A stretch of DNA of 64,000 nucleotides from an uncultured bacterium (GCA_938003875.1 CALKWO010000337.1:6105-70104), one strand, 5' to 3'; shown: positions 1-64,000, numbered from the stretch's first letter. Notes: a model not told the origin generated them from the letters alone. A program made the numbers and translations.

Positions 1-1
1 A

Positions 2-916
2 CTGGTTTTAACAGCTTTTTTTTCCAGCACCAGGAAATATGGCCCAGAAGATGGCCCTTGGGTAAGAAAAGGAATAGAATACCTTATTCAATGCCAGAAG
101 GAAGATGGCGGAATCTATGTAGATCAGCTCAGGAACTACTATACCTCTGTTGCTCTCATGGCTCTCACAGCACATCCTGATGTTGCAAGGCAACATAAGG
201 ATGCCATTGAAAAGGCAAAGCAATTTTTGCTAAAACTACAATGCGATGAGGAAGAAGGATATACACCAGAAAAAGATAAATTCTATGGCGGTTTTGGATA
301 TGGAAGTTCCGAAAGGCCAGATCTATCGAATACACAGTATGCGTTGGAAGCCTTGAAAGCAGCAGGTTTGCCAGAATCTGACCCTGCCTTCCAGAAAGCC
401 GTTGTCTTTTTGCAAAGATGCCAGAACAGAAGCGAAAGCAACGATCAGGCATGGGCAGGGAATGATGGCGGTTTTGTTTACTATCCAGGTTCCAGCGCAG
501 GCGGAGAGGAAAAATCTGCTGATGGCAATATGGCATATCGTTCTTATGGAAGCATGACTTACGCTGGGATCAAAAGTTACATTTATGCTAATCTTACCAA
601 AGATGACCCCAGGCTCAAGGCAGCCATAGAATGGATTCGGAAAAACTATGATCTTTCCCAGAATCCAGGAGCTGGACAGCAGGGGCTATACTACTATTAT
701 CATACATTTGCCAAAACCATGCTTCTTTTGAATCTCCCTCTCTTGGAAGATTCTGATGGCGCAGTCCACAATTGGAGAGAAGATCTGGCTCAGACCCTTC
801 TTTCCCGCCAAAAAACTGATGGCTCTTGGAAAAATGAAAATTCCAGATGGTGGGAATCCGACCCTCGCCTGGTAACTGCCTATTCTATAATCTGCCTTTC
901 GTTTTGTTTAAAGTAG
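2..916 (+). CDS. Prenyltransferase/squalene-hopene-cyclase-like repeat protein (terpene cyclase/mutase family), 5'-partial
   Basis: Frame is open from base 2 (LVLTAFFSS...YLIQCQKEDGG). QW-like repeats QKEDGG, QKTDGSW, DGGFVY, YGGFGYG; GSMTYAG and GLYYYY motifs typical of planctomycete members. No DxDD seen in the visible part. Confidence 0.75.
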   Translation: MVLTAFFSSTRKYGPEDGPWVRKGIEYLIQCQKEDGGIYVDQLRNYYTSVALMALTAHPDVARQHKDAIEKAKQFLLKLQCDEEEGYTPEKDKFYGGFGYGSSERPDLSNTQYALEALKAAGLPESDPAFQKAVVFLQRCQNRSESNDQAWAGNDGGFVYYPGSSAGGEEKSADGNMAYRSYGSMTYAGIKSYIYANLTKDDPRLKAAIEWIRKNYDLSQNPGAGQQGLYYYYHTFAKTMLLLNLPLLEDSDGAVHNWREDLAQTLLSRQKTDGSWKNENSRWWESDPRLVTAYSIICLSFCLK

Positions 917-1017
917 ATTCTGTGTGCCAGGCATGAGACAAAAGTCTTTTGACAAAATAAAAAAAGAACCAATGTAAAAACCTACTGTTGCAAGGGGTGT
1001 TACCGCATTCCTGGAAA

Positions 1018-1093
1018 CAAAAGACGCAGGGACTGCGCTGGTGTCAGACTTTTGAGCAGACATGACTTTTTTGGCGCAACCCTGCGGCTACAA
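1018..1093. repeat. REP-like palindromic repeat family A, copy 1 (loop type 1)
   Basis: caaaagaCGCAGGGaCTGCGC...GCGCAACCCTGCGgctacaa. Near-identical reverse-complement copies at 28716-28791 and 52554-52628. Lies between convergent genes. Confidence 0.9.
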
Positions 1094-1129
1094 ACTATTG
1101 CTTCTGTGTAATCTACGGATAAAAAAAAT

Positions 1130-3085
1130 TTACCAGGAACTCTGTGTCTCTGCCAGTGCTAAGAATTTTTCTTCTTGTATTGCTTTGAAAAATTCCTGTA
1201 TAATGGGATACCAGACTCCATCTGATTGAAAGAAGGGAATGCCTTTTAGGTTCAGGACAGGAGATTCTATGGTGTACTCGGAAAGCATTTTCTGGAAGCG
1301 TTGTGCCAGATTTCCTGGCTCTAAGAGTCTGAAAAAAAGAGCCTGATGGCAGACCATGAACTCTATGGCTACTACAAAAGTAGAATTTTCTAAAATATCT
1401 TTGCACTTTCTGGCTGCTATAGTTGCCATGCTCACATGGTCTTCTGTATTTCCGCTGGTGGGGATTGAGTCTACTGTGGCAGGATGAGAGAGGACTTTGT
1501 TTTCTGAAACCAGGGATGCTGCTGTATATTGGGGGATCATAAATCCTGAATTCAATCCAGCATCTTTTGCTAAAAAAGCTGGCAGTCCATTGCTATGCTT
1601 TGGGTCCACAAGATGGGCTATACGTCTTTCGCTTATGCTCGCTATTTCACAAAGGGCAATGGCGAGATAGTCCATAACCATTCCTACTGGCTCACCATGA
1701 AAGTTCCCTCCTGAAACGACGGATTGGGCGCATAGTTCAGGATTGTTCTTCAGCCAGCTTTCATAGGCATCAATTTCATGTTTTGGCATCTCAGGGGGAA
1801 AAATCAAAGGATTGTCTGTGGCGGAATTGATTTCCTGAGAAACTACTTCCCGTGCGTGTTCCCATGCACGCCATGCACAGGCAAGAACCTGAGAAGCACA
1901 CCGAAACGAGTAGTCATCTTGTGTAGGGCATAGAGCTGGTACGGACTTTTTCAAAGACTCCAGCAATTGGCGAAGTTCCAGACATATTTCTATAGAATAA
2001 GCCTGGCTTGTTATTGCCGACTCTATGCTTCTGACTATACTATCTCTTGTTTTTTTAGCCTCTTGTAAGGCCTTTTGGTTATGAGAAATTTCCCATGGTT
2101 TTGCTTCTGCCAGATTTTTTCTGTATTCTTCCAGGCAAAGAGATATTGTATTCCAGAGGTTCTGTAATCCTAGATTCGACAATTTTTCCTGTATAGAATA
2201 AAGTATCCCTGCATTCAGAGGACTGGAAAGTAAAGTGCTTCCATGGAGATAAGCTCTAAGCCTTCTCGCTACTTCGGGCTGGTATGCCAGAGGCCTTGCA
2301 TTGTGTATGCGTTCATCTAAAGAAGTGGCTACCCCTTGTGCAGCCTCCATGCTTAAGGCTGTAGCCATCTCTGAGCTATGCAAGAGGACAAAAGAATCAT
2401 ACAGCGTCAGGCAGGCAATGGCAGACATGACCTGTGTGCCATTATTCAATGCCAGGCCTTCTTTATAGGAAAGCTCTATCGCAGAATAGCCCCACTTTTG
2501 TAATTCTTCTGGAGTAGAACAAAAGTATTTTTCCTCTTGCTGGAAATCCCTCTTTTTATTCCATAGAGAAAAAAGCCCTTGGGGGTCGCCTATGACAACG
2601 AGGGCTATGTGGGAAAGGGGCGAGAGATCTCCGCTTGCCCCTACACTTCCTTTGCAAGGAACAAAAGGACAGATTCCAAGGTTTAGCATTTGTACCAGAG
2701 CATCTATGATTTCCATGCGTACACCTGAATTCCCTTTTAAAAGCGTATTAGCTCTCAAGAGGATACAAGCGCGTATAATTTCTTGAGAAAGAGGCTTCCC
2801 AACACCACAGGCGTGGCTGCGAATCAAATTTTTCTGGAGCTGCTTTATTTTTTCTTTAGGTATAATGCAATCTCTCAACGCACCAAAGCCTGTATTGATA
2901 CCATAGGCTACAATATCTTGATTTACAAGAACATCGATCAGGGTACGGCAATGCAGTACTTTTTTTCTGGCATCTTCAGAGCAAAAAACTTTGGCTCCCC
3001 ATCGGGCTACAGCAATAACCTCTTCTATAGTTAAAGAATGGCCTTGGAGTATCACTTCCTGAATTTCTTGAGGTATTTTTTTCAT
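1130..3085 (-). CDS. hutH: Histidine ammonia-lyase (aromatic amino acid lyase family) with internal insertions
   Basis: YGINTGFG, LIRSHACG, MIO-forming GASGDL, KEGLALNNGT, QDDYSFRC, NSATDNP, GGNFHG, EDHVSM. Start moved to ATG 3085 (ORF track start at 3130 is a TTG). Confidence 0.88.
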   Translation of the reverse strand: MKKIPQEIQEVILQGHSLTIEEVIAVARWGAKVFCSEDARKKVLHCRTLIDVLVNQDIVAYGINTGFGALRDCIIPKEKIKQLQKNLIRSHACGVGKPLSQEIIRACILLRANTLLKGNSGVRMEIIDALVQMLNLGICPFVPCKGSVGASGDLSPLSHIALVVIGDPQGLFSLWNKKRDFQQEEKYFCSTPEELQKWGYSAIELSYKEGLALNNGTQVMSAIACLTLYDSFVLLHSSEMATALSMEAAQGVATSLDERIHNARPLAYQPEVARRLRAYLHGSTLLSSPLNAGILYSIQEKLSNLGLQNLWNTISLCLEEYRKNLAEAKPWEISHNQKALQEAKKTRDSIVRSIESAITSQAYSIEICLELRQLLESLKKSVPALCPTQDDYSFRCASQVLACAWRAWEHAREVVSQEINSATDNPLIFPPEMPKHEIDAYESWLKNNPELCAQSVVSGGNFHGEPVGMVMDYLAIALCEIASISERRIAHLVDPKHSNGLPAFLAKDAGLNSGFMIPQYTAASLVSENKVLSHPATVDSIPTSGNTEDHVSMATIAARKCKDILENSTFVVAIEFMVCHQALFFRLLEPGNLAQRFQKMLSEYTIESPVLNLKGIPFFQSDGVWYPIIQEFFKAIQEEKFLALAETQSSW

Positions 3086-3143
3086 AATTTTATAACTCAT
3101 CAGTTTATAGTAAATTTTTATATCTTTCAATATTTGTAATTTT

Positions 3144-3175
3144 ATATTAATTTTAATTCATATTAATTTTAATTC
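3144..3175. repeat. 16-bp perfect tandem duplication ATATTAATTTTAATTC x2 in a divergent promoter region
   Basis: Seen directly at 3144-3159 and 3160-3175. Confidence 0.8.
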
Positions 3176-3228
3176 ATAGGAAATTATAGTTTTAGTGATA
3201 AATGCACTTTAGGCTATATTCCAATCTT

Positions 3229-3271
3229 AGCCCCGAAGGGACAAAATATAATAGCAGGGCAACGCCCCTGG
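3229..3271. repeat. REP-like repeat family C (CAGGGCAACGCCCTGG type), copy
   Basis: agccccgaagggacaaaatataatagcagggcaacgcccctgg: two small hairpins. Related to 22132-22156, 27175-27205 and 28805-28846. Confidence 0.7.
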
Positions 3272-3377
3272 TATTTTAAAATTTTTTGATTCATTTTTCA
3301 AGGAATTTATTTTTAAAGCCAACGTATTTCTATAGACAAAAGAGTTTAAGATAAATCCAAAACAAAATCTTCTTTCC

Positions 3378-3406
3378 TTGACTTTTTTTGCATTCCTTGC
3401 TATCCT
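3378..3406 (+). promoter_or_regulatory. Putative sigma70 promoter for the 3462 gene
   Basis: TTGACT-17 bp-TATCCT with an extended -10 TG; GGAGG RBS before ATG 3462. Confidence 0.55.
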
Positions 3407-3461
3407 TAAAGTAAATTTCTAAAATGATGAGTGCTACCATAATTTCAAGCTGGAGGGTAAT

Positions 3462-4328
3462 ATGTACAAAATTTTATTCTTGTCTTTTATCTTGTTTTTG
3501 GCTGGATGCACTTTTGAGGAGCGAATCTTTTTAGCAGAAGAAGAAATCAATGAGCCTGGGGTATTTTTAAAACAAGATTTAGGAATACAACAAGTAGCTC
3601 CTCTGGTAAAAAAAACAAAACCATCAGAACGTGTTGTGAATTATAGTTTTATAAGAAACGATGCTAAGGTAAATTTAACTCTTATAATACGCCAGTTACA
3701 ATTGGATCAGAAGGTGCTTCTTTGCTCGCCTCAACTATTGAATATGTTGGAGAAAGAAATCCTGCCAGAGCTGGAACTAAACCAAAGCCAGAATAAAGAT
3801 ATTACAGTGGGACGATGGAATACAAGAATGGCTCTTTTGGAAACTTTGTGGGCAAAGCATGTTTCCGAGCAAGAAAAAGGAGATTTACTTCATGCTTTAA
3901 AGGGAACCTGGAATATGGTTGGTGTTCCTAAAGAAGCAAAAGAAGAAGAGCTGCTAGATCATGCAGTGGTTCAAAACCTTGCCCTATTTTTTCATGGTGT
4001 TGCAGATGCCTTACAGCCCTATAAACAAATTGCACCAGAGCAAAAAGATCTGACAAGTCCTGTCGTGGTTAAAAAAGAAGAGCCTCCTGCAAAGGAAACA
4101 GTGAAGGTGGAAAAAATAGAGGAAAAAAAACCTTTAGTTGTAAAAGAAGAAATCCCCTCTGCTAAACCCAAAGAAACTCCCAAAGCAGAACCAGGTAGCT
4201 CTCCTGGAGTTCCTAAAGTGGAAGGCGAGTCCAAGGTTATTTTGGATCCACAAATAAAACTTGAACCCAAAGTGAAAGTAGCACCAGAAATCAAATTGGC
4301 TCCAGAGCCTAGAATTTTTGGGGATTAG
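3462..4328 (+). CDS. Hypothetical lipoprotein with Pro/Glu/Lys-rich C-terminal tail
   Basis: Lipobox LAGC, RBS, 288-aa ORF. Confidence 0.7.
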   Translation: MYKILFLSFILFLAGCTFEERIFLAEEEINEPGVFLKQDLGIQQVAPLVKKTKPSERVVNYSFIRNDAKVNLTLIIRQLQLDQKVLLCSPQLLNMLEKEILPELELNQSQNKDITVGRWNTRMALLETLWAKHVSEQEKGDLLHALKGTWNMVGVPKEAKEEELLDHAVVQNLALFFHGVADALQPYKQIAPEQKDLTSPVVVKKEEPPAKETVKVEKIEEKKPLVVKEEIPSAKPKETPKAEPGSSPGVPKVEGESKVILDPQIKLEPKVKVAPEIKLAPEPRIFGD

Positions 4329-4344
4329 AAAGGAGAATATAAAA

Positions 4345-4866
4345 ATGAGATTATTTTTTCTTCTCAGTGTTGCTGTGTTGTTTGTGGCCTGCTCCAGCGA
4401 AAGGATTCCTTTTACTCAAGAATTAAGACAGGAATACCAGTTGAGCGAAGAAGATTTGAAAAATCTTCAGTACTATGTTTCAGATGAAATTCTATTGGAA
4501 AGAGATGCAGTTCTTGGAGAGAGCAAGGTAGACAGGGGCAAGCTAACGACCAAATCAGGAAAATTGATTGAACAGATTTTGCTGGAAGGGGATACCCCTG
4601 GAATCGCTGTTCAAACAGGTGAATATTGGCTAGCGGTGAGTTTTGAGCAAAATGCAGCTTTGTTTTTTACTTCAAGACTGGGCTATATCAAACAGGGAGA
4701 ATATTATTTAGGTACAAGAGGGAATCAAAGAGTTCAGTATAATAATAAAGAATATGTTATTATCAATAATGGTATTCAAAGCTATCTTATGATTGACAGA
4801 GAATCTTTATCGAATCTTATCAGAAACCGCAAAATATTGCTAGGGCGCAGAGTCCCTCTCCAATAG
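4345..4866 (+). CDS. Hypothetical lipoprotein
   Basis: AAGGAG RBS, ATG 4345, signal peptide ending VAC. Confidence 0.7.
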   Translation: MRLFFLLSVAVLFVACSSERIPFTQELRQEYQLSEEDLKNLQYYVSDEILLERDAVLGESKVDRGKLTTKSGKLIEQILLEGDTPGIAVQTGEYWLAVSFEQNAALFFTSRLGYIKQGEYYLGTRGNQRVQYNNKEYVIINNGIQSYLMIDRESLSNLIRNRKILLGRRVPLQ

Positions 4867-4917
4867 AAATCGAGGCAATTGTCTGTTTAAAATTTACAAA
4901 GATGCTCGAAAGCTAGC

Positions 4918-5093
4918 TCTAACAGAATCTGTGGTATTTATAGTACATAAAAAAAATAAGGCTGAATGCCGCCTGCTGAAGCAGATGCTATTATCATAGC
5001 ACTGCTCATCTGGCACAGGAAAAATTTGCTAAGAGCAGGCTTTGTTATCTATAGGCTTTTATAAATAAGACTGTGACCACAGAAAACGTTAGA
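4918..5093 (+). mobile_element. ~176-bp MITE-/attC-like element, copy 1
   Basis: Highly similar to 13728-13902. Imperfect terminal inverted repeats TCTAAC-agaa-TCTGTGGT ... ACCACAGA-aaac-GTTAGA. Internal bulged hairpin 4971-5014. Flanking GCTCGAAAG direct repeat at 4904 and 5098. Confidence 0.75.
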
Positions 5094-5146
5094 ATAGGCT
5101 CGAAAGTAGTAAAACTATTTGAGAATTACAGAAATCAGGGAAAAGC

Positions 5147-8100
5147 ATGAGTCTAAAATCCTTTAGCATTTTTTTTCTTTTAATTGTATTTTTAGTCGCT
5201 TCAGGATATGGCTGGTATTCTTATAAGAAATACCAGGAAGAACAAGATGTTCTATTGTGGCATAATATATTAGAAAAAATTCAATTTCTATCGGAAAACT
5301 ATGCATCTCAGATTGCAGCATACCAGCTCTATTTAAAGCAATATCCTGAAGGAAAATATTCTGCTACAGCATACCTGGAAGTCACTCGTGCCATGGCACT
5401 CCAAAAAGCCGAGCTGCTTTGGGCTGAAGCTCAGAAAAAGACAGTTCAGTCTTTACAAGACTATTCTGATGCTATACAGGCTTATCAAAAATACCTGGAA
5501 TGGGCACCTAAAGGGAAATACGCTCTCAAAGCAAAAGAAAAAATCCTTGAATTGGGTTATCATAAGGAAGAAGAGAGTTTCTGGCTTTTATGCTTTTCTA
5601 AAGCAGAAATGGAAAAAACTTATGAACCTAAGATAGCGGCATATCAGGGATATCTACAAAAATATCCCTCTGGCAAGTATAAAGAAAAAGCTACGGCGAC
5701 TATCCTGTCTCTGGAATCATCTCTCGAAGAAGAAAAATACTATCGCCAGATTTTACAGGAAGCCAGGTCTTATTATGATAAGGGAGACTATGAGGAAGCT
5801 TATGATTCTTGCTTAAAATATAGTAAGAAATATCCTCAGGGTAACTATTCTTCTCTTATTGCCTTGGAAATCAAAGAAATTCAGAGAAAGAAAGAAACAC
5901 TTTTCTTTGAAGAAAAAGCAAAATCCTCTGTAACATATCTGGAAAGGGCAAACTTTGAAAGAGCGCATAGGGAAATTATAAGCTATCTTTCTGAATACCC
6001 TGAACCCCTTTATAACAAAGAAGCACGCAAGCTGCTTCAGGAAATTTCGCAGGCGGAAGAAGAAGCTCTGTATCAAAAGGCAACAAGATTCGTGGGAAAT
6101 CTCCCTCAGCGTATACAAAGTTTGGAAGAATTTTTAGCAAAATATCCTGAAGGGAAATACTCTCAGCAAATACAAAAATTGCTAAAAGAATATAAAAAAG
6201 AATATATCGCAAGAAAAATTTTGAGGACCCCGCCTGAAGGTTTAAAAAAAGAGGAGAGTCTAAAAGGTGCAAGCCAGAAACTTTTGGATCTCTTAGAGCT
6301 TGTCCAGGATTCCTGGAAATCTAAAGACCAGGAGAGATCCCGTAAACAACTCCAAACTGCATACCTGCTTGTGGATAAAGGAAGCCCTATCATAGAGACA
6401 CTGGATACATTGCAGGAATATTTATATTTTAAAGAAATAGAAATTCTTTTACAAAAGGGTGATTCTTCTGCGGAGAATCTTTGTAAAGATGCTGTTTCTC
6501 GTTTTCCTGATTCTCAAAAATTTAAAAATTTTCTGCAAAAGGCAATACAGGAGAATATTTCTCCTAAATTGAGAGAGAGTTATTCTATTGCACTGCAACT
6601 ACAAGAGAAAAAACAATATGAAGAAGCTATAGCTCTTTATAATACTATTTTTCCGCAAATGAATGACCATTATAAAAAGCTTGTAGAACTCAATAGACAG
6701 GAATGTAAAGATTTGTTTTCGGAAAGAGAATATAAAAAAGCTTATGAATGGCAAGAAAAAGGGGATTATGAGAAAGCTTTAGAATCTTATATAAAGATAA
6801 AGAGCCAGATGAGCGAAAAATATGCGAAAATTTTAGAAAAAAATACGAAAGAATGCCAGGATAAGCTATTTGAAACCTACTATGCTCTTGCTAGAAAAGC
6901 ATATCAGGAAAAAGATATTGCACAATGTTTACAGGCGATTCTCAAAGCAGAAAAATTAGGTAAAAACGATATTTATCTTAGTAATCTTAAACTACAAATC
7001 ACAGATAAAGTTTATACAGAATACCATCATAAAATTGTAAAAGCATTGGAAGAGCAAAGAATCGCGCTTGCCAGAGATATGCTTTCTGAAGTCTATGAAA
7101 AATATAATATAGGGGAAGAATGGGATAAAAAGTTTTCCGATTTTAAGGCATTTTTGGATGCCCACGATAAAGCGCATGAAGAATTCCGTAAAGGAAATAA
7201 TAAAGAATGTATTAATTTTTCTAAAATAGCATTGAAATATTATGAAAACGCGCAAATTAGAAAAATTTTGCTTCAAGTGGAAATGGAAAATGAAAAATAC
7301 TATACCTATCTTTCCCAGGCGGAGGAGTATCTTTCTGAGGGGAAAATCGAGAAGACCCAGGAAGTGATTCAAAAGCTCAAATCTATGAGGGGCGATATTC
7401 CTGACATCAGAAAGATGGAAAACCTATGGTTTATGCAGATGGCGAAAAGAGACAAAGGAGATTTTATAGAGAAGCTTCTTTATAAAATTCCTGTTAAAGG
7501 AGGCGAATGGGTATTGGATATGGCAAGCTCTGAGTGGAGAAACCTTTCTTATCAAAGACAGTCAGAGCTTGCTGCACTATACCAGAAAGTCTATGCCCAA
7601 CAAAAAGATCTGTCTGTAGAAAAGATGTTCCGTAGTCCCCAGATATCCTTTGAGCTTGTATTGATTCCACCAGGACGCTATCTGAGAGGCTCCCCAGCAG
7701 GAGAAAAAGATCGCTATCTGGACGAACAATATCACCTGGTAACGATTAGTAAGGCGTTTTGGATGTCAAAATACGAGATTACACAAGACCAGTGGTTTCA
7801 AGTCACACAGGAGCGTCCCTGGCAGGGAAAACAAGATAAAGCTTCAACATCTAAAATTACAAAAGGGAATACAAGCAAGCATCCAGCAAGTTATGTGAGC
7901 TGGAAAGACATTGAAAGCAAATTTTTTTCCAGGCTTGAAGAAAAATTTGCTTTGCCAACCGAGGCCCAATGGGAATATTCCTGCAGAGCTGGAACCACGA
8001 CGAGATTTTACTGGGGCGATGACATTGCCCACCAGAAAATAGAGGACTATGCCTGGTATTCAGAAAATACAGAAAAAAAAGGAAATCCTTTTCCTCAAGA

Positions 8101-9238
8101 CGTTGGGCAAAAAATTCCTAATGCATGGCATTTATATGATATGAGCGGCAATCTTTATGAATGGTGCCAGGACTGGAGAGGAGAATATCCTGCGACAGAG
8201 CAATTCGATCCTTCTGGGCCGTTGCAAGGAGAAGAAAGAGTCTATCGTGGAGGCATGTGGTTTCATAATGCACGATTTTGCCGTTCTGCTTTTCGCGCCA
8301 GCTATCTTCCAGACTACAGGGGATACTACACAGGCTTTCGTCTTGTTCAGGAAATCAATGATGAAAAGATTGTGATCGCCAGTTTAAACTGGACAGGTTC
8401 TACCGCTATCGAGCAAATCATGAAATACGTTTTGGAAAAAGAGTTGCGCATTCCTACAGAAATCAAGAATGTTCCTGAAAGAAATATATGGCCAGAACTC
8501 CAGGAAGGGACTGTAGACATTTTCCCTGATCTATGGCTGCCCAATAGAATCGCTTTGTTTCGAGAATATGTTGAAGAGAGGAAGACCGTAATTGCCAAAG
8601 TGAGCTATCCTGATGCTTATCAAGGTTTTTACATTCCTTCCAAAGTAGCCAAAAAATATGATATAAAGAATGTTTTTGATTTAAAGGGCAAAGAAAATCT
8701 CTTTGACGTAAATGGAGATGGAAAAGGCGATATATGGGTAGGCGATGGAAATTGGGATTCTACGGCCATCAATATATCCAAAATCCGTGAATATGGTATA
8801 GATTTGGAAATCTTCCAATCGGATGAAAAAAGATTCTATCCTGTTCTCAAAGAGAATATGCAGGCGGAAAAACCTATCTTGTTTTATTTTTGGGAGCCTG
8901 GATGGGTAACCTATACCTATGATGTAACATTGTTGGAAGAGCCGCCGTACCAGGAAGACAAATGGATATTTTCCAAAGGAAGACCTGAGCTTACAAAAAT
9001 TTCTTGCTCTTATCCCAAGGCGACCATTTATGTAGGAATTTCTAAAAAGTTGCAAAAAAGAATCCCGAAAGCCTATAAATTTTTCATGAACTGGTATATT
9101 CCTATCAATGAAGTAAGCTACCTGATTGCAGAAATTGAAGATATTCCAGACAATCCAGCTAAAGACCCTGCTGAAGTAGCAAAAGAATGGGTAAGAAAGC
9201 ACCCTGATATTATTAAAAACTGGCTTAGAGACCTTTAA
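5147..9238 (+). CDS. Membrane-anchored multidomain protein: TPR-like repeats + FGE-sulfatase (SUMF1) domain + C-terminal glycine-betaine-type substrate-binding (OpuAC/ProX-like) domain
   Basis: N-terminal TM; repeated YLxxYPxGKY helices; LPTEAQWEYSCRAG, DMSGNLYEWCQD, RGG...GFRLV; then LNWTGS, VDIFPDLWLPN, FYFWEP, WVRKHPDIIKNWL. Confidence 0.8.
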   Translation: MSLKSFSIFFLLIVFLVASGYGWYSYKKYQEEQDVLLWHNILEKIQFLSENYASQIAAYQLYLKQYPEGKYSATAYLEVTRAMALQKAELLWAEAQKKTVQSLQDYSDAIQAYQKYLEWAPKGKYALKAKEKILELGYHKEEESFWLLCFSKAEMEKTYEPKIAAYQGYLQKYPSGKYKEKATATILSLESSLEEEKYYRQILQEARSYYDKGDYEEAYDSCLKYSKKYPQGNYSSLIALEIKEIQRKKETLFFEEKAKSSVTYLERANFERAHREIISYLSEYPEPLYNKEARKLLQEISQAEEEALYQKATRFVGNLPQRIQSLEEFLAKYPEGKYSQQIQKLLKEYKKEYIARKILRTPPEGLKKEESLKGASQKLLDLLELVQDSWKSKDQERSRKQLQTAYLLVDKGSPIIETLDTLQEYLYFKEIEILLQKGDSSAENLCKDAVSRFPDSQKFKNFLQKAIQENISPKLRESYSIALQLQEKKQYEEAIALYNTIFPQMNDHYKKLVELNRQECKDLFSEREYKKAYEWQEKGDYEKALESYIKIKSQMSEKYAKILEKNTKECQDKLFETYYALARKAYQEKDIAQCLQAILKAEKLGKNDIYLSNLKLQITDKVYTEYHHKIVKALEEQRIALARDMLSEVYEKYNIGEEWDKKFSDFKAFLDAHDKAHEEFRKGNNKECINFSKIALKYYENAQIRKILLQVEMENEKYYTYLSQAEEYLSEGKIEKTQEVIQKLKSMRGDIPDIRKMENLWFMQMAKRDKGDFIEKLLYKIPVKGGEWVLDMASSEWRNLSYQRQSELAALYQKVYAQQKDLSVEKMFRSPQISFELVLIPPGRYLRGSPAGEKDRYLDEQYHLVTISKAFWMSKYEITQDQWFQVTQERPWQGKQDKASTSKITKGNTSKHPASYVSWKDIESKFFSRLEEKFALPTEAQWEYSCRAGTTTRFYWGDDIAHQKIEDYAWYSENTEKKGNPFPQDVGQKIPNAWHLYDMSGNLYEWCQDWRGEYPATEQFDPSGPLQGEERVYRGGMWFHNARFCRSAFRASYLPDYRGYYTGFRLVQEINDEKIVIASLNWTGSTAIEQIMKYVLEKELRIPTEIKNVPERNIWPELQEGTVDIFPDLWLPNRIALFREYVEERKTVIAKVSYPDAYQGFYIPSKVAKKYDIKNVFDLKGKENLFDVNGDGKGDIWVGDGNWDSTAINISKIREYGIDLEIFQSDEKRFYPVLKENMQAEKPILFYFWEPGWVTYTYDVTLLEEPPYQEDKWIFSKGRPELTKISCSYPKATIYVGISKKLQKRIPKAYKFFMNWYIPINEVSYLIAEIEDIPDNPAKDPAEVAKEWVRKHPDIIKNWLRDL

Positions 9239-9249
9239 AGGAAGCGTTC

Positions 9250-9810
9250 ATGCCAACCAATATACTACAAGACATTGGCGAAAGCCTGAAAAAATTTCTT
9301 CTGCTAAATTTAAAAGACATTTTGGAAGAAGAGGATATTCTATTCCGATCCCCTGGAGAGCTGGAATTGCCTGATAAACCTAAACTCGTCATTTTTTTGT
9401 CGTCTTTTGAAGAGAATAATTATCTCAGGAATACAGAGCCAGAAAGGCAGAATAACCAAAAATACTATCCTCCTCTGGTGTTAGATTTGCACTATCATTT
9501 CATCCCCTATGCAAAAGATAGAGAAAAAGAATGGACAATCATGGAAAAGGTTCTACAAACATTCCATGATACCAAAATATTTCAAGGAGAAATGTTAGCC
9601 CAAGAATTGTCTAAAAGCGGTAATGACACCATTAAAATCACATCATTCAAGATGGATGCAAAAGATTTAGACAGAATACAGAGCCTGTTTCTGGATAAAA
9701 GGTATCGGTTAATGGCTTCCTATACCTTTAGTCCCATCAAGATTCCTTCTTTGCGTACTCAGGAATTTAAAGAAATCAAGAAAAGAGAACTTGGCGTCGA
9801 GAAAAAATAA
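9250..9810 (+). CDS. DUF4255/Pvc16-N-like protein (contractile injection system tail terminator-like)
   Basis: FRSP...LVIFL..FEENNYLRN...PPLVLDLHYHF...VLQTFHD pattern of DUF4255. Confidence 0.7.
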   Translation: MPTNILQDIGESLKKFLLLNLKDILEEEDILFRSPGELELPDKPKLVIFLSSFEENNYLRNTEPERQNNQKYYPPLVLDLHYHFIPYAKDREKEWTIMEKVLQTFHDTKIFQGEMLAQELSKSGNDTIKITSFKMDAKDLDRIQSLFLDKRYRLMASYTFSPIKIPSLRTQEFKEIKKRELGVEKK

Positions 9811-9826
9811 CAAATCGAGGTTTTTT

Positions 9827-10816
9827 ATGATTGAATCCATAAAATTTACGAATTTTAAAGCACTTAGAGACACAGTACTTCCCTTAAAACCATTCACGCT
9901 GATTGTAGGAGCGAATGCCACAGGCAAAACCACTGCCCTTCAAGGCTTGCAGTTAATACAAGGATCTTTGGAGAGCGAATTTAAAAAATTTTTGAGCTTT
10001 ACTGCTTCGAATGAATCAGAAATGCACTTAAAAGTGCTTAGTCGAGGCAAACAGTTGCTTCTGGAAACGGAAATTATATGGACGAGGGGAAATCGGATTG
10101 TCAGGCATGATAAGCCCATCGATCCGCCAGCTTTAGGCAATGAGAATGCTTTAACACCAACATTTTCCTCTCTCCAGCAAGAACAAGACCAGTTGATTCG
10201 GAATTTGAACGGTTTTCAGAATTATAATTTAAACGGTTCTGCCATTAGTCGCCCTGTTCTCTTGAAATCATATTTAAAGCTTCTGAATGATGGTAGCAAT
10301 CTTGTTGGAATTTGGGACAATCTGCGCGATGGAGAGCCTGAAAAATTTGAGGCTCTCAATCAGGAGCTAAATCGCTGGCTGCCTGAATTTGATCGCATTC
10401 TTTTTGAAACACCTTCTGATGGAAATCGTTCCTTTATGCTGAGAATAAAAAATGGGAAGCATAAAATCCCCGCTTCAGAGCTTTCCCAGGGGACATTGTT
10501 TACCCTTATTTTTGTTACCCTTGCTTATCTTCCCAATCCTCCCAGTATCTTAGGAATCGAAGAGCCTGACAGAGGAATCCATCCCAAGCTTTTGCCTGAA
10601 ATAAGAAATACGTTCTATCGTCTTAGTTATCCTGAAGCTTTTGGAGAAAATCGTTCCCCGATACAAATTATTGCCACAACACATTCTCCTAATTTTTTGC
10701 GACTTTTTCAGGAACGCGCAGAAGAGGTTGTGGTCGCCTGTAAGGAAAATTCTGAAGTGAAGTTCCTGAAAATGTCTGAAAACCCGAATCTCAAGGAAAT
10801 AGAAAAAGTGATATAG
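9827..10816 (+). CDS. AAA_21/ABC-type ATPase (SMC/RecF/AbiEii-like)
   Basis: IKFTNFKAL, Walker A GANATGKT, signature LSQG, Walker B ILGIEEPD, TTHS. Start at ATG 9827. Confidence 0.85.
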   Translation: MIESIKFTNFKALRDTVLPLKPFTLIVGANATGKTTALQGLQLIQGSLESEFKKFLSFTASNESEMHLKVLSRGKQLLLETEIIWTRGNRIVRHDKPIDPPALGNENALTPTFSSLQQEQDQLIRNLNGFQNYNLNGSAISRPVLLKSYLKLLNDGSNLVGIWDNLRDGEPEKFEALNQELNRWLPEFDRILFETPSDGNRSFMLRIKNGKHKIPASELSQGTLFTLIFVTLAYLPNPPSILGIEEPDRGIHPKLLPEIRNTFYRLSYPEAFGENRSPIQIIATTHSPNFLRLFQERAEEVVVACKENSEVKFLKMSENPNLKEIEKVI

Positions 10817-10918
10817 GTCTGTATAAATTTTTCAAACAGTAAAATTAAAGTAGAATTTTTTTGGGGATTTAGTTAGAATAACCTGATATATATTAAATTT
10901 CAAACTTTTGCCCCTATC

Positions 10919-10959
10919 GCAGGCTCAAGCAGATGCTATCATTGCACTGATTAGCCTGC
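10919..10959 (+). repeat. Bulged hairpin family B, solo copy
   Basis: GCAGGCT-c-AAGCAG-a-TGCTAT...TGCA-CTGATT-AGCCTGC. Confidence 0.8.
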
Positions 10960-11027
10960 ATAAGTTTATTTGCCATTTGAATATTGAGTTTGTCATTGCA
11001 CCAAAGTATACTTTGAAAGGTTGTTTC

Positions 11028-13688
11028 ATGGGCAATTTAGATTTTCAGCTTACTAAAGAAAAATTAACAGATGGATCTTCTGTAGCACTATTGCACATGA
11101 AAGGATCCATAGATGGGACTACAGTAAAAAAATTTGAATCTAAAACATTGGGGTTATATGAAGAAGGTATAAAGTATCTTATTCTCAATTTTTTTGAAGT
11201 AGGCTACATGAATAGCACTGGTCTAGGCATCCTGGTGAAAGTGTTAGATAAATTTCAAGAAAAAGATGGAGATGTCAAATTAGTTAAAGTCCCAAGAAAA
11301 GTAGCGGATCTTTTTGATATGCTTGGAATTTCTTCTATCGTTACTATTTATCCTGGTATGGAAGAAGCCATCCAATCTTTGCCTTTCCCTATTCAATCTG
11401 CTATGACATCCCATTCTGCTGAGGTTATAAAAAAGGAAACAATAGAACCTCCAGCTCCTCCAAGAGGCTTTGTTATAGAACAACCCAAAAGCGATGATCT
11501 TTTACAAGATACAGGAATTCTCATCGCTCCAGACGATGCAGGTGGAATCGCTATTTCTCCTGAGCCTGAGGTTTCCATAGATCAACCAGTTCCTATTGTT
11601 TCTATATCATCAGAAGAAAACCTCGAAGGTGGAATCGCTATTGATGCAGAATGGGAGACTGCTACTGAAGAAGAAAAAAAAGAGAGCATTTCTAGCTCTA
11701 CAGCAGCAGAATTTTTTGAAATTTCTCCTATCGAAGAGGAATATCCTAAAACAAATGAACAGGCTGTTTCTGATGGGATGGAATTAGGAATCGATTTGAG
11801 TAACATGGAAGAATTGTCGGATTCACCGTCTTTTGATATAGGACAAAAAACAGAAGAAGAAAAACGCGAGGATAATGCGGATTGGAGCATAGAGGCTGAA
11901 CCTATGGGCTTTGCTGATGAGCAGGCATCTACTATAAAAGAAGATCAGGCAGAAGAAATTCAAGAAAGCATTGCTACCTTTGAAGAAATACAAGATTCTA
12001 AGGATGCCCAGGAGGAAATCGCTGCTCCCGAATTTGAAGAGGTTGCTTTCGAAGAACCTGCCCAGGAGGAAATCGCTGCTCCCGAATTTGAAGAGGCTGC
12101 TTTCGAAGAACCTGCCCAGGAAGAAATCACTGTTCCTGAATCTCCAGAGGCTGCTTTTGAAGAGCCCGCCCAAGAGGAAATCGCTGCTGCTGAATCTCCA
12201 GAGGCTGCTTTTGAAGAGCCTGCCCAGCAGGAAATAGCTGCTCCTGAATCTCCAGAGGCTTCTTTTGAAGAGCCTGTCCAGGAGGAACTCTCTGCTCCTG
12301 AATCTCCAGAGGCTTCTTTTGAAGAGGTACAGGATTCTGATGATGAGCAAGAAAAACTTGCTGCACCCTCTTTTGAAGAGGTACAGGATTCTGATGAACT
12401 CTCTGCTCCTGATGGACTGGAAGAAATAGATTTACCCGAAACTTCTCAAAAAATGCAGGAAGCATCAGACATAAATTTATCTGCAGACGCCCCAAATGCA
12501 GGATTACCTGATCTCTCGCTCGATTTAGAAGAAGCTTTCCAGGAGGCATCTGGAGAAAAAATGGTTCCTGAAATGGGAAAACAGAAGATTGACAGCTTAC
12601 AGACCGAAATAGAATTTCCTTGTGACGCTTTAAAAAGCATACCCAATATGGCAGAAGACACAGATTTGCTGGAAACACAAGTCAGCTCTAATTACAAAAG
12701 CGTGGCCTCTTCTGATATTCCTGCTATAGCTACTTCTATAAAAGATACGTCAACCACATTGGAAAAGGCTGTGGCTGAGCTGGAAGAAGAAGTTCAGGAA
12801 GAAAGTCGATTAGAACGAAGAGTAGAGCAAGAAGCAGTCTCTGCGCCTGCTTTTGCATCCGCACCTGCCAGCCCTGCACCTATGCCTGTTTCTCCCATGA
12901 TGCCTTTTGATGAGGATAAAAAAGAAGATGTCCCTGATGATATTGTAAACGCATTCCGTGATTCAGAAGAACAACTTCTGGCCAATAGGTCTGCAAAAGA
13001 AGAGCAGAGCAAAAAGTCAGTGACCAAAATACCTACATCGGGAAGTATTCCTCCAGTCAAAGGAAAAGCTCCCTTCAAGAGGAAAACCACGGTTCGCTAT
13101 TATGAGCAGATGAATCCCTCTAAATCCTATCCGCTTTCTGTAACCTTATCGAAAGACAAGGTCGTAGCCACAAAGATGGCTCATGTTGCACAAAAAGAGG
13201 GCAAGAAAGATTTAGTCATATCTGCTGATAAGCCTAAGGTTACTATCACTCCTGTGCTTTCAGGCTGTCATGTCGCTCCTCAAAGCATTACTCTGGATGT
13301 AACCCAGGAAGTATCCCGTGCAGATTTTTGGGTAACTCCTATTATAGAAGGGTCAATGTATGGCTGGATCGAGATTACACACCAGGGCGAAACCATCGAA
13401 AAAATAGACATACAGACCAAAAGTGTCAAACAAACATGGGCTAAAATAGCAGCAGCAGCATCTGTTCTCAGCCCCTTCTTTTCTTCTTTTATGGAAGGAA
13501 TTCTGACACAAAAAGAATCTTTAAAAGGCCTTCCTCGCTTTCTCATGGATTTTAGTGATAAAATAGGTGGACTGACCATGTTAGGTATTGGCGGTTTTGT
13601 CTTATTCATGGTTGCTGGAATTGTCTTCTATCGACGAAGTCTTCCTAAAGAAGCACAAGAAATCGAAAAATTCTTTGGGGCAGAGTAA
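11028..13688 (+). CDS. STAS (anti-sigma-factor antagonist) domain protein with long acidic disordered linker and C-terminal membrane anchor
   Basis: N-terminal KGSIDG...YMNSTGLG...ADLFDMLG (STAS, phospho-Ser motif); Glu-rich middle; C-terminal TM. ORF-track start at 10908 runs through the repeat, so ATG 11028 is preferred. Confidence 0.8.
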   Translation: MGNLDFQLTKEKLTDGSSVALLHMKGSIDGTTVKKFESKTLGLYEEGIKYLILNFFEVGYMNSTGLGILVKVLDKFQEKDGDVKLVKVPRKVADLFDMLGISSIVTIYPGMEEAIQSLPFPIQSAMTSHSAEVIKKETIEPPAPPRGFVIEQPKSDDLLQDTGILIAPDDAGGIAISPEPEVSIDQPVPIVSISSEENLEGGIAIDAEWETATEEEKKESISSSTAAEFFEISPIEEEYPKTNEQAVSDGMELGIDLSNMEELSDSPSFDIGQKTEEEKREDNADWSIEAEPMGFADEQASTIKEDQAEEIQESIATFEEIQDSKDAQEEIAAPEFEEVAFEEPAQEEIAAPEFEEAAFEEPAQEEITVPESPEAAFEEPAQEEIAAAESPEAAFEEPAQQEIAAPESPEASFEEPVQEELSAPESPEASFEEVQDSDDEQEKLAAPSFEEVQDSDELSAPDGLEEIDLPETSQKMQEASDINLSADAPNAGLPDLSLDLEEAFQEASGEKMVPEMGKQKIDSLQTEIEFPCDALKSIPNMAEDTDLLETQVSSNYKSVASSDIPAIATSIKDTSTTLEKAVAELEEEVQEESRLERRVEQEAVSAPAFASAPASPAPMPVSPMMPFDEDKKEDVPDDIVNAFRDSEEQLLANRSAKEEQSKKSVTKIPTSGSIPPVKGKAPFKRKTTVRYYEQMNPSKSYPLSVTLSKDKVVATKMAHVAQKEGKKDLVISADKPKVTITPVLSGCHVAPQSITLDVTQEVSRADFWVTPIIEGSMYGWIEITHQGETIEKIDIQTKSVKQTWAKIAAAASVLSPFFSSFMEGILTQKESLKGLPRFLMDFSDKIGGLTMLGIGGFVLFMVAGIVFYRRSLPKEAQEIEKFFGAE
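12006..12330 (+). repeat. Intragenic 54-bp tandem repeat (~6 x AQEEIAAPESPEAAFEEP)
   Basis: Seen in both DNA and protein. Confidence 0.9.
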
Positions 13689-13727
13689 TTTTATTTGCCT
13701 GGAATAGAACAAGCGATTGCTTCTGGT

Positions 13728-13902
13728 TCTAACAGAATCTGTGGTATGTATCGTCTATAAAAGAATAAGGCTGAATACCGCCTGCTGGAGCAGATGCTAT
13801 TATCATAGCACTGCTCATCTGGCACAAGAAAAATTTGCTAAGAGCAGGCTTTGTTATCTATAGGCATTTTATCAATAAGACTATGACACAGAAAATGTTA
13901 AA
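13728..13902 (+). mobile_element. ~175-bp MITE-/attC-like element, copy 2
   Basis: Same sequence family as 4918-5093. Flanked by AACAAGCGATTGCTT (13708-13722) and AACAACCGATTGCTT (13902-13916). Confidence 0.75.
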
Positions 13903-13993
13903 ACAACCGATTGCTTTACAGTTGTTTGTTTTATTCCTTTTAAGCATCATTCGTTACAGGTTAGGAGGGGCGATTTCAAAATCGCTTAGCATT

Positions 13994-15973
13994 ATGGCAA
14001 AACAAAAAGATCAGGGTGATTTATTAGAGATTTACTTCGATACAGCCAGAGACAGTATCAGTAAATTTCAAAAAACCTTGCGCAAGGTAATACTCAGTGA
14101 AAAAAAGAATATCATGATAGATATGACCTACGCACCTTCGCTTCCCAGGGACTATCTGTCCAGCCTTGTTTTTGGAGCAAAGGCCTTGAAATCTCACGGT
14201 TATACGATAAGCTTTCTTTTTTCACCAGTAAACTATTCCTTGCTGAAATCTTCACCTGATTCTGCTCATTTCCAATTGGAAATTTCTCAGGTCGTGGAAG
14301 ATAAGGATAACATACCTATCACAGGAAGTATAGACATACCAGAAGAAACACAAGATATATCTTCTGCAGTCAAAATTCAGAAAAATAGAATTATCGTTAC
14401 AGAGGAAACGCAAGAAACCATTCCAGGAATTCTATCCTCTTTGGTACAAAAAATTTTAAACCAGGGATATACTGAAGTAGCCATTGATCTTACAGAACTT
14501 TTTCTTTTGTCTCATTCTTTAATTCATGCTTTGATTTTAGAAACGCTCAATACAGGAAATGTTCTAAAAGTATGTATTTTAGAAAGTATGGAAGAAGTTT
14601 TACAGGCCAATCCTCAGGCTATTATGCTCAATGTCGAAATAAAAAAAGAGGAAGATTCTATAGAGCAGGACGAAAATGAAAAAGAAACAGAGCCTGCCAA
14701 TGCGTTTATGGAGAGTGAAGAATTTCTAAGTGCCCAGGAAGTCAGTAGCATCGTCGATATCCAGGAAGCACCCAAAGAAGATAGCACAAAAAATGTTGCT
14801 TCTGTTTCTTCTAATGATGCAGAAGATACCAGTCCTTCAGCTTTTAAGATAGAAGTAAACCGTTTAAAAGCAGGGCAAATGACAGGTTCTGCGTTTTTGC
14901 GAGATTTTGATACTTACTTTCAAAATCTTTTTTCTTCAGGGAATAGTTTATATATTGATCTAAGCGAATTTGAAAATATCGATTGTAGCATTGCTCTGAA
15001 GCTGATCTATGCTAATTTCCAAGCCATAGAGCAAGAAAAAAAGCTTACCATCCAATTGCTCCAGGATCAAATGAGCGTGATGCAGTCTTATTTGCCTGCT
15101 TTAGAAAAAATAGAAAAGAAAGTAGACCTCTCTCCTCATTTTGATATTATTGGCAGCCGCATGGAAATTTATAATGTAAGCATGCCTTTATTTTTGCAAA
15201 AATTTTCAGAAAGCTTCAAACCATTATTGAATTCAGGCTATAGTAGCCTGGTTATTGATATATCTCGTCTTTCTGAGATTACCGAGCAGGCTATTGAACT
15301 TTTAGTTCTTGCATACCTGGATGCCATAGGCGCAGGGCTTTCTCTGACAGTGCGTATTTCTTCTGGAATGGAAGCGAACTTTCAAAAATCAGGAAGGAGC
15401 AGAGCATTGCCCCTGGAGGTTCTACGGCCAGCTACAGTCGCTCAAGTGCAGCAAAAAGCGGTCAAACCTAGAATCGATATGAGCAAAATCAGAGAGGCCA
15501 TGGGGAAAGATCGTCTTACCGAAAAGGTAATCCATCATCAATATGAGACAGTCCATATCGAATCCAGAGGTACCTTCCAGAACTGGGAGCCTATACCTGT
15601 TAAAGACGAAGCGAAAAAGGCACCCTATCTCGGAGTGGAAAGACGTTTGGAGAAACGATATGATTCCAAGGATATAGAAGTTATCTTTGCCAGAGGCAGC
15701 ATCGCCAAAATTACAGGAAGAAAATATCCTGCACATAATATCAGCCAATCAGGTATATGCTTTACCTGTCCTATCCCGCTTACACGGAATGAATCTCTCA
15801 GGCTCAAAATTTTTTATCAGGAAATTTCTTTTGAAATCCAGGCAAATGTAATCTGGACAAAACCCGTTCCAGCACAATCTCTCTTTCGTACAGGTGTCCA
15901 GTTTTCCAAAGTCAGTGAAGTCTCTAAATTGCAACTGAAAGAAATTATCAGAAAGCTTTATAAATCAGAATAA
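13994..15973 (+). CDS. Multi-STAS-like repeat protein with C-terminal PilZ (c-di-GMP-binding) domain
   Basis: PilZ motifs ERRLEKR and NISQSG, terminal GVQF. Several (I/V)xID(L/M/I) beta-alpha units resemble degenerate STAS. Start moved to ATG 13994 because the longer ORF reads through the repeat element. Confidence 0.7.
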   Translation: MAKQKDQGDLLEIYFDTARDSISKFQKTLRKVILSEKKNIMIDMTYAPSLPRDYLSSLVFGAKALKSHGYTISFLFSPVNYSLLKSSPDSAHFQLEISQVVEDKDNIPITGSIDIPEETQDISSAVKIQKNRIIVTEETQETIPGILSSLVQKILNQGYTEVAIDLTELFLLSHSLIHALILETLNTGNVLKVCILESMEEVLQANPQAIMLNVEIKKEEDSIEQDENEKETEPANAFMESEEFLSAQEVSSIVDIQEAPKEDSTKNVASVSSNDAEDTSPSAFKIEVNRLKAGQMTGSAFLRDFDTYFQNLFSSGNSLYIDLSEFENIDCSIALKLIYANFQAIEQEKKLTIQLLQDQMSVMQSYLPALEKIEKKVDLSPHFDIIGSRMEIYNVSMPLFLQKFSESFKPLLNSGYSSLVIDISRLSEITEQAIELLVLAYLDAIGAGLSLTVRISSGMEANFQKSGRSRALPLEVLRPATVAQVQQKAVKPRIDMSKIREAMGKDRLTEKVIHHQYETVHIESRGTFQNWEPIPVKDEAKKAPYLGVERRLEKRYDSKDIEVIFARGSIAKITGRKYPAHNISQSGICFTCPIPLTRNESLRLKIFYQEISFEIQANVIWTKPVPAQSLFRTGVQFSKVSEVSKLQLKEIIRKLYKSE

Positions 15974-16056
15974 TAAGGAACAAGAATTAAATAACTTCCA
16001 CATTTCCTCCCGCAGACTCAAGCAGATGCTATTAACATAGCACTGCTTAGCCTGCA
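15974..16056 (+). repeat. 83-bp repeat (family B hairpin with TAAGGAACAAGAATTAAATAA leader)
   Basis: Near-identical reverse-complement copy at 46088-46170. Confidence 0.9.
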
Positions 16057-16123
16057 CAAGCTGCTTATGCTAAGGCCAAATTTTATAATGAGAAAAGTAG
16101 TTAATATATTTTAAGAAAGTCCA

Positions 16124-17434
16124 ATGGAAACAGAAAAAAAATATCGTTTAGAAAGAATAGAAAAATTTTTAGGCAGTATGGATCAGGGGGTAGCCATTCT
16201 TTCTTCAGGCTCTCCTTTGCCAAAAGAACTTAAAATCGATGTCCAGTTTCGTGCGCAAAGCAGTTTCTTTTATTTTACAGGTCTGGAAGAACCAGATGCT
16301 ATTGCTGTGTTTTCTAATGTCCATCCACAACGCTATTGTCTGTTCATGAGAGAATCCGATCAAAAAGAAAAGGTCTGGACAGGTGCCAGAACAGGACTAA
16401 AAGAAGCACAAGAACTCACGGGTGCAGACGCTGTCTATCCCTGGGAAGAATTTGCTAAAAAAATCCCAGAATATCTGGAAGGCACGAAAAATCTATACTA
16501 TACAATTGGTATACATAAGGGAATAGATGAAATTGTGTTACAACATTGCCATTCTCTCCAGCGCAGACTTACCATGCCCAAAAGAATCCCACAGACTATC
16601 CAGGATCTGGAAAAAAGTATAGAAGAATTCCGCGTGGTCAAAAGTGAGCTGGAGATCTCTGCTATCAAAACGGCAATAAAAGCGACACAAGAAGCTTTTT
16701 TCCAAGCATTCCAGGAAGCTGTTCCAGGAATGTATGAATACCAGATAGAGGCACTCGTGTCTTATGTTTACAGAAAAGCAGGGGGGGGATGTTCCTTTCC
16801 TCCTATTGTGGCTTCAGGGGATAAAAGCACTATCCTTCACTATACCCAAAACAATTGCCAGATAAAAGACGGTAGCTTATTATTATTAGATAGCGGTGCG
16901 GAAATCCATCATTATTGTGCCGACGTAACCAGAACCTGGCCTGTAAATGGGAAATTTACAAAAGAACAAAGGGCTGTGTATGAAGCCGTTCTTAATGCGC
17001 AGAAAAAAGCGATTTCTATCATCAAGCCAGGCGTTGAAGTAGCCCTTTTCCATCAAACAGCACTAGATGCTTTGGTCGACTTTCTGGTAGAAGAAAAAAT
17101 TCTCCAGGGAGACAGGGCTAAAATCGAACAGGAAAAATTATATCAGGCGTATTATCCTCATAGCACAGGACATTTTATAGGAATGGATGTACATGATATA
17201 GGAACCTATTATTGTCTGGGAAAACCCAGAATATTTGCGCCTGGAATGGTACTGACAGTAGAGCCAGGACTCTATTTCCGCCCCGAAATCGAGGGCGTTC
17301 CTGATCGGTTTAAAGGGATAGGCATAAGGATTGAAGACGATGTTTTGGTTACAGAAAAAGGTCATGAAATTCTTACAAAAGAGATTCCTAAAGAAGCTAG
17401 AGAGTTAGAAAAAATTCTCAAGAAAAGGAAATAG
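16124..17434 (+). CDS. pepP: Xaa-Pro aminopeptidase (M24B)
   Basis: FFYFTGLEEP N-domain; LDSG..YCADVTRT, HSTGHFIGMDVHD, TVEPG, IRIEDD metal ligands. Confidence 0.92.
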   Translation: METEKKYRLERIEKFLGSMDQGVAILSSGSPLPKELKIDVQFRAQSSFFYFTGLEEPDAIAVFSNVHPQRYCLFMRESDQKEKVWTGARTGLKEAQELTGADAVYPWEEFAKKIPEYLEGTKNLYYTIGIHKGIDEIVLQHCHSLQRRLTMPKRIPQTIQDLEKSIEEFRVVKSELEISAIKTAIKATQEAFFQAFQEAVPGMYEYQIEALVSYVYRKAGGGCSFPPIVASGDKSTILHYTQNNCQIKDGSLLLLDSGAEIHHYCADVTRTWPVNGKFTKEQRAVYEAVLNAQKKAISIIKPGVEVALFHQTALDALVDFLVEEKILQGDRAKIEQEKLYQAYYPHSTGHFIGMDVHDIGTYYCLGKPRIFAPGMVLTVEPGLYFRPEIEGVPDRFKGIGIRIEDDVLVTEKGHEILTKEIPKEARELEKILKKRK

Positions 17435-17474
17435 AGTATTTCCTTTATTTTTACTGTTTCAGGAAAGGAATAGT

Positions 17475-18635
17475 ATGTCTCATTTGATTTTGAGTATGTG
17501 TACTTATATGGATGGCAAGCATGAAAGCCTCATCCAGTTTCAGTCGGAGTTTCCTAATGCTGTAAGCCAGTACGCCAAAGAAAAAAATTTACCTTTGGAA
17601 GGAAGAATCATAAGACTGGTTGGTTGCGATGAAATGTCCCGCAAAAAAGGACTCTATAGCAATTTCCCCATGTATGAGATTGGCGAGATCGTAGAAGAAG
17701 ATGCTATTTTCGACAGAATCGGGACTATCGTCCAAACAGGCGGTATCTTTTTGGATAAAGCCGTATATAGTGGCACTCAGGTTTTCAATCGCCCTGTATC
17801 CATTGATGAAAGTAAAGCCAGGGACTATATGATAGCCAAAATGAAAGGCTTCTATGTTCCCAAGACAGTACTCTTGCCACAAGCAAGCTATGCCAGGTTT
17901 AAATCTGTAGATGAGAACAGAGTGGATTTAGACGTTGATCTGGAAGCCGCTGTTCGATATGTGGGAGGCTATCCTTGCTACATGAAGAGAGCTTTTGGCG
18001 GTGGACGGGCTCATGTTTACAAGATCAATAACAAAGCAGAATTGTATGAAATCTACCAAATCACCCGCGAATTTCTCATGGTACTTCAGGAAAATATCGA
18101 TATGGATCTTTATATCCGAACTTTCTGCTTTGGAAGCAAGGTAATCCATACATCTTACAATATAGACAGGCCTGATGGACAAAAATATGGCTGGCCTCCT
18201 GATGAATTCGGAGAAGGGGATCGCCTGTATCTGGATAAAATAATACCAGCTCTGTGCCAGGAACTTCTGACACCTTTCTGTACAATGGAAATAGCCAAAA
18301 GCAAACGCGATGGCAGATGGTATTTCATAGACATTACCAATGGCTGCAACTTCGATATGAGAGAAGGCGAGCTGAGTACTCCTATTTATCAGGTCGCAAA
18401 ACGTACCATTATAGAAGAGCTTGTCCAATGGACACTCCAGCCTCGCCCCATGATTGTTCATAGCAATCTGCAAGAGCATGTATTGCGCCAGCAGCTTTAT
18501 CGTGCCGTGCTAAAAGGGCAAAATCATGATCTTCTGGTAAAATTCGCCAAAGAAATCGGCATGAACCTGGATCACAATTTCTCTGAAGAACAAAAACGCT
18601 TTGCAGACGAATATCGACGACTTTACGGAGGCTAG
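17475..18635 (+). CDS. ATP-grasp (RimK-like) domain protein
   Basis: AIFDR, VPKTVLLP, GYPCYMKRAFGGG..VYKI, MVLQENI, CTMEIA. Confidence 0.7.
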   Translation: MSHLILSMCTYMDGKHESLIQFQSEFPNAVSQYAKEKNLPLEGRIIRLVGCDEMSRKKGLYSNFPMYEIGEIVEEDAIFDRIGTIVQTGGIFLDKAVYSGTQVFNRPVSIDESKARDYMIAKMKGFYVPKTVLLPQASYARFKSVDENRVDLDVDLEAAVRYVGGYPCYMKRAFGGGRAHVYKINNKAELYEIYQITREFLMVLQENIDMDLYIRTFCFGSKVIHTSYNIDRPDGQKYGWPPDEFGEGDRLYLDKIIPALCQELLTPFCTMEIAKSKRDGRWYFIDITNGCNFDMREGELSTPIYQVAKRTIIEELVQWTLQPRPMIVHSNLQEHVLRQQLYRAVLKGQNHDLLVKFAKEIGMNLDHNFSEEQKRFADEYRRLYGG

Positions 18636-18641
18636 CATTCC

Positions 18642-18668
18642 AATAGCCAGGGTAGCCCCCTGGCTATT
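18642..18668 (+). terminator. 11-bp stem hairpin after the ATP-grasp gene (terminator or stabiliser)
   Basis: AATAGCCAGGG-tagcc-CCCTGGCTATT; weak U-tract. Confidence 0.55.
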
Positions 18669-18778
18669 CCTTACAGTATGCTTCACCTCTTCTCTGTACT
18701 ACTGATCTGCAAATTTTTGTTATTTTGCCGAGAAAATTTTTTTTTATCCACAGATTACGAAACCAAGTGATAGCGAGC

Positions 18779-20182
18779 ATGAAACGAAAAAATAGCACAT
18801 CTTCAAAAGATACAACTTCCTCTCATCCCAAGGCTCTACATAAAGAAAAATATTTATGCGTAGCAAAAGAAGCATTGAAAAATTTGATTTATAGCAAAAC
18901 TATATCCCTTACAGCCAGGGAGATTCTATCCCAAATTGCTTCTCTTTTATTAAAGGGATATTCCATCCAGGAAGTTTTTTCTAAAAATACCATCTCAGAG
19001 CATGCCAGAGGCAGTATCCATATCTATAACCTTTCCAATCCTATGAAAATTTTTTGGCTTGCTGTTATGCCAGAAAAAATGCTCTCGGATAATTTTTTTC
19101 CTCAACAAAAGTTGCAGGAAAAAGAATGGATACAGCTATGGGCAGAGTTAGGAAATTTACAAAATTTTGCAGAACAATACACTCTGTGTAATATAGATCG
19201 CTATATAGAAGCGAAGGCATCCGAAAATTATCTGGAAACTCTCTTGATTCTCGTAAGCCACAATTTTCATACACTACCTCACTGCACATTAAATTTATAT
19301 AAACAGCCAGGCATTTTTACAGACGCGCTTGTTTCCTTATATTCTCAGATGGATAAAGAGAACAAAAGAGGTTTTCTGCCAGCAGTTTTAATTCCTCTAG
19401 CAAAAGAATCTTTTGAAAAAGAAAAGGAAAAAACTCTGGAAAAAATATGCCATCTGGCTTTGATTACGCATAAAGTCAGCTTCCAAAATCATAGAGAAGA
19501 AGTTCCTGAAATGCATCCCTGGTCTTTAGGAAGCATCTGCCTCAATCTTGTCCAGGCAGCATATAAGGCAGGGGAGGGTAATCTGAATGTTTTTTGGCAA
19601 GAAGTACGGGAAAGCTTCTCTTTCGCAGTCAGAGCACATCTGGATCAAAAACGATTTATGCTGAATTTGATCAAAGATGGTTACATGAATTTTTTAGCAG
19701 ATTCCCCCTGGAACAAAATCTATAAAGAAAGCAATGCTGTTTTCTTTGTAGAGATATGTGGTTTAGCAGAAAGCACTTTGTTTCTCAGCAAACAAACAAT
19801 GGCAGAGGAAGAAGGATGGGAAATAGCCGTTCAGACACTTGCGTATTTATGTGAGCTTGCCAGATCCAGCTCAGCAAAGCATGGAATCAACTTGATTCTG
19901 TGTGATTTAGACAGAGATGAAAAAACAGCCCACCGATTTCTAAAGCTCGACAAAAAGCATTTTCCCTCATATTCTAACAATTTCAGCGAATATACTAAAG
20001 GGCCAAGGATGAATGCACTAACCAATCTAAACCTGAAAGAAAGAATTCAGAAAGAAGGAGAATTGCACCGCTATATTCCATCAAGAATTTTTTTAATGCC
20101 TGATATACCCAAAGAAGACCTTCCTTCATTACTCCAGTATGCCTATGAAGAAACCCATGCCTTTGAAATCAGCATTGTCTGA
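18779..20182 (+). CDS. Degenerate anaerobic ribonucleotide reductase (NrdD)-like core protein lacking the glycyl-radical domain
   Basis: HARGSIHIYNL, LGSICLNLVQAAY, EICGLAE, YTKG and ERIQKEGELH align by eye to NrdD motifs. No C-terminal Zn ribbon or RxxGY. Confidence 0.6.
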   Translation: MKRKNSTSSKDTTSSHPKALHKEKYLCVAKEALKNLIYSKTISLTAREILSQIASLLLKGYSIQEVFSKNTISEHARGSIHIYNLSNPMKIFWLAVMPEKMLSDNFFPQQKLQEKEWIQLWAELGNLQNFAEQYTLCNIDRYIEAKASENYLETLLILVSHNFHTLPHCTLNLYKQPGIFTDALVSLYSQMDKENKRGFLPAVLIPLAKESFEKEKEKTLEKICHLALITHKVSFQNHREEVPEMHPWSLGSICLNLVQAAYKAGEGNLNVFWQEVRESFSFAVRAHLDQKRFMLNLIKDGYMNFLADSPWNKIYKESNAVFFVEICGLAESTLFLSKQTMAEEEGWEIAVQTLAYLCELARSSSAKHGINLILCDLDRDEKTAHRFLKLDKKHFPSYSNNFSEYTKGPRMNALTNLNLKERIQKEGELHRYIPSRIFLMPDIPKEDLPSLLQYAYEETHAFEISIV

Positions 20183-20206
20183 GATAGCAGATCCTGCGGC
20201 AAAAGT

Positions 20207-20282
20207 CAAAGACGCAGGGATTGCGCTGAAGGTCGTCTTCTCCAAATAGATGGTCATTTTCGGCGCAACCCTGAGGCCACAA
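20207..20282. repeat. REP-like family A, loop type 2
   Basis: caaagaCGCAGGGaTTGCGCtg-aaggtcgtc...tcattttc-gGCGCAACCCTGAGgccacaa. Similar to 52674-52749. Lies between convergent genes. Confidence 0.88.
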
Positions 20283-20288
20283 TACAAT

Positions 20289-21428
20289 CTACTCAGAACC
20301 TGCCTGGTATTGTGCCAGGAAATCCTGTCTGAATTCTTTGAAATTACCTTCCTGTATCGATTTGCGAATGGCGGCCATGAGATCCTGATAGAATGTGAGA
20401 TTATGCAAAGTAAGCATTACCATTCCCATAATCTCTTCCACTGTTTTGGAGAAAAGATGGTGGAGATAGGCGCGGCTGAAAGTCCTGCAACAATAGCACT
20501 GGCAGCGGGGCTCTATGGGCATCAGGCTATCTCTGTGATGAGAGTTGCGGATTTGTAATTTTCCTTTCCATGTGAAAGCACCGCCGCTTCTGGCATTGCG
20601 CGTAGGCATTACACAATCGAACATATCGGTTCCCAGGCTTACAGCATTGATGATATCTTCTGGTGTACCTACACCCATAAGATAGCGTGGTTTTTCGAGA
20701 GGCAAAAAGGTATTGACGATCTCAAGCATATCGAACATGTCTTTTTTGGATTCCCCTACGGCTAAACCGCCAATGGAATAGCCTGGCATATCCAGATCCG
20801 TCATGGCTTTAGCACACCATTCCCGAAGATCAGCATAGACACAACCCTGGACAATACCAAACAATACCTGGTTTTCATCCAGAGGCATGGCTTTCGATCT
20901 TTTAAGCCATGCAAGGCTTCTCTTCACAGCTTCTTCTGCCTTATCGTGGCTTGCTTTACCATCAACACAATGATCCAGAGGCATCATAATGTCAGAACCC
21001 AGGCATTGCTGTATCTCGATTACCTTTTCTGGCGTGAATTCATAAAGATCACCATTCACATGAGAACGGAACACAACCCCTTGATCAGAAATTTTGCGAA
21101 GATCCGCAAGGGATAAAACCTGAAATCCACCGCTATCTGTGAGAATCGCTCCATCCCATGCCATGAATTTATGCAGCTTGCCCAGTTGCTCGATATATTT
21201 TTCGCCAGGCCTCACTGCCAGATGGTAGGTATTTCCTAGAATGATTTTCGCCCCTGTATCCTTGATATTCTGAGGGGTCATGGTCTTTACGACAGCCCTT
21301 GTGCCAACGGGCATGAATACGGGTGTAGGAAAACCGCCATGAGCGGTTTCTATTCTTCCCATGCGTGCTTTGGTTCCTGATTGGTCAAAGCATTCTATTG
21401 TAAATTGAAATTTTTTTTTATCCATCAT
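20289..21428 (-). CDS. tgt: Queuine tRNA-ribosyltransferase
   Basis: TPVFMPVGT, ILGNTYHL, TDSGGFQ, GIVQG, GGLAVGE, DMFDCVMPTR, CQCYC Zn site. Confidence 0.97.
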   Translation of the reverse strand: MMDKKKFQFTIECFDQSGTKARMGRIETAHGGFPTPVFMPVGTRAVVKTMTPQNIKDTGAKIILGNTYHLAVRPGEKYIEQLGKLHKFMAWDGAILTDSGGFQVLSLADLRKISDQGVVFRSHVNGDLYEFTPEKVIEIQQCLGSDIMMPLDHCVDGKASHDKAEEAVKRSLAWLKRSKAMPLDENQVLFGIVQGCVYADLREWCAKAMTDLDMPGYSIGGLAVGESKKDMFDMLEIVNTFLPLEKPRYLMGVGTPEDIINAVSLGTDMFDCVMPTRNARSGGAFTWKGKLQIRNSHHRDSLMPIEPRCQCYCCRTFSRAYLHHLFSKTVEEIMGMVMLTLHNLTFYQDLMAAIRKSIQEGNFKEFRQDFLAQYQAGSE

Positions 21429-22098
21429 CGCCTAAGTCTCGTTTTAAAGTTTCCAATTCTTCCTTGGTTAATTTTTCCTGTAGTTGTTTTTTTAAGCGGG
21501 CTATTTCTTTTTCATAGCCATCTTTTTCTTTTTTCCAGGCAGATTCTTTTTCAGAAAATTCTTTGACTTTAGCCTCCAGTTCAAGAATTTTCCATTCTGC
21601 CTTTGTCAAAGATTTGTTCAATTCCTGGATATTTTCCTGCTGCTTTTGAGATTGCTGCTGCAAGAGCATTTCTTCTTTCTGCTTTGCCAGTATTTTTTGC
21701 TCATAGTCTTTTTGCACCTTGAGCAAAAAGCTCAAAAGCTCTTTATATCCATCCTGTCCCTGGTCATAGAGCTTCTGGAAATGGCTATGGTAGTTTTCTT
21801 GCATATTCTTAGACTGCTCTATGAATTTTTGAGAAATGTCTTTTTTGTATATATCCAGCTCGTTGGATAGATTTTTTTCCACACGCTCCATTGGTCGGAA
21901 AAAATAGTATACAAGGCTACCCACTCCAGCAAGAAGAAACAAGAGAAAGACGATCATGCCCAGAATCGTCTTTAAAAAAAAGAGATTCTGCTGCCTGGAT
22001 ATAGTATGAAGAACGGCAATCTGTCCCTCTTGTATCATCTCTTTTGTGGAATTATAAACAAGCCCATTAGCAGAAGTTTCTGATGTAGACAATTGCAT
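21418..22098 (-). CDS. Single-TM coiled-coil hypothetical protein
   Basis: Hydrophobic segment followed by Q/E/K-rich heptads; overlaps the tgt start. Confidence 0.7.
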   Translation of the reverse strand: MQLSTSETSANGLVYNSTKEMIQEGQIAVLHTISRQQNLFFLKTILGMIVFLLFLLAGVGSLVYYFFRPMERVEKNLSNELDIYKKDISQKFIEQSKNMQENYHSHFQKLYDQGQDGYKELLSFLLKVQKDYEQKILAKQKEEMLLQQQSQKQQENIQELNKSLTKAEWKILELEAKVKEFSEKESAWKKEKDGYEKEIARLKKQLQEKLTKEELETLKRDLGDDG

Positions 22099-22131
22099 AA
22101 TTTCCTGGTTGTTAAAGTTATTTCATGTTTC

Positions 22132-22156
22132 TGGCCTAAAAGGCCTATAGATACTA
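22132..22156 (-). repeat. REP-like family C fragment
   Basis: Reverse complement tagtatctataggccttttaggcca matches 28823-28847 (tggtatatataggcctttcaggcca). Confidence 0.6.
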
Positions 22157-23308
22157 AGACACAATATGCTTCATGATTTCTTGCAATTTTTTGAAATCAG
22201 GGGTTCGGAAAATATATTTATATCGTCCCATAGCCTGTTGAAAAAGCAAAGGATTTTCTTCATTTTGCAGCAAATTTTCTTTGTAGTTATGTATAATCTG
22301 TTCATGGCTATAGAGGTATGTACGATCTCTTCTTCCTACATAGCCACAATAGTATTTTTTTTCCTGGGGTAATGAAACATGTCTGCCAAGAGCTACATCA
22401 CTATAGGCTTTGTAAAGGTCGGCATCCACACTATAGTTCATCATATCCAGAATAGGGCCGCCTGGGGGACGAACGTTGATTTCTAAAGGAATATAGGCAT
22501 TGGGCAGTTGAAAGAATTCCAGATGGAAAAACTTTCGTTTTATCTGGAATAGAGATACAAGGCATTTTCCTAATTCTTTTAAAGCTAAGGGAATTTCTCG
22601 TGTTACAAAGAAAGAAGGATCATCTCCCTGAACACAGTCCAGGACTCCCTGGCTATAGACTAAAGAGTTTTCAAAAACGATTTGCCCTGTTCTATCTGTC
22701 AACCCATCATAAGAAACAATCGGGGCAGAGACAAATTCTTCCAAAAGGAAACTGCCAGAAAGAGAATGCCATCTAGCACTGAGTTCTTTTTCGTTGTGTA
22801 TGTTGTAAGTTGACTGTGCTCCAACTCCTTCATCGGGCTTGAGAATAACGGGATAGCCATATTGAGAGATAAGAGAGAGAGCATGAGAATAGCTTGTTAC
22901 GACTTCTCCTCTGGCTACAGGAATACCATTTTCCTGCATTCGTCTTTTCATGGCCGACTTTTTTTTCCAAAAAGTAATCTCTTTGGGGCGGATCCCTTCT
23001 AAGTCATAGAATTCATTAATTTTGCTTTCCAGTCTGAGCCAATGCTCATTATGAGACTCTACAAGAGAGAAGCCTTCTGTCTTGAGATCTTCTCTTTGCA
23101 TTTTCATGGATTCTAGGCTGGAAACAACTGCGTCCCAATTGGATAGCTTCGTCTGTTTATACCATTGAAGACATGATCTAAGATCAGCAGGCATACTAAA
23201 AAAATCGGCCTCACCTATTCCCCATACTTTTACGCCCGCTTCAGCAAGCCTTAGTATGAATGTTTTAAAATTAGGAGGAAAATCTGGGGAAATGTATAAA
23301 AGGTTCAT
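22154..23308 (-). CDS. ATP-grasp domain protein (carboxylate-amine ligase-like)
   Basis: ISPDFPPNF, ESHNEHWL, GYPVILKPDEGVGA, EEFV, HLEFF, EINVRPPGG. Confidence 0.85.
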   Translation of the reverse strand: MNLLYISPDFPPNFKTFILRLAEAGVKVWGIGEADFFSMPADLRSCLQWYKQTKLSNWDAVVSSLESMKMQREDLKTEGFSLVESHNEHWLRLESKINEFYDLEGIRPKEITFWKKKSAMKRRMQENGIPVARGEVVTSYSHALSLISQYGYPVILKPDEGVGAQSTYNIHNEKELSARWHSLSGSFLLEEFVSAPIVSYDGLTDRTGQIVFENSLVYSQGVLDCVQGDDPSFFVTREIPLALKELGKCLVSLFQIKRKFFHLEFFQLPNAYIPLEINVRPPGGPILDMMNYSVDADLYKAYSDVALGRHVSLPQEKKYYCGYVGRRDRTYLYSHEQIIHNYKENLLQNEENPLLFQQAMGRYKYIFRTPDFKKLQEIMKHIVS

Positions 23309-24948
23309 GATGTTTTTGCTTCACTTTCATTACCAGGGTTTTGCTTTTTATACCATTCAAGAAAAAGATTATCGAAATACTTCTCGTCTTGTAACATTTC
23401 CTTTGTAACAGGGAAAGTCCCTTTGAAATTCATATAATTTAGGGCAGATGCACCCTGAAGCATTTTTTTTAGCATAGTGGGAATAGGCATATTGTTTTTT
23501 TGTGCTTCTTCCTCTATATATGCTTGTGCATTTTCGTCTAAAATAAGCTCGATTTCATATTCTTTCTTAAAGCTTTCAATGAAATCAACAAAGGGTGATT
23601 TCTCTAATAGTTTGAGCAGCATGTCCTGAGGCTGTTCGCAAAGCTTACGATCAATGGTGAGCCTTGTAAAATTCGAGCCTGGCAAAGTAAACTGAAAATC
23701 GGTTAAGATGGTTTCCCATATACTGACGAGAGCACGTGCTCCAGTCTTTTTATTTTCTGCTTTTTCTGCAACATATTCTATGGCATCGGACTGGATATCA
23801 ATATGAATTCCGAAGAGTTCAAATTCTATTTTATATTGGGAAAGAATAGAATCTTCGGTATCCTGCATGATTCTGATCAAATCATTTTTAGAAAGGACAT
23901 TAACGAAAGAACGGATAGGAGCCCGTCCTACAAGCTCTGGCAAAAGACCAAATTTTATATAATCGCCAGCAACAGCTTCTTTGATATAGTTTTTGTATTC
24001 TTTTTGAAACAAATAGCTTTGCTTAAAATTAAAACCTGTAATTTTAGCTTTTTCATCATCTTCTTCACCTTTTTCTTCATTTTCCAACCGTTTTTTCACG
24101 ATGGCTTCCAGGCTATGTCCTAGCATCCTTTCAAAGGAACCGCCCAAGATAAAAAGAATGTTTTCTGTTGTGATCATTTTTTCTTTTTTATCTGTCTTTC
24201 CTTGAGTCTGCAATTCCATAGCTTCCTGGAATTGAGAAACGGGAGAATAAGGGTTATCAATATAAACGGATTTACGTTCAATAAGCTTTAACACAGATCG
24301 CTGAAAGCCTTCCCTGGAAATATCCTGACCGATATGTGCTCCATCTCTTGCTTTTTTATCGATTTCATCGATGAAAATGATTCCACCATTGTGAGCTATG
24401 AATTCGGCCTGCTCTTTTCTGTTGCTTCCAGGTGCCATATCAATCAGCTCTCTCACCATATCTTCAGAATTTTTGCCGACATAGCCTACTTCTGTATAAT
24501 CTGTAGCGTCTACAATCAATGTCGGTACCTGGAGAAAATCGCCCAGGACTTCTATAGCATAGGTTTTTCCGCTTCCTGATGGGCCTGCAATCAAGGTATT
24601 TTTTTTCCTGAACCGTTTTACCTGTGTTTGCTCAGGATTTTCTCCAAGATATTTGATCATTCCAAAATGGTAAGCAGCAGCAATGCTGATTCTCTTTTTG
24701 TATTCTTCCTGTCCAATCACATATTTGTCCAGGTGAGCCTTGATTTCCTTTGGTGTAAAAAGCCTGATTTCAAAATTCGTTTCTTTTTTAGGCTTTTTCC
24801 CCAGGTTACGTATCAATTCTTTTTCAAAAATAGAATTGGCTGTATCAGAAGCAGAGATATATGCTTTGGTTGCTTCTTCTTGCGAGCAGCCATACTCTTT
24901 CATGATTCTATCTATCTCTGTTTTAGGAATTGAAATTTTCATATCCAT
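23305..24948 (-). CDS. clpX: ClpX-like AAA+ unfoldase lacking the N-terminal C4 zinc-binding domain, with C-terminal extension
   Basis: TPKEIKAHLDKYVIGQ, GPSGSGKT, DAT..TEVGYVG, IFIDEIDK, PELVGR, TGARAL. Confidence 0.75.
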   Translation of the reverse strand: MDMKISIPKTEIDRIMKEYGCSQEEATKAYISASDTANSIFEKELIRNLGKKPKKETNFEIRLFTPKEIKAHLDKYVIGQEEYKKRISIAAAYHFGMIKYLGENPEQTQVKRFRKKNTLIAGPSGSGKTYAIEVLGDFLQVPTLIVDATDYTEVGYVGKNSEDMVRELIDMAPGSNRKEQAEFIAHNGGIIFIDEIDKKARDGAHIGQDISREGFQRSVLKLIERKSVYIDNPYSPVSQFQEAMELQTQGKTDKKEKMITTENILFILGGSFERMLGHSLEAIVKKRLENEEKGEEDDEKAKITGFNFKQSYLFQKEYKNYIKEAVAGDYIKFGLLPELVGRAPIRSFVNVLSKNDLIRIMQDTEDSILSQYKIEFELFGIHIDIQSDAIEYVAEKAENKKTGARALVSIWETILTDFQFTLPGSNFTRLTIDRKLCEQPQDMLLKLLEKSPFVDFIESFKKEYEIELILDENAQAYIEEEAQKNNMPIPTMLKKMLQGASALNYMNFKGTFPVTKEMLQDEKYFDNLFLEWYKKQNPGNESEAKTS

Positions 24949-26542
24949 CCTTTTGGTTTATAAAATTTTCCAGCTTTGCTTTATTGCGAGAAGAAAGAAA
25001 AGGGAGTAAAAGAGGAGAAAAATTTTCTATCCACTTGGCTATTTCTGCCTCATTAGGAAAAATATTCTTTGCATCCAGCAATGCATCAAAGGCTGGTTTG
25101 TATTGAGATTGGTTTAGCAATATGTTGATTTCCTCGTAATAGTATTCTAAAAGCATATTTCGGGTACTCATGTCTTGCGAGTCTTTAGAAAAAAGATATT
25201 GTAGCACAGGCAATAAAAATTTTTTATGGCAATGAGATCGTATAGAATTATATTCTGCATTATATCGCTCATAAAACTGGCAGCTTACAGACACTACAAC
25301 TTCTTTAAGAAAGCTTTCTCTTATCTTCTGGACAGTGTCGGGCGGAAATTTTTTTTCAAAAAGCCTTTCTCCCCTTTGTTGTGCAGCATTCCAAAAAGTA
25401 TCTTCTTGAATGAATAAAAGACAATTCTGTATTGCTTTTTTCCATAAAGGATCAGCCTTTCCATAGTTCCTCTTTTGCGATTCCCACTCGATTGCCTCTC
25501 TGTGCTGCCTTAGGGCGATATCATGAATCGCCAGATATTTTTTAGGAGCAAGGCCTTTCCAACAAAGAGTTAGCTCTTCATTTTTGATTTCATAATGCAG
25601 CCGATTTACAGGATGGCTCAAAGTATCCTTGATGATCTGGGCTTTCTGAAATTTTTCATCGTATCTTTTGCATTCGGATTGTATCTTGCGGCAGGAATCT
25701 TTGATTTCCTGTAAAGAACAATTGTATGGTAGCCCAAGAAAGGAAAAAAAGTTTTCTTCCGAGTAAGGAATTTGTATATGCCATACTTCCAAAGCGGGAG
25801 TCTCTGTCTCCTTTATAGAAGAATCTTTTTTATCAGGAAAAGGAACTAGAATTTCTTTGCTACATCGGAAGCAAACGATTTTTTCTTTTACCCGATAGGA
25901 TTCGACAAGATGAGATTGACCGCAGGAGCATTTGAAGTGTATTGGGCCAGAAAAAGAAAATTTTTCTTCTGGCTTTATACTTTTTGGGTCTTTTTCCAAA
26001 AGCGTTATATCAGAAGTTTCCCGACTCCCATTTTCCCCTGTTTCCTGCTTTATGGATTCCAGAACAGTTAGAATTCGGGAACACTTGGGACAACGGCCTC
26101 TTTTTCCTAGATATTCTTTAGGAGCTGTGAGTATCTTTCCGCAAGGACAGGCAATCCGAACCATGTTGTCAGGAATGCCTACCTTGACTCGTTTATTTCT
26201 TTCTTCTTTGTCTGAGTCCGAAGAAGAAAAAGGAACCTGCAATCCCTTTCCACACCCAGGACAACGCCCCATTTTTCCTTCGTCTTTTTTTGTTGCAGTG
26301 AGGAGCTTACCGCAAAGGCAATGGATTAAAATATATTGAGAAGGTACGCCTACCTGATAGATCGCCCCACAGGTCTGGCACTTTACATGCCCTTTCTTCA
26401 TGTCGGGTGGAAGGCTAAAGCTTTTCTGGCATCCTTTGCATAAGACTTTTTTCCCCTGGGAACGCCTGTAAGCTTCCAGAATCTTCCCTAAGTGAAGAAC
26501 TTGAGTAGAAAGTAAAGGGTCGTATTTCTCTTGATTATGCAT
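24923..26542 (-). CDS. Multi-Zn-ribbon protein with J-domain-like and TPR-like regions
   Basis: Four Cys4 ribbons (CKGC/CQTC, CLCG/CPGC, CPCG/CPKC, CSCG/CFRC); NFFSFLGL...EIK...TLSHPVNRLHYE is J-like but has no HPD. Confidence 0.65.
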   Translation of the reverse strand: MHNQEKYDPLLSTQVLHLGKILEAYRRSQGKKVLCKGCQKSFSLPPDMKKGHVKCQTCGAIYQVGVPSQYILIHCLCGKLLTATKKDEGKMGRCPGCGKGLQVPFSSSDSDKEERNKRVKVGIPDNMVRIACPCGKILTAPKEYLGKRGRCPKCSRILTVLESIKQETGENGSRETSDITLLEKDPKSIKPEEKFSFSGPIHFKCSCGQSHLVESYRVKEKIVCFRCSKEILVPFPDKKDSSIKETETPALEVWHIQIPYSEENFFSFLGLPYNCSLQEIKDSCRKIQSECKRYDEKFQKAQIIKDTLSHPVNRLHYEIKNEELTLCWKGLAPKKYLAIHDIALRQHREAIEWESQKRNYGKADPLWKKAIQNCLLFIQEDTFWNAAQQRGERLFEKKFPPDTVQKIRESFLKEVVVSVSCQFYERYNAEYNSIRSHCHKKFLLPVLQYLFSKDSQDMSTRNMLLEYYYEEINILLNQSQYKPAFDALLDAKNIFPNEAEIAKWIENFSPLLLPFLSSRNKAKLENFINQKDGYENFNS

Positions 26543-26557
26543 AATGGTGCAATTCTG

Positions 26558-27148
26558 TTAAATGAAATATTGATTGAAAATACGAATGATTTCGCCTTCT
26601 TTTTTTGCCATAAGCAACTTTTCTTTTACATCTGTTTTTAGCAATGCAGATGCAATCGATTTGTATATTTTTAAATATAGTGCATCATTATAATTAGGTG
26701 CTGTCATACCGATAAAAATATAGACCTTTTCGTTGTCGGGAGCATCCAGATCTACACCATGTCGGCATATACCAAAAGCCATGACAAGATCTTTGCATTG
26801 CAAGGAACGTACATGAGGTATAGCGATGCCTTCACCTATAGCGCAAGATGCCTTCCCATGATTTAATATCAGAAGATTGCCTAGCTTGGTGCAGTTGCTA
26901 ATTTTGTCAGAATCATATAAGAGATCTGCCATTCTCTGCAAGACTGCCTCTGTGAGAATTCGTTTTGTTTCTTTCTCGATTACGCCCATTTTAGGCTTTT
27001 CTTCTAATGCTTTGATTCTTTTTGTCTCTCGCCTTGACATCGGCTTTACCACTACTATTTCAGGCTCTTCGGGTTCTTCTGGAATATATTCCGAAAAGTC
27101 CATATCAAGATCAATGCTTTTTTCTGATAGATATTGCGCAAAATTCAT
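26558..27148 (-). CDS. PTS EIIA (Ntr/fructose-type) domain protein with N-terminal extension
   Basis: AIGEGIAIPH phospho-His motif; DAPD..V.IFI; AGGAGG RBS. Confidence 0.85.
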   Translation of the reverse strand: MNFAQYLSEKSIDLDMDFSEYIPEEPEEPEIVVVKPMSRRETKRIKALEEKPKMGVIEKETKRILTEAVLQRMADLLYDSDKISNCTKLGNLLILNHGKASCAIGEGIAIPHVRSLQCKDLVMAFGICRHGVDLDAPDNEKVYIFIGMTAPNYNDALYLKIYKSIASALLKTDVKEKLLMAKKEGEIIRIFNQYFI

Positions 27149-27174
27149 ACTTTTCCTCCTGATGATCCATTTCT

Positions 27175-27205
27175 CAGAGCAACGCCCTGGCTAGTATACA
27201 TAGGC
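27175..27205. repeat. REP-like family C copy
   Basis: cagagcaacgccctggctagtatacataggc, similar to 28805-28836. Confidence 0.7.
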
Positions 27206-27214
27206 ACAATAATA

Positions 27215-28672
27215 CTAATCTGTATTTTTTTCTTCTTCACTCAAGGCGCAGCGAAAGCCTACTGCTTCTAGTCGGACACTCTGGAGTAAAGGGTAGCGAT
27301 TGCTACATCGCAAAGCTTCGCTTCTGTAGTACCAGGAGCCTCCTCTCGCCACTCGGTAGCCTTCCCTCTCGATTAGAGGTGCCTTGCCACCTGGATAGCG
27401 TTTGTAGGCATCTTCTGTCCACTCCAATATATTGCCAGCCATATCCGCACAGCCATAAGGCGAAATACCTTTAGGAAATGTGCCTACGGCTGTTTTCTGG
27501 CGTATGCCACTTTCCAGAGAGTTGCAGAAAGACGAGCGAAAATCGTTACCCCAGGGATAGATGCGTTTATCGTTTCCTCTGGCTGCTTTCTCCCATTCTG
27601 CTTCTGTTGGCAAACGCTTTCCTGCCCAATGAGCATAGTTCCTGGCATCTTCCCAGGAAACTCCCTCTACAGGAAACTGTTCTTCCTCTGGTGGAACTAT
27701 GCTGCTATTCCATTTTTCTGGTTTTTCATAGCCTGTATTGTTGATGAAATAAGAGTATAGAAGATTTGTAACTTCAAAACGATCTATATAATAGGTATCT
27801 AAATGTACTTTATGTAAGGGATATTCGTCTTCTTCTGTCTCTCCTCCCATCCAGAAAAAACCTGAAGGTATTTTCATCATTTCCTGGGAGAGATGCGTTT
27901 GGAATGTCTTTAAAAGCTTATCCTGAACAAAACAAAACTTCTGTTTTTTTAAAAAAAGGAGTGATTTTGCTGCTCGTTTTTCCTGTAGCCAGGAAAATAC
28001 GTCTGAACCGCCTTTTTCTAAAAGAGAAAGGGAGGCACTGGCATCTTCTAGTTTTGTTCTAAAGCTTTTGCTTTGAGCAGCTAGAAAAGCATATTGAAGT
28101 AAAAAATCTTTATAGAGAGCAACAGCTTTGCTCCATTCTCCAATAAATAAATATTCTTCTACTTTTTGAAGTAAAGAATTTTCTTTTTCTTCTGCCAAAA
28201 GTATTTGACGGCAAAATTTTATTTTTGTTTGTATATTCTCTGAAGGCTTTTGCTCGTAAATTGACTGATAGGCAGCGAGTGCTTTTTCATATTTTTCAGT
28301 TTCTTCGTAGAATTTAGCTAGTTCCAGAGAATTCAGATTTTTTTTATTTTCCTGTTCTATTTTTTTTTCTAAAAGTTCTAATCTCTTTTGCAGTTCATCG
28401 TTTTTTTGGTAGATAAGAGCAATATGAAAGCATCGGATTGCCGTTACCCATTTGCCTTCAGACTGTGCTTTTTCGCCAAGAGAGAGCCATTTTTGATAGG
28501 AAGAGTTTGCTTGTTCTTTTTCTGCGAGTTTTTCTTTGGGAGGAGTGGGTTCTGATTCTACAGGATTTATACTTTCTTCTGGCAAAGGGACATCGTAAGA
28601 AACAAGACTAAAATAATAAAAAAGGCTCAATGTACAAAAAAGACAGGAAATTATCCATACATGTTTTGGCAT
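27215..28672 (-). CDS. Membrane-anchored TPR + FGE-sulfatase (SUMF1/EgtB/PvdO) domain protein
   Basis: RLPTEAEWEKAARG, YPWG, DMAGNILEW, RGGSW, GFRCA. Start moved to ATG 28672 because the longer ORF reads through the repeat. Confidence 0.85.
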   Translation of the reverse strand: MPKHVWIISCLFCTLSLFYYFSLVSYDVPLPEESINPVESEPTPPKEKLAEKEQANSSYQKWLSLGEKAQSEGKWVTAIRCFHIALIYQKNDELQKRLELLEKKIEQENKKNLNSLELAKFYEETEKYEKALAAYQSIYEQKPSENIQTKIKFCRQILLAEEKENSLLQKVEEYLFIGEWSKAVALYKDFLLQYAFLAAQSKSFRTKLEDASASLSLLEKGGSDVFSWLQEKRAAKSLLFLKKQKFCFVQDKLLKTFQTHLSQEMMKIPSGFFWMGGETEEDEYPLHKVHLDTYYIDRFEVTNLLYSYFINNTGYEKPEKWNSSIVPPEEEQFPVEGVSWEDARNYAHWAGKRLPTEAEWEKAARGNDKRIYPWGNDFRSSFCNSLESGIRQKTAVGTFPKGISPYGCADMAGNILEWTEDAYKRYPGGKAPLIEREGYRVARGGSWYYRSEALRCSNRYPLLQSVRLEAVGFRCALSEEEKNTD

Positions 28673-28681
28673 ATTTTTTTT

Positions 28682-28846
28682 CCCAGGGCAATGCCCCATC
28701 GCTGTTAAGTTAAGATTGTAGCCGCAGGGTTGCGCCGAAAAAGTCATGTCTGCTCAAAAGTCTAACGCCAGCGCAATCCCTGCGTCTTTTGTCAATACAG
28801 CGTTGGGGCAACGCCCTGGGCTTGGTATATATAGGCCTTTCAGGCC
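28682..28846. repeat. Composite nested palindrome: family C arm / family A unit / family C arm
   Basis: cccagggcaatgccccatcgctgt (28682) is an inverted repeat of acagcgttggggcaacgccctggg (28797) and encloses the family A unit 28716-28791. Confidence 0.85.
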
Positions 28847-28851
28847 AAAGA

Positions 28852-29397
28852 TTAAAAGATTTTCAGCAAACAGGGTGCTGCCTGGGGGATAACGATTTTT
28901 TCCAGAAGATTCTGTTTGGGAATCGCTCTGGCAGCAGATAGCATCGCACTTTCTACTTCCCCGATTTCGCCTTCCAGAATAAAATACGCTTTTCCCCCAA
29001 TACCTCTGGCTAATTCTATTTGAATGAGATTTACCTTGCTTGTTTTTAAAGCATAATCAAGAGATACAATACAAGAAGCGCAAGTCTTTGTTTCTATAAT
29101 TCCTAGAGCTTCCACTTCTTGTGGGATCACTTTTTCTTTCAGGCAAGGCAAAATTTCAGGGTGGATATTAGGCAATAAAAAAGAATCCACCAGAGAAGCT
29201 GAGGCTGTTTCTTTCCCTGCGGCAAAGGCACTTTTTACTTCTTCTACTTCTCCACCAAAGGCAATAAGGTATTTTCCAGTGCTTACAGGGTAAGAAAAAT
29301 GGATTTCTATTGTCGCTTTTTTTAACAAAGCATCTACAACCTGGATGCCTTTGGCAATGCTACTTAGTTCTAAAAAACCTACACAAGGATGTTTCAT
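28852..29397 (-). CDS. BMC-T shell protein (PduT-like tandem BMC domain)
   Basis: GFLELSSIAKGI..DALLK...GKY; second domain ALGIIET...GIGGKAY..GE.GEV. Confidence 0.9.
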   Translation of the reverse strand: MKHPCVGFLELSSIAKGIQVVDALLKKATIEIHFSYPVSTGKYLIAFGGEVEEVKSAFAAGKETASASLVDSFLLPNIHPEILPCLKEKVIPQEVEALGIIETKTCASCIVSLDYALKTSKVNLIQIELARGIGGKAYFILEGEIGEVESAMLSAARAIPKQNLLEKIVIPQAAPCLLKIF

Positions 29398-29406
29398 GAT
29401 ACTTTC

Positions 29407-30045
29407 CTAGCTTCGTTCTACAGTTGTGTTGGGGACTCCCTTGATAGAACTCAATGCAGACAGAGCAGCTTTGGATGCTTCATGAATGGCACTCTCTGTT
29501 CCTCCAAGATATAGACGACCAAAAGCACCAATAGGCTGAATATCGATCAAGGAAATAGGAGATGCTTTTTCTGCTTCATTGGCTGCATACACAGAATATA
29601 CAGCAGGCTGTACTTCCAGAATAAAGAGAGTTTGCCCAGGAATCAGAAGAGCTCCTTTTCGGAAACGATTGATAATCATACATTGATAAGGATCAATGCC
29701 CGTGATAATCTCTGAAGACACGACTTTTGGCATCACCCTGTCTTCTTCTTTTTTTTCAATGAATCTTAGAATTTGCTCACCTGCTGACTGAACCTCATCC
29801 TGCTTTGCGCCATGCACTTCCAATACACCAAAGGCACGCTCTACAACCTGCAAAGCAGGTTTGACATCTGCACCCTTTTGGGCTATATCCGTAATTCTGT
29901 TGATTGCCATACCTGGGGCGACTTCCACCCAGAGAGCGGCTTCGTGAGGAATAGGGAGATAGCCTTTGACTGTCGCAGCCGTATAGGATGCCAGTTGTGG
30001 CTGATAATCATCAAGAAAAATATAGGTTCTTAACTGTATATTCAT
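29407..30045 (-). CDS. BMC-T shell protein, circularly permuted stacked-trimer type (CcmP/CsoS1D-like)
   Basis: LRTYIFLD..QPQLA, VEVAPG, VVERAFGVLEVH, ANEAEKA, GAFGRLYLGG. Confidence 0.92.
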   Translation of the reverse strand: MNIQLRTYIFLDDYQPQLASYTAATVKGYLPIPHEAALWVEVAPGMAINRITDIAQKGADVKPALQVVERAFGVLEVHGAKQDEVQSAGEQILRFIEKKEEDRVMPKVVSSEIITGIDPYQCMIINRFRKGALLIPGQTLFILEVQPAVYSVYAANEAEKASPISLIDIQPIGAFGRLYLGGTESAIHEASKAALSALSSIKGVPNTTVERS

Positions 30046-30057
30046 AAATTTTATAAA

Positions 30058-30076
30058 TACCCTGCTATGCAGGGTA
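30058..30076 (-). terminator. Intra-operon hairpin after the BMC-H gene
   Basis: TACCCTGC-tat-GCAGGGTA, followed on the minus strand by an AT-rich tract. Confidence 0.55.
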
Positions 30077-30122
30077 GAAAAGGATTAAAAAGAAATGAAA
30101 AGGTTTAAAAAAGAAAAACATT

Positions 30123-30425
30123 CTACTCTGAAGCTTCTCTTTTCCAATTATCATTTTTGGGTAAAATCTGTTCCACTTCACTGTGAGGTCTTGGAATGAC
30201 ATGGACAGAAACCAGCTCACCTACTCTTTTGGCAGCAGTAGCACCAGCGTCTGTAGCAGCTTTGACTGCTCCTACTTCGCCTCGTACCATAACAGTGACG
30301 TATCCACCGCCAATTTTTTCCATACCAAGCAAAGTGACCTTCGCTGCTTTTACCATAGCATCAGCAGCCTCTACACATCCAACAAGACCTCTGGTTTCAA
30401 TCATTCCTAATGCAATTTTACTCAT
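30123..30425 (-). CDS. BMC-H hexameric shell protein (EutM/PduA/CcmK family)
   Basis: [57 protein letters not shown]. Confidence 0.97.
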
Positions 30426-30470
30426 TTTTAAAACTCCTTTATTATGAAATTGAGAAAGCTATTATAAATC

Positions 30471-32081
30471 TTACGGCCATCGTAGCTGGCGGATTTTTTC
30501 TTTAAAAACAGGAACATGATATTCATTCACTGACCATACATTGGTATTTTTAGAAGAAATGCTGCCAGTTTTTTCTTCTTTCGGTTGAGGTGATTTTATT
30601 TCCTGAACAGGAAAAGCTGGCATTTTGCGATCTTCTGAAGAATGCCTCAAGACAGGCACATCTTGTTCTGAAATTTCTAGTTTAGCCATTTGTGGATTGA
30701 CAGAACGGCCCTTGTCCCATAAAGGGAAATCTTTACGGATTGCTGCAACTCGTTTGATATTGAAGAGATGGTGAGCAGAAATATTGTCTGTTGTTATATT
30801 CTTTCCAAAGGTTCCGCAGCCTAAAGTCATCGAAGGTACAAGTCCTGTCGTAAGACCTACGCCTCCCTGAGCACTGGGGGTGTTTACCAGAATGCGGGAA
30901 ACATTTTTTTGTAAGCCAAATTCCATAATGATATCGGGGTTGGTAGCATGTACGACTAAAGTATGCCCCATGCCTTCAAACGAGAGCAATTCCACACAAA
31001 TCGAGCAGGCATCTTCCCATCCCTTCGCTTCATAAAAAGCAAGAACAGGACAAAGCTTTTCTTTGGAAAGAGGGTATTTTTCTCCTACTCCCTGGACTGG
31101 TGCAATCAAAACAGTGGTTTCTACAGGAATTTCCAGGCCTGCTTTTCGCGCAATCTGATATGCTGGCTGGCCTACAATATCTGCATTCATGCGATTGTTC
31201 TGAATCACGATATTCGAGACTTTCTCCACCTCTTGGGGAGACAATATATAGGCTTTATGCTTTTGGAATTCCTGAAGTACCTTTTCTTTAACAGGTAAAT
31301 CTACAACAACAGATTGCTCTGAAGAACAGATCGTTCCAAAATCGAATGTCTGGCTTTCCACAAGACAACGCACAGCATGAGCAACATTTGCCGAGCGATC
31401 TATGTAGGCAGGGCTATTTCCCTGTCCTACGCCCAAAGCAGGCTTTCCTGATTTATAAGCTGCTTCCACAAGGCCTGGACCACCTGTTGCGAGAATCAAG
31501 TCTACATCAGGGTGTTTCATAAGCTCCTGGGTTACAGCCAGGCTAACGTGGGTGACACATTCTATACATCCTTCTGGTGCTCCTGCTTTAATGGCTGCCT
31601 CTTTCATGATTTTAGCAGCTTCTGCTGTACATCGTATAGCTTTGGGATGCGGTGCAAAAACGATACTATTGCGGGCTTTCAGAGCGATCAAGGATTTAAA
31701 AAGAGTAGTGGATGTAGGGTTGGTAGTAGGAATAACCGCAGCGATAACGCCAACAGGCTCTGCAATTTCGTAGCAATTTTGCTTTTCATCATGCCTCAAA
31801 ACACCACAAGTTTTTAAGTTTCGCAAAGAATCGCAAACATTCTTTACTGCAAATCTGTTTTTTGCAATTTTGCTTTCCACCCTGCCCATTCCAGTCTCTC
31901 CACAAGCCAATCTAGCTAAATGCTCACAAGAACCCAATCCCGCTTTTTCCATACTATCTATGATTCTGTCGATCTCTTCTTGCGAACATAATGCAAGCCT
32001 CTCCTGGGCACTTTTGGCTTTTTTGACCAGGCTATGGACTTCTTCTATTCCTGCAAAATCTTTTATGTCTGTCATAAACAT
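30471..32081 (-). CDS. CoA-acylating aldehyde dehydrogenase (EutE/PduP/AdhE-N type) with C-terminal extension
   Basis: P.TNPTST, PHP, ATGG, GVGQGN, catalytic ICSSEQ, EKLCP, GHT, SMTLGCG. Confidence 0.93.
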   Translation of the reverse strand: MFMTDIKDFAGIEEVHSLVKKAKSAQERLALCSQEEIDRIIDSMEKAGLGSCEHLARLACGETGMGRVESKIAKNRFAVKNVCDSLRNLKTCGVLRHDEKQNCYEIAEPVGVIAAVIPTTNPTSTTLFKSLIALKARNSIVFAPHPKAIRCTAEAAKIMKEAAIKAGAPEGCIECVTHVSLAVTQELMKHPDVDLILATGGPGLVEAAYKSGKPALGVGQGNSPAYIDRSANVAHAVRCLVESQTFDFGTICSSEQSVVVDLPVKEKVLQEFQKHKAYILSPQEVEKVSNIVIQNNRMNADIVGQPAYQIARKAGLEIPVETTVLIAPVQGVGEKYPLSKEKLCPVLAFYEAKGWEDACSICVELLSFEGMGHTLVVHATNPDIIMEFGLQKNVSRILVNTPSAQGGVGLTTGLVPSMTLGCGTFGKNITTDNISAHHLFNIKRVAAIRKDFPLWDKGRSVNPQMAKLEISEQDVPVLRHSSEDRKMPAFPVQEIKSPQPKEEKTGSISSKNTNVWSVNEYHVPVFKEKIRQLRWP

Positions 32082-32193
32082 ATTCTCTCAAAGGGAAAAT
32101 TTTGTCGATGAAGAGACAAAAGTAACAAAATTTTTAATAAATTACAACAAAATTTTTTCAGACTTATTTTAATCAAAATCAGGTTGTATAACT

Positions 32194-33516
32194 TTAGCAC
32201 ATGGGATGCCAGTATGGGAGAACAACAGGTGGTTTTTGGAAATTTTCTAGTGCTTCGTTTTCAAGATATTTTTTGGGAACGATGATTTCGTATACATATT
32301 CATTGAACCACTCGTCGGACATGATAAAATAGCCCTTTTTGCCATAGTCCGTGCCCCAGCTATTCTCTACTTTCCATTTGATTGGCCTATCGTCTACGAT
32401 ATCCACTCCTGTCAGAAGCATGGAATGCGAGAGTTTTCCTTCGCCATATTCTAGCCTGGTGCCTTTATCTAAGAGGTCAAAACGACTTTGGAAGACAAGA
32501 CCGTAATCATACAACCCTTTATAAAGGATTCCTTCTTTGCGATGGGATTCCTGCCCTACGTCACAGCTAAACAAACAGACATCGCCCTGGAGAATCATCT
32601 TCAAGGCATATTTTTTCAATTCTGCCATAGGCAAATTCAGGCTAGTCATGGGTATACCATCCACCATCGTCTGGGCATGAGCGATTGTGTATGTCTGGTT
32701 ATAGGGCATACTGGCTAAAGGGCCATTCCATACAGTAAAAGTTTCATGGAGGTCAATGCCGATGGCCTTTTCATAGAATTCTTTGGGCGTGATATTGGAC
32801 ATTCGATGAAAATTTTTGTTTTTATCGCGATAGCTCCACTCAAAGCGTTCTGGGGGTAGGCCTAAGGTAATTGCTAGAATGCGATAGATTTCTGCATTGT
32901 ATTCCAGGCACTTTTCCTGAAGCTGCTCTTTGCTAAAGCCTTTTTGGTAAAGAGAACGAAGCTCGAAAGCATACTGTCTTAGCTTGGTGGAAAGAATTAT
33001 GTTCATTCTGGTGGATTCTTCCGTATATTTAGTATCAGGCATAGCCGATTTGGGAAGAATACCATATTTTTTGATTAAATTGCAAAAATGGAACCAGGAA
33101 CCTCCATCGTCATGGGGTTTATTGAGAAATGTCCATACAAGCCGATCTTCCAAAGGAAGGTCAAGGAATTCTATCATTTTTTGCAGAAAATAATTGCATT
33201 TTTCCAGCTTATCCCAGAAAACAAGATAGGGTCCAGCGAATTCTACGTTTTCGACATTCAGCTTTCTTTGTGCCATTTCACGACACCAGTTGAAAGCTGC
33301 ATACATCCAGCATATCCCTAATTTTTTCTGCGCTGTTGCTTCTGCTGCTGTTTCCAGCTCATGAGAGAAACAAAAGTTGATGGTTTCTGATATAGTTCGA
33401 TTTACAGCTAAATCCTGAATCTCTACTCGCGTTGCAGCATTCATGGCAATCTTATTGAGAGGATTATTCTGGAAATTTTTTTTTAAATCTTCTAATTTTT
33501 GGTATGTTAATTCCAT
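32194..33516 (-). CDS. pepC: Aminopeptidase C / bleomycin hydrolase (C1B)
   Basis: Q...GICW, FWDKLEK, DGGSW, SHSMLLTGV, WKVENSWG. Start at ATG 33516. Confidence 0.9.
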   Translation of the reverse strand: MELTYQKLEDLKKNFQNNPLNKIAMNAATRVEIQDLAVNRTISETINFCFSHELETAAEATAQKKLGICWMYAAFNWCREMAQRKLNVENVEFAGPYLVFWDKLEKCNYFLQKMIEFLDLPLEDRLVWTFLNKPHDDGGSWFHFCNLIKKYGILPKSAMPDTKYTEESTRMNIILSTKLRQYAFELRSLYQKGFSKEQLQEKCLEYNAEIYRILAITLGLPPERFEWSYRDKNKNFHRMSNITPKEFYEKAIGIDLHETFTVWNGPLASMPYNQTYTIAHAQTMVDGIPMTSLNLPMAELKKYALKMILQGDVCLFSCDVGQESHRKEGILYKGLYDYGLVFQSRFDLLDKGTRLEYGEGKLSHSMLLTGVDIVDDRPIKWKVENSWGTDYGKKGYFIMSDEWFNEYVYEIIVPKKYLENEALENFQKPPVVLPYWHPMC

Positions 33517-33535
33517 GGTAAAACCTTGAGATTCA

Positions 33536-33559
33536 CGTGACGGATTGCAATCCGTCACG
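33536..33559. repeat. Perfect 24-bp palindrome CGTGACGGATTGCAATCCGTCACG
   Basis: The sequence is its own reverse complement; it lies ~20 bp upstream of the pepC start. Confidence 0.9.
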
Positions 33560-33608
33560 ATTTTGAATTATTCGATATATATTGCTTGATAAAAAAAATG
33601 CAATCTTG

Positions 33609-34565
33609 CTATCCTCTTTGGATGAGATAGAAGGTATAACCTGCATAGCCTAAAAGGAAAAGGATTGCTTCCCAACGGTCCAGGCATCTTTTTTTACCTG
33701 TGAACATAAATACAAAAAGGAAAAAAGATGCTGCTACCAATACATAAATATCCATATTCAGGGCAGTATCAAAAGGCAGAGGGCGAATGATAGCACTAAG
33801 CCCTAATATCCAGAAAATATTGAAGATATTGGAGCCAACTACATTTCCCATCGCAATACCACTTTTGCCTTTGTAGGCGGCTACTGCAGATGTCACAAGC
33901 TCAGGTAAGGAAGTTCCTATAGCTACAATGGTCAAGCCGATCAATTGTTCACTTACCCCTACAAGTCTTGCTATTTCTACAGAGCTATCTACAGCCATCT
34001 TGCCACCAACAACCAGGCCTGCGAGACCTAAGAGGATATATACCATCATTCTACTATTGCTGATTTTGGGAATTTCTGGCTTATGGGGTAACTCAATTTT
34101 TGTAAGACCATAGATGTAAACCAGGAAGGCTACAAAAAATCCTATCAGGATAAAACCTTCCGTAGAAGAAAGCATCAAAGGGTCTGTGGTTGGTCGGAAA
34201 AAGTTATTGCAAAGCAAAAGCAGAACAACAGCACTGAGAAGGGAAAAGGGTATTTCTTTCCAGACCGTGTTTTTGGCTGTCTTTATAGGACAGATCACAC
34301 CAGCAACACCAAGAATAAGCAAAACATTCATGATGTTGCTTCCTATAATATTTCCAAAAACGATCCCTGTGTTGGCATTGTAGCTGGCAAAAATATTAAC
34401 GACCAGCTCAGGTAAAGAGGTTCCAAAAGCTACTAGCGTTAGTCCAATCACGATTTCCGAAACTTTCATCTTCAGAGCAAGGGCGGAAGCACCATCCACA
34501 AACCAATCTGCTCCCTTAACAAGCAAGAGAAAGCCAGCGATAAGTATAAGAATCTGTATTAACAC
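33609..34565 (-). CDS. Calcium/sodium antiporter (YrbG/CaCA family)
   Basis: Duplicated alpha-repeats GTSLPEL...GNIIGSN / GNVVGSN; ~10 TM segments. Confidence 0.92.
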   Translation of the reverse strand: MLIQILILIAGFLLLVKGADWFVDGASALALKMKVSEIVIGLTLVAFGTSLPELVVNIFASYNANTGIVFGNIIGSNIMNVLLILGVAGVICPIKTAKNTVWKEIPFSLLSAVVLLLLCNNFFRPTTDPLMLSSTEGFILIGFFVAFLVYIYGLTKIELPHKPEIPKISNSRMMVYILLGLAGLVVGGKMAVDSSVEIARLVGVSEQLIGLTIVAIGTSLPELVTSAVAAYKGKSGIAMGNVVGSNIFNIFWILGLSAIIRPLPFDTALNMDIYVLVAASFFLFVFMFTGKKRCLDRWEAILFLLGYAGYTFYLIQRG

Positions 34566-34590
34566 AAATTTCTCCTCATTGAAAAATAGT

Positions 34591-35574
34591 TTAATCTATA
34601 CTGACTAAAGCCTTGATATATTGGAGATGTTCGTATATCTCAGGCTGTTGACTCTGGCACTGGCTAAGTTTTCCTCGGACGCTGTCCAGGTTTTCTATCT
34701 GGTGCTTTTTCATCCAGTCCTCTATGCCTAGCTTGACTTTTTCAATTTGTTTAAGCTGATTCAAATATAGGGAAGAACAAAGCTGGACGACTTTTGCGCC
34801 TGCCAGAATTTGTTTTATCGCATCCGCTGCCTCGTGGACGCCTGTGGATGCTGCGATATCACAAGGAACTTTGCCTGCCAGAATGGAAATGAAGCGCAAA
34901 GCGAGATTGAGTTCTAATGATGAGCTAAAGCGATGTCCTGCTATAATTTCCATTTTATCTATGTCAATATCCATCTGGTAAAAACGATTGAATAAAACCA
35001 GAGCGTTCGCTCCCTGTGCCGCCAATTTTTGAGCGAGATTGGCAAGAGAAGAAAAATAAGGCCCAATTTTTACGGCAACAGGAATAGAGATAGCCGATTT
35101 TACTTCCTGAAGAATTTCAAGATGCAATTTTTCTACTTCTTGTCCTGTGTGTTTTGGGTCACAGGGAATAGCAGAAATATTGACTTCCATAGCGTCCGCA
35201 CCAGCCCCGACGATTTGTTTGGCATAGCCGACCCACCATTTGGAAGAAACACAATTCAAGCTGGCTATAACAGGTATATTCGTATATTTTTTTGCATTTT
35301 CGATTAATTTCAGATATTCAGACGGTCCCAACTCCATGCTCAATTTGCTGACATAGTCGAAAGCTTCTGTGTGAGAGGACATCCAGAGATGATCCTGCAC
35401 GGCGTTGGAATCTGCCTGAATTTGTTCTTCAAATAAAGACTTCAAAACAATGGCACCTGGTCCAAAATCAGCACAGCGTTGTAGTCTTTCTTCTGTTTTT
35501 GTCAAACTACAGCTTCCAACCAGAACAGGATTCTGGAGCTTCAGTCCCATATAAGTGGTAGAAAGATCAACCAT
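34591..35574 (-). CDS. Dihydroorotate dehydrogenase-like FMN protein
   Basis: LSTTYMGLKLQNP, KSLFEEQI, IPVAVKIGPYFS, LVLFNRF. Confidence 0.88.
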   Translation of the reverse strand: MVDLSTTYMGLKLQNPVLVGSCSLTKTEERLQRCADFGPGAIVLKSLFEEQIQADSNAVQDHLWMSSHTEAFDYVSKLSMELGPSEYLKLIENAKKYTNIPVIASLNCVSSKWWVGYAKQIVGAGADAMEVNISAIPCDPKHTGQEVEKLHLEILQEVKSAISIPVAVKIGPYFSSLANLAQKLAAQGANALVLFNRFYQMDIDIDKMEIIAGHRFSSSLELNLALRFISILAGKVPCDIAASTGVHEAADAIKQILAGAKVVQLCSSLYLNQLKQIEKVKLGIEDWMKKHQIENLDSVRGKLSQCQSQQPEIYEHLQYIKALVSID

Positions 35575-35609
35575 TCATAAATCCTTTCGTAATGAATCTC
35601 AAAAAATGC

Positions 35610-37760
35610 CTATATCATCCCAGCTTTATAAAAGCAAAATATCGAGCTGGTAAAAAGAATAGCCGCAAAAATCAGTTTAAAAAGATAGACATAGCATTGA
35701 TGAACCTGCCCATCCACATATAGCGTCTTGATTTCAAGATATGGCATAGGAGCCCGTCTGTACCAGCCTTCTGCTGTTATTTTTTTGCCAATGAATTTTT
35801 CTGTTTTCATAAGGGCAAAGAAAAATTCTATGATGCTTAGGGGCTGACGATAGTCCAAAAACAGTATACCTGTTGAATCCTCTATGACTATATCCTCGGA
35901 AAGCAGATACCCTGGAACTCCACGTCCAATCACCTTTCCAGTGATGGTTGCTGGTATAGGGCGAATTTGCGATACCTTGACCTTGGAAAGAAGGCTGGAT
36001 ATTTTCATATCAGGAAAAATTTTCCCTCTGTAAGAAAAAAGCACCTGAAATAAATAGGCAACTCCATAAAGGAGCAGAAAAAAGGCAGTCATTCTCCACC
36101 CATTTTGTCTTCTCCAATTATGATAGATCGCATGATAGGCTATATAGGAACAGAATCCGAGGATGCAGCCCATGGGAAGCAAATAGAAAAAAACATCCAC
36201 AAGAAAATCGTCCCAATAGCTTTCTGGTTTTCGGCGATTGAAAATAATATAGGGTTCCTGATTGAGTGTCGCAGCATGGTCTGTCAGAGCATTGATCCTT
36301 TTGGCTGGCAAGGGATGCGTGGAATGTATCTCATAATAAGATGCCCAGGGATTCCATAAATCCCACTGCATGGCAGAAGCAATCTCTTCCTTGTGTTCTG
36401 TATCTTTATATTTCATACAAGAATAAGCATTGACTGCCAGGGCGCAGGCTGCTTTTCTATCGAAGATGCTGAGAGCTTTGAGTGCTTCCATATTGTCCGA
36501 TGTGTCGCTCTCTTTTCCCTCTGTATTTTCCTCTTTTTTCTTGTTTTTAGGATTGACCAGACCATAAGCTATTTTTACAAGGGCACTGGCTAAAGAATTG
36601 GGTTTTTGCGTAACATCGCCAGCAAAACGATCTGCCCAATACTCTCTCGTGCGAGATAGCCAGAGTACTATGTATTCAGAAATAATATAAAGAACATAAG
36701 AAAGCATGCTAAGAACAACAGCACCAAGCTTTGCTCTTCCATCGCCCCTGCCTCTGGTACATTCTATCAAAACTCTGTACAGGTAATACAAAAGAATCGG
36801 TACAATAGATGCCAGAGTCATCACCAATATGTCCCAGTGGCAGGCATGGCCTAATTCATGAGCGACGACAGCTTCGACTTCATCAGCATCAAGATATTCC
36901 AGAATTCCTCTGCTAATGACGATCCTGGCATTTCCAGGGGTATGTCCATAGGTAAAAGCATTGGGATTGGAATCTTCGATAATTCCTATTCTGGGGACAC
37001 GGATTTTGTTTTCTTTGCAGACACGAACCAAAAATTGAGATAAATGTTCTGGCAGCTTCGATAGCTCCACCCACTCCATCTTATACATCCAGCTAAGGCT
37101 TAAATCCAGAATAAAGGGAGAAAGCAAATACTGAATAAAAACAATTCCAATGGACAAAAACACGGTGAAATTCAATGACCATTGTAAAAAATGGCCTATT
37201 AGAAGTAGCATAAAAGCAAGGAAACCATACAAAAGCACAAAGGAAACACAAGATCGCATAGTAAGGCTTGGCAGGCTTGCTATCCCTGCTCTCAATGCGC
37301 TGAGTCTTTGCTTTTTTAGATGGGCGGCTTTTGCTTCCTCCCACCTGGCTTCGTTGGATTCATCTTTTTCCGCATAGAAAATACCATGCTTATCCCTGGC
37401 AACTTCCATTTCTATTCTGGTGTTCTTGCTGTCTAGATCCATAGCCTCTTTCAATTCGCCGTTGTCAAACCATATTCCGTGACAGGTAGGGCATTGATCC
37501 ACAAGGAGAGCAGGAGAAATCAGACCGCCTTCTATCATTTTGGTGTTTTCTGGGCAACAAGGACATTTTCTATCCCCCTGATGTGCAGAAATTAGCCCAT
37601 CCTTAAGTGCTTTGTGCATGACTTTAGGGCTTTTCGTGAAAAAATAGATTTCTCCCTGATCCAGCCATATTCCCTTGCAAAGTGGACAATAGTCTACGAT
37701 TACCCCTTGTTGGGTATGTACTTTTTTTAAAGGATGAGAAATGCATTTGGGGCAGTCCAT
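35610..37760 (-). CDS. HtpX-like M48 zinc metalloprotease with N-terminal TFIIB-type Zn ribbons
   Basis: CPKC..CPLCKGIWLD and CPCC..CPTCHGIWFD; PNAFTYG, HELGH, SRTRE..AD, STHP. Confidence 0.88.
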   Translation of the reverse strand: MDCPKCISHPLKKVHTQQGVIVDYCPLCKGIWLDQGEIYFFTKSPKVMHKALKDGLISAHQGDRKCPCCPENTKMIEGGLISPALLVDQCPTCHGIWFDNGELKEAMDLDSKNTRIEMEVARDKHGIFYAEKDESNEARWEEAKAAHLKKQRLSALRAGIASLPSLTMRSCVSFVLLYGFLAFMLLLIGHFLQWSLNFTVFLSIGIVFIQYLLSPFILDLSLSWMYKMEWVELSKLPEHLSQFLVRVCKENKIRVPRIGIIEDSNPNAFTYGHTPGNARIVISRGILEYLDADEVEAVVAHELGHACHWDILVMTLASIVPILLYYLYRVLIECTRGRGDGRAKLGAVVLSMLSYVLYIISEYIVLWLSRTREYWADRFAGDVTQKPNSLASALVKIAYGLVNPKNKKKEENTEGKESDTSDNMEALKALSIFDRKAACALAVNAYSCMKYKDTEHKEEIASAMQWDLWNPWASYYEIHSTHPLPAKRINALTDHAATLNQEPYIIFNRRKPESYWDDFLVDVFFYLLPMGCILGFCSYIAYHAIYHNWRRQNGWRMTAFFLLLYGVAYLFQVLFSYRGKIFPDMKISSLLSKVKVSQIRPIPATITGKVIGRGVPGYLLSEDIVIEDSTGILFLDYRQPLSIIEFFFALMKTEKFIGKKITAEGWYRRAPMPYLEIKTLYVDGQVHQCYVYLFKLIFAAILFTSSIFCFYKAGMI

Positions 37761-37769
37761 AAATTTTCC

Positions 37770-37982
37770 TTAACTCTTATCGCTATCAATTTTATCGAAA
37801 AGTTCAAACAGGCTTAAAATACCAAACCAACCAGAAGAGATCAGAACAACCCCAGAACTCCACCAGAGGTACTCATTTTTGATAAAAAATCCCGATGCCA
37901 TCAATATCAATCCAACGAATAGAAAAATAGAAAATTTGTGCCAGCGTCTAAGCCTACCTCTACCTGCTGTATTTGTTTCCAT
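37770..37982 (-). CDS. Small 2-TM membrane protein
   Basis: AAGGAG RBS, two hydrophobic helices, in line with neighbouring genes. Confidence 0.6.
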   Translation of the reverse strand: METNTAGRGRLRRWHKFSIFLFVGLILMASGFFIKNEYLWWSSGVVLISSGWFGILSLFELFDKIDSDKS

Positions 37983-38003
37983 GACATATTCTCCTTTGAT
38001 TAG

Positions 38004-38285
38004 CTATTTTTTTTTGGATGCACTTTTATAAGTAGTTTTTTTTAAGGGTTTATAGAGATCGTTTGTCTGATCGGAGCGAGCAATAACGACACCTGGGTTT
38101 GACGGTTTTTTTGCAACTTTGGGTTTACCTTTAAATCCTGGATGGACAGGCCCTTCCAATGGTTTTGGTGTTCTGCCAAAAGCAACGGGTTTGCAAACAG
38201 GCTTTCCATCAGGAAAAGCATTGCCACCAACGCATCTAGGTTTCCCCAATCCGCTAGAATTTCTCTCAGGTTTAGGATTTGGCAT
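38004..38285 (-). CDS. Small basic Pro/Gly/Lys-rich protein
   Basis: AAGGAG RBS, ATG, 93 aa, co-oriented with neighbours. Confidence 0.6.
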   Translation of the reverse strand: MPNPKPERNSSGLGKPRCVGGNAFPDGKPVCKPVAFGRTPKPLEGPVHPGFKGKPKVAKKPSNPGVVIARSDQTNDLYKPLKKTTYKSASKKK

Positions 38286-38322
38286 GTTTTCTCCTTATCT
38301 GTAATAGTCAAAGTGATCCTGT

Positions 38323-38365
38323 GCAAAATGAGCAGTGCTATAAAATAGTATCTGCTCTATTTCGC
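38323..38365 (-). repeat. Bulged hairpin family B, divergent copy
   Basis: Minus strand GCGAAAT-a-GAGCAG-a-TACTAT-ttt-ATAGCA-CTGCTC-ATTTTGC. Confidence 0.75.
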
Positions 38366-38407
38366 ATCTGCGACAGCACTTTGGTCAGACAGTTTTTCTC
38401 CTTATAC

Positions 38408-39013
38408 CTATAAAGTATCTGCTTTAAGCCCTAATTCTTTGGTTAAAAGGGCTAACGATTTTTGAAGTTCTTCAAGACTGGCATCATTGGTGAGATAATA
38501 GTCACAAAGAGCTATAGGGCCTCCTTTTTCTAAAGCTTCTATTTCTGCAAAGTCTCTTTTTTCTGCTTCTTCTGGCGTTAAAGGGCGATACTCTCTTATA
38601 GAAAGTCGATGATATCTTGTCGCTCTTCTGGAGATGACGCAAATCAAAAGAATCTTAGCCTGAATGGATTGCCTTAGCAGAGTATATTCACTCCAGCTAT
38701 AAAGACCATCAATAAGCATTGTGTCCTGCTTTTCCAGAATTTCCCGAATGATTGGAATAGAAAGATGGGCATAGGCAGCCATTCCATACTGTGCCCTCAA
38801 TTCCATGCGGACTTTCTTTTCGTTGTCCTGAGTTTCAGGCAAATTTCTTTTACGCACTTCTTGTATTGTTATGTTGCCGAAATGCAAAAAAGGTAAGCGA
38901 TAGTCCTGGACAAGGGTTTGTACTACAGTGGATTTTCCTGTTCCAGGCATACCCACTATGGCAAGAATTGTTTTTTCTTTTTTAGAAGTGTTTTCCATCA
39001 AAATTTCTCCCAC
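38408..39013 (-). CDS. P-loop kinase, dephospho-CoA kinase/UPF0200-like
   Basis: GMPGTGKS, IDGLYSWSE, RDFAEIE..EKGGPIA. Confidence 0.75.
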   Translation of the reverse strand: MGEILMENTSKKEKTILAIVGMPGTGKSTVVQTLVQDYRLPFLHFGNITIQEVRKRNLPETQDNEKKVRMELRAQYGMAAYAHLSIPIIREILEKQDTMLIDGLYSWSEYTLLRQSIQAKILLICVISRRATRYHRLSIREYRPLTPEEAEKRDFAEIEALEKGGPIALCDYYLTNDASLEELQKSLALLTKELGLKADTL

Positions 39014-39063
39014 TATTACAGAAAACGTTCTGTTGCTATTCCTGCAACAGAACTGGACAATGC

Positions 39064-39639
39064 TTATTTTTTCTCTTTACTATAATTTTCATTCATTCTG
39101 TCTAAGATAGTATTGGTGATATCGTAGTCTTTTCCCCAATATAGCACATCGCGTGTATGGATTTGCATTCTCAAGGCTTCTGCTGTCTGAGAGCCAAAGA
39201 AGTCAGGCTCTGCTACACGCAATACCATAAAAAAATTATTTTTTTTGGCATATTCTTCGATTTCTTCGCTTACTTCTCGGTATATATCCTCCAAACCAAT
39301 CTTGAGCTTTTGGGTAAAGAAATGGTTGGCTTTTTCTTCCGAATATTTAATTTCAAAAAGCTTTTCTGTAAGCCTTTTTTCTTTGTTCTGGCGAATCTTG
39401 CTTCCTGCTTTGTACAAAGGAATTTCATCTTTAAGCTGCTTTACTTCTTCTTTTAATCCTTTTATTTTAGATAGTTCTGCTTCTGTTTCCTGCCTTATGG
39501 TTTCTTCCATGACAGTTACTTTTTTATAATCGCGAAAAACTTTCTTTAGATCAATGAAACCTATTTTCAGGTTTTGTGCGCAGACAAGAGGGCAAAAAGA
39601 AGCACAGAATAAAAGGACACAAACAATAAAAGATCTCAT
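39064..39639 (-). CDS. skp: OmpH/Skp family periplasmic chaperone
   Basis: Signal peptide, KIGFIDLKKVF, coiled coil, YDIT..IL; AAGGAG RBS. Confidence 0.8.
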   Translation of the reverse strand: MRSFIVCVLLFCASFCPLVCAQNLKIGFIDLKKVFRDYKKVTVMEETIRQETEAELSKIKGLKEEVKQLKDEIPLYKAGSKIRQNKEKRLTEKLFEIKYSEEKANHFFTQKLKIGLEDIYREVSEEIEEYAKKNNFFMVLRVAEPDFFGSQTAEALRMQIHTRDVLYWGKDYDITNTILDRMNENYSKEKK

Positions 39640-39689
39640 ACTTACTCCTTGAAGTTTTTGAAAAATTATTTTAAAAATATTCAATATTT

Positions 39690-41672
39690 CTAGTTAAAAA
39701 CAGGATGAATGGTGTTTTTTTCGGGTAAAGAGGGAATCCATTCTTTTAGAAGATTACGGAATTCTTCTCCTTCCAGAGTTTCTTTTTCCAAAATAATATC
39801 TACAATTTTTTCCAAAGCGTATTTGTTTTGGGAAATCATTTCTTTGGTCTGAGCATAGCATTGTGTTACCAATTTGATTACTTCTTTGTCAATTTGATCC
39901 ATTGTGTTGCCGCCAAAGTATGTTTTTCTCTCGAAATTTCGCCCCAGGAAGACATACCCTTCTTCTCGCTCAAAAGAGATAGGCCCCATTTCTTTTGTCA
40001 TACCATATCTTGCAACAATAGAACGGGCTATATCTGTAACGTGTTCAAAATCATTTTGAGCACCTGTAGAAACGATGTTTAGCCCAATCTCTTCAGAGAC
40101 TCGTCCTGCAAGAAGAATGCAAATTTTTGCCAGCAGCTCTTCTTTTGTGCGTGTGTATTTATCTTCTTCAGGTAAAGAAAGAGTATAGCCTAAAGCGGAG
40201 CCTCTAGGAATGATGCTTACTTTGTGTACAGGATCACCATCAGGGTGAAGCTCTGCAACCATGCCATGTCCTACTTCATGATAGGCCGTAATCTTTTTTT
40301 CCTTGGAAGAAATGATTCTGCTTTTGCGCTGTGGGCCTGCAATCACTCTCTCTATCGCTTCAGAAATATCTTTCTGATCGATCATCGTTTTGCCCTTGCG
40401 AGCTGCCAAAAGAGCAGCTTCGTTCATGATATTGGCCAGATCTGCTCCAGAAAAACCAGGAGTCCTCTGGGCGATTTGTTTTAGTTCGATACCAGCAGCA
40501 AGAGGTTTTCCTTTAGCATGGATTTTCAGGATTTCTTCTCTTCCTTTGATGTCAGGTTGGTCGATTACGACTCTACGATCAAAACGGCCTGGCCTGAGCA
40601 ATGCAGGATCAAGGATATCAGGACGGTTGGTGGCAGCAAGAACAATAATGCCTTTGTTGTTTTCGAACCCATCCATTTCTGCAAGGAGCTGGTTGAGCGT
40701 TTGTTCTCTCTCATCATGTCCCCCGCCGACTCCTGCTCCTCTATGCCTTCCGACAGCATCGATTTCATCAATGAAAACAATACAAGGTGGTTTGGCTTTT
40801 GCCTGCTGGAAAAGATCCCTCACCCTCGATGCACCTACTCCAACAAACATTTCCACAAATTCTGAACCAGAAATATTGAAAAAAGGAACGCCAGCTTCCC
40901 CTGCGACGGCTCTTGCCAGTAAGGTTTTTCCTGTACCTGGAGGGCCTACCAATAGAGCACCCTTAGGAATTTTACCACCCAACTGCTCAAATTTGGAAGG
41001 AGATTTCAAAAATTCTACGATTTCCTTAAGCTCTTCCTTAGCTTCATCGCAGCCTGCCACATCTTCGAAAGTGGTTTTTGTGTCTTCTTCCGCAGTAATT
41101 TTGGCTCTGGTTTTGACAAACGACATGACATCTTTTCCATAGCTATTCATTCGTTTCATGATAAAAACCCAAAGAACCATAATCAAGCCAATAGGAATAA
41201 TCCAGGAAAAAAGCAGTGCTACCCAATTGTTGTCCATTTCGCCTTGATAGGGGATATTGTGTTTTTCCATAAGCTTGATAAGATCAGGGTCATCGAAAAC
41301 TCTGGTCACAACAAACTGAACCCTTCCTTTTTTAGGTTGTAAAAAATCTGCAAAAAGGCTATCTTCTTTCTTTTTGTTTTCCTTAGAAGATTCTGGTTTA
41401 GGAGGATTTTTTTTGATTTCTTCTAACGTTTCTTTCCATATTGTTTCATCTTCGATATAAATACCTTTGATATGAGTATTGCTGAGTATGCACTTTTCAA
41501 TACGGTGTTCATCAGCAATCAATTTTTTAAATTTGGAATAGCTCAATTCTTCTGTTTTATTTCTAAAAAAAATAGAATGGAGCATAAGAATCAGAAAGAA
41601 AAAAATAAAAAAATAGTAGATAGGGAATTTGTTTCTATTCTCTCCTAGAGGAGATTTATTTTCTGAGGACAT
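39690..41672 (-). CDS. ftsH: ATP-dependent zinc metalloprotease FtsH
   Basis: Two [50 protein letters not shown]. Confidence 0.97.
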
Positions 41673-41784
41673 ACTTAAATTTTCCTTTGGTTCCAGCAAC
41701 GAAATTAAAACGAAAACTTTCGTTTGATTATAGAGAGAGTTTTTGTTCTTTGCAACTTAATTTTTATATATCTGACCTGTCAGA

Positions 41785-42393
41785 TTATTTCATAAAAAAA
41801 ATCAAATCGCTTTTGCTGCGTATTTTTTTTAGTAACTCTTCTTTTAGATTCATCTTGGCTCTATTCAAAAGACTTTTTACCGCCTGCACACTGGTCTTCA
41901 TGATTTGCGCTATTTCTTCATAAGAAAGATTTTCATATTTGGATAGAATTACTGCCATTCGTTGGTTAGCAGGAAGTTTGTTCAAGGCATTTTTTACTTC
42001 ACTGCATATCTCTTTCCTTGACAAAATGCGGGAAGGAGTTTCTTGAGAGCTATCGCTTATCATAAGAGCAGGCGAGCTACTGTCTTGATTTTGGATAGAA
42101 TATGCTTTTTTCCGTTTTTGATCCCTGATATAGTTTAAACAGAGATTTGTAACGATTCGATAAAGCCATGTATGAAATGAAGCTTCTGGGGTATATCTTT
42201 CGCGGGCGTTATAAATTCGTAGAAAAACCTCCTGTGCAAGGTCTTCAGCATCTTGAGGATTGTGGACAAATCTCTGGATGGTATTTAGTACACGAGAAAA
42301 ATTTTGCTCCATGATTTGCGTAAAGGCACTATCATCTCCCTGAGAAAATTGTACCATCCATTGTGTATCTGTTCTGGGAGTCTGTGTTACCAT
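41785..42393 (-). CDS. ECF-type RNA polymerase sigma factor
   Basis: DAEDLAQEVFL, F.TWLYRI..N, LP..QR...LSYEEIA...VKSLLNRA. Confidence 0.92.
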   Translation of the reverse strand: MVTQTPRTDTQWMVQFSQGDDSAFTQIMEQNFSRVLNTIQRFVHNPQDAEDLAQEVFLRIYNARERYTPEASFHTWLYRIVTNLCLNYIRDQKRKKAYSIQNQDSSSPALMISDSSQETPSRILSRKEICSEVKNALNKLPANQRMAVILSKYENLSYEEIAQIMKTSVQAVKSLLNRAKMNLKEELLKKIRSKSDLIFFMK

Positions 42394-42477
42394 ATCTTAT
42401 AATCTTCCGATATGCTGTATGTTTGGGAAAATGAGAAAATTTTTCATTTTCCCAATTTTTTTTGTGCCAACCGTTAT

Positions 42478-43587
42478 TTATTTCATTCCTTCCTGGAAGA
42501 CTTTCTTCAAAAGATCCAGTCCTCTGTCGATCTCCTCTTCTTTCGTGGCAAAAGAGATACGGAAATGAGTATCTTTTTCACTAAAAGCATTGCCTGGAAT
42601 TACCAGAATTTCTTTTGCAACGGCCGCTTCGCAAAATTTTTGTCCAGTTCCCCACGGAACTTCTGGAAAAATATAAAAAGCACCATGAGGCTTCGATACT
42701 TGAAAACCAATATCCAATAACCCTTGATAGATTTTATCTCTTTTCCGTTTGTATCTTTCTATATAGGGTGCAAGATCTACATCAAAAGTTTTAATACAGG
42801 CATATTGTGCAGGAGTAGGGGCACAAACAAAAGTAAATTGTTGTAATGTAGTCATCTTTTCTATAATTGCTTGAGGCCCAGCAGCATAACCCATTCTCCA
42901 TCCTGGCATTCCATAGGTTTTAGAAAAACCATTCAAAAGCAGAGTGTTAGGATAATACGAAACTATGGAATGGTGCTGATCTTCATAGTTAAAAGCTTCA
43001 TAGATCTCATCGGAGATGATTAAGAGATTATTTTTTTTTGCAATTTGTGCAATCTGAAGCAATGTTTCTTTTGAAAAGACTGTACCTGTAGGATTAGAAG
43101 GACTATTGATAAGAATAATTTTGGTCTTTTCCGTAATTTTTTCCTCGATTTTTTTTACATCTATTTGAAAATCAGGATAAAGACTATAGTATTTTGGAAC
43201 ACCGCCAGCAAGAGACAACAAGTGCTTGTACATCACAAAATATGGGTCGGGAATCAGAACTTCATCACCAGGATTGACAAGAACCATCATGGCTAGCAAT
43301 AAAGCCCCAGAAGTTCCACTCGTTATCATCAAGCCTTCTGGCACAAAATTTCTGGTTTTTTGCAGCTCTTCCTTTACTTTTTCCCTGAGAATCGAAATCC
43401 CTTGTGTCATGGTATATTGATTCAAACCTTGTTGGATAGCCTTGATCGCAGCCTCTTTCACTGGTTCAGGAACATCAAAGTCGGGTTGTCCAATAGAAAA
43501 GTTGACTGGGTTTTGCATTTTTGCAGCCAAATCAAAAACCTTACGAATCCCTGAGGCTGTAATATTTTTTACTCTATCTGCAAACAT
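42478..43587 (-). CDS. PLP-dependent aminotransferase class I/II (aspartate aminotransferase-like)
   Basis: GQPDF, NSPSNPTG, SDEIY, SKTYGMPGWRMG. Confidence 0.93.
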   Translation of the reverse strand: MFADRVKNITASGIRKVFDLAAKMQNPVNFSIGQPDFDVPEPVKEAAIKAIQQGLNQYTMTQGISILREKVKEELQKTRNFVPEGLMITSGTSGALLLAMMVLVNPGDEVLIPDPYFVMYKHLLSLAGGVPKYYSLYPDFQIDVKKIEEKITEKTKIILINSPSNPTGTVFSKETLLQIAQIAKKNNLLIISDEIYEAFNYEDQHHSIVSYYPNTLLLNGFSKTYGMPGWRMGYAAGPQAIIEKMTTLQQFTFVCAPTPAQYACIKTFDVDLAPYIERYKRKRDKIYQGLLDIGFQVSKPHGAFYIFPEVPWGTGQKFCEAAVAKEILVIPGNAFSEKDTHFRISFATKEEEIDRGLDLLKKVFQEGMK

Positions 43588-43630
43588 GGTATTGCCTTTC
43601 TAAAAGTAAAGTAACAGAGTTTATCCACCT

Positions 43631-43661
43631 AAAAAAAAAACCTGGGTTACAAAAACCCAGG
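43631..43661 (-). terminator. Rho-independent terminator after the PVC signature protein gene
   Basis: Minus strand CCTGGGTT-tttgt-AACCCAGG followed by T10. Confidence 0.8.
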
Positions 43662-43674
43662 AAGGAATAAAAGA

Positions 43675-43884
43675 CTATTTTTCTGCGGCTTCTTCTTTTT
43701 TTTCTTTTACTTTAGCAACTTTTTTCATTTTAGTGCCAGAAAGAACTTTGGGTAGTCCATACACAGAACTTTCTTCTTTCCAAATTCCTTTTTTACTTAA
43801 TATTTCAATTCGTTCTCCTCTTTTTAAGACATTACGATGTCTTTTCAGCTTAGAGGAGATAAATAAACTTTTATGAATAGACAT
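43675..43884 (-). CDS. PVC superphylum signature small basic protein (TIGR04137-like)
   Basis: MSIHKSL...RHRNVLKR.ERI..L...G.W....SVYGLPKV; AAGGAG RBS, ATG 43884. Confidence 0.88.
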   Translation of the reverse strand: MSIHKSLFISSKLKRHRNVLKRGERIEILSKKGIWKEESSVYGLPKVLSGTKMKKVAKVKEKKEEAAEK

Positions 43885-43979
43885 AAAAACTCCTTTGTCT
43901 CGATAAAAATGCAGCAAAACATATAGCTATTACAATATTTTCTTTTTTTTTCTTCTTAAAAACTTCCGAAGAATAATTC

Positions 43980-44098
43980 CCCTCATAGAAAGTTGGTTTC
44001 CCTGAACTGGATACAGGATTGACATAGATCCCCAAACTGGAAGATTGTTTGTAGGGTACTGTGTCCTGATCACCTCCCTAATCAACTAGCAAGTAGGG
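43980..44098. ncRNA. Candidate structured RNA (rod-like, ~119 nt) upstream of the PVC signature gene
   Basis: Nested complementary blocks CCCT/AGGG, AGTTGGTT/AATCAACT, GACATAG/CTGTGTC, CAAAC/GTTTG. GC-richer island in AT-rich DNA, downstream of a consensus promoter. Confidence 0.45.
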
Positions 44099-44138
44099 TA
44101 TAGCTATTTACTTTATTTTTTTCAAAATATAAAACAAA

Positions 44139-44167
44139 ATCTTACTTGGATGAGGGCACGAAGTCAA
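44139..44167 (-). promoter_or_regulatory. Putative sigma70 promoter
   Basis: Minus strand TTGACT-17 bp-TAAGAT. Confidence 0.65.
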
Positions 44168-44465
44168 GTTTTTTTTTGCATCTTATCACGAATTTTGTTG
44201 TAAATCATTTTTGGCTATATTCCTCTTTTCTTTCTAGAATTTTTGTGAAGATTTTGTAAAATGGACTTAAGGCATAATAAAAATAACACAGCGAGCTGCT
44301 TTAATGGAGAATTTTATTCTATTAAAAATTGCAAGAAAAAATCTTGAAGTTTAAGCCAATTTTCTGCTTGTAATCTTTGGGATTTTTTTGTATTTTTAAG
44401 ATATATCTACTTACTGGCATTGCTTCAAAATCAATAGAAACTAATAAATTCAGAAGGGGGAAATC

Positions 44466-44930
44466 ATGAAAAATATAATCATTGTTATTATTGGCGTGCT
44501 TATAAGTCTTGTATATTCCAAATGGGATAATATAAGGTCGCTGCTCGTGACTCCAAAGACAACACAAAAGACTACAACAATAGAGGCTCCAAACCAAAAT
44601 GTCGAGACGGAATTACTTTATTATAAAAGGTTGGACCAGACTATCAGCTTTGAAGTAGACTCTTCCCTTACATTAGAGAAAACTATAGCTCAGATATGCC
44701 AGAAAGCCTATATCCCTTATGTTTTTGTTGAAAAAGCAGATCTTAAAACTACTGCACCTAAGCTGGATTCTTATAAACTACATGGCAAGGTCAAAGATAT
44801 TATAGAAAAGCTCATTTCTCAGCAAGAGCTTTTGTATGTCCTTAACGAGAATGGTCTATGCCTTAGAAAAAAAGAAAATTATACTCATGGCGAAAGCACT
44901 GTAAAAATAACACCTTGTCGTACTGGCTGA
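44466..44930 (+). CDS. Hypothetical membrane-anchored protein (STN/secretin-N-like region)
   Basis: N-terminal hydrophobic anchor; ISF...TLEKTIAQICQKAYIPYVF pattern. Confidence 0.6.
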   Translation: MKNIIIVIIGVLISLVYSKWDNIRSLLVTPKTTQKTTTIEAPNQNVETELLYYKRLDQTISFEVDSSLTLEKTIAQICQKAYIPYVFVEKADLKTTAPKLDSYKLHGKVKDIIEKLISQQELLYVLNENGLCLRKKENYTHGESTVKITPCRTG

Positions 44931-45004
44931 AAAGGCTAGAAATAAACTCATCCGTTGGATGAGTCCACTGTGGATCAATATGAGCCTTTTTCTTAGACGA
45001 AATT

Positions 45005-45032
45005 AAAAAACCAGGGCTCAGCCCTGGTTTTT
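45005..45032. terminator. Bidirectional intrinsic terminator
   Basis: AAAAAA-CCAGGGC-tca-GCCCTGG-TTTTT between convergent genes. Confidence 0.85.
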
Positions 45033-45057
45033 ATTTTGTAGAAGTTCAAAATATCTT

Positions 45058-45951
45058 TTACTTTGTCCCTTTGATTTCTGCCCATTCTTCCCATTTTTCT
45101 GGATTGGGACCAAAGTCTTTTCCTGTGAGTTCTTTTAATACAGAGTATGCTGCATCCCCTACATTCCCTACGGGGTCACGCATTTTTTGGACAAGAGGAA
45201 TCTTGCACTCTTCTGTATATCCTATCATGGCAACCGCTCCAATGGAATTGTAGCGAACAGCAGGATGTTCATCGTTCCATGTATTAGCAAGAATAGCTTT
45301 TACAGCTTCGGGATTTCCTGTTCTGGCAAGTGCTATGACAACATTGTTTCTTACTTCTGGTGCAGGGTCTTTCAAGGCTACCAGAAGATGAGGCAAAGCA
45401 TCCTGGTCTTTTTCCTTGTTTACTATCTGCGAAATAGCAAAAGCAGACATAGCCCTTACAGAAGCTTCTGGGTCTTTCTTTAGGGCATCGAATAGAATTT
45501 CCATAGGAGTCTGGTCTGAGGCAATGTGTCCTAAGGATAGTGCTGCATTGCTGCGTACAATAGAACCTCCTGTTTTCAAGGCATCGTTCAGATAAGGAAT
45601 GGCTCGTATGTCATTGCTGAACCCCAGGGAAGTAACAGCAATATATCCCTTTTCTCCAGGAATGGCTTTCACAAGTTCGGAAAAATGGCTTCTGCTCAAT
45701 TCTTCCAGATCTTTTTCTGCAGAAATGACCAGAGCATGATCCTGTATTTTCTGAGCAGCCTGCCATTTTTTCAGCAATGTATCAAGCTGTGCCAAAATAT
45801 CTTCGTCTTGTTTTGTTGTCCGATAGTCCAGTCCTTGACGATCTTCCTTGATTTCCTGCAAATCTATTTTTTCATCTTTTGCTTTATCAGCACAACCAGC
45901 CAGCAAAAGCAAGGAAGCAAGGAATACAAAAAAAAATTTTCGCATCAACAT
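45058..45951 (-). CDS. HEAT-repeat lipoprotein
   Basis: Lipobox LAGC; repeated D....VR..A..AL units. Confidence 0.85.
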   Translation of the reverse strand: MLMRKFFFVFLASLLLLAGCADKAKDEKIDLQEIKEDRQGLDYRTTKQDEDILAQLDTLLKKWQAAQKIQDHALVISAEKDLEELSRSHFSELVKAIPGEKGYIAVTSLGFSNDIRAIPYLNDALKTGGSIVRSNAALSLGHIASDQTPMEILFDALKKDPEASVRAMSAFAISQIVNKEKDQDALPHLLVALKDPAPEVRNNVVIALARTGNPEAVKAILANTWNDEHPAVRYNSIGAVAMIGYTEECKIPLVQKMRDPVGNVGDAAYSVLKELTGKDFGPNPEKWEEWAEIKGTK

Positions 45952-46087
45952 TTTCCTTTAAAATTTGTAATTATCAAACTACAGCAGCTCTCATTATGTA
46001 TTTGCTATGAGAATGAAATAACTTCCCCATTTTAGTTCATAAGGTTCAACGTCTATAACACAATCAGAATACACGAAGAAAAGCCTA

Positions 46088-46170
46088 TGCAGGCTAAGCA
46101 GTGCTATATTAATAGCATCTGCTTGAGTCTGCGGGAGGAAATGTGGAACTTATTTAATTCTTGTTCCTTA
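46088..46170 (-). repeat. 83-bp family B repeat, copy 2
   Basis: Reverse complement of 15974-16056 with two substitutions; begins at the TAA stop of the upstream gene. Confidence 0.9.
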
Positions 46171-47934
46171 ATATTTGAAAGAACTCTGTCCAATAAATTC
46201 CCTGAGGATGGAAGTAGGTGGGACTTCTTCTGCAGGCAGCTCATCAAAATAAGAAAGGAAAGTCAAAAGTCTTTGGGCTTCCAGAAATTCATCTGTATTG
46301 TCGGGAATTTTGTTTAAAAGAGGCTCTGCATATTTTTTCAAAACGGCCAGTTCATATATCATTCCAGAATTAAACATAACATGAGCTGTATGCTGGAAGG
46401 GGAATATATAGTTATTTTCTCCTCGCCTTACAGAAGGCCATCTTTTTAGAGTATCCAAAGCATCATAATTTCTTGTTCTATGGTCTCTTACAATTCTTCT
46501 TATAATTCTTAAATCCGTTGTAGGAATACGATTGTGCATATCGATGTTCAGTACAGTCAAAGCACTGATATAAATTTTGAATTTTTGCAACTCATTGATA
46601 AAAGGTGTCAACTGTGGGTTTAGTCCATGTATTCCTTCCAGCATCAACAATTGGCCAGGTTTCAACCTTACAGGATGCGTTTCTGGGCTTCTTTTTCCTG
46701 TAGTGAAATCATAACGTGGAGAAAGAATTTCCTGTCCGTCAGCTAGTTTTACAAGATGATCATTCAGAAGAGGGATATCAATGGCATCCAGTCCTTCAAA
46801 ATCCTGCTCTCCTTTGTCGTCAACGGGCATCTGGTCCCTGTTGCGGAAATAGTCGTCCAGAGAAATCGCCAGTGTATCCAGGCCATTGACCTTCAATTGT
46901 ACTGCAAGACGTTTGGAAAATGTCGTTTTTCCTGAAGAAGAAGGTCCAGCAATCAAAATCAACCTTGCATTTTCTCTATCCTGATAAATACGGTCTGCTA
47001 TGTGAGCAATTTTTTTCTCCTGGATCGCCTCAGCCGTGCGTATGAGATCAGAAATCTTTCCGTTTTGGATGACTTCATTGAGTTCCCCTATATTGTTCAC
47101 TCCCAATATGCTCGCCCATCGTTTATGCTCCTGGAAAACAGTGAACAAACGGCTTTCTTCCTGAAATCTAGGGACAGCATCGCAGGATTGTTTGTCGGGA
47201 AAACGCAGAATCAACCCTGTGGAATAAAAGACCAGGTCAAAATTTTTCAAATAGGAAGCATCAGGTACAATTCGGCCATAAAAGCTCACAACACAGTCAC
47301 CACATTGGTATATGGTAATTTCTTTTTTAGGGTATTTTTTTAGAAGCTTGATTTTGTCTACCATATTATATTTTTCAAATATTTTAAAAGCTTCCTCTAC
47401 CGAGACTTTTCTGCGTTCGAATTTTTCGCCTTTGATAATCAGCCATCGCATGTATTCCGTAAGCTGATAAACAATATCATGTCTTATAGGAACAGAACCT
47501 CTGATTTCACAATATACACCTCTGCTGATAGAATGGCGAACCTCCAATGTGTCTTCAGGATAAAGGTCTTTTAGTGCGCGTAGAAGCAAAAGGACTAAAC
47601 TTCTTTCGTAAATTCTTATACCAGCGTATAAAGTTAAGTCTACAGGCTCAACAAGGCAATCTTCGTGAAGCTCTGTCCATAGATCAGCCTCTCTGTGGTT
47701 CACCTTGGCAGCTACAATCGGATTACCAGACGGTCTTGGGCGGTAGCGATAGAAAAAATTCTGCAAGGTCATTCCTTCTGATACCTGTATTTTTTCTTCT
47801 GTGCATGGGTCTTTTAGGGTAACGGTGATCTTTTTGGGTTCATTCTGGGAAGCATGGATTGCTTCCTGCTCTTTTACTTCAGAAGAACAAGGGATTTTTT
47901 TTTCTATGGAATTTGTGTCTTTTTTGTTTTTCAT
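46168..47934 (-). CDS. Nucleoside/uridine kinase fused to ThrRS N-terminal (TGS + editing-like) domains
   Basis: IYERSL, YCE, IAGPSSSGKTT, ISLDDY, EGIHGLN, RRIVRD, W.SVRRGE...IFPFQ. Confidence 0.88.
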   Translation of the reverse strand: MKNKKDTNSIEKKIPCSSEVKEQEAIHASQNEPKKITVTLKDPCTEEKIQVSEGMTLQNFFYRYRPRPSGNPIVAAKVNHREADLWTELHEDCLVEPVDLTLYAGIRIYERSLVLLLLRALKDLYPEDTLEVRHSISRGVYCEIRGSVPIRHDIVYQLTEYMRWLIIKGEKFERRKVSVEEAFKIFEKYNMVDKIKLLKKYPKKEITIYQCGDCVVSFYGRIVPDASYLKNFDLVFYSTGLILRFPDKQSCDAVPRFQEESRLFTVFQEHKRWASILGVNNIGELNEVIQNGKISDLIRTAEAIQEKKIAHIADRIYQDRENARLILIAGPSSSGKTTFSKRLAVQLKVNGLDTLAISLDDYFRNRDQMPVDDKGEQDFEGLDAIDIPLLNDHLVKLADGQEILSPRYDFTTGKRSPETHPVRLKPGQLLMLEGIHGLNPQLTPFINELQKFKIYISALTVLNIDMHNRIPTTDLRIIRRIVRDHRTRNYDALDTLKRWPSVRRGENNYIFPFQHTAHVMFNSGMIYELAVLKKYAEPLLNKIPDNTDEFLEAQRLLTFLSYFDELPAEEVPPTSILREFIGQSSFKY

Positions 47935-47947
47935 ATCTTCTCTCTTA

Positions 47948-49432
47948 TTACAATCGGACTCTTTCAACGGCTTTTTTCCATCCAGCATATAAGGAATCTC
48001 TTTTTTCTTTTGTCAGCGAAGGCGTAAAAATCCTTTCGCATTTACGAACGCCTTGTATTTCATCGGGACTTTTCCAGAAGCTTGTGGATAAACCTGCAAG
48101 AAAAGCGGCTCCCATACCTGTAACATCAATGATTTTTGGTCTGTCTACGCTAACGCCTAGTATATCGGACTGGAATTGCATCAAAAAATTGTTTTGCACC
48201 GCTCCACCATCTACCTTCAATTGAGTCAATTGAACCCCTGATTCCTGGTTCATGATTTCCACAATATCTCGCGTCTGGTAAGCAATGGATTCCAAGGTAG
48301 CTCTGACGATCTCCGATCTTGTGCTTCCTCTTGTCAGTCCAAGAATCGCAGCTCTAGCATCGCTGTCCCAGTAAGGCGCACCTAATCCTGCAAAAGCAGG
48401 AACAACATAGACTCCTTTTGTATCGGGAATGCTATTGGCTATGTCTTCTGTTTCTGCAGCATTCTGTATGATTTTCAGCCCATCTCTAAGCCATTGAATA
48501 GCCGCCCCTGTTATAAAAATAGATCCTTCCAGAGCATAAACAGGATTTCCCTTTGCATCGCAGGCCAGAGTAGTCAGGAGGCCTTTTCCCGATATGGCTA
48601 GCCTGTCTCCCGTATTGACCAAAAGAAAACTTCCTGTTCCATAGGTATTTTTCCCTGTACCACTTTGCCAGCAGCCCTGACCATAAAGAGCCGATTGCTG
48701 ATCGCCTGCTATTCCGCCAACAGGTATGCTGCAACCATCGAAAAATTCAGGGGATGTTTTTCCATAGATATAGGAAGAGGGCATGACCTGAGGGAAAAGC
48801 TTTTCTGGAATATTCAGAATTTCTGACAATTCTCTATCCCATTTTTTTTCATGAATATTAAAGAGCAAAGTACGAGAGGCATTGGTGAAATCTGTAGCGT
48901 GGACTTTACCTTGAGTCAATTGAGACAAGAGCCATGTATCTATTGTCCCAAAGGCAAGCTCTCCTCTTTCTGCTTTTTCTCTTGCTCCTGGAATATTATC
49001 CAGAAGCCAGGCAATCTTGGTTCCTGAAAAATAAGCATCTACAACCAGGCCAGTCTTCTCTTGAAATTTTTTAGCCAGGCCCCTTTGCTTGAGATTCTCA
49101 CAAAGAGGTGCTGTTCTACGGCATTGCCATACAATCGCATTGTGAATAGGCTTGAGTGTAGCTCTATCCCATATCACAGTGGTTTCTCTTTGGTTCGTTA
49201 TCCCGATACCCTGAATTTCAGAGGATTTTGCATGAGCATTTTCCAAGGCTTTCCTGGCCACTGACATGGTTACATGCCATATCTCCATAGGGTCATGCTC
49301 TACCCAGCCTGGCTGTGGATAGATTTGAGAAAATTCCTGGTATCCCTTACCAGCCACTTCGCCTTTGTGATCCACAAGAAGAACCGTAGTCCCTGTGGTT
49401 CCCTGATCTATTGCCATGATATATTGGTTCAT
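47948..49432 (-). CDS. glpK: Glycerol kinase
   Basis: DQGTTG, GITNQRETT, DAYFSGTK, TNASRT, GDQQ, KNTYGTG, GLGAPYWD. Confidence 0.97.
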   Translation of the reverse strand: MNQYIMAIDQGTTGTTVLLVDHKGEVAGKGYQEFSQIYPQPGWVEHDPMEIWHVTMSVARKALENAHAKSSEIQGIGITNQRETTVIWDRATLKPIHNAIVWQCRRTAPLCENLKQRGLAKKFQEKTGLVVDAYFSGTKIAWLLDNIPGAREKAERGELAFGTIDTWLLSQLTQGKVHATDFTNASRTLLFNIHEKKWDRELSEILNIPEKLFPQVMPSSYIYGKTSPEFFDGCSIPVGGIAGDQQSALYGQGCWQSGTGKNTYGTGSFLLVNTGDRLAISGKGLLTTLACDAKGNPVYALEGSIFITGAAIQWLRDGLKIIQNAAETEDIANSIPDTKGVYVVPAFAGLGAPYWDSDARAAILGLTRGSTRSEIVRATLESIAYQTRDIVEIMNQESGVQLTQLKVDGGAVQNNFLMQFQSDILGVSVDRPKIIDVTGMGAAFLAGLSTSFWKSPDEIQGVRKCERIFTPSLTKEKRDSLYAGWKKAVERVRL

Positions 49433-49680
49433 AAGCCTCTATACCTTTCTTCTGCAAAATTATAGGACTTACGCAAACACAAAAAATCTTTCTTGTTTAA
49501 AAGTTTTTAGTATAGCCTGCCCATGAGCTTTTTTCAAGTTTTTTTTTGATAAAAATGCTCCCGCAGCTTCTAAGGAAAAAATTTGGAGGGCGTTGTATAC
49601 GTACGATTAAGATTACGATAAAGGCAACCCAAAAAATATTTAGCCGAAAGTCATGTAGTACAGAGAAAGACAGAGATAGA

Positions 49681-50424
49681 TCATTTTCCTGATGTAATTT
49701 CAGCAATGATATGTTCCATTTTATCGCAATGGGTTCCTGGCCAATAAATTTTTTTGCAGCAAGGGCAGGAATAAAAGGTTGTAAAGGATTGTCTCACTTT
49801 TTCAGGAATGAGTTCCCATATTTCCTCTTTTTTAGCAAGATAGAGAATACCATTGCATTCCATACATCGGGTCAATGGTTTGATTTTTTCTGTCAGAGAA
49901 AATCGTGAGCATACTTCCTTAATTTGTTTAGTAGGGTCAGTAGCCCTGACAAAATAGCCATAGACAACCTGGCCCCGTTTCAGAAGACCGATATCTCTGG
50001 TAAGGAGAATCCGTCCTTCTTGGGAAGAAATTTCTGCTAAATCGGGATCATCATAGTCGTTTCGATATAGGGTATCCATGCCTAGCATACGCAGGTAAGC
50101 TGCCAGTTTTCCTAGATGCACATCCAGGACAAAGCGTTTCTCTTCGGGCAAAGATGGGGTCACTTTCCATTCTGAAGGGATTTCCAATTGAAAGAAGAAG
50201 GGATAAACGCTGATTTTATCCTGGTCAGAGATTATATAGGAAAAAGGTTTGGCTATGCCATTGACTAGCAGGAATTCTACTTCTGGATGAGGCACCCCAA
50301 AGGATTCTATTGTGTCTTTTATGGAATTATGGTCTATAAAGGAAAAAGGGATGCTCTTGCCTCTCTTTTCAGAAGGCAAAAAATCATTTAAACTCCCGTA
50401 AAATCGTATTTCTGCCTGGTTCAT
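49681..50424 (-). CDS. Mut7-C RNase (PIN-like) with N-terminal ubiquitin-like domain and C-terminal Zn ribbon
   Basis: RFYGSLNDFL, GVPHPEV, FVLDVHLGKLA..LRMLG.D, LLTRD, RC..CN...C..C.KIYW.GTH. Confidence 0.9.
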   Translation of the reverse strand: MNQAEIRFYGSLNDFLPSEKRGKSIPFSFIDHNSIKDTIESFGVPHPEVEFLLVNGIAKPFSYIISDQDKISVYPFFFQLEIPSEWKVTPSLPEEKRFVLDVHLGKLAAYLRMLGMDTLYRNDYDDPDLAEISSQEGRILLTRDIGLLKRGQVVYGYFVRATDPTKQIKEVCSRFSLTEKIKPLTRCMECNGILYLAKKEEIWELIPEKVRQSFTTFYSCPCCKKIYWPGTHCDKMEHIIAEITSGK

Positions 50425-51505
50425 ATAATTCTCCAAAAACATCTTGCCATAGTTCTTTACTTTCCATACAAAGGTATATAGGCACACTGCTGTTTCCCAG
50501 ATTCTGAATAGAATCTCGCATAAAGCAATAGATTTCTTTTCTTTGCTTGCGAAAATATCTTAGCTTTCCATCGTAACCTGTCACCAATTCCGCCCATAGA
50601 GACTTGCTTTCTGGATGACGCTCCCTGATTGTATCCCTCAGAGAAGGGAAAATACGAAAAGTCCCCAGACTTATCCATGCAATGCTCTGGCAGGGTATTT
50701 TCTGGAACAAAAAGCATAAAATTTCATAATACAATTCTTTCCAGTTAGGATAAGCAACAATAGGATCGAAATGAAATCCTACCTTGTAGCCTGATTTTAC
50801 AGCCTTTTCGGCTGCCAGAATTCTATCTTTCGGACAAGGGGCATTCGGCTCTTCTAATTGGGCTATTTCGCAAGGATTGAGCGACCAGGCAAGAACGATG
50901 TTATCGAAGGGAATGCCCAAAAGAGAGTCGCTAAAAATACTTTTTGTCTTCAGTTCCAGCATCATATGGGGAAGCTGAGAAAAAATTTGAATCAAACGCT
51001 TTGCATATCCTGTCAATGGCTCAAAAATCAGGCTGTCTGTCATTTCGCCTGTTCCTATCCGAATTCTTCTGTTTTCTTTTGATAGCCTATTTTCCCATTC
51101 TATTAGCTCTTTTTTCATATCGGAAAAGTTAGTGTATAGAACAGGGAACGGGGTATTCAGAAAACCTTGCAAAAAGCAGTAGCTGCAATCTATAGGGCAG
51201 CCTAAACCTACGCTAAGGAAATAGTATCCACATCGTATGCTTTCCTGGGAGCAAGGACATGGCCTTATAAAAGGCCCTCGTTGCTTTGCCAGCACCAAAG
51301 AATGAAAACCTTCTTCATCTACGGGATAAGGTAAGCTGGAAGTCTTTTCCAAAATTTGAGATAGGCTTTCTATTTCTATTTTTTGGGCACAGGGAAATGT
51401 GGAAAGAAAATCCTTTACCCAGATGTCCTGGCTTACCTCTTTTTCTATATAGATATTATGAAAATTATGGGATTGATGGATTCGATCCTGGCTTTCTTTA
51501 AGCAT
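50384..51505 (-). CDS. Spore photoproduct lyase-like radical SAM protein
   Basis: CPIDCSYC (CxxxCxxC), RIGTGE.TDSL, ELKTKS, GFHFDP, YLCME. Confidence 0.85.
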   Translation of the reverse strand: MLKESQDRIHQSHNFHNIYIEKEVSQDIWVKDFLSTFPCAQKIEIESLSQILEKTSSLPYPVDEEGFHSLVLAKQRGPFIRPCPCSQESIRCGYYFLSVGLGCPIDCSYCFLQGFLNTPFPVLYTNFSDMKKELIEWENRLSKENRRIRIGTGEMTDSLIFEPLTGYAKRLIQIFSQLPHMMLELKTKSIFSDSLLGIPFDNIVLAWSLNPCEIAQLEEPNAPCPKDRILAAEKAVKSGYKVGFHFDPIVAYPNWKELYYEILCFLFQKIPCQSIAWISLGTFRIFPSLRDTIRERHPESKSLWAELVTGYDGKLRYFRKQRKEIYCFMRDSIQNLGNSSVPIYLCMESKELWQDVFGELYEPGRNTILREFK

Positions 51506-51693
51506 TTTTCATTGCCTTCTTTATATGATTTTTAAAAAATTTGTATAACCAATGTAGCAGGAAAATAGAGAAAAGACAACAGTCTTTTGAAGAAAAAATT
51601 ATTCTTTACAAAACATATTGAGAAATAGTAAAATGAGCATCTTTTATAAATTAGACGAAGGATCGCTACTTACATAGATGGGAAAACAAATCC

Positions 51694-52509
51694 ATGAAGC
51701 TAACGCTAGAAGAGCAGCAAGAAATTTTATCTCAGGTGAGCCAGAATTATTTTGTAAATACTCACATAGAGAAACTTGTATTGGAATATCTTGGGAAAAG
51801 ATCTATCGAGAGGCAGTTCTCTGGAACGAAAGATATTTGTGAATACTTGCAAAAACAAGGGATAGAAAGCTCAGCAGGTTCTATTCGTGGAACAATTTTA
51901 AGAATACGACATAAGCTTTTAAAATACAAAGAAGTAGAAAAAGGTCACGCCTTTCATCTTACTTTTCCTGAGCAGACATCTAAGCGTGGGTATATTTTGC
52001 ATTTTGAACAAAATCCTCACTACCGCTCGATCAGCCAGTCTTCTTCTAAAGATCCATGGCTTGTGATGAATTGGAAAACCTTGAGAAAGCAAGGTTATAG
52101 GGGATTATGGCGTGGTTTTAGCCTTCCTGACGGTGGACGCTGGCCTGTTAAGCTTTATGTGTGGCTAAATTCCATTCGCGATGAAAAGACAGGGCAGGAA
52201 ACTTTTATGTGCCTGCTCAATTCTCCCTCTTCCACGAAGCACAGAATCGGAATACTGGAAGGCGAAATTCAGAATCATGTCCTTTGTATGCAAGGGAAAT
52301 GGAGTGTCCACTACCCTGATTCGGGCTTGAAACAATTTCAAATCACGGTCAAACTCTGGCCATTTCGTACTAGCCAGAGTGATCCTGTGAAAATATCGGG
52401 CAGATTTATCCTTTATTACGAGCCTCTCAATGAATACCAGGAAGGTCAGATTGAGCTGGATTTTTGCGATTGCCAGACGCTGATAAATACAGATTTTATA
52501 CTCTCTTAA
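51694..52509 (+). CDS. Hypothetical protein with possible N-terminal winged-helix domain
   Basis: SIRGTILRIRHKL..Y...TFP....GY..F resembles OmpR-type wHTH; beta-rich C-terminus. Confidence 0.55.
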   Translation: MKLTLEEQQEILSQVSQNYFVNTHIEKLVLEYLGKRSIERQFSGTKDICEYLQKQGIESSAGSIRGTILRIRHKLLKYKEVEKGHAFHLTFPEQTSKRGYILHFEQNPHYRSISQSSSKDPWLVMNWKTLRKQGYRGLWRGFSLPDGGRWPVKLYVWLNSIRDEKTGQETFMCLLNSPSSTKHRIGILEGEIQNHVLCMQGKWSVHYPDSGLKQFQITVKLWPFRTSQSDPVKISGRFILYYEPLNEYQEGQIELDFCDCQTLINTDFILS

Positions 52510-52553
52510 GGAATCGGAATTAAATAAGCAATAATTATTTATTTGGCAATGAT

Positions 52554-52749
52554 TTGTAGCCGCAGGGTTGCGCCGAAAAAGACATGTCTGCTCAAAAGCC
52601 TAACGCCAGCGAAATCCCTGCGTCTTTGGCCAATACCCTTTAATCCGATTCAGTTAGTCTGTATCTGTATTGGCAAAAGACGCAGGGATTTCGCTGAAGG
52701 TCGTCTTTTTCGAATAGGTAGTCATTTTCAGCGCAACCCTGAGGCTACA
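52554..52749. repeat. Inverted doublet of family A units (REPIN/BIME-like)
   Basis: Type-1 unit 52554-52628 and type-2 unit 52674-52749 in inverted orientation, with a ~30-bp inner inverted repeat. Lies between convergent genes. Confidence 0.9.
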
Positions 52750-52763
52750 GTCTTTTGACAGCA

Positions 52764-55700
52764 TCAATATTGCATTTTGTATTTAAAATCTTCCAGACGA
52801 TTGGCTTTCGTAAATTCCTCTTCTGCTTCTTTAATATGACCTTGAGAAAATAGATAAAGGCCTCCATAGTAGGATGTTTCTTGAGCAGAGCGAGAAATAT
52901 TGCCTGATGCTTCAAAAATGGCTTTTAGTGATTGCCAAGAGAGCTTGTTGATATTCATGATAATACGGTTAGAGATCATGATTTCTATTAACTGTCTGGA
53001 CTCCTGAAAGCGTGTTATTTTTCCTTTTCCAGAGACACCCTCTTTGTCTCTGAGACGATCAAAATGGATTTCTTTACCACTGCTTCTCAGATTTTCAACC
53101 CCTCTCCAGAGTTGCTGCCAGAAAAAATGCTCTGCATGGATTTCATTGGTAAATTTCTGCAAGGCATTCTTGATGAAATTGGATGCTATATCTTCATACT
53201 TCTGCACAACTTGTAATGCCATATTGTATTGATTTCTGGAAGTATAGTAAAGCATGTGGCGATGGATCAATCGGGTAATGTATTCTTCTGTTTTCAGAAG
53301 ATGATGAGGGCCTTGCATGCCTAAATATTTTGCAAGAAATCGAATGCCATATTCATATTTTTTCAGATCTTCACATCTGTCTACAAAAGGCTTAAAAAAA
53401 GTGGCCTTTTGCTTTTCCATATCTTTTTTCAGCTCTAAGGTTTGATTTTGGTTACTTTTCTCCAGGTACTCCAGAGTTCTGCTAATAATATCTGGCTCTT
53501 TGAATTCTTCATTTACAAGAATTTTTTTGGCAATTTCCATGCTTTCATTTAAAAGAGCAGCCGCCTTAGTGATAGTCTCTCCTTCTAACGCATTACAGAC
53601 TTCTTTCATCTGAGGAATCTCTTTGTAATTTTTAAGCAAATCTATTGATTGTAAAAATTGTTGTTTTTCTAATAGCTGTGGAATTGCCTGCTTGAGATAT
53701 TCCTGGCATCCTTCTATGGTTTTATTTTTTTCTATAAGAGCAGTGTCTAAAATATTTTTATATTCTGGTTTACTCTTGACTTTATTGATAAAATCATCCC
53801 ATAACTGTATGTTTGTTTTCCATTCGGCATTGTTTTTGGTATTTGTCTTATTGCGAATTTGTGATAGCTCTTGTTCTAATGCTTTGATATTTTCTAAAAA
53901 AATATTTTTTTTGTCTTCTTCCTGTTTTTTTTCCTGGATGAATTCATGGATGGCCATATAAAAGGTTTTTGCTTTTTCCAGATAAGGATTCAGAGTTGCT
54001 TCGCCTCCATTGAAATACCATATATAGCCGCCTGCTCCTAAAATCAATAAAAAAAATAAGATAAAAATGGCAACTTTAAAAAATAATGATCTTCTTTTTG
54101 GTTCTTTTTCCTCCAATTCTGGAGCATTTTGTTCTGAAAATATAATATCTTCTGATATTACAGGATTATTCTCTGTTTCTTCTTGAAATTTTTCTTGACT
54201 ATAAGAATCATAAGGATAAGCAGCATCCTCACTATACATTTCTTTTTCTATATTCTGGGGAGATGATGGAATATAGCCTTTTTTTTCCATAGGGAAATTG
54301 TCTGATCTCATGGCTTTTTTCTGTTTTTCTGCTAGTTGAGCAGCAACTTCAGTCTGATACACTCTTTGGTTTTCTTCTTCTGTTACATTGTTTTTTTGCC
54401 AATATTTTTGTGTGGCACTTTCCAAAGCGATTTCTTCTTTTGTAAGGATCAGATGTCTGCCTTTAAAAATTTTGGACTCTGTTTGAGATGGGTCTAATTT
54501 CTTTTCCTGATTCTCATCTATGGCTGGAGTTTGTCCATAATAGCCAGGTTGACCAGGCACTTGTTGTTCATAGTAACCAGCTTGAGCAGGTTGTTGATCA
54601 TAATAGCCAGGTTGAGCAGGAGCCTGTTGATCATAATAGCCAGGTTGAGCAGGTATCTGTTGTCCATAGTAACCAGGCTGCGCAGGAGCCTGTTGATCAT
54701 AATAGCCAGGCTGAGCAGGGGCTTGCTGTCCATAGTAGCCAGGTTGAGCAGGAGCCTGTTGCTCATAATAGCCTGCCTGGTCATATTGATGGCTTATTTC
54801 CTGAAGATGAGGTGCAAGATCTGCTTTTAGATCTTCCAAAAATTCATTTTCTGGCTGTACTCTGGCTGTAGGCGATTGCGGGGTATTCACGGATTCATCT
54901 AAACCCTCAATGAAATCTTGCCATTCAGAATAGTGTTCCTTTTTCTTTTCCTGAGGTAAATTCATGTACATCTGTGGAATAAGATGCGTAGGCTTAGGCG
55001 CGATAATTTTTTTCGCCCGATCAGCATTTGGGTCTATTTTTATTTCTAATTCAGGATTCTCCTGGACTGCATTTACAGGAGGAATAGCACTATAAGCACC
55101 TGCCTGGTTCAAATCATTTTCCAGGCCATGTACAAAGCTATCCCATTCATTCCCATGCTGCCGTGCAGGAATAGAAGGCGTATCCATAGAGGGATCGCTG
55201 AAAGATAAAGGCATGTTCTGTTCTTCAAGATTTGGGCTATGGGGAAAATACTCTTCTCGTTCATTTTGCCCCTCAAACCCCCTTGGCAAAGGAGTATTCA
55301 GGGCACCAGGAATTTTAGGCATTCTCTCTCTGCCTTGCTGCAAATTTTTCATTTTGTCTGTACTAGGGACAGACTTTCTTAAAGAAGGAAGCTTTTTCTC
55401 TGTTTTGTCCTGCTTATCTCCTATTTTTTTTATCTGCTGTATCATTCTTTTATCATCTTTTTTCGGTGGGACAAAATCTTTGGCTTGAGAGAGAGATAAG
55501 AAAACAACATATCCTTCTTTACCCTGGTAAAAATATTTTTGATAGTCTATTTCATAGTTGTTTTCTTGCAAAATCGTAGCCATAATGTTTCCAATATAGC
55601 CTTCGATATTCCCTTCATCCATGTAAGGAGCATTGAATAGAGTGCTATTCACAGAATCAGAGTAAATAATATCATAAAGGTCTTCAATGCTGCCTTCCAT

Positions 55701-55850
55701 TATATATTCTGCTGGCACATAAGAGTATGAGCCAATGTATTCAGATAGATTGTTTAGCTCAAAAATTTCTTGTACAACAGGGGAAGAATCTTCTTCCATC
55801 GATTCCCAATCCATCGCCAGAATGATTACCCAGCGTAAAGATGTACTCAT
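52764..55850 (-). CDS. Large bitopic membrane protein with long disordered region containing QQAPAQPGYY repeats
   Basis: 1028-aa ORF, one TM (VAIFILFFLLILGAGGYIWYF), helical C-terminal part. Confidence 0.75.
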   Translation of the reverse strand: MSTSLRWVIILAMDWESMEEDSSPVVQEIFELNNLSEYIGSYSYVPAEYIMEGSIEDLYDIIYSDSVNSTLFNAPYMDEGNIEGYIGNIMATILQENNYEIDYQKYFYQGKEGYVVFLSLSQAKDFVPPKKDDKRMIQQIKKIGDKQDKTEKKLPSLRKSVPSTDKMKNLQQGRERMPKIPGALNTPLPRGFEGQNEREEYFPHSPNLEEQNMPLSFSDPSMDTPSIPARQHGNEWDSFVHGLENDLNQAGAYSAIPPVNAVQENPELEIKIDPNADRAKKIIAPKPTHLIPQMYMNLPQEKKKEHYSEWQDFIEGLDESVNTPQSPTARVQPENEFLEDLKADLAPHLQEISHQYDQAGYYEQQAPAQPGYYGQQAPAQPGYYDQQAPAQPGYYGQQIPAQPGYYDQQAPAQPGYYDQQPAQAGYYEQQVPGQPGYYGQTPAIDENQEKKLDPSQTESKIFKGRHLILTKEEIALESATQKYWQKNNVTEEENQRVYQTEVAAQLAEKQKKAMRSDNFPMEKKGYIPSSPQNIEKEMYSEDAAYPYDSYSQEKFQEETENNPVISEDIIFSEQNAPELEEKEPKRRSLFFKVAIFILFFLLILGAGGYIWYFNGGEATLNPYLEKAKTFYMAIHEFIQEKKQEEDKKNIFLENIKALEQELSQIRNKTNTKNNAEWKTNIQLWDDFINKVKSKPEYKNILDTALIEKNKTIEGCQEYLKQAIPQLLEKQQFLQSIDLLKNYKEIPQMKEVCNALEGETITKAAALLNESMEIAKKILVNEEFKEPDIISRTLEYLEKSNQNQTLELKKDMEKQKATFFKPFVDRCEDLKKYEYGIRFLAKYLGMQGPHHLLKTEEYITRLIHRHMLYYTSRNQYNMALQVVQKYEDIASNFIKNALQKFTNEIHAEHFFWQQLWRGVENLRSSGKEIHFDRLRDKEGVSGKGKITRFQESRQLIEIMISNRIIMNINKLSWQSLKAIFEASGNISRSAQETSYYGGLYLFSQGHIKEAEEEFTKANRLEDFKYKMQY
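54531..54788 (-). repeat. Intragenic 33-bp tandem repeat (8 GYY units)
   Basis: ata(a/g)ta(g/a)ccagg(t/c)tg(a/c)gcagg... units seen directly. Confidence 0.9.
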
Positions 55851-55873
55851 TTTGGGCTCCTTGATACTGATGC

Positions 55874-58800
55874 CTAAGGATTTTTCGATCCACTTTGAAT
55901 ACGATTTTTCAATTTGATTTCTTTTTCTAAGTATTCAACTTTTTTTTGGTATTCTTTATCTTCAATATCTTTACGTATGCTTTCACAAAATTCTATGGCA
56001 CCAAGAAAATTTTTGCTATTTTCATAACCTTTTACTATTGCAGTTATCAAGGCCATTCTGTTTTGCCATTTTAGGGAATTTTGTTTTTGCGCATTTTGTT
56101 TTGCCATTTTTTTTCTGTTCAATTGATGCAATATGAATTCGCTTCTTTCCGTAACATTAGGCACAAATACAGAAAATCGCTGAGAAAGCCAGATAGCCAT
56201 CTTTTCTTTTTTGTCTAAGTTTTCTAAGGAAATATCTGTTTCCAGCAAATTTATAACAAGATAATAGTGCCAGTCTTGTAACAATTGCCAGGATATTACT
56301 CCCATCAAAAGCATCATACTTATGCTCATCCAAAGCCTTTTAGATAATTTTCCAAAACTTTTTTTATTGGCTGCTTTTTTATCTTTAGATTGATACAGTT
56401 GCAGTTTTCTTTTTATATCTTCTCTGTCAGGAGAAAGTTCCAAAATGCGCAGATAGTATTGGATTGTCTGCTCCAGATTTCCTACTTGCTGATAAAAATC
56501 AGCCAGCGCATCATACTCTGCAATAGCTTTAACGGAGTTAGCTTCTTGCAGATAAATATCAATCAAGGTTTTCCTGCATTCTACAAGTCCATTGTCTATT
56601 TTTAGCAAAAGTTCACAAACTTTTTTTAAATTCCCCTGGCCTTGGTTTCCTTTTTCTTTGAGTATGGGAAGAAGCTCCAATCCTATTTTTTCCGCTTCTT
56701 TATAATCTCCTTCACGATAGGCGATTTCTAATAGCCCTAATTTTGCCATCTCTGCTTTGGTAGAATATTCCAAAGCACAACGATAGTATGTCGTGGCTTT
56801 ATTCTTTTGATCCCTTTGCAAATACAAATCACCTAACTTGGCAAAATATTCTGCTGCCTGTTCTCTCCTGCTAGGCGTAGTGGCTGCACGAGTCATGAGT
56901 TTGAGCAGTTCCAGGTTGTCAGGACTCATACTTTCAGCAGACTTCAAAATCATCTCACAAGATTTATCCATTCTGCTTGTGGAAGAAATATGCAAACGAG
57001 CATTTTCCAGAAGGACATTGGCTACCTCTCTCAAAAGCTCTTTGATTACGGCAACAAGAATAAGAATTCTATAAAAAGGCGATATGTTTTCCATTCCAGG
57101 CACTTCAAACCATTCTTTCCAGCGAAACATAGATATTAGCCTGTGATGAATCTGTCTGGCTTGTAGCTCACTCCATTTAAAATTCAAAGAAATTACTTTA
57201 GCATTAGGAATCAGAGTAGTAACATCAGGAATATAAGATTGAAACTGCTCCCAGTTTCCCTGGGCAATCACAAGTTCCAAATCTTTTTTTTCAGGCAGGC
57301 CAAAAAGTGCTTCCGCTCTGATAGGAGGGAATGCAATAGCCTCTCTGTATATGATTTGGCTACAATCTCTCTGTAAAATTTCTTTTAATACCTCTATTGC
57401 AGTCTCTTCATCTTGTATAAACTCTTGCTCAGAATTTTCGTCTTGCTGTTGTGTAATGGCAACACCTGATCTTGTAAACAATATACCTACCGTCTTGTTG
57501 GATCGCTTGACCATGATCCCGCCTGGTATAAAAATAGATTTATACAGTCTTACAAGGCTGATAAGATGTTTCAAAAAACCTTTATAATTTTCTTCTAGCA
57601 TAAGGCTTGTCGGATGCGGAGGAAGCAAGGGAAGGCTTCTGGTTGCCAACTGGTTTTCTTGCTTCATAACATAAAATTTCATCTTCTGTAAATTCCATCC
57701 CAGGGCATCTGCAAGCTTTATACAAAATACAGAATATGCAACCGCATTTTTATCGCTTTCTGGAGGAAAATCATATTTGGAAATCATGCTTTCATAATTT
57801 AGATCGCGGGTTTTCAGCTCTACTGTGTTGGAAGTAAGATTTAACAAGATGCTGTTTTCGCCAGATTCTTGGATGTGCAATATGCCTTCCTCTTTTCCTG
57901 TAGCAATTTTAGAAAGCATTTCTAGCCATTGTTGGAATTCTAACAAAATAGTCTGTTCTTCTGCTTCTGTCACCATTTCTTCGCAATGATCACAATATTG
58001 CTTATAGGATAGCAAATGATTCAGGCAAAGATTCTGCGTTTTACAGCGTGGACAATGAAATATCTGGTCTTTTTTGTTTAGTTTTCCACATCGCGGACAT
58101 GGAACAGTTTCCATACCCGATTGGATTTCATCCAGATAGTCTAGCAATTCTTCGCAATTCTGAAAACGATCTATGGGAGCTTTTGCCATCATTTTACGAA
58201 TACATTGCACTATATTCATAGAAACAGAAGGAACAATTTGCTCTAATGGGCAAGGATTTTCTGTAAGGTGCTTTTTCAGCAGCTCCATTACTGTATATTC
58301 TCCTCTAAAGGGAGGAAAACCTGCTAGTAAATGATAGAATGTTCCCCCTAAGGCATAGATGTCGGTTCTCTGATCCATAAATTCATTAGACCATTGTTCT
58401 GGTGCCATATAATGTGGAGTTCCAACAACTTTAGCTTGATTCACGATACTTTCATCTATAGCACAGGCAAGACCGAAGTCTGTCAACTTTACATTGCCAT
58501 TTTCATCTAGCATGATGTTTGCTGGCTTTATATCGCGGTGGATGATGTGCTTTTGATGAGCATAAGAAAGCCCTTTTGCTGCTTCCGTGATGATTTTAAT
58601 TGCCTCAGAAGGATCCAGCCTGCCTTTTTGGGACAGAACAGTGTCCAACGGTTTTCCTGGAATATACTGCGCTACAATATAATGTTTCTGCGATTCCTCA
58701 TGATACTCTATATCATAGATTTTCATGATATTAGGGTGTTCTAATCTTGCAATAGATTGGGCTTCAGCAAAAAAGCTTTTCAAGGATTCCTCGCTGGCAT

Positions 58801-58969
58801 TATGAAGAATCTTTATAGCAACGCTGGTTTGTAAAATTTCATGATAAGCACGATATACAGTTCCCATTCCTCCACGGCCTATCATGGCTTCAATTTTACA
58901 TTTTCCCAGAACAGTTCCAGGTTGCAGATCAAAACCTTGCTTTTGTTCTAAACTTTCCTCTTGTAGCAT
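55874..58969 (-). CDS. Hanks-type Ser/Thr protein kinase with Cys/His Zn-finger, TPR region and TM
   Basis: GRGGMG, VAIK, HRDIKPAN, DFG, GTPHYMAPE; CPRC..CPRC..C..H..CDHC. Confidence 0.93.
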   Translation of the reverse strand: MLQEESLEQKQGFDLQPGTVLGKCKIEAMIGRGGMGTVYRAYHEILQTSVAIKILHNASEESLKSFFAEAQSIARLEHPNIMKIYDIEYHEESQKHYIVAQYIPGKPLDTVLSQKGRLDPSEAIKIITEAAKGLSYAHQKHIIHRDIKPANIMLDENGNVKLTDFGLACAIDESIVNQAKVVGTPHYMAPEQWSNEFMDQRTDIYALGGTFYHLLAGFPPFRGEYTVMELLKKHLTENPCPLEQIVPSVSMNIVQCIRKMMAKAPIDRFQNCEELLDYLDEIQSGMETVPCPRCGKLNKKDQIFHCPRCKTQNLCLNHLLSYKQYCDHCEEMVTEAEEQTILLEFQQWLEMLSKIATGKEEGILHIQESGENSILLNLTSNTVELKTRDLNYESMISKYDFPPESDKNAVAYSVFCIKLADALGWNLQKMKFYVMKQENQLATRSLPLLPPHPTSLMLEENYKGFLKHLISLVRLYKSIFIPGGIMVKRSNKTVGILFTRSGVAITQQQDENSEQEFIQDEETAIEVLKEILQRDCSQIIYREAIAFPPIRAEALFGLPEKKDLELVIAQGNWEQFQSYIPDVTTLIPNAKVISLNFKWSELQARQIHHRLISMFRWKEWFEVPGMENISPFYRILILVAVIKELLREVANVLLENARLHISSTSRMDKSCEMILKSAESMSPDNLELLKLMTRAATTPSRREQAAEYFAKLGDLYLQRDQKNKATTYYRCALEYSTKAEMAKLGLLEIAYREGDYKEAEKIGLELLPILKEKGNQGQGNLKKVCELLLKIDNGLVECRKTLIDIYLQEANSVKAIAEYDALADFYQQVGNLEQTIQYYLRILELSPDREDIKRKLQLYQSKDKKAANKKSFGKLSKRLWMSISMMLLMGVISWQLLQDWHYYLVINLLETDISLENLDKKEKMAIWLSQRFSVFVPNVTERSEFILHQLNRKKMAKQNAQKQNSLKWQNRMALITAIVKGYENSKNFLGAIEFCESIRKDIEDKEYQKKVEYLEKEIKLKNRIQSGSKNP

Positions 58970-58982
58970 GGTATTTCCTCTT

Positions 58983-61900
58983 CTATTTTAAAACAATATG
59001 AATTTTCCAAATATAGTTGGCATTGGTTCTTATGGTTTGTCTTTGGTATTCTTTCAATCCTCTGCTTATTGCACGAATAAAAGGAAATTGTGCTGGCGAA
59101 TAGCGATAGACCAAAGGGCTTGTGCCGATAAACTCTTCCTCATTATAACATCTTAAACCAGAAGGATCTGTTTCAACCACTAAAGGTAGAGTCATTTCCT
59201 TTACTGTAGGTGTGGATTGAAAATTAGGATTATTCAATATTCGATAATAAACATCTATAGCCTGTGCATAGTCTTTTTGCTGCTCATAGCGAAGGGCTCT
59301 TTGTAATAGCCTTTGTGCCTGTTGGTTAAGCTCTTCTTCTTTTTGTATTAATTTTTCGTGAAAATCTTTTGCCAGATTGGCTACTTTAGAAGCAATTTTT
59401 TCATTACTAAACTGGTCTTTCGCAAGATTGCATAGTTCCGTAGCTTCTTTCCAGTTTTGGCGTTTTTCATAAAATTCTAATACATAGTCTATGCCTTTCC
59501 AAAGCTTTCCTTCTTGCTGTTCGTTTTGTTTTTTGTAAGCATTGACTCTATCGTTTTCCATACGAATAAGCAAATCCATGCTTTGAGCTGCTACATTAGA
59601 TATGTAAAGACTTGTAGCATAGTCCATCAGAGAAAGCCTGAAGGTATTATATTTTTCCTTATTATGCATCTCTGCCTGTATTATAGCAAGATTTTTCCAG
59701 GCATCTTGTTCGCGCCATATTACAAAAATCAAAGAAAGGCCGAAAATCATGCTCACAAGGCTAACAGGAATGACCTTTTTTAGCCAGGCTAAATTTCTAG
59801 GCATTTTTTTCCAGTCTTTATAGCCTAACTTTTGTAGCCTTTTTTTCATATCTATTCTTTTATTATCCAGGGCAAGAAGAGATACTATGGCTTTTGCTGC
59901 AGCTTCCTTATCGTCTGCTTTTTCATATATCTGTACCAACGCTTCGTATTCTGCAATAGCTTTTTCTTTGTCTTTTCTCTTTGTGTAAATCTTGATAAGT
60001 TCGTCACGGCAAAGTGCAAGGCTGCTATCTACATTAAGAAGAGATTTGCATACCTTCTCCATGACTTTTTCGTCGCCATCGTTGCTTTGTCTGAGATAAT
60101 GAAAAAACTCCAAAGAGGCCTCTTTGAGCTTTTCCCTATTGTCGAGTTTTTCATAAATTTCTATTACTTTTAAACGGTTGAGACGGTTTTGAGGATATAA
60201 AGTAATGGCTTTTTCATAAGCGGGCAAGGCAAGTCCTATATCCCCTTTCTTTTCATATAATTCTGCTACTTTTGACATAAAAAGAGAGGCATTGGTACTA
60301 TCTTGGACAGAATGATAGAATTGAGAAATTTTTGAACAAAGTTCTATGCTTTCAGGGTTGAGATAATAGGCCTGCAAAAAAATGGATTCCAAAGTTTTTG
60401 AAGCTATTCTATCTCCATATTTTCCAATATTTTCTAATAAAATTTTGGTTACTTCGATAATTCTGTCTTTAGCGATTGCGGCTAATAAAAAGCATGCAGA
60501 AAGTTCAGGCAAACCTGTCAGCGATAATACAGTGCCTATATCCCACGACTGCGATAGATTTTTGGCTATGATAGTGCTTAAATTGTTTATGTCTATGCCT
60601 GTAAAGGGTTTTTCCCAATCTGGGCAAAGAGGTAGAAGAGAATGAGCTTCTGGGAGTAACTGACCCAAGGCTATCCATCCTTTGGCCTGGCGTAAAACTT
60701 CCAGAAAATCCTCTGCTGAAAAGGGGAAAATAGGCAACTCTTTGATATTGAATCCATACCAAAAGCGATTTTGGATGCTGGTGCATGTTGGATTAAAAAA
60801 GCTTTCCAGGAGCGAAAAAGCTGCCTGGGAATCCTGAAGAGGTACAAAATTTTTTTCATCTTCCTGGGAAAATGTCCCTACGACAACTCCTGGTAAAGAA
60901 AATATCATCGCTAATTTTTTCTTTTGTGCAGTAAGGCACACACCACCCTCTGTTATGAGATTGCGAAAAATACGTGTCACCTGAGAGAATGCAATCAAAT
61001 AGCCTCCAGGATGAAGTTCAAGACTTGCTGCTTTTTGATAGGATGGCAAAACTTTTTCAATCGTGTCGTTTTCCCAAAATTCAAAAATAGAATCTCCTGT
61101 TCTTAAATAATGAACCAGAGAATGGCACGCGATTTCCCAGTTGGGGTCTTCGGTATTGCTTGTATCCAGAGCAGGAATACCGCTTCCATTATAGAATTCT
61201 ATTCCTTCCGAAAGAATATCCAGGGCGACTTCATTCGGTTTTCTGCCTAAAACCAAAACCCCTGTTTTTGCATTGTTTGCAATGTCTCTGAGTGTATGGA
61301 TCAATTTGTGCCATTCTTCAGGACGCTCGGAAATACGTTTGGTCTGCCGCTTGGTTCCTTCTACACAACGATTGCAACATTGTTTATCAGGGATAAGATG
61401 ACTAAGGCATAGGCTTTCTGTATTGCATATATTGCAAGTAAAAACATCGCTGGCAATATTTTTTTTGCCGCAGCGTGGACATACGAAAAAGCGATATTGA
61501 ACTGCAAGTTTTTCTAGCTCTATAAGACATTGCTTTGCATCTACAAAACGATCTTGAGGTTCCAGTGTCAGCATAGAAAATAAAAAAGATGCTACGGGAT
61601 CAGGCACAGTAGAAGAGTAGCGGAGTAAACCTATAGGATAGCTCTTCTTTTTAGAGCTGTCATCCACAACCATACGGAAAGAAGATGTATGGCGTTTTGT
61701 ATTCATAAAGCGGTCTTTGCTGGAAGAAATTTTTACATTAGGGATGTACCTTCTGGTTTCACTATAGTCTCCATCTGTTTCCGCACCATAGGGCAATTCT
61801 CCTGTAAGCAATTGAAAGAAAATACAGCCTAAGCTATAAATATCGCTGGCAAAAGTCGGAGAACCAGAGGAAAATAATTCTGGAGCTAAATAAGCATAGT

Positions 61901-62414
61901 TCCCTTTGACTCTGGATACTCCTTCCACACAGATAGGAGTAACGCCAAAACCTTTAACGAATAGCTTCTGATTTTCTGATTCAACGATATTTTCCAGACA
62001 TAAATTGCCATGAACGACTTCTTTTTCATGAGCAGCAGCCATAATACGGACTATATCCAGCATGATCTGGATAGATTCTTCCAGAGGCAGCCCTTTTTTC
62101 CCCCGTATAACCTCTTCCAGATTTTTCCCTTCTATCCATTGTTCAACAACATAATTCTGTTTGAGAATTTCTGCTATAGCAGCATCGTAAACAGTAGCAA
62201 TATGTTCATGCTCTAAAGCTAAAACTTTTTGGAAATTTTGAAGTAAAAATTGAATACTATAATATGATGGTAGAAGCTTGATAGTCACTCTTCTTTCCAA
62301 AGATTCCTGTTTCCCTAAAAAAACAATGCCAGAGGCTTCTTCCCTCATGAATTCTTCAATTCTGAACTTACCTAAGTATTGGCCTAAAAATTTTTGATAT
62401 ATTTCATTGCTCAT
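58983..62414 (-). CDS. Pseudokinase paralog with Zn-finger, TPR, TM and C-terminal PEGA-like domain
   Basis: Kinase fold without Gly loop, HGN for HRD, GFG for DFG, APE kept; CPRC..CNIC..CLSH..CNRC; VETDPSG...IGTSPL. Confidence 0.85.
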   Translation of the reverse strand: MSNEIYQKFLGQYLGKFRIEEFMREEASGIVFLGKQESLERRVTIKLLPSYYSIQFLLQNFQKVLALEHEHIATVYDAAIAEILKQNYVVEQWIEGKNLEEVIRGKKGLPLEESIQIMLDIVRIMAAAHEKEVVHGNLCLENIVESENQKLFVKGFGVTPICVEGVSRVKGNYAYLAPELFSSGSPTFASDIYSLGCIFFQLLTGELPYGAETDGDYSETRRYIPNVKISSSKDRFMNTKRHTSSFRMVVDDSSKKKSYPIGLLRYSSTVPDPVASFLFSMLTLEPQDRFVDAKQCLIELEKLAVQYRFFVCPRCGKKNIASDVFTCNICNTESLCLSHLIPDKQCCNRCVEGTKRQTKRISERPEEWHKLIHTLRDIANNAKTGVLVLGRKPNEVALDILSEGIEFYNGSGIPALDTSNTEDPNWEIACHSLVHYLRTGDSIFEFWENDTIEKVLPSYQKAASLELHPGGYLIAFSQVTRIFRNLITEGGVCLTAQKKKLAMIFSLPGVVVGTFSQEDEKNFVPLQDSQAAFSLLESFFNPTCTSIQNRFWYGFNIKELPIFPFSAEDFLEVLRQAKGWIALGQLLPEAHSLLPLCPDWEKPFTGIDINNLSTIIAKNLSQSWDIGTVLSLTGLPELSACFLLAAIAKDRIIEVTKILLENIGKYGDRIASKTLESIFLQAYYLNPESIELCSKISQFYHSVQDSTNASLFMSKVAELYEKKGDIGLALPAYEKAITLYPQNRLNRLKVIEIYEKLDNREKLKEASLEFFHYLRQSNDGDEKVMEKVCKSLLNVDSSLALCRDELIKIYTKRKDKEKAIAEYEALVQIYEKADDKEAAAKAIVSLLALDNKRIDMKKRLQKLGYKDWKKMPRNLAWLKKVIPVSLVSMIFGLSLIFVIWREQDAWKNLAIIQAEMHNKEKYNTFRLSLMDYATSLYISNVAAQSMDLLIRMENDRVNAYKKQNEQQEGKLWKGIDYVLEFYEKRQNWKEATELCNLAKDQFSNEKIASKVANLAKDFHEKLIQKEEELNQQAQRLLQRALRYEQQKDYAQAIDVYYRILNNPNFQSTPTVKEMTLPLVVETDPSGLRCYNEEEFIGTSPLVYRYSPAQFPFIRAISRGLKEYQRQTIRTNANYIWKIHIVLK

Positions 62415-62488
62415 ATATTACTCTCCTGGAACCACCAGGCTTTGATTCTATAAATTTCATTCCCTTTTACTCTAAGCCTGCGGTCACT

Positions 62489-63037
62489 TTACTGTTCATC
62501 CTCATCTTCATTTTCGTTTTCTTCTGAGCTATCCATAATTTCTTTAATCAGGCTATCAATGGCTGGGCTGGTTTCTGACTCTTGCTCCTTGGCTTTCTCT
62601 AAAAGCCTTGAAGGTCTTGAGCCTGGATCTTTGCCTGTTTCCAGCAAGCCTGTTATTCTGGTGCGTACTTCATCCAACGCTTCCAAGATGGCACCCATGC
62701 TTCGAAAGAATTGCGTAGAAGTAAAGTGGGAATCTTCTATAGGAATATCTACACATGCATTCACTTCGCCATCTTCTTTATCATATCCGAATTTTACTAA
62801 TTTTCTTTGGTAGTTGACCTCAGAGAGTAATAGTAAAATCGCTTCTTTATATCTACCTTCTCTATATTGATAAAAATTTAATGTGCGAAATTGTAAGAAT
62901 TCCCCGCCTTCTTCCAGCCTTACCAGAATAACATTAGGAGCAAAACTCATGATAAAGACTTCTTTTTCTGCATCGTATAAATATTTTACTGATTTTTCAT
63001 CTAAAAAAGAACGTATATCTTCTATATGAGTAGCCAT
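62489..63037 (-). CDS. YbjN/type III chaperone-like domain protein with acidic tail
   Basis: L..VNY...LVKFGYD.EDGEV...DIP.ED pattern. Confidence 0.65.
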   Translation of the reverse strand: MATHIEDIRSFLDEKSVKYLYDAEKEVFIMSFAPNVILVRLEEGGEFLQFRTLNFYQYREGRYKEAILLLLSEVNYQRKLVKFGYDKEDGEVNACVDIPIEDSHFTSTQFFRSMGAILEALDEVRTRITGLLETGKDPGSRPSRLLEKAKEQESETSPAIDSLIKEIMDSSEENENEDEDEQ

Positions 63038-63222
63038 GGGGTATATCTCCCAAAGAATAAAATTTTATAATTATGCCAGAATAGTACGTTTATATATTGA
63101 AAAAATACTGAATCAAAAAGTAACATGAAAGAACCAGGAATGCAAATAAAATTTTTTGATGAATTGATTAGATTTTTTCATTCCTTGCAATCGGGCATTT
63201 TTTCTTTCAGGCATGATTGTTA

Positions 63223-63999
63223 TTATTTCAATAATAGTTTAAAACTTCTGGAAATACCGATATGCTCATAGGGATGAGCATCTTTTTTCTCTATATGGAT
63301 ACCGCCCAGATTGAAGTTGCCCACACAGATACGCATTTTTTTTTCACCTTCTTGTATGGTGTCTGCCGTTCGGACATAGCCGTTGTACATCATGCCTTCC
63401 ATTGTCTGGGATTTAGGATCTAAGAGCCATCCGATAATTTCTTCGCATGTTCTTGCTGGCTGAAAAGGGATTCCTTTGCTTTTAGAATATTCCTCCAACA
63501 TCCTTTTTTGCTCTTTCCATGGTTCTTTCAAAGCAAAAGGCTTGCCAAAACCAAGTATAACCCCAGGCTCTGTAGGCATTTGTGCAAAATCCATACTGTG
63601 ATACCAGATTCCTGCACGAAATCGGTTCACTTTTTGCCTGATAGCATTTAGCGAAAGAATTCCAGGGAGTACAGCGATATAAACCTGTTCCTCTTTTAGC
63701 TCAGCAATGCTGAAACGGTTGAGCTTCATTTGCTCATAAAGCCTGTACGCTATTTCTTTGCGAATCTCCAATAGTTTTTCTCTTTCGGTATTCGAGAAAA
63801 AAATCCCAAAGGCTTGTTCTGTGGAGGAAATATCAAAAATAGGAATTCCTTCCTGCTTTAAATAAGATATGGCATCTACAGGATAGGAAGATCTTGGAGA
63901 ATAGCTGAGATTTGTAGCTACGGAGGAATAGACTTTGGAAATTTTTTGCTCTTTGGGTTGCATTTCATAGGATTGGATGCCTTTTGGAGCTGCCAACAC
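63223..63999 (-). CDS. Hypothetical protein, 5'-partial
   Basis: Open frame to the window end. Confidence 0.6.
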   Translation of the reverse strand: MLAAPKGIQSYEMQPKEQKISKVYSSVATNLSYSPRSSYPVDAISYLKQEGIPIFDISSTEQAFGIFFSNTEREKLLEIRKEIAYRLYEQMKLNRFSIAELKEEQVYIAVLPGILSLNAIRQKVNRFRAGIWYHSMDFAQMPTEPGVILGFGKPFALKEPWKEQKRMLEEYSKSKGIPFQPARTCEEIIGWLLDPKSQTMEGMMYNGYVRTADTIQEGEKKMRICVGNFNLGGIHIEKKDAHPYEHIGISRSFKLLLK

Positions 64000-64000
64000 A

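Follow-up and report, generated by a model that had tools for sequence, protein, structure and literature searches.

An attC-like double-bulge hairpin shared by MITEs with unrelated ends in an uncultured bacterium

A hairpin of 44 bases with two bulges is dispersed through the genome of an uncultured bacterium, where it mostly forms the central part of MITEs whose ends belong to several unrelated types. Such carriage, which was not among the options of a preliminary description of this DNA (an unrecognised recombination-site family or a conserved cis-acting motif at gene boundaries), accounts for most copies. On balance, we favor an interpretation in which the hairpin is an attC-derived passenger in unrelated MITEs that is likely kept as a protein-bound fold of its bottom strand. 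Below, "the window" denotes the whole stretch of 64,000 nucleotides that was analyzed; the public runs that contain it come from digester, sludge and wastewater samples.

Results

Six hairpins in the window

All six hairpins of the preliminary description are present in the window and fold as described, each having two one-base bulges in the 5′ arm when read on the strand picked there; for three of them, the fold z-scores against shuffles ranged from -3.5 to -5.8 on both strands. Five of the six lie within larger repeats with terminal inverted repeats, such that the window holds two copies with T8 ends, two with AZ ends, one with T15 ends and one with none. The first T8 MITE (~185 bp; 4913..5097, + strand) surrounds a double-bulge core at 4971..5014 (+) and is flanked by a 9-base direct repeat; in the public runs, contig ends cluster at 4909-4916 and 5098, the borders of this element. 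The second T8 MITE (13723..13907, +), with its core at 13780..13823 (+), also has a 9-base direct repeat at its flanks. An AZ-end MITE (15974..16060, +) starts directly after a stop codon and comprises a left end and the hairpin (16012-16055); its right end was looked for and not found. Both ends are present in the AZ-type MITE at 46002..46170 (- strand), which contains the hairpin at 46089-46132. The T15 short MITE (38300..38391, -) is 92 bp long, has TGT...ACA ends around the hairpin at 38323-38365, and belongs to a family with 15-bp duplications, of which 12 bases are still identical at this site. The remaining hairpin (10919..10959, +) is an old, degenerate copy without recognizable transposon ends, with one mismatch and a shortened tip. 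It lies in the likely leader of the next gene, and a -10-like hexamer without a good -35 match (10874..10879, +) lies 43 nt ahead of it.

According to the preliminary description, all six hairpins lie between co-directional genes in the sense orientation. This is so for five of them; the copy at 10919 overlaps a long TTG-start ORF at its 5′ end. As a genome-wide rule the orientation fails: among 250 copies placed relative to gene gaps, which were defined by a simple custom gene caller, 84 were sense and 49 antisense in co-directional gaps, with the rest in divergent gaps (45), convergent gaps (10), ORFs (7) and at contig edges (55). The rule is a property of this window.

Family size and distribution

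A profile built from copies in the genome itself (G000) identified 266 non-overlapping copies there at E ≤ 0.01 and had no match when the genome was reversed. The compensatory pairing seen earlier among the six hairpins reflects real paired variation in the outer stem, in which 133 of 192 variable cells over 48 cluster representatives were Watson-Crick (shuffled mean, 74) and two-sided changes numbered 41 against 14.4; because the copies are related by descent, these pairing figures are counts and not probabilities. When the phylum was scanned with a two-arm pattern, the hairpin was found in 3 of 401 genomes, namely G000, G001 of the same genus (60 pattern matches, 81 model matches) and G002 of the same family (174 left-arm matches). 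Scan matches outside the family had no outer arms and were discarded as chance. Metagenome contigs supply another variant of the hairpin, and viral contigs contained no hairpin core, no MITE ends and no transposase.

The hairpin is carried by MITEs of several end types

We compared the ends around 244 copies and found matching ends on both sides of 102, no ends around 44, and ends of two different families around 2. The hairpin is contained in 37 of 39 two-ended T8 elements (~185 bp), for which an 8-bp target duplication was identified in 27 of 39 (4 in a swapped-flank control), and in 50 of 57 T15 elements (92 and 144 bp, TGT...ACA ends), for which a 15-bp duplication was identified in 36 of 57 (1 in the swapped-flank control) and a 16-bp duplication in just 2 of 57. 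AZ ends contain it in 13 of 36 rows, in which some elements are counted from both ends, and no target duplication was established for them. The hairpin is contained in 2 of 22 elements of a fourth end type; 13 of the 22 are flanked by exact 4-bp duplications, compared with none for swapped flanks. For the old copies, a search for surrounding ends and duplications returned 10 of 54, and its control returned 11 of 54.

Of the 11 syntenic sites that could be aligned on both sides in relatives, 10 were empty and one held a shared old copy, while no empty alleles were identified among four runs of the same species. The empty orthologous sites indicate that the hairpin moves with the MITEs, very probably by the action of DDE transposases on the MITE ends, and they do not bear out the earlier proposal of a conserved cis motif marking gene boundaries. 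On contig C215, a T15 element has a T8 element inserted within it, which shows a possible way for cargo to change ends; transfer between end types may well have occurred by such nested insertion followed by internal deletion.

Parent transposases

Between T8-type ends with an 8-bp duplication is an ORF for a 428-aa transposase, split across two contig ends. Searches of Pfam and NCBIfam returned nothing above cut-off for this protein, with a weak score for IS256, and its predicted structure (pLDDT 88) has the ISCth4 transposase as best match (E 6e-8). With 1251 unnamed homologues, the T8 parent is a widespread IS256-like transposase that has no Pfam or NCBIfam name. A derivation of the hairpin from the coding sequence of this transposase was considered and rejected: the likeness was no greater than that expected by chance from shuffles and from other genes, and the ORF contains no hairpin.

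By its ends and duplication length, T15 fits the ISTde1 subgroup of IS1202, which is defined by TGT ends and 15-17 bp repeats (bioRxiv 10.1101/2022.12.17.520857). An IS1202-type profile returned nothing above cut-off in 9 genomes, and no T15 transposase was found. Nor was a parent transposase with the same ends found for the AZ or 4-bp types in this assembly of 416 contigs, which is 82% complete. The AZ ends are presumably ISAzo13-like; a partial ISAzo13 gene was rejected as the AZ parent since it has no matching ends, and the DDE_Tnp_1 and rve loci had neither matching ends nor hairpin cores.

The stem is conserved beyond the rest of the element

For the conservation test, MITEs were selected solely by their ends. 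Stem variation in T8 was 8/1400 (0.6%), compared with 292/4938 (5.9%) in the remainder of the element and 5.1% in the inverted repeats. Similar contrasts were observed for the long T15 elements (23/1400, or 1.6%, versus 216/3455, or 6.3%) and for AZ (8/1240 versus 363/2453, the latter inflated by truncated copies), and a smaller one for the short T15 elements (12% versus 19%); the contrast in G001 is uninformative, as that set contains mixed elements. Changes private to single T8 copies numbered 2 in 40 stem sites (0.05) and 71 in 142 sites elsewhere (0.50), a contrast seen at both GC and AT sites, and stem changes did not differ clearly with orientation. Overall, variation in the stem is 4-10 times lower than in the remainder of the element, although assembly may smooth a highly repeated core. 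In contigs of four runs the variants were mainly in the flanks, an outcome toward which the listing threshold is biased. Conservation of the core beyond that of the ends suggests that the core is under selection, and selection, not assembly smoothing, is probably the cause of the low stem variation.

It is unlikely that the hairpin is neutral cargo, that is, an old repeat that several MITE founders caught by chance and amplified, with founder differences and palindrome self-correction producing the covariation and assembly producing the low variation. Cargo of this kind exists: many further MITE end types in the genome carry other short repeats, so repeat carriage is common here, and T8 and AZ ends are found with other cargo too. 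The 388 neighbor genes are ordinary, unrelated and not enriched for transposase or integrase genes, and a few copies have lost one bulge and become perfect palindromes. Against such a history, the bulges and unpaired positions are retained in almost every copy; both bulges are kept in the other genus despite a different loop and outer stem, and again at one orthologous site common to G000 and G001. Palindrome self-correction would erase bulges and create compensatory pairs; the T8 stems, with their few private changes, contain no compensatory pairs and have not lost their bulges, which counts against it.

Old copies lie at a fixed distance from promoter-like sites

Among the 42 copies outside the large families, 23 have a -10 hexamer beginning 40-46 nt upstream; at 40-45 nt, 21 of 42 copies have it, whereas the mirror side yields 1 of 42 and other windows yield 3-12. 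A good -35 match accompanies the hexamer in 9 of the 23 copies (background, 9%), and 12 of the 23 are in divergent gaps. Old cores would thereby sit near +30 of a predicted transcription start, ~30 nt behind it. In relatives, the spacing is present in 8 of 23 non-MITE copies, and no such -10 peak was observed for the copies of G002 (2/26). Part of the signal may be explained by a 4-bp family that inserts just behind -10 boxes at AT-rich 4-bp targets. A -10-like peak that also precedes the AZ copies was discounted, as the first bases of the AZ element can themselves supply it. The cis-acting role advanced in the preliminary description survives for the old copies in the form of this fixed distance, though not as a marker of gene boundaries.

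The same spacing would be consistent with a top-strand RNA leader element, a stabilizer or antitermination signal that originated at promoters and afterwards became MITE cargo, lessening the harm of insertion. Of 27 old copies, 21 have the same orientation as the gene downstream, where 52% is expected, and convergent gaps hold 10 of 188 copies while making up 14.5% of gaps. We nonetheless consider this reading quite doubtful: the large young families are conserved equally and are near random in orientation (21:14 and 18:18 in the two largest), no match at gathering score was found in Rfam 15 for the window and eight loci, no regulon is evident among the genes downstream of old copies, and the skews in loop and folding energy favor the bottom strand. 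Specifically, the bottom strand is the better fold in 94 of 113 distinct cores, and 31 of 45 top-strand mismatches are pyrimidine-pyrimidine. Pyrimidine mismatches in the top strand would suit RNA as well. Bottom-strand loops are of the form G..A in 184 of 217 copies, and among four-base G..A loops 155 of 172 are not GNRA (155 GNYA versus 17 GNRA), counts that are dominated by three founders; among distinct loops, 14 of 26 are G..A. In DNA, loops of the GNA and GNNA types have exceptional stability (PMC13037366, PMC3201870). We lean toward bottom-strand DNA, and not top-strand RNA, as the working form.

Relation to attC sites

For comparison, rules for attC sites were taken from PMC5027507. 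The likeness to attC that the preliminary description had noted stands with respect to bulge geometry, the distal T, strand skew and an L-box match. The hairpin has two extrahelical bases on one arm with a 6-bp stem between them, the distal bulge is a bottom-strand T in 47 of 48 cluster representatives, the bottom strand has purine-rich unpaired bases and GAA-type loops, and in G002 the terminal part is variable and mostly long. G156, a genome of the same phylum, contains a canonical attC after a small ORF, and its inner stem and both bulged bases are those of the G002 version of the hairpin. The L box of this planctomycete attC is equal to the commonest T8 hairpin copies in 10 of 11 bases; it was the sole site with a right arm among 30 loci read. 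The family model R1 gave no score for this attC nor for those of the genome itself, whose own small cluster of genuine attC sites is unlike the hairpin in sequence and does not contain it.

Other features set the hairpin apart from attC. The preliminary description had reported both R boxes as missing; GTT is indeed absent (0 of 177 copies), whereas 58 of the 177 do have AAC at its canonical spacing. At most one of the three R-box positions pairs in 173 of 177 copies, and the spacer is a mostly paired 7-bp outer stem, compared with 5-6 unpaired nt per arm in attC. Hairpins do not follow cassette genes, are neither in arrays nor near intI, and occur as hundreds of dispersed copies inside MITEs. 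The hairpin is not a working attC site; with no GTT, a paired spacer and no cassettes, we do not file it as attC. Its descent from an attC site, which rests on one 10-base match, is a possibility that we judge somewhat better than even.

Of 9 genomes of the order, IntI is present in the 3 that have the hairpin, yet it also occurs in 22 of 81 genomes across the phylum. The IntI copies of G000 and G001 are 98.5% alike against a background of 76% and look to have been exchanged recently, so the co-occurrence with the hairpin says little. The recombination-site family proposed in the preliminary description is unsupported as an active one. That the genome's IntI or an HUH enzyme (RAYT/IS200-like) moves or rewrites the hairpin as a non-canonical recombination or nicking site is very improbable: the bulges are attC-like, the genome contains IntI and nine Y1-type matches, direct tandem arrays are seen in G000 and G002, and PMC5027507 attributes no importance per se to the AAC triplet, but the R-box positions scarcely pair, target duplications are intact, the mixed ends described above are rare, no copy lies closer than 6 kb to intI (truncated by the contig in G000) or 1.7 kb to any Y1 gene, RAYT-like genes have no flanking hairpins, and the intI of G001 has an early stop.

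Discussion

The reading that we prefer, of an attC-derived passenger held as a bottom-strand fold, would begin with an ancestral attC site of an integron, from which the crossover box was lost. A candidate protein partner would bind the folded bottom strand, and the hairpin would be held by selection. At the oldest copies, transcription from the predicted start may open the DNA and allow the hairpin to fold. In its boldest form, which we put forward only speculatively and regard as improbable, an attC that shed its crossover box became a transposase-independent bottom-strand hairpin module, putatively bound by IntI or another host protein, which settled ~30 nt behind promoters and repeatedly took on unrelated transposon ends since it helps these transposons to spread or makes them less costly; the hairpin would then be an integron component, domesticated and at work across the whole genome.

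The carriers resemble known IS256/Mutator-like and IS1202 (ISTde1) MITEs in that they are short, non-coding and intergenic, have inverted ends and family-specific duplications, and are absent from the corresponding sites in relatives; the parent transposase is present here for the 8-bp family. They differ in having one central module in common across unrelated end types, a module that varies less than the ends do, and in that the T8 parent has no Pfam or NCBIfam match above cut-off. According to PMC3184786, the MITE cores of different species have no mutual similarity. Like REP/REPIN sequences with RAYT, the family comprises hundreds of imperfect intergenic hairpins that form tandem clusters, are restricted to a lineage and are nested with IS-type elements; unlike them, its copies bring DDE-type target duplications, and the hairpin is absent from the flanks of the RAYT-like genes here. 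Neisseria REP2 and Correia elements are dispersed repeats linked to promoters and 5′ leaders, again according to PMC3184786. In contrast to these, the conserved part here does not include the promoter-like site, and the orientation of the young families does not follow that of genes. In the literature searched, which covered few subscription journals, no description of such a shared attC-like core was found. MITE-like and REP-like repeats are known kinds; what is apparently new is one attC-like core common to unrelated transposon ends and conserved better than they are.

MITE cores are usually seen as inert filler, and here the core has changed less than the ends that the transposase requires. 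The T8 parent is itself a widespread IS256-like transposase that Pfam and NCBIfam do not name. If the attC origin is true, the hairpin would represent a way in which part of an integron can become a repeat found throughout a genome, and would offer a small substrate for asking what role IntI genes without cassette arrays have.

Integron integrase and cassettes

The 3' part of an integron integrase gene (intI) and the gene that follows it occupy positions 1-730 of contig C164 (locus L175) in the genome of the window, G000, with a counterpart on contig C572 (L174) of the same-genus genome G001, in which the intI copy has an early stop. The two segments are 98.5% identical, whereas other DNA of the two species shares approximately 76% identity, and this near-identity likely reflects either recent transfer or mis-binning. 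In the same-family genome G002, many short direct repeats lie upstream of intI (L173:2080-2900), and no attC was seen on inspection at the first gene after this region. The hairpin tip recurs as an exact 16-base match approximately 460 bp past the intI end (L176:529-544, on the G002 intI contig), within a short ORF. A small genuine cassette cluster, comprising three to four canonical attC sites accompanied by short ORFs, was located on the minus strand of G000 contig C156 (83500-84900; L290), which is rich in integrases; a resolvase-like gene adjoins the cluster.

Transposases, repeats, and element placement

An IS256/Mutator-like transposase encoded at G000 C49:87-1370 (L289) has 1251 homologues, annotated only as "hypothetical"; cyanobacterial plasmids also carry this family, with similar ends. 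Three near-identical RAYT-like genes of 247 aa each (G000 contigs C112, C344, and C241; L005-L007) have duplicated upstream segments, and their flanks contain no copy of the attC-like hairpin. G000 also contains approximately 245 copies of a REP-like family, two CRISPR-like repeats, one present 116 times and the other 43 times, and numerous MITE end types, each with short repeat cargo of several classes.

Elements of the AZ end type, including the copy at window position 15974, tend to start directly 3' of a stop codon, with a median distance of 37 nt from gene end to hairpin core. This placement may explain the orientation bias of AZ elements.
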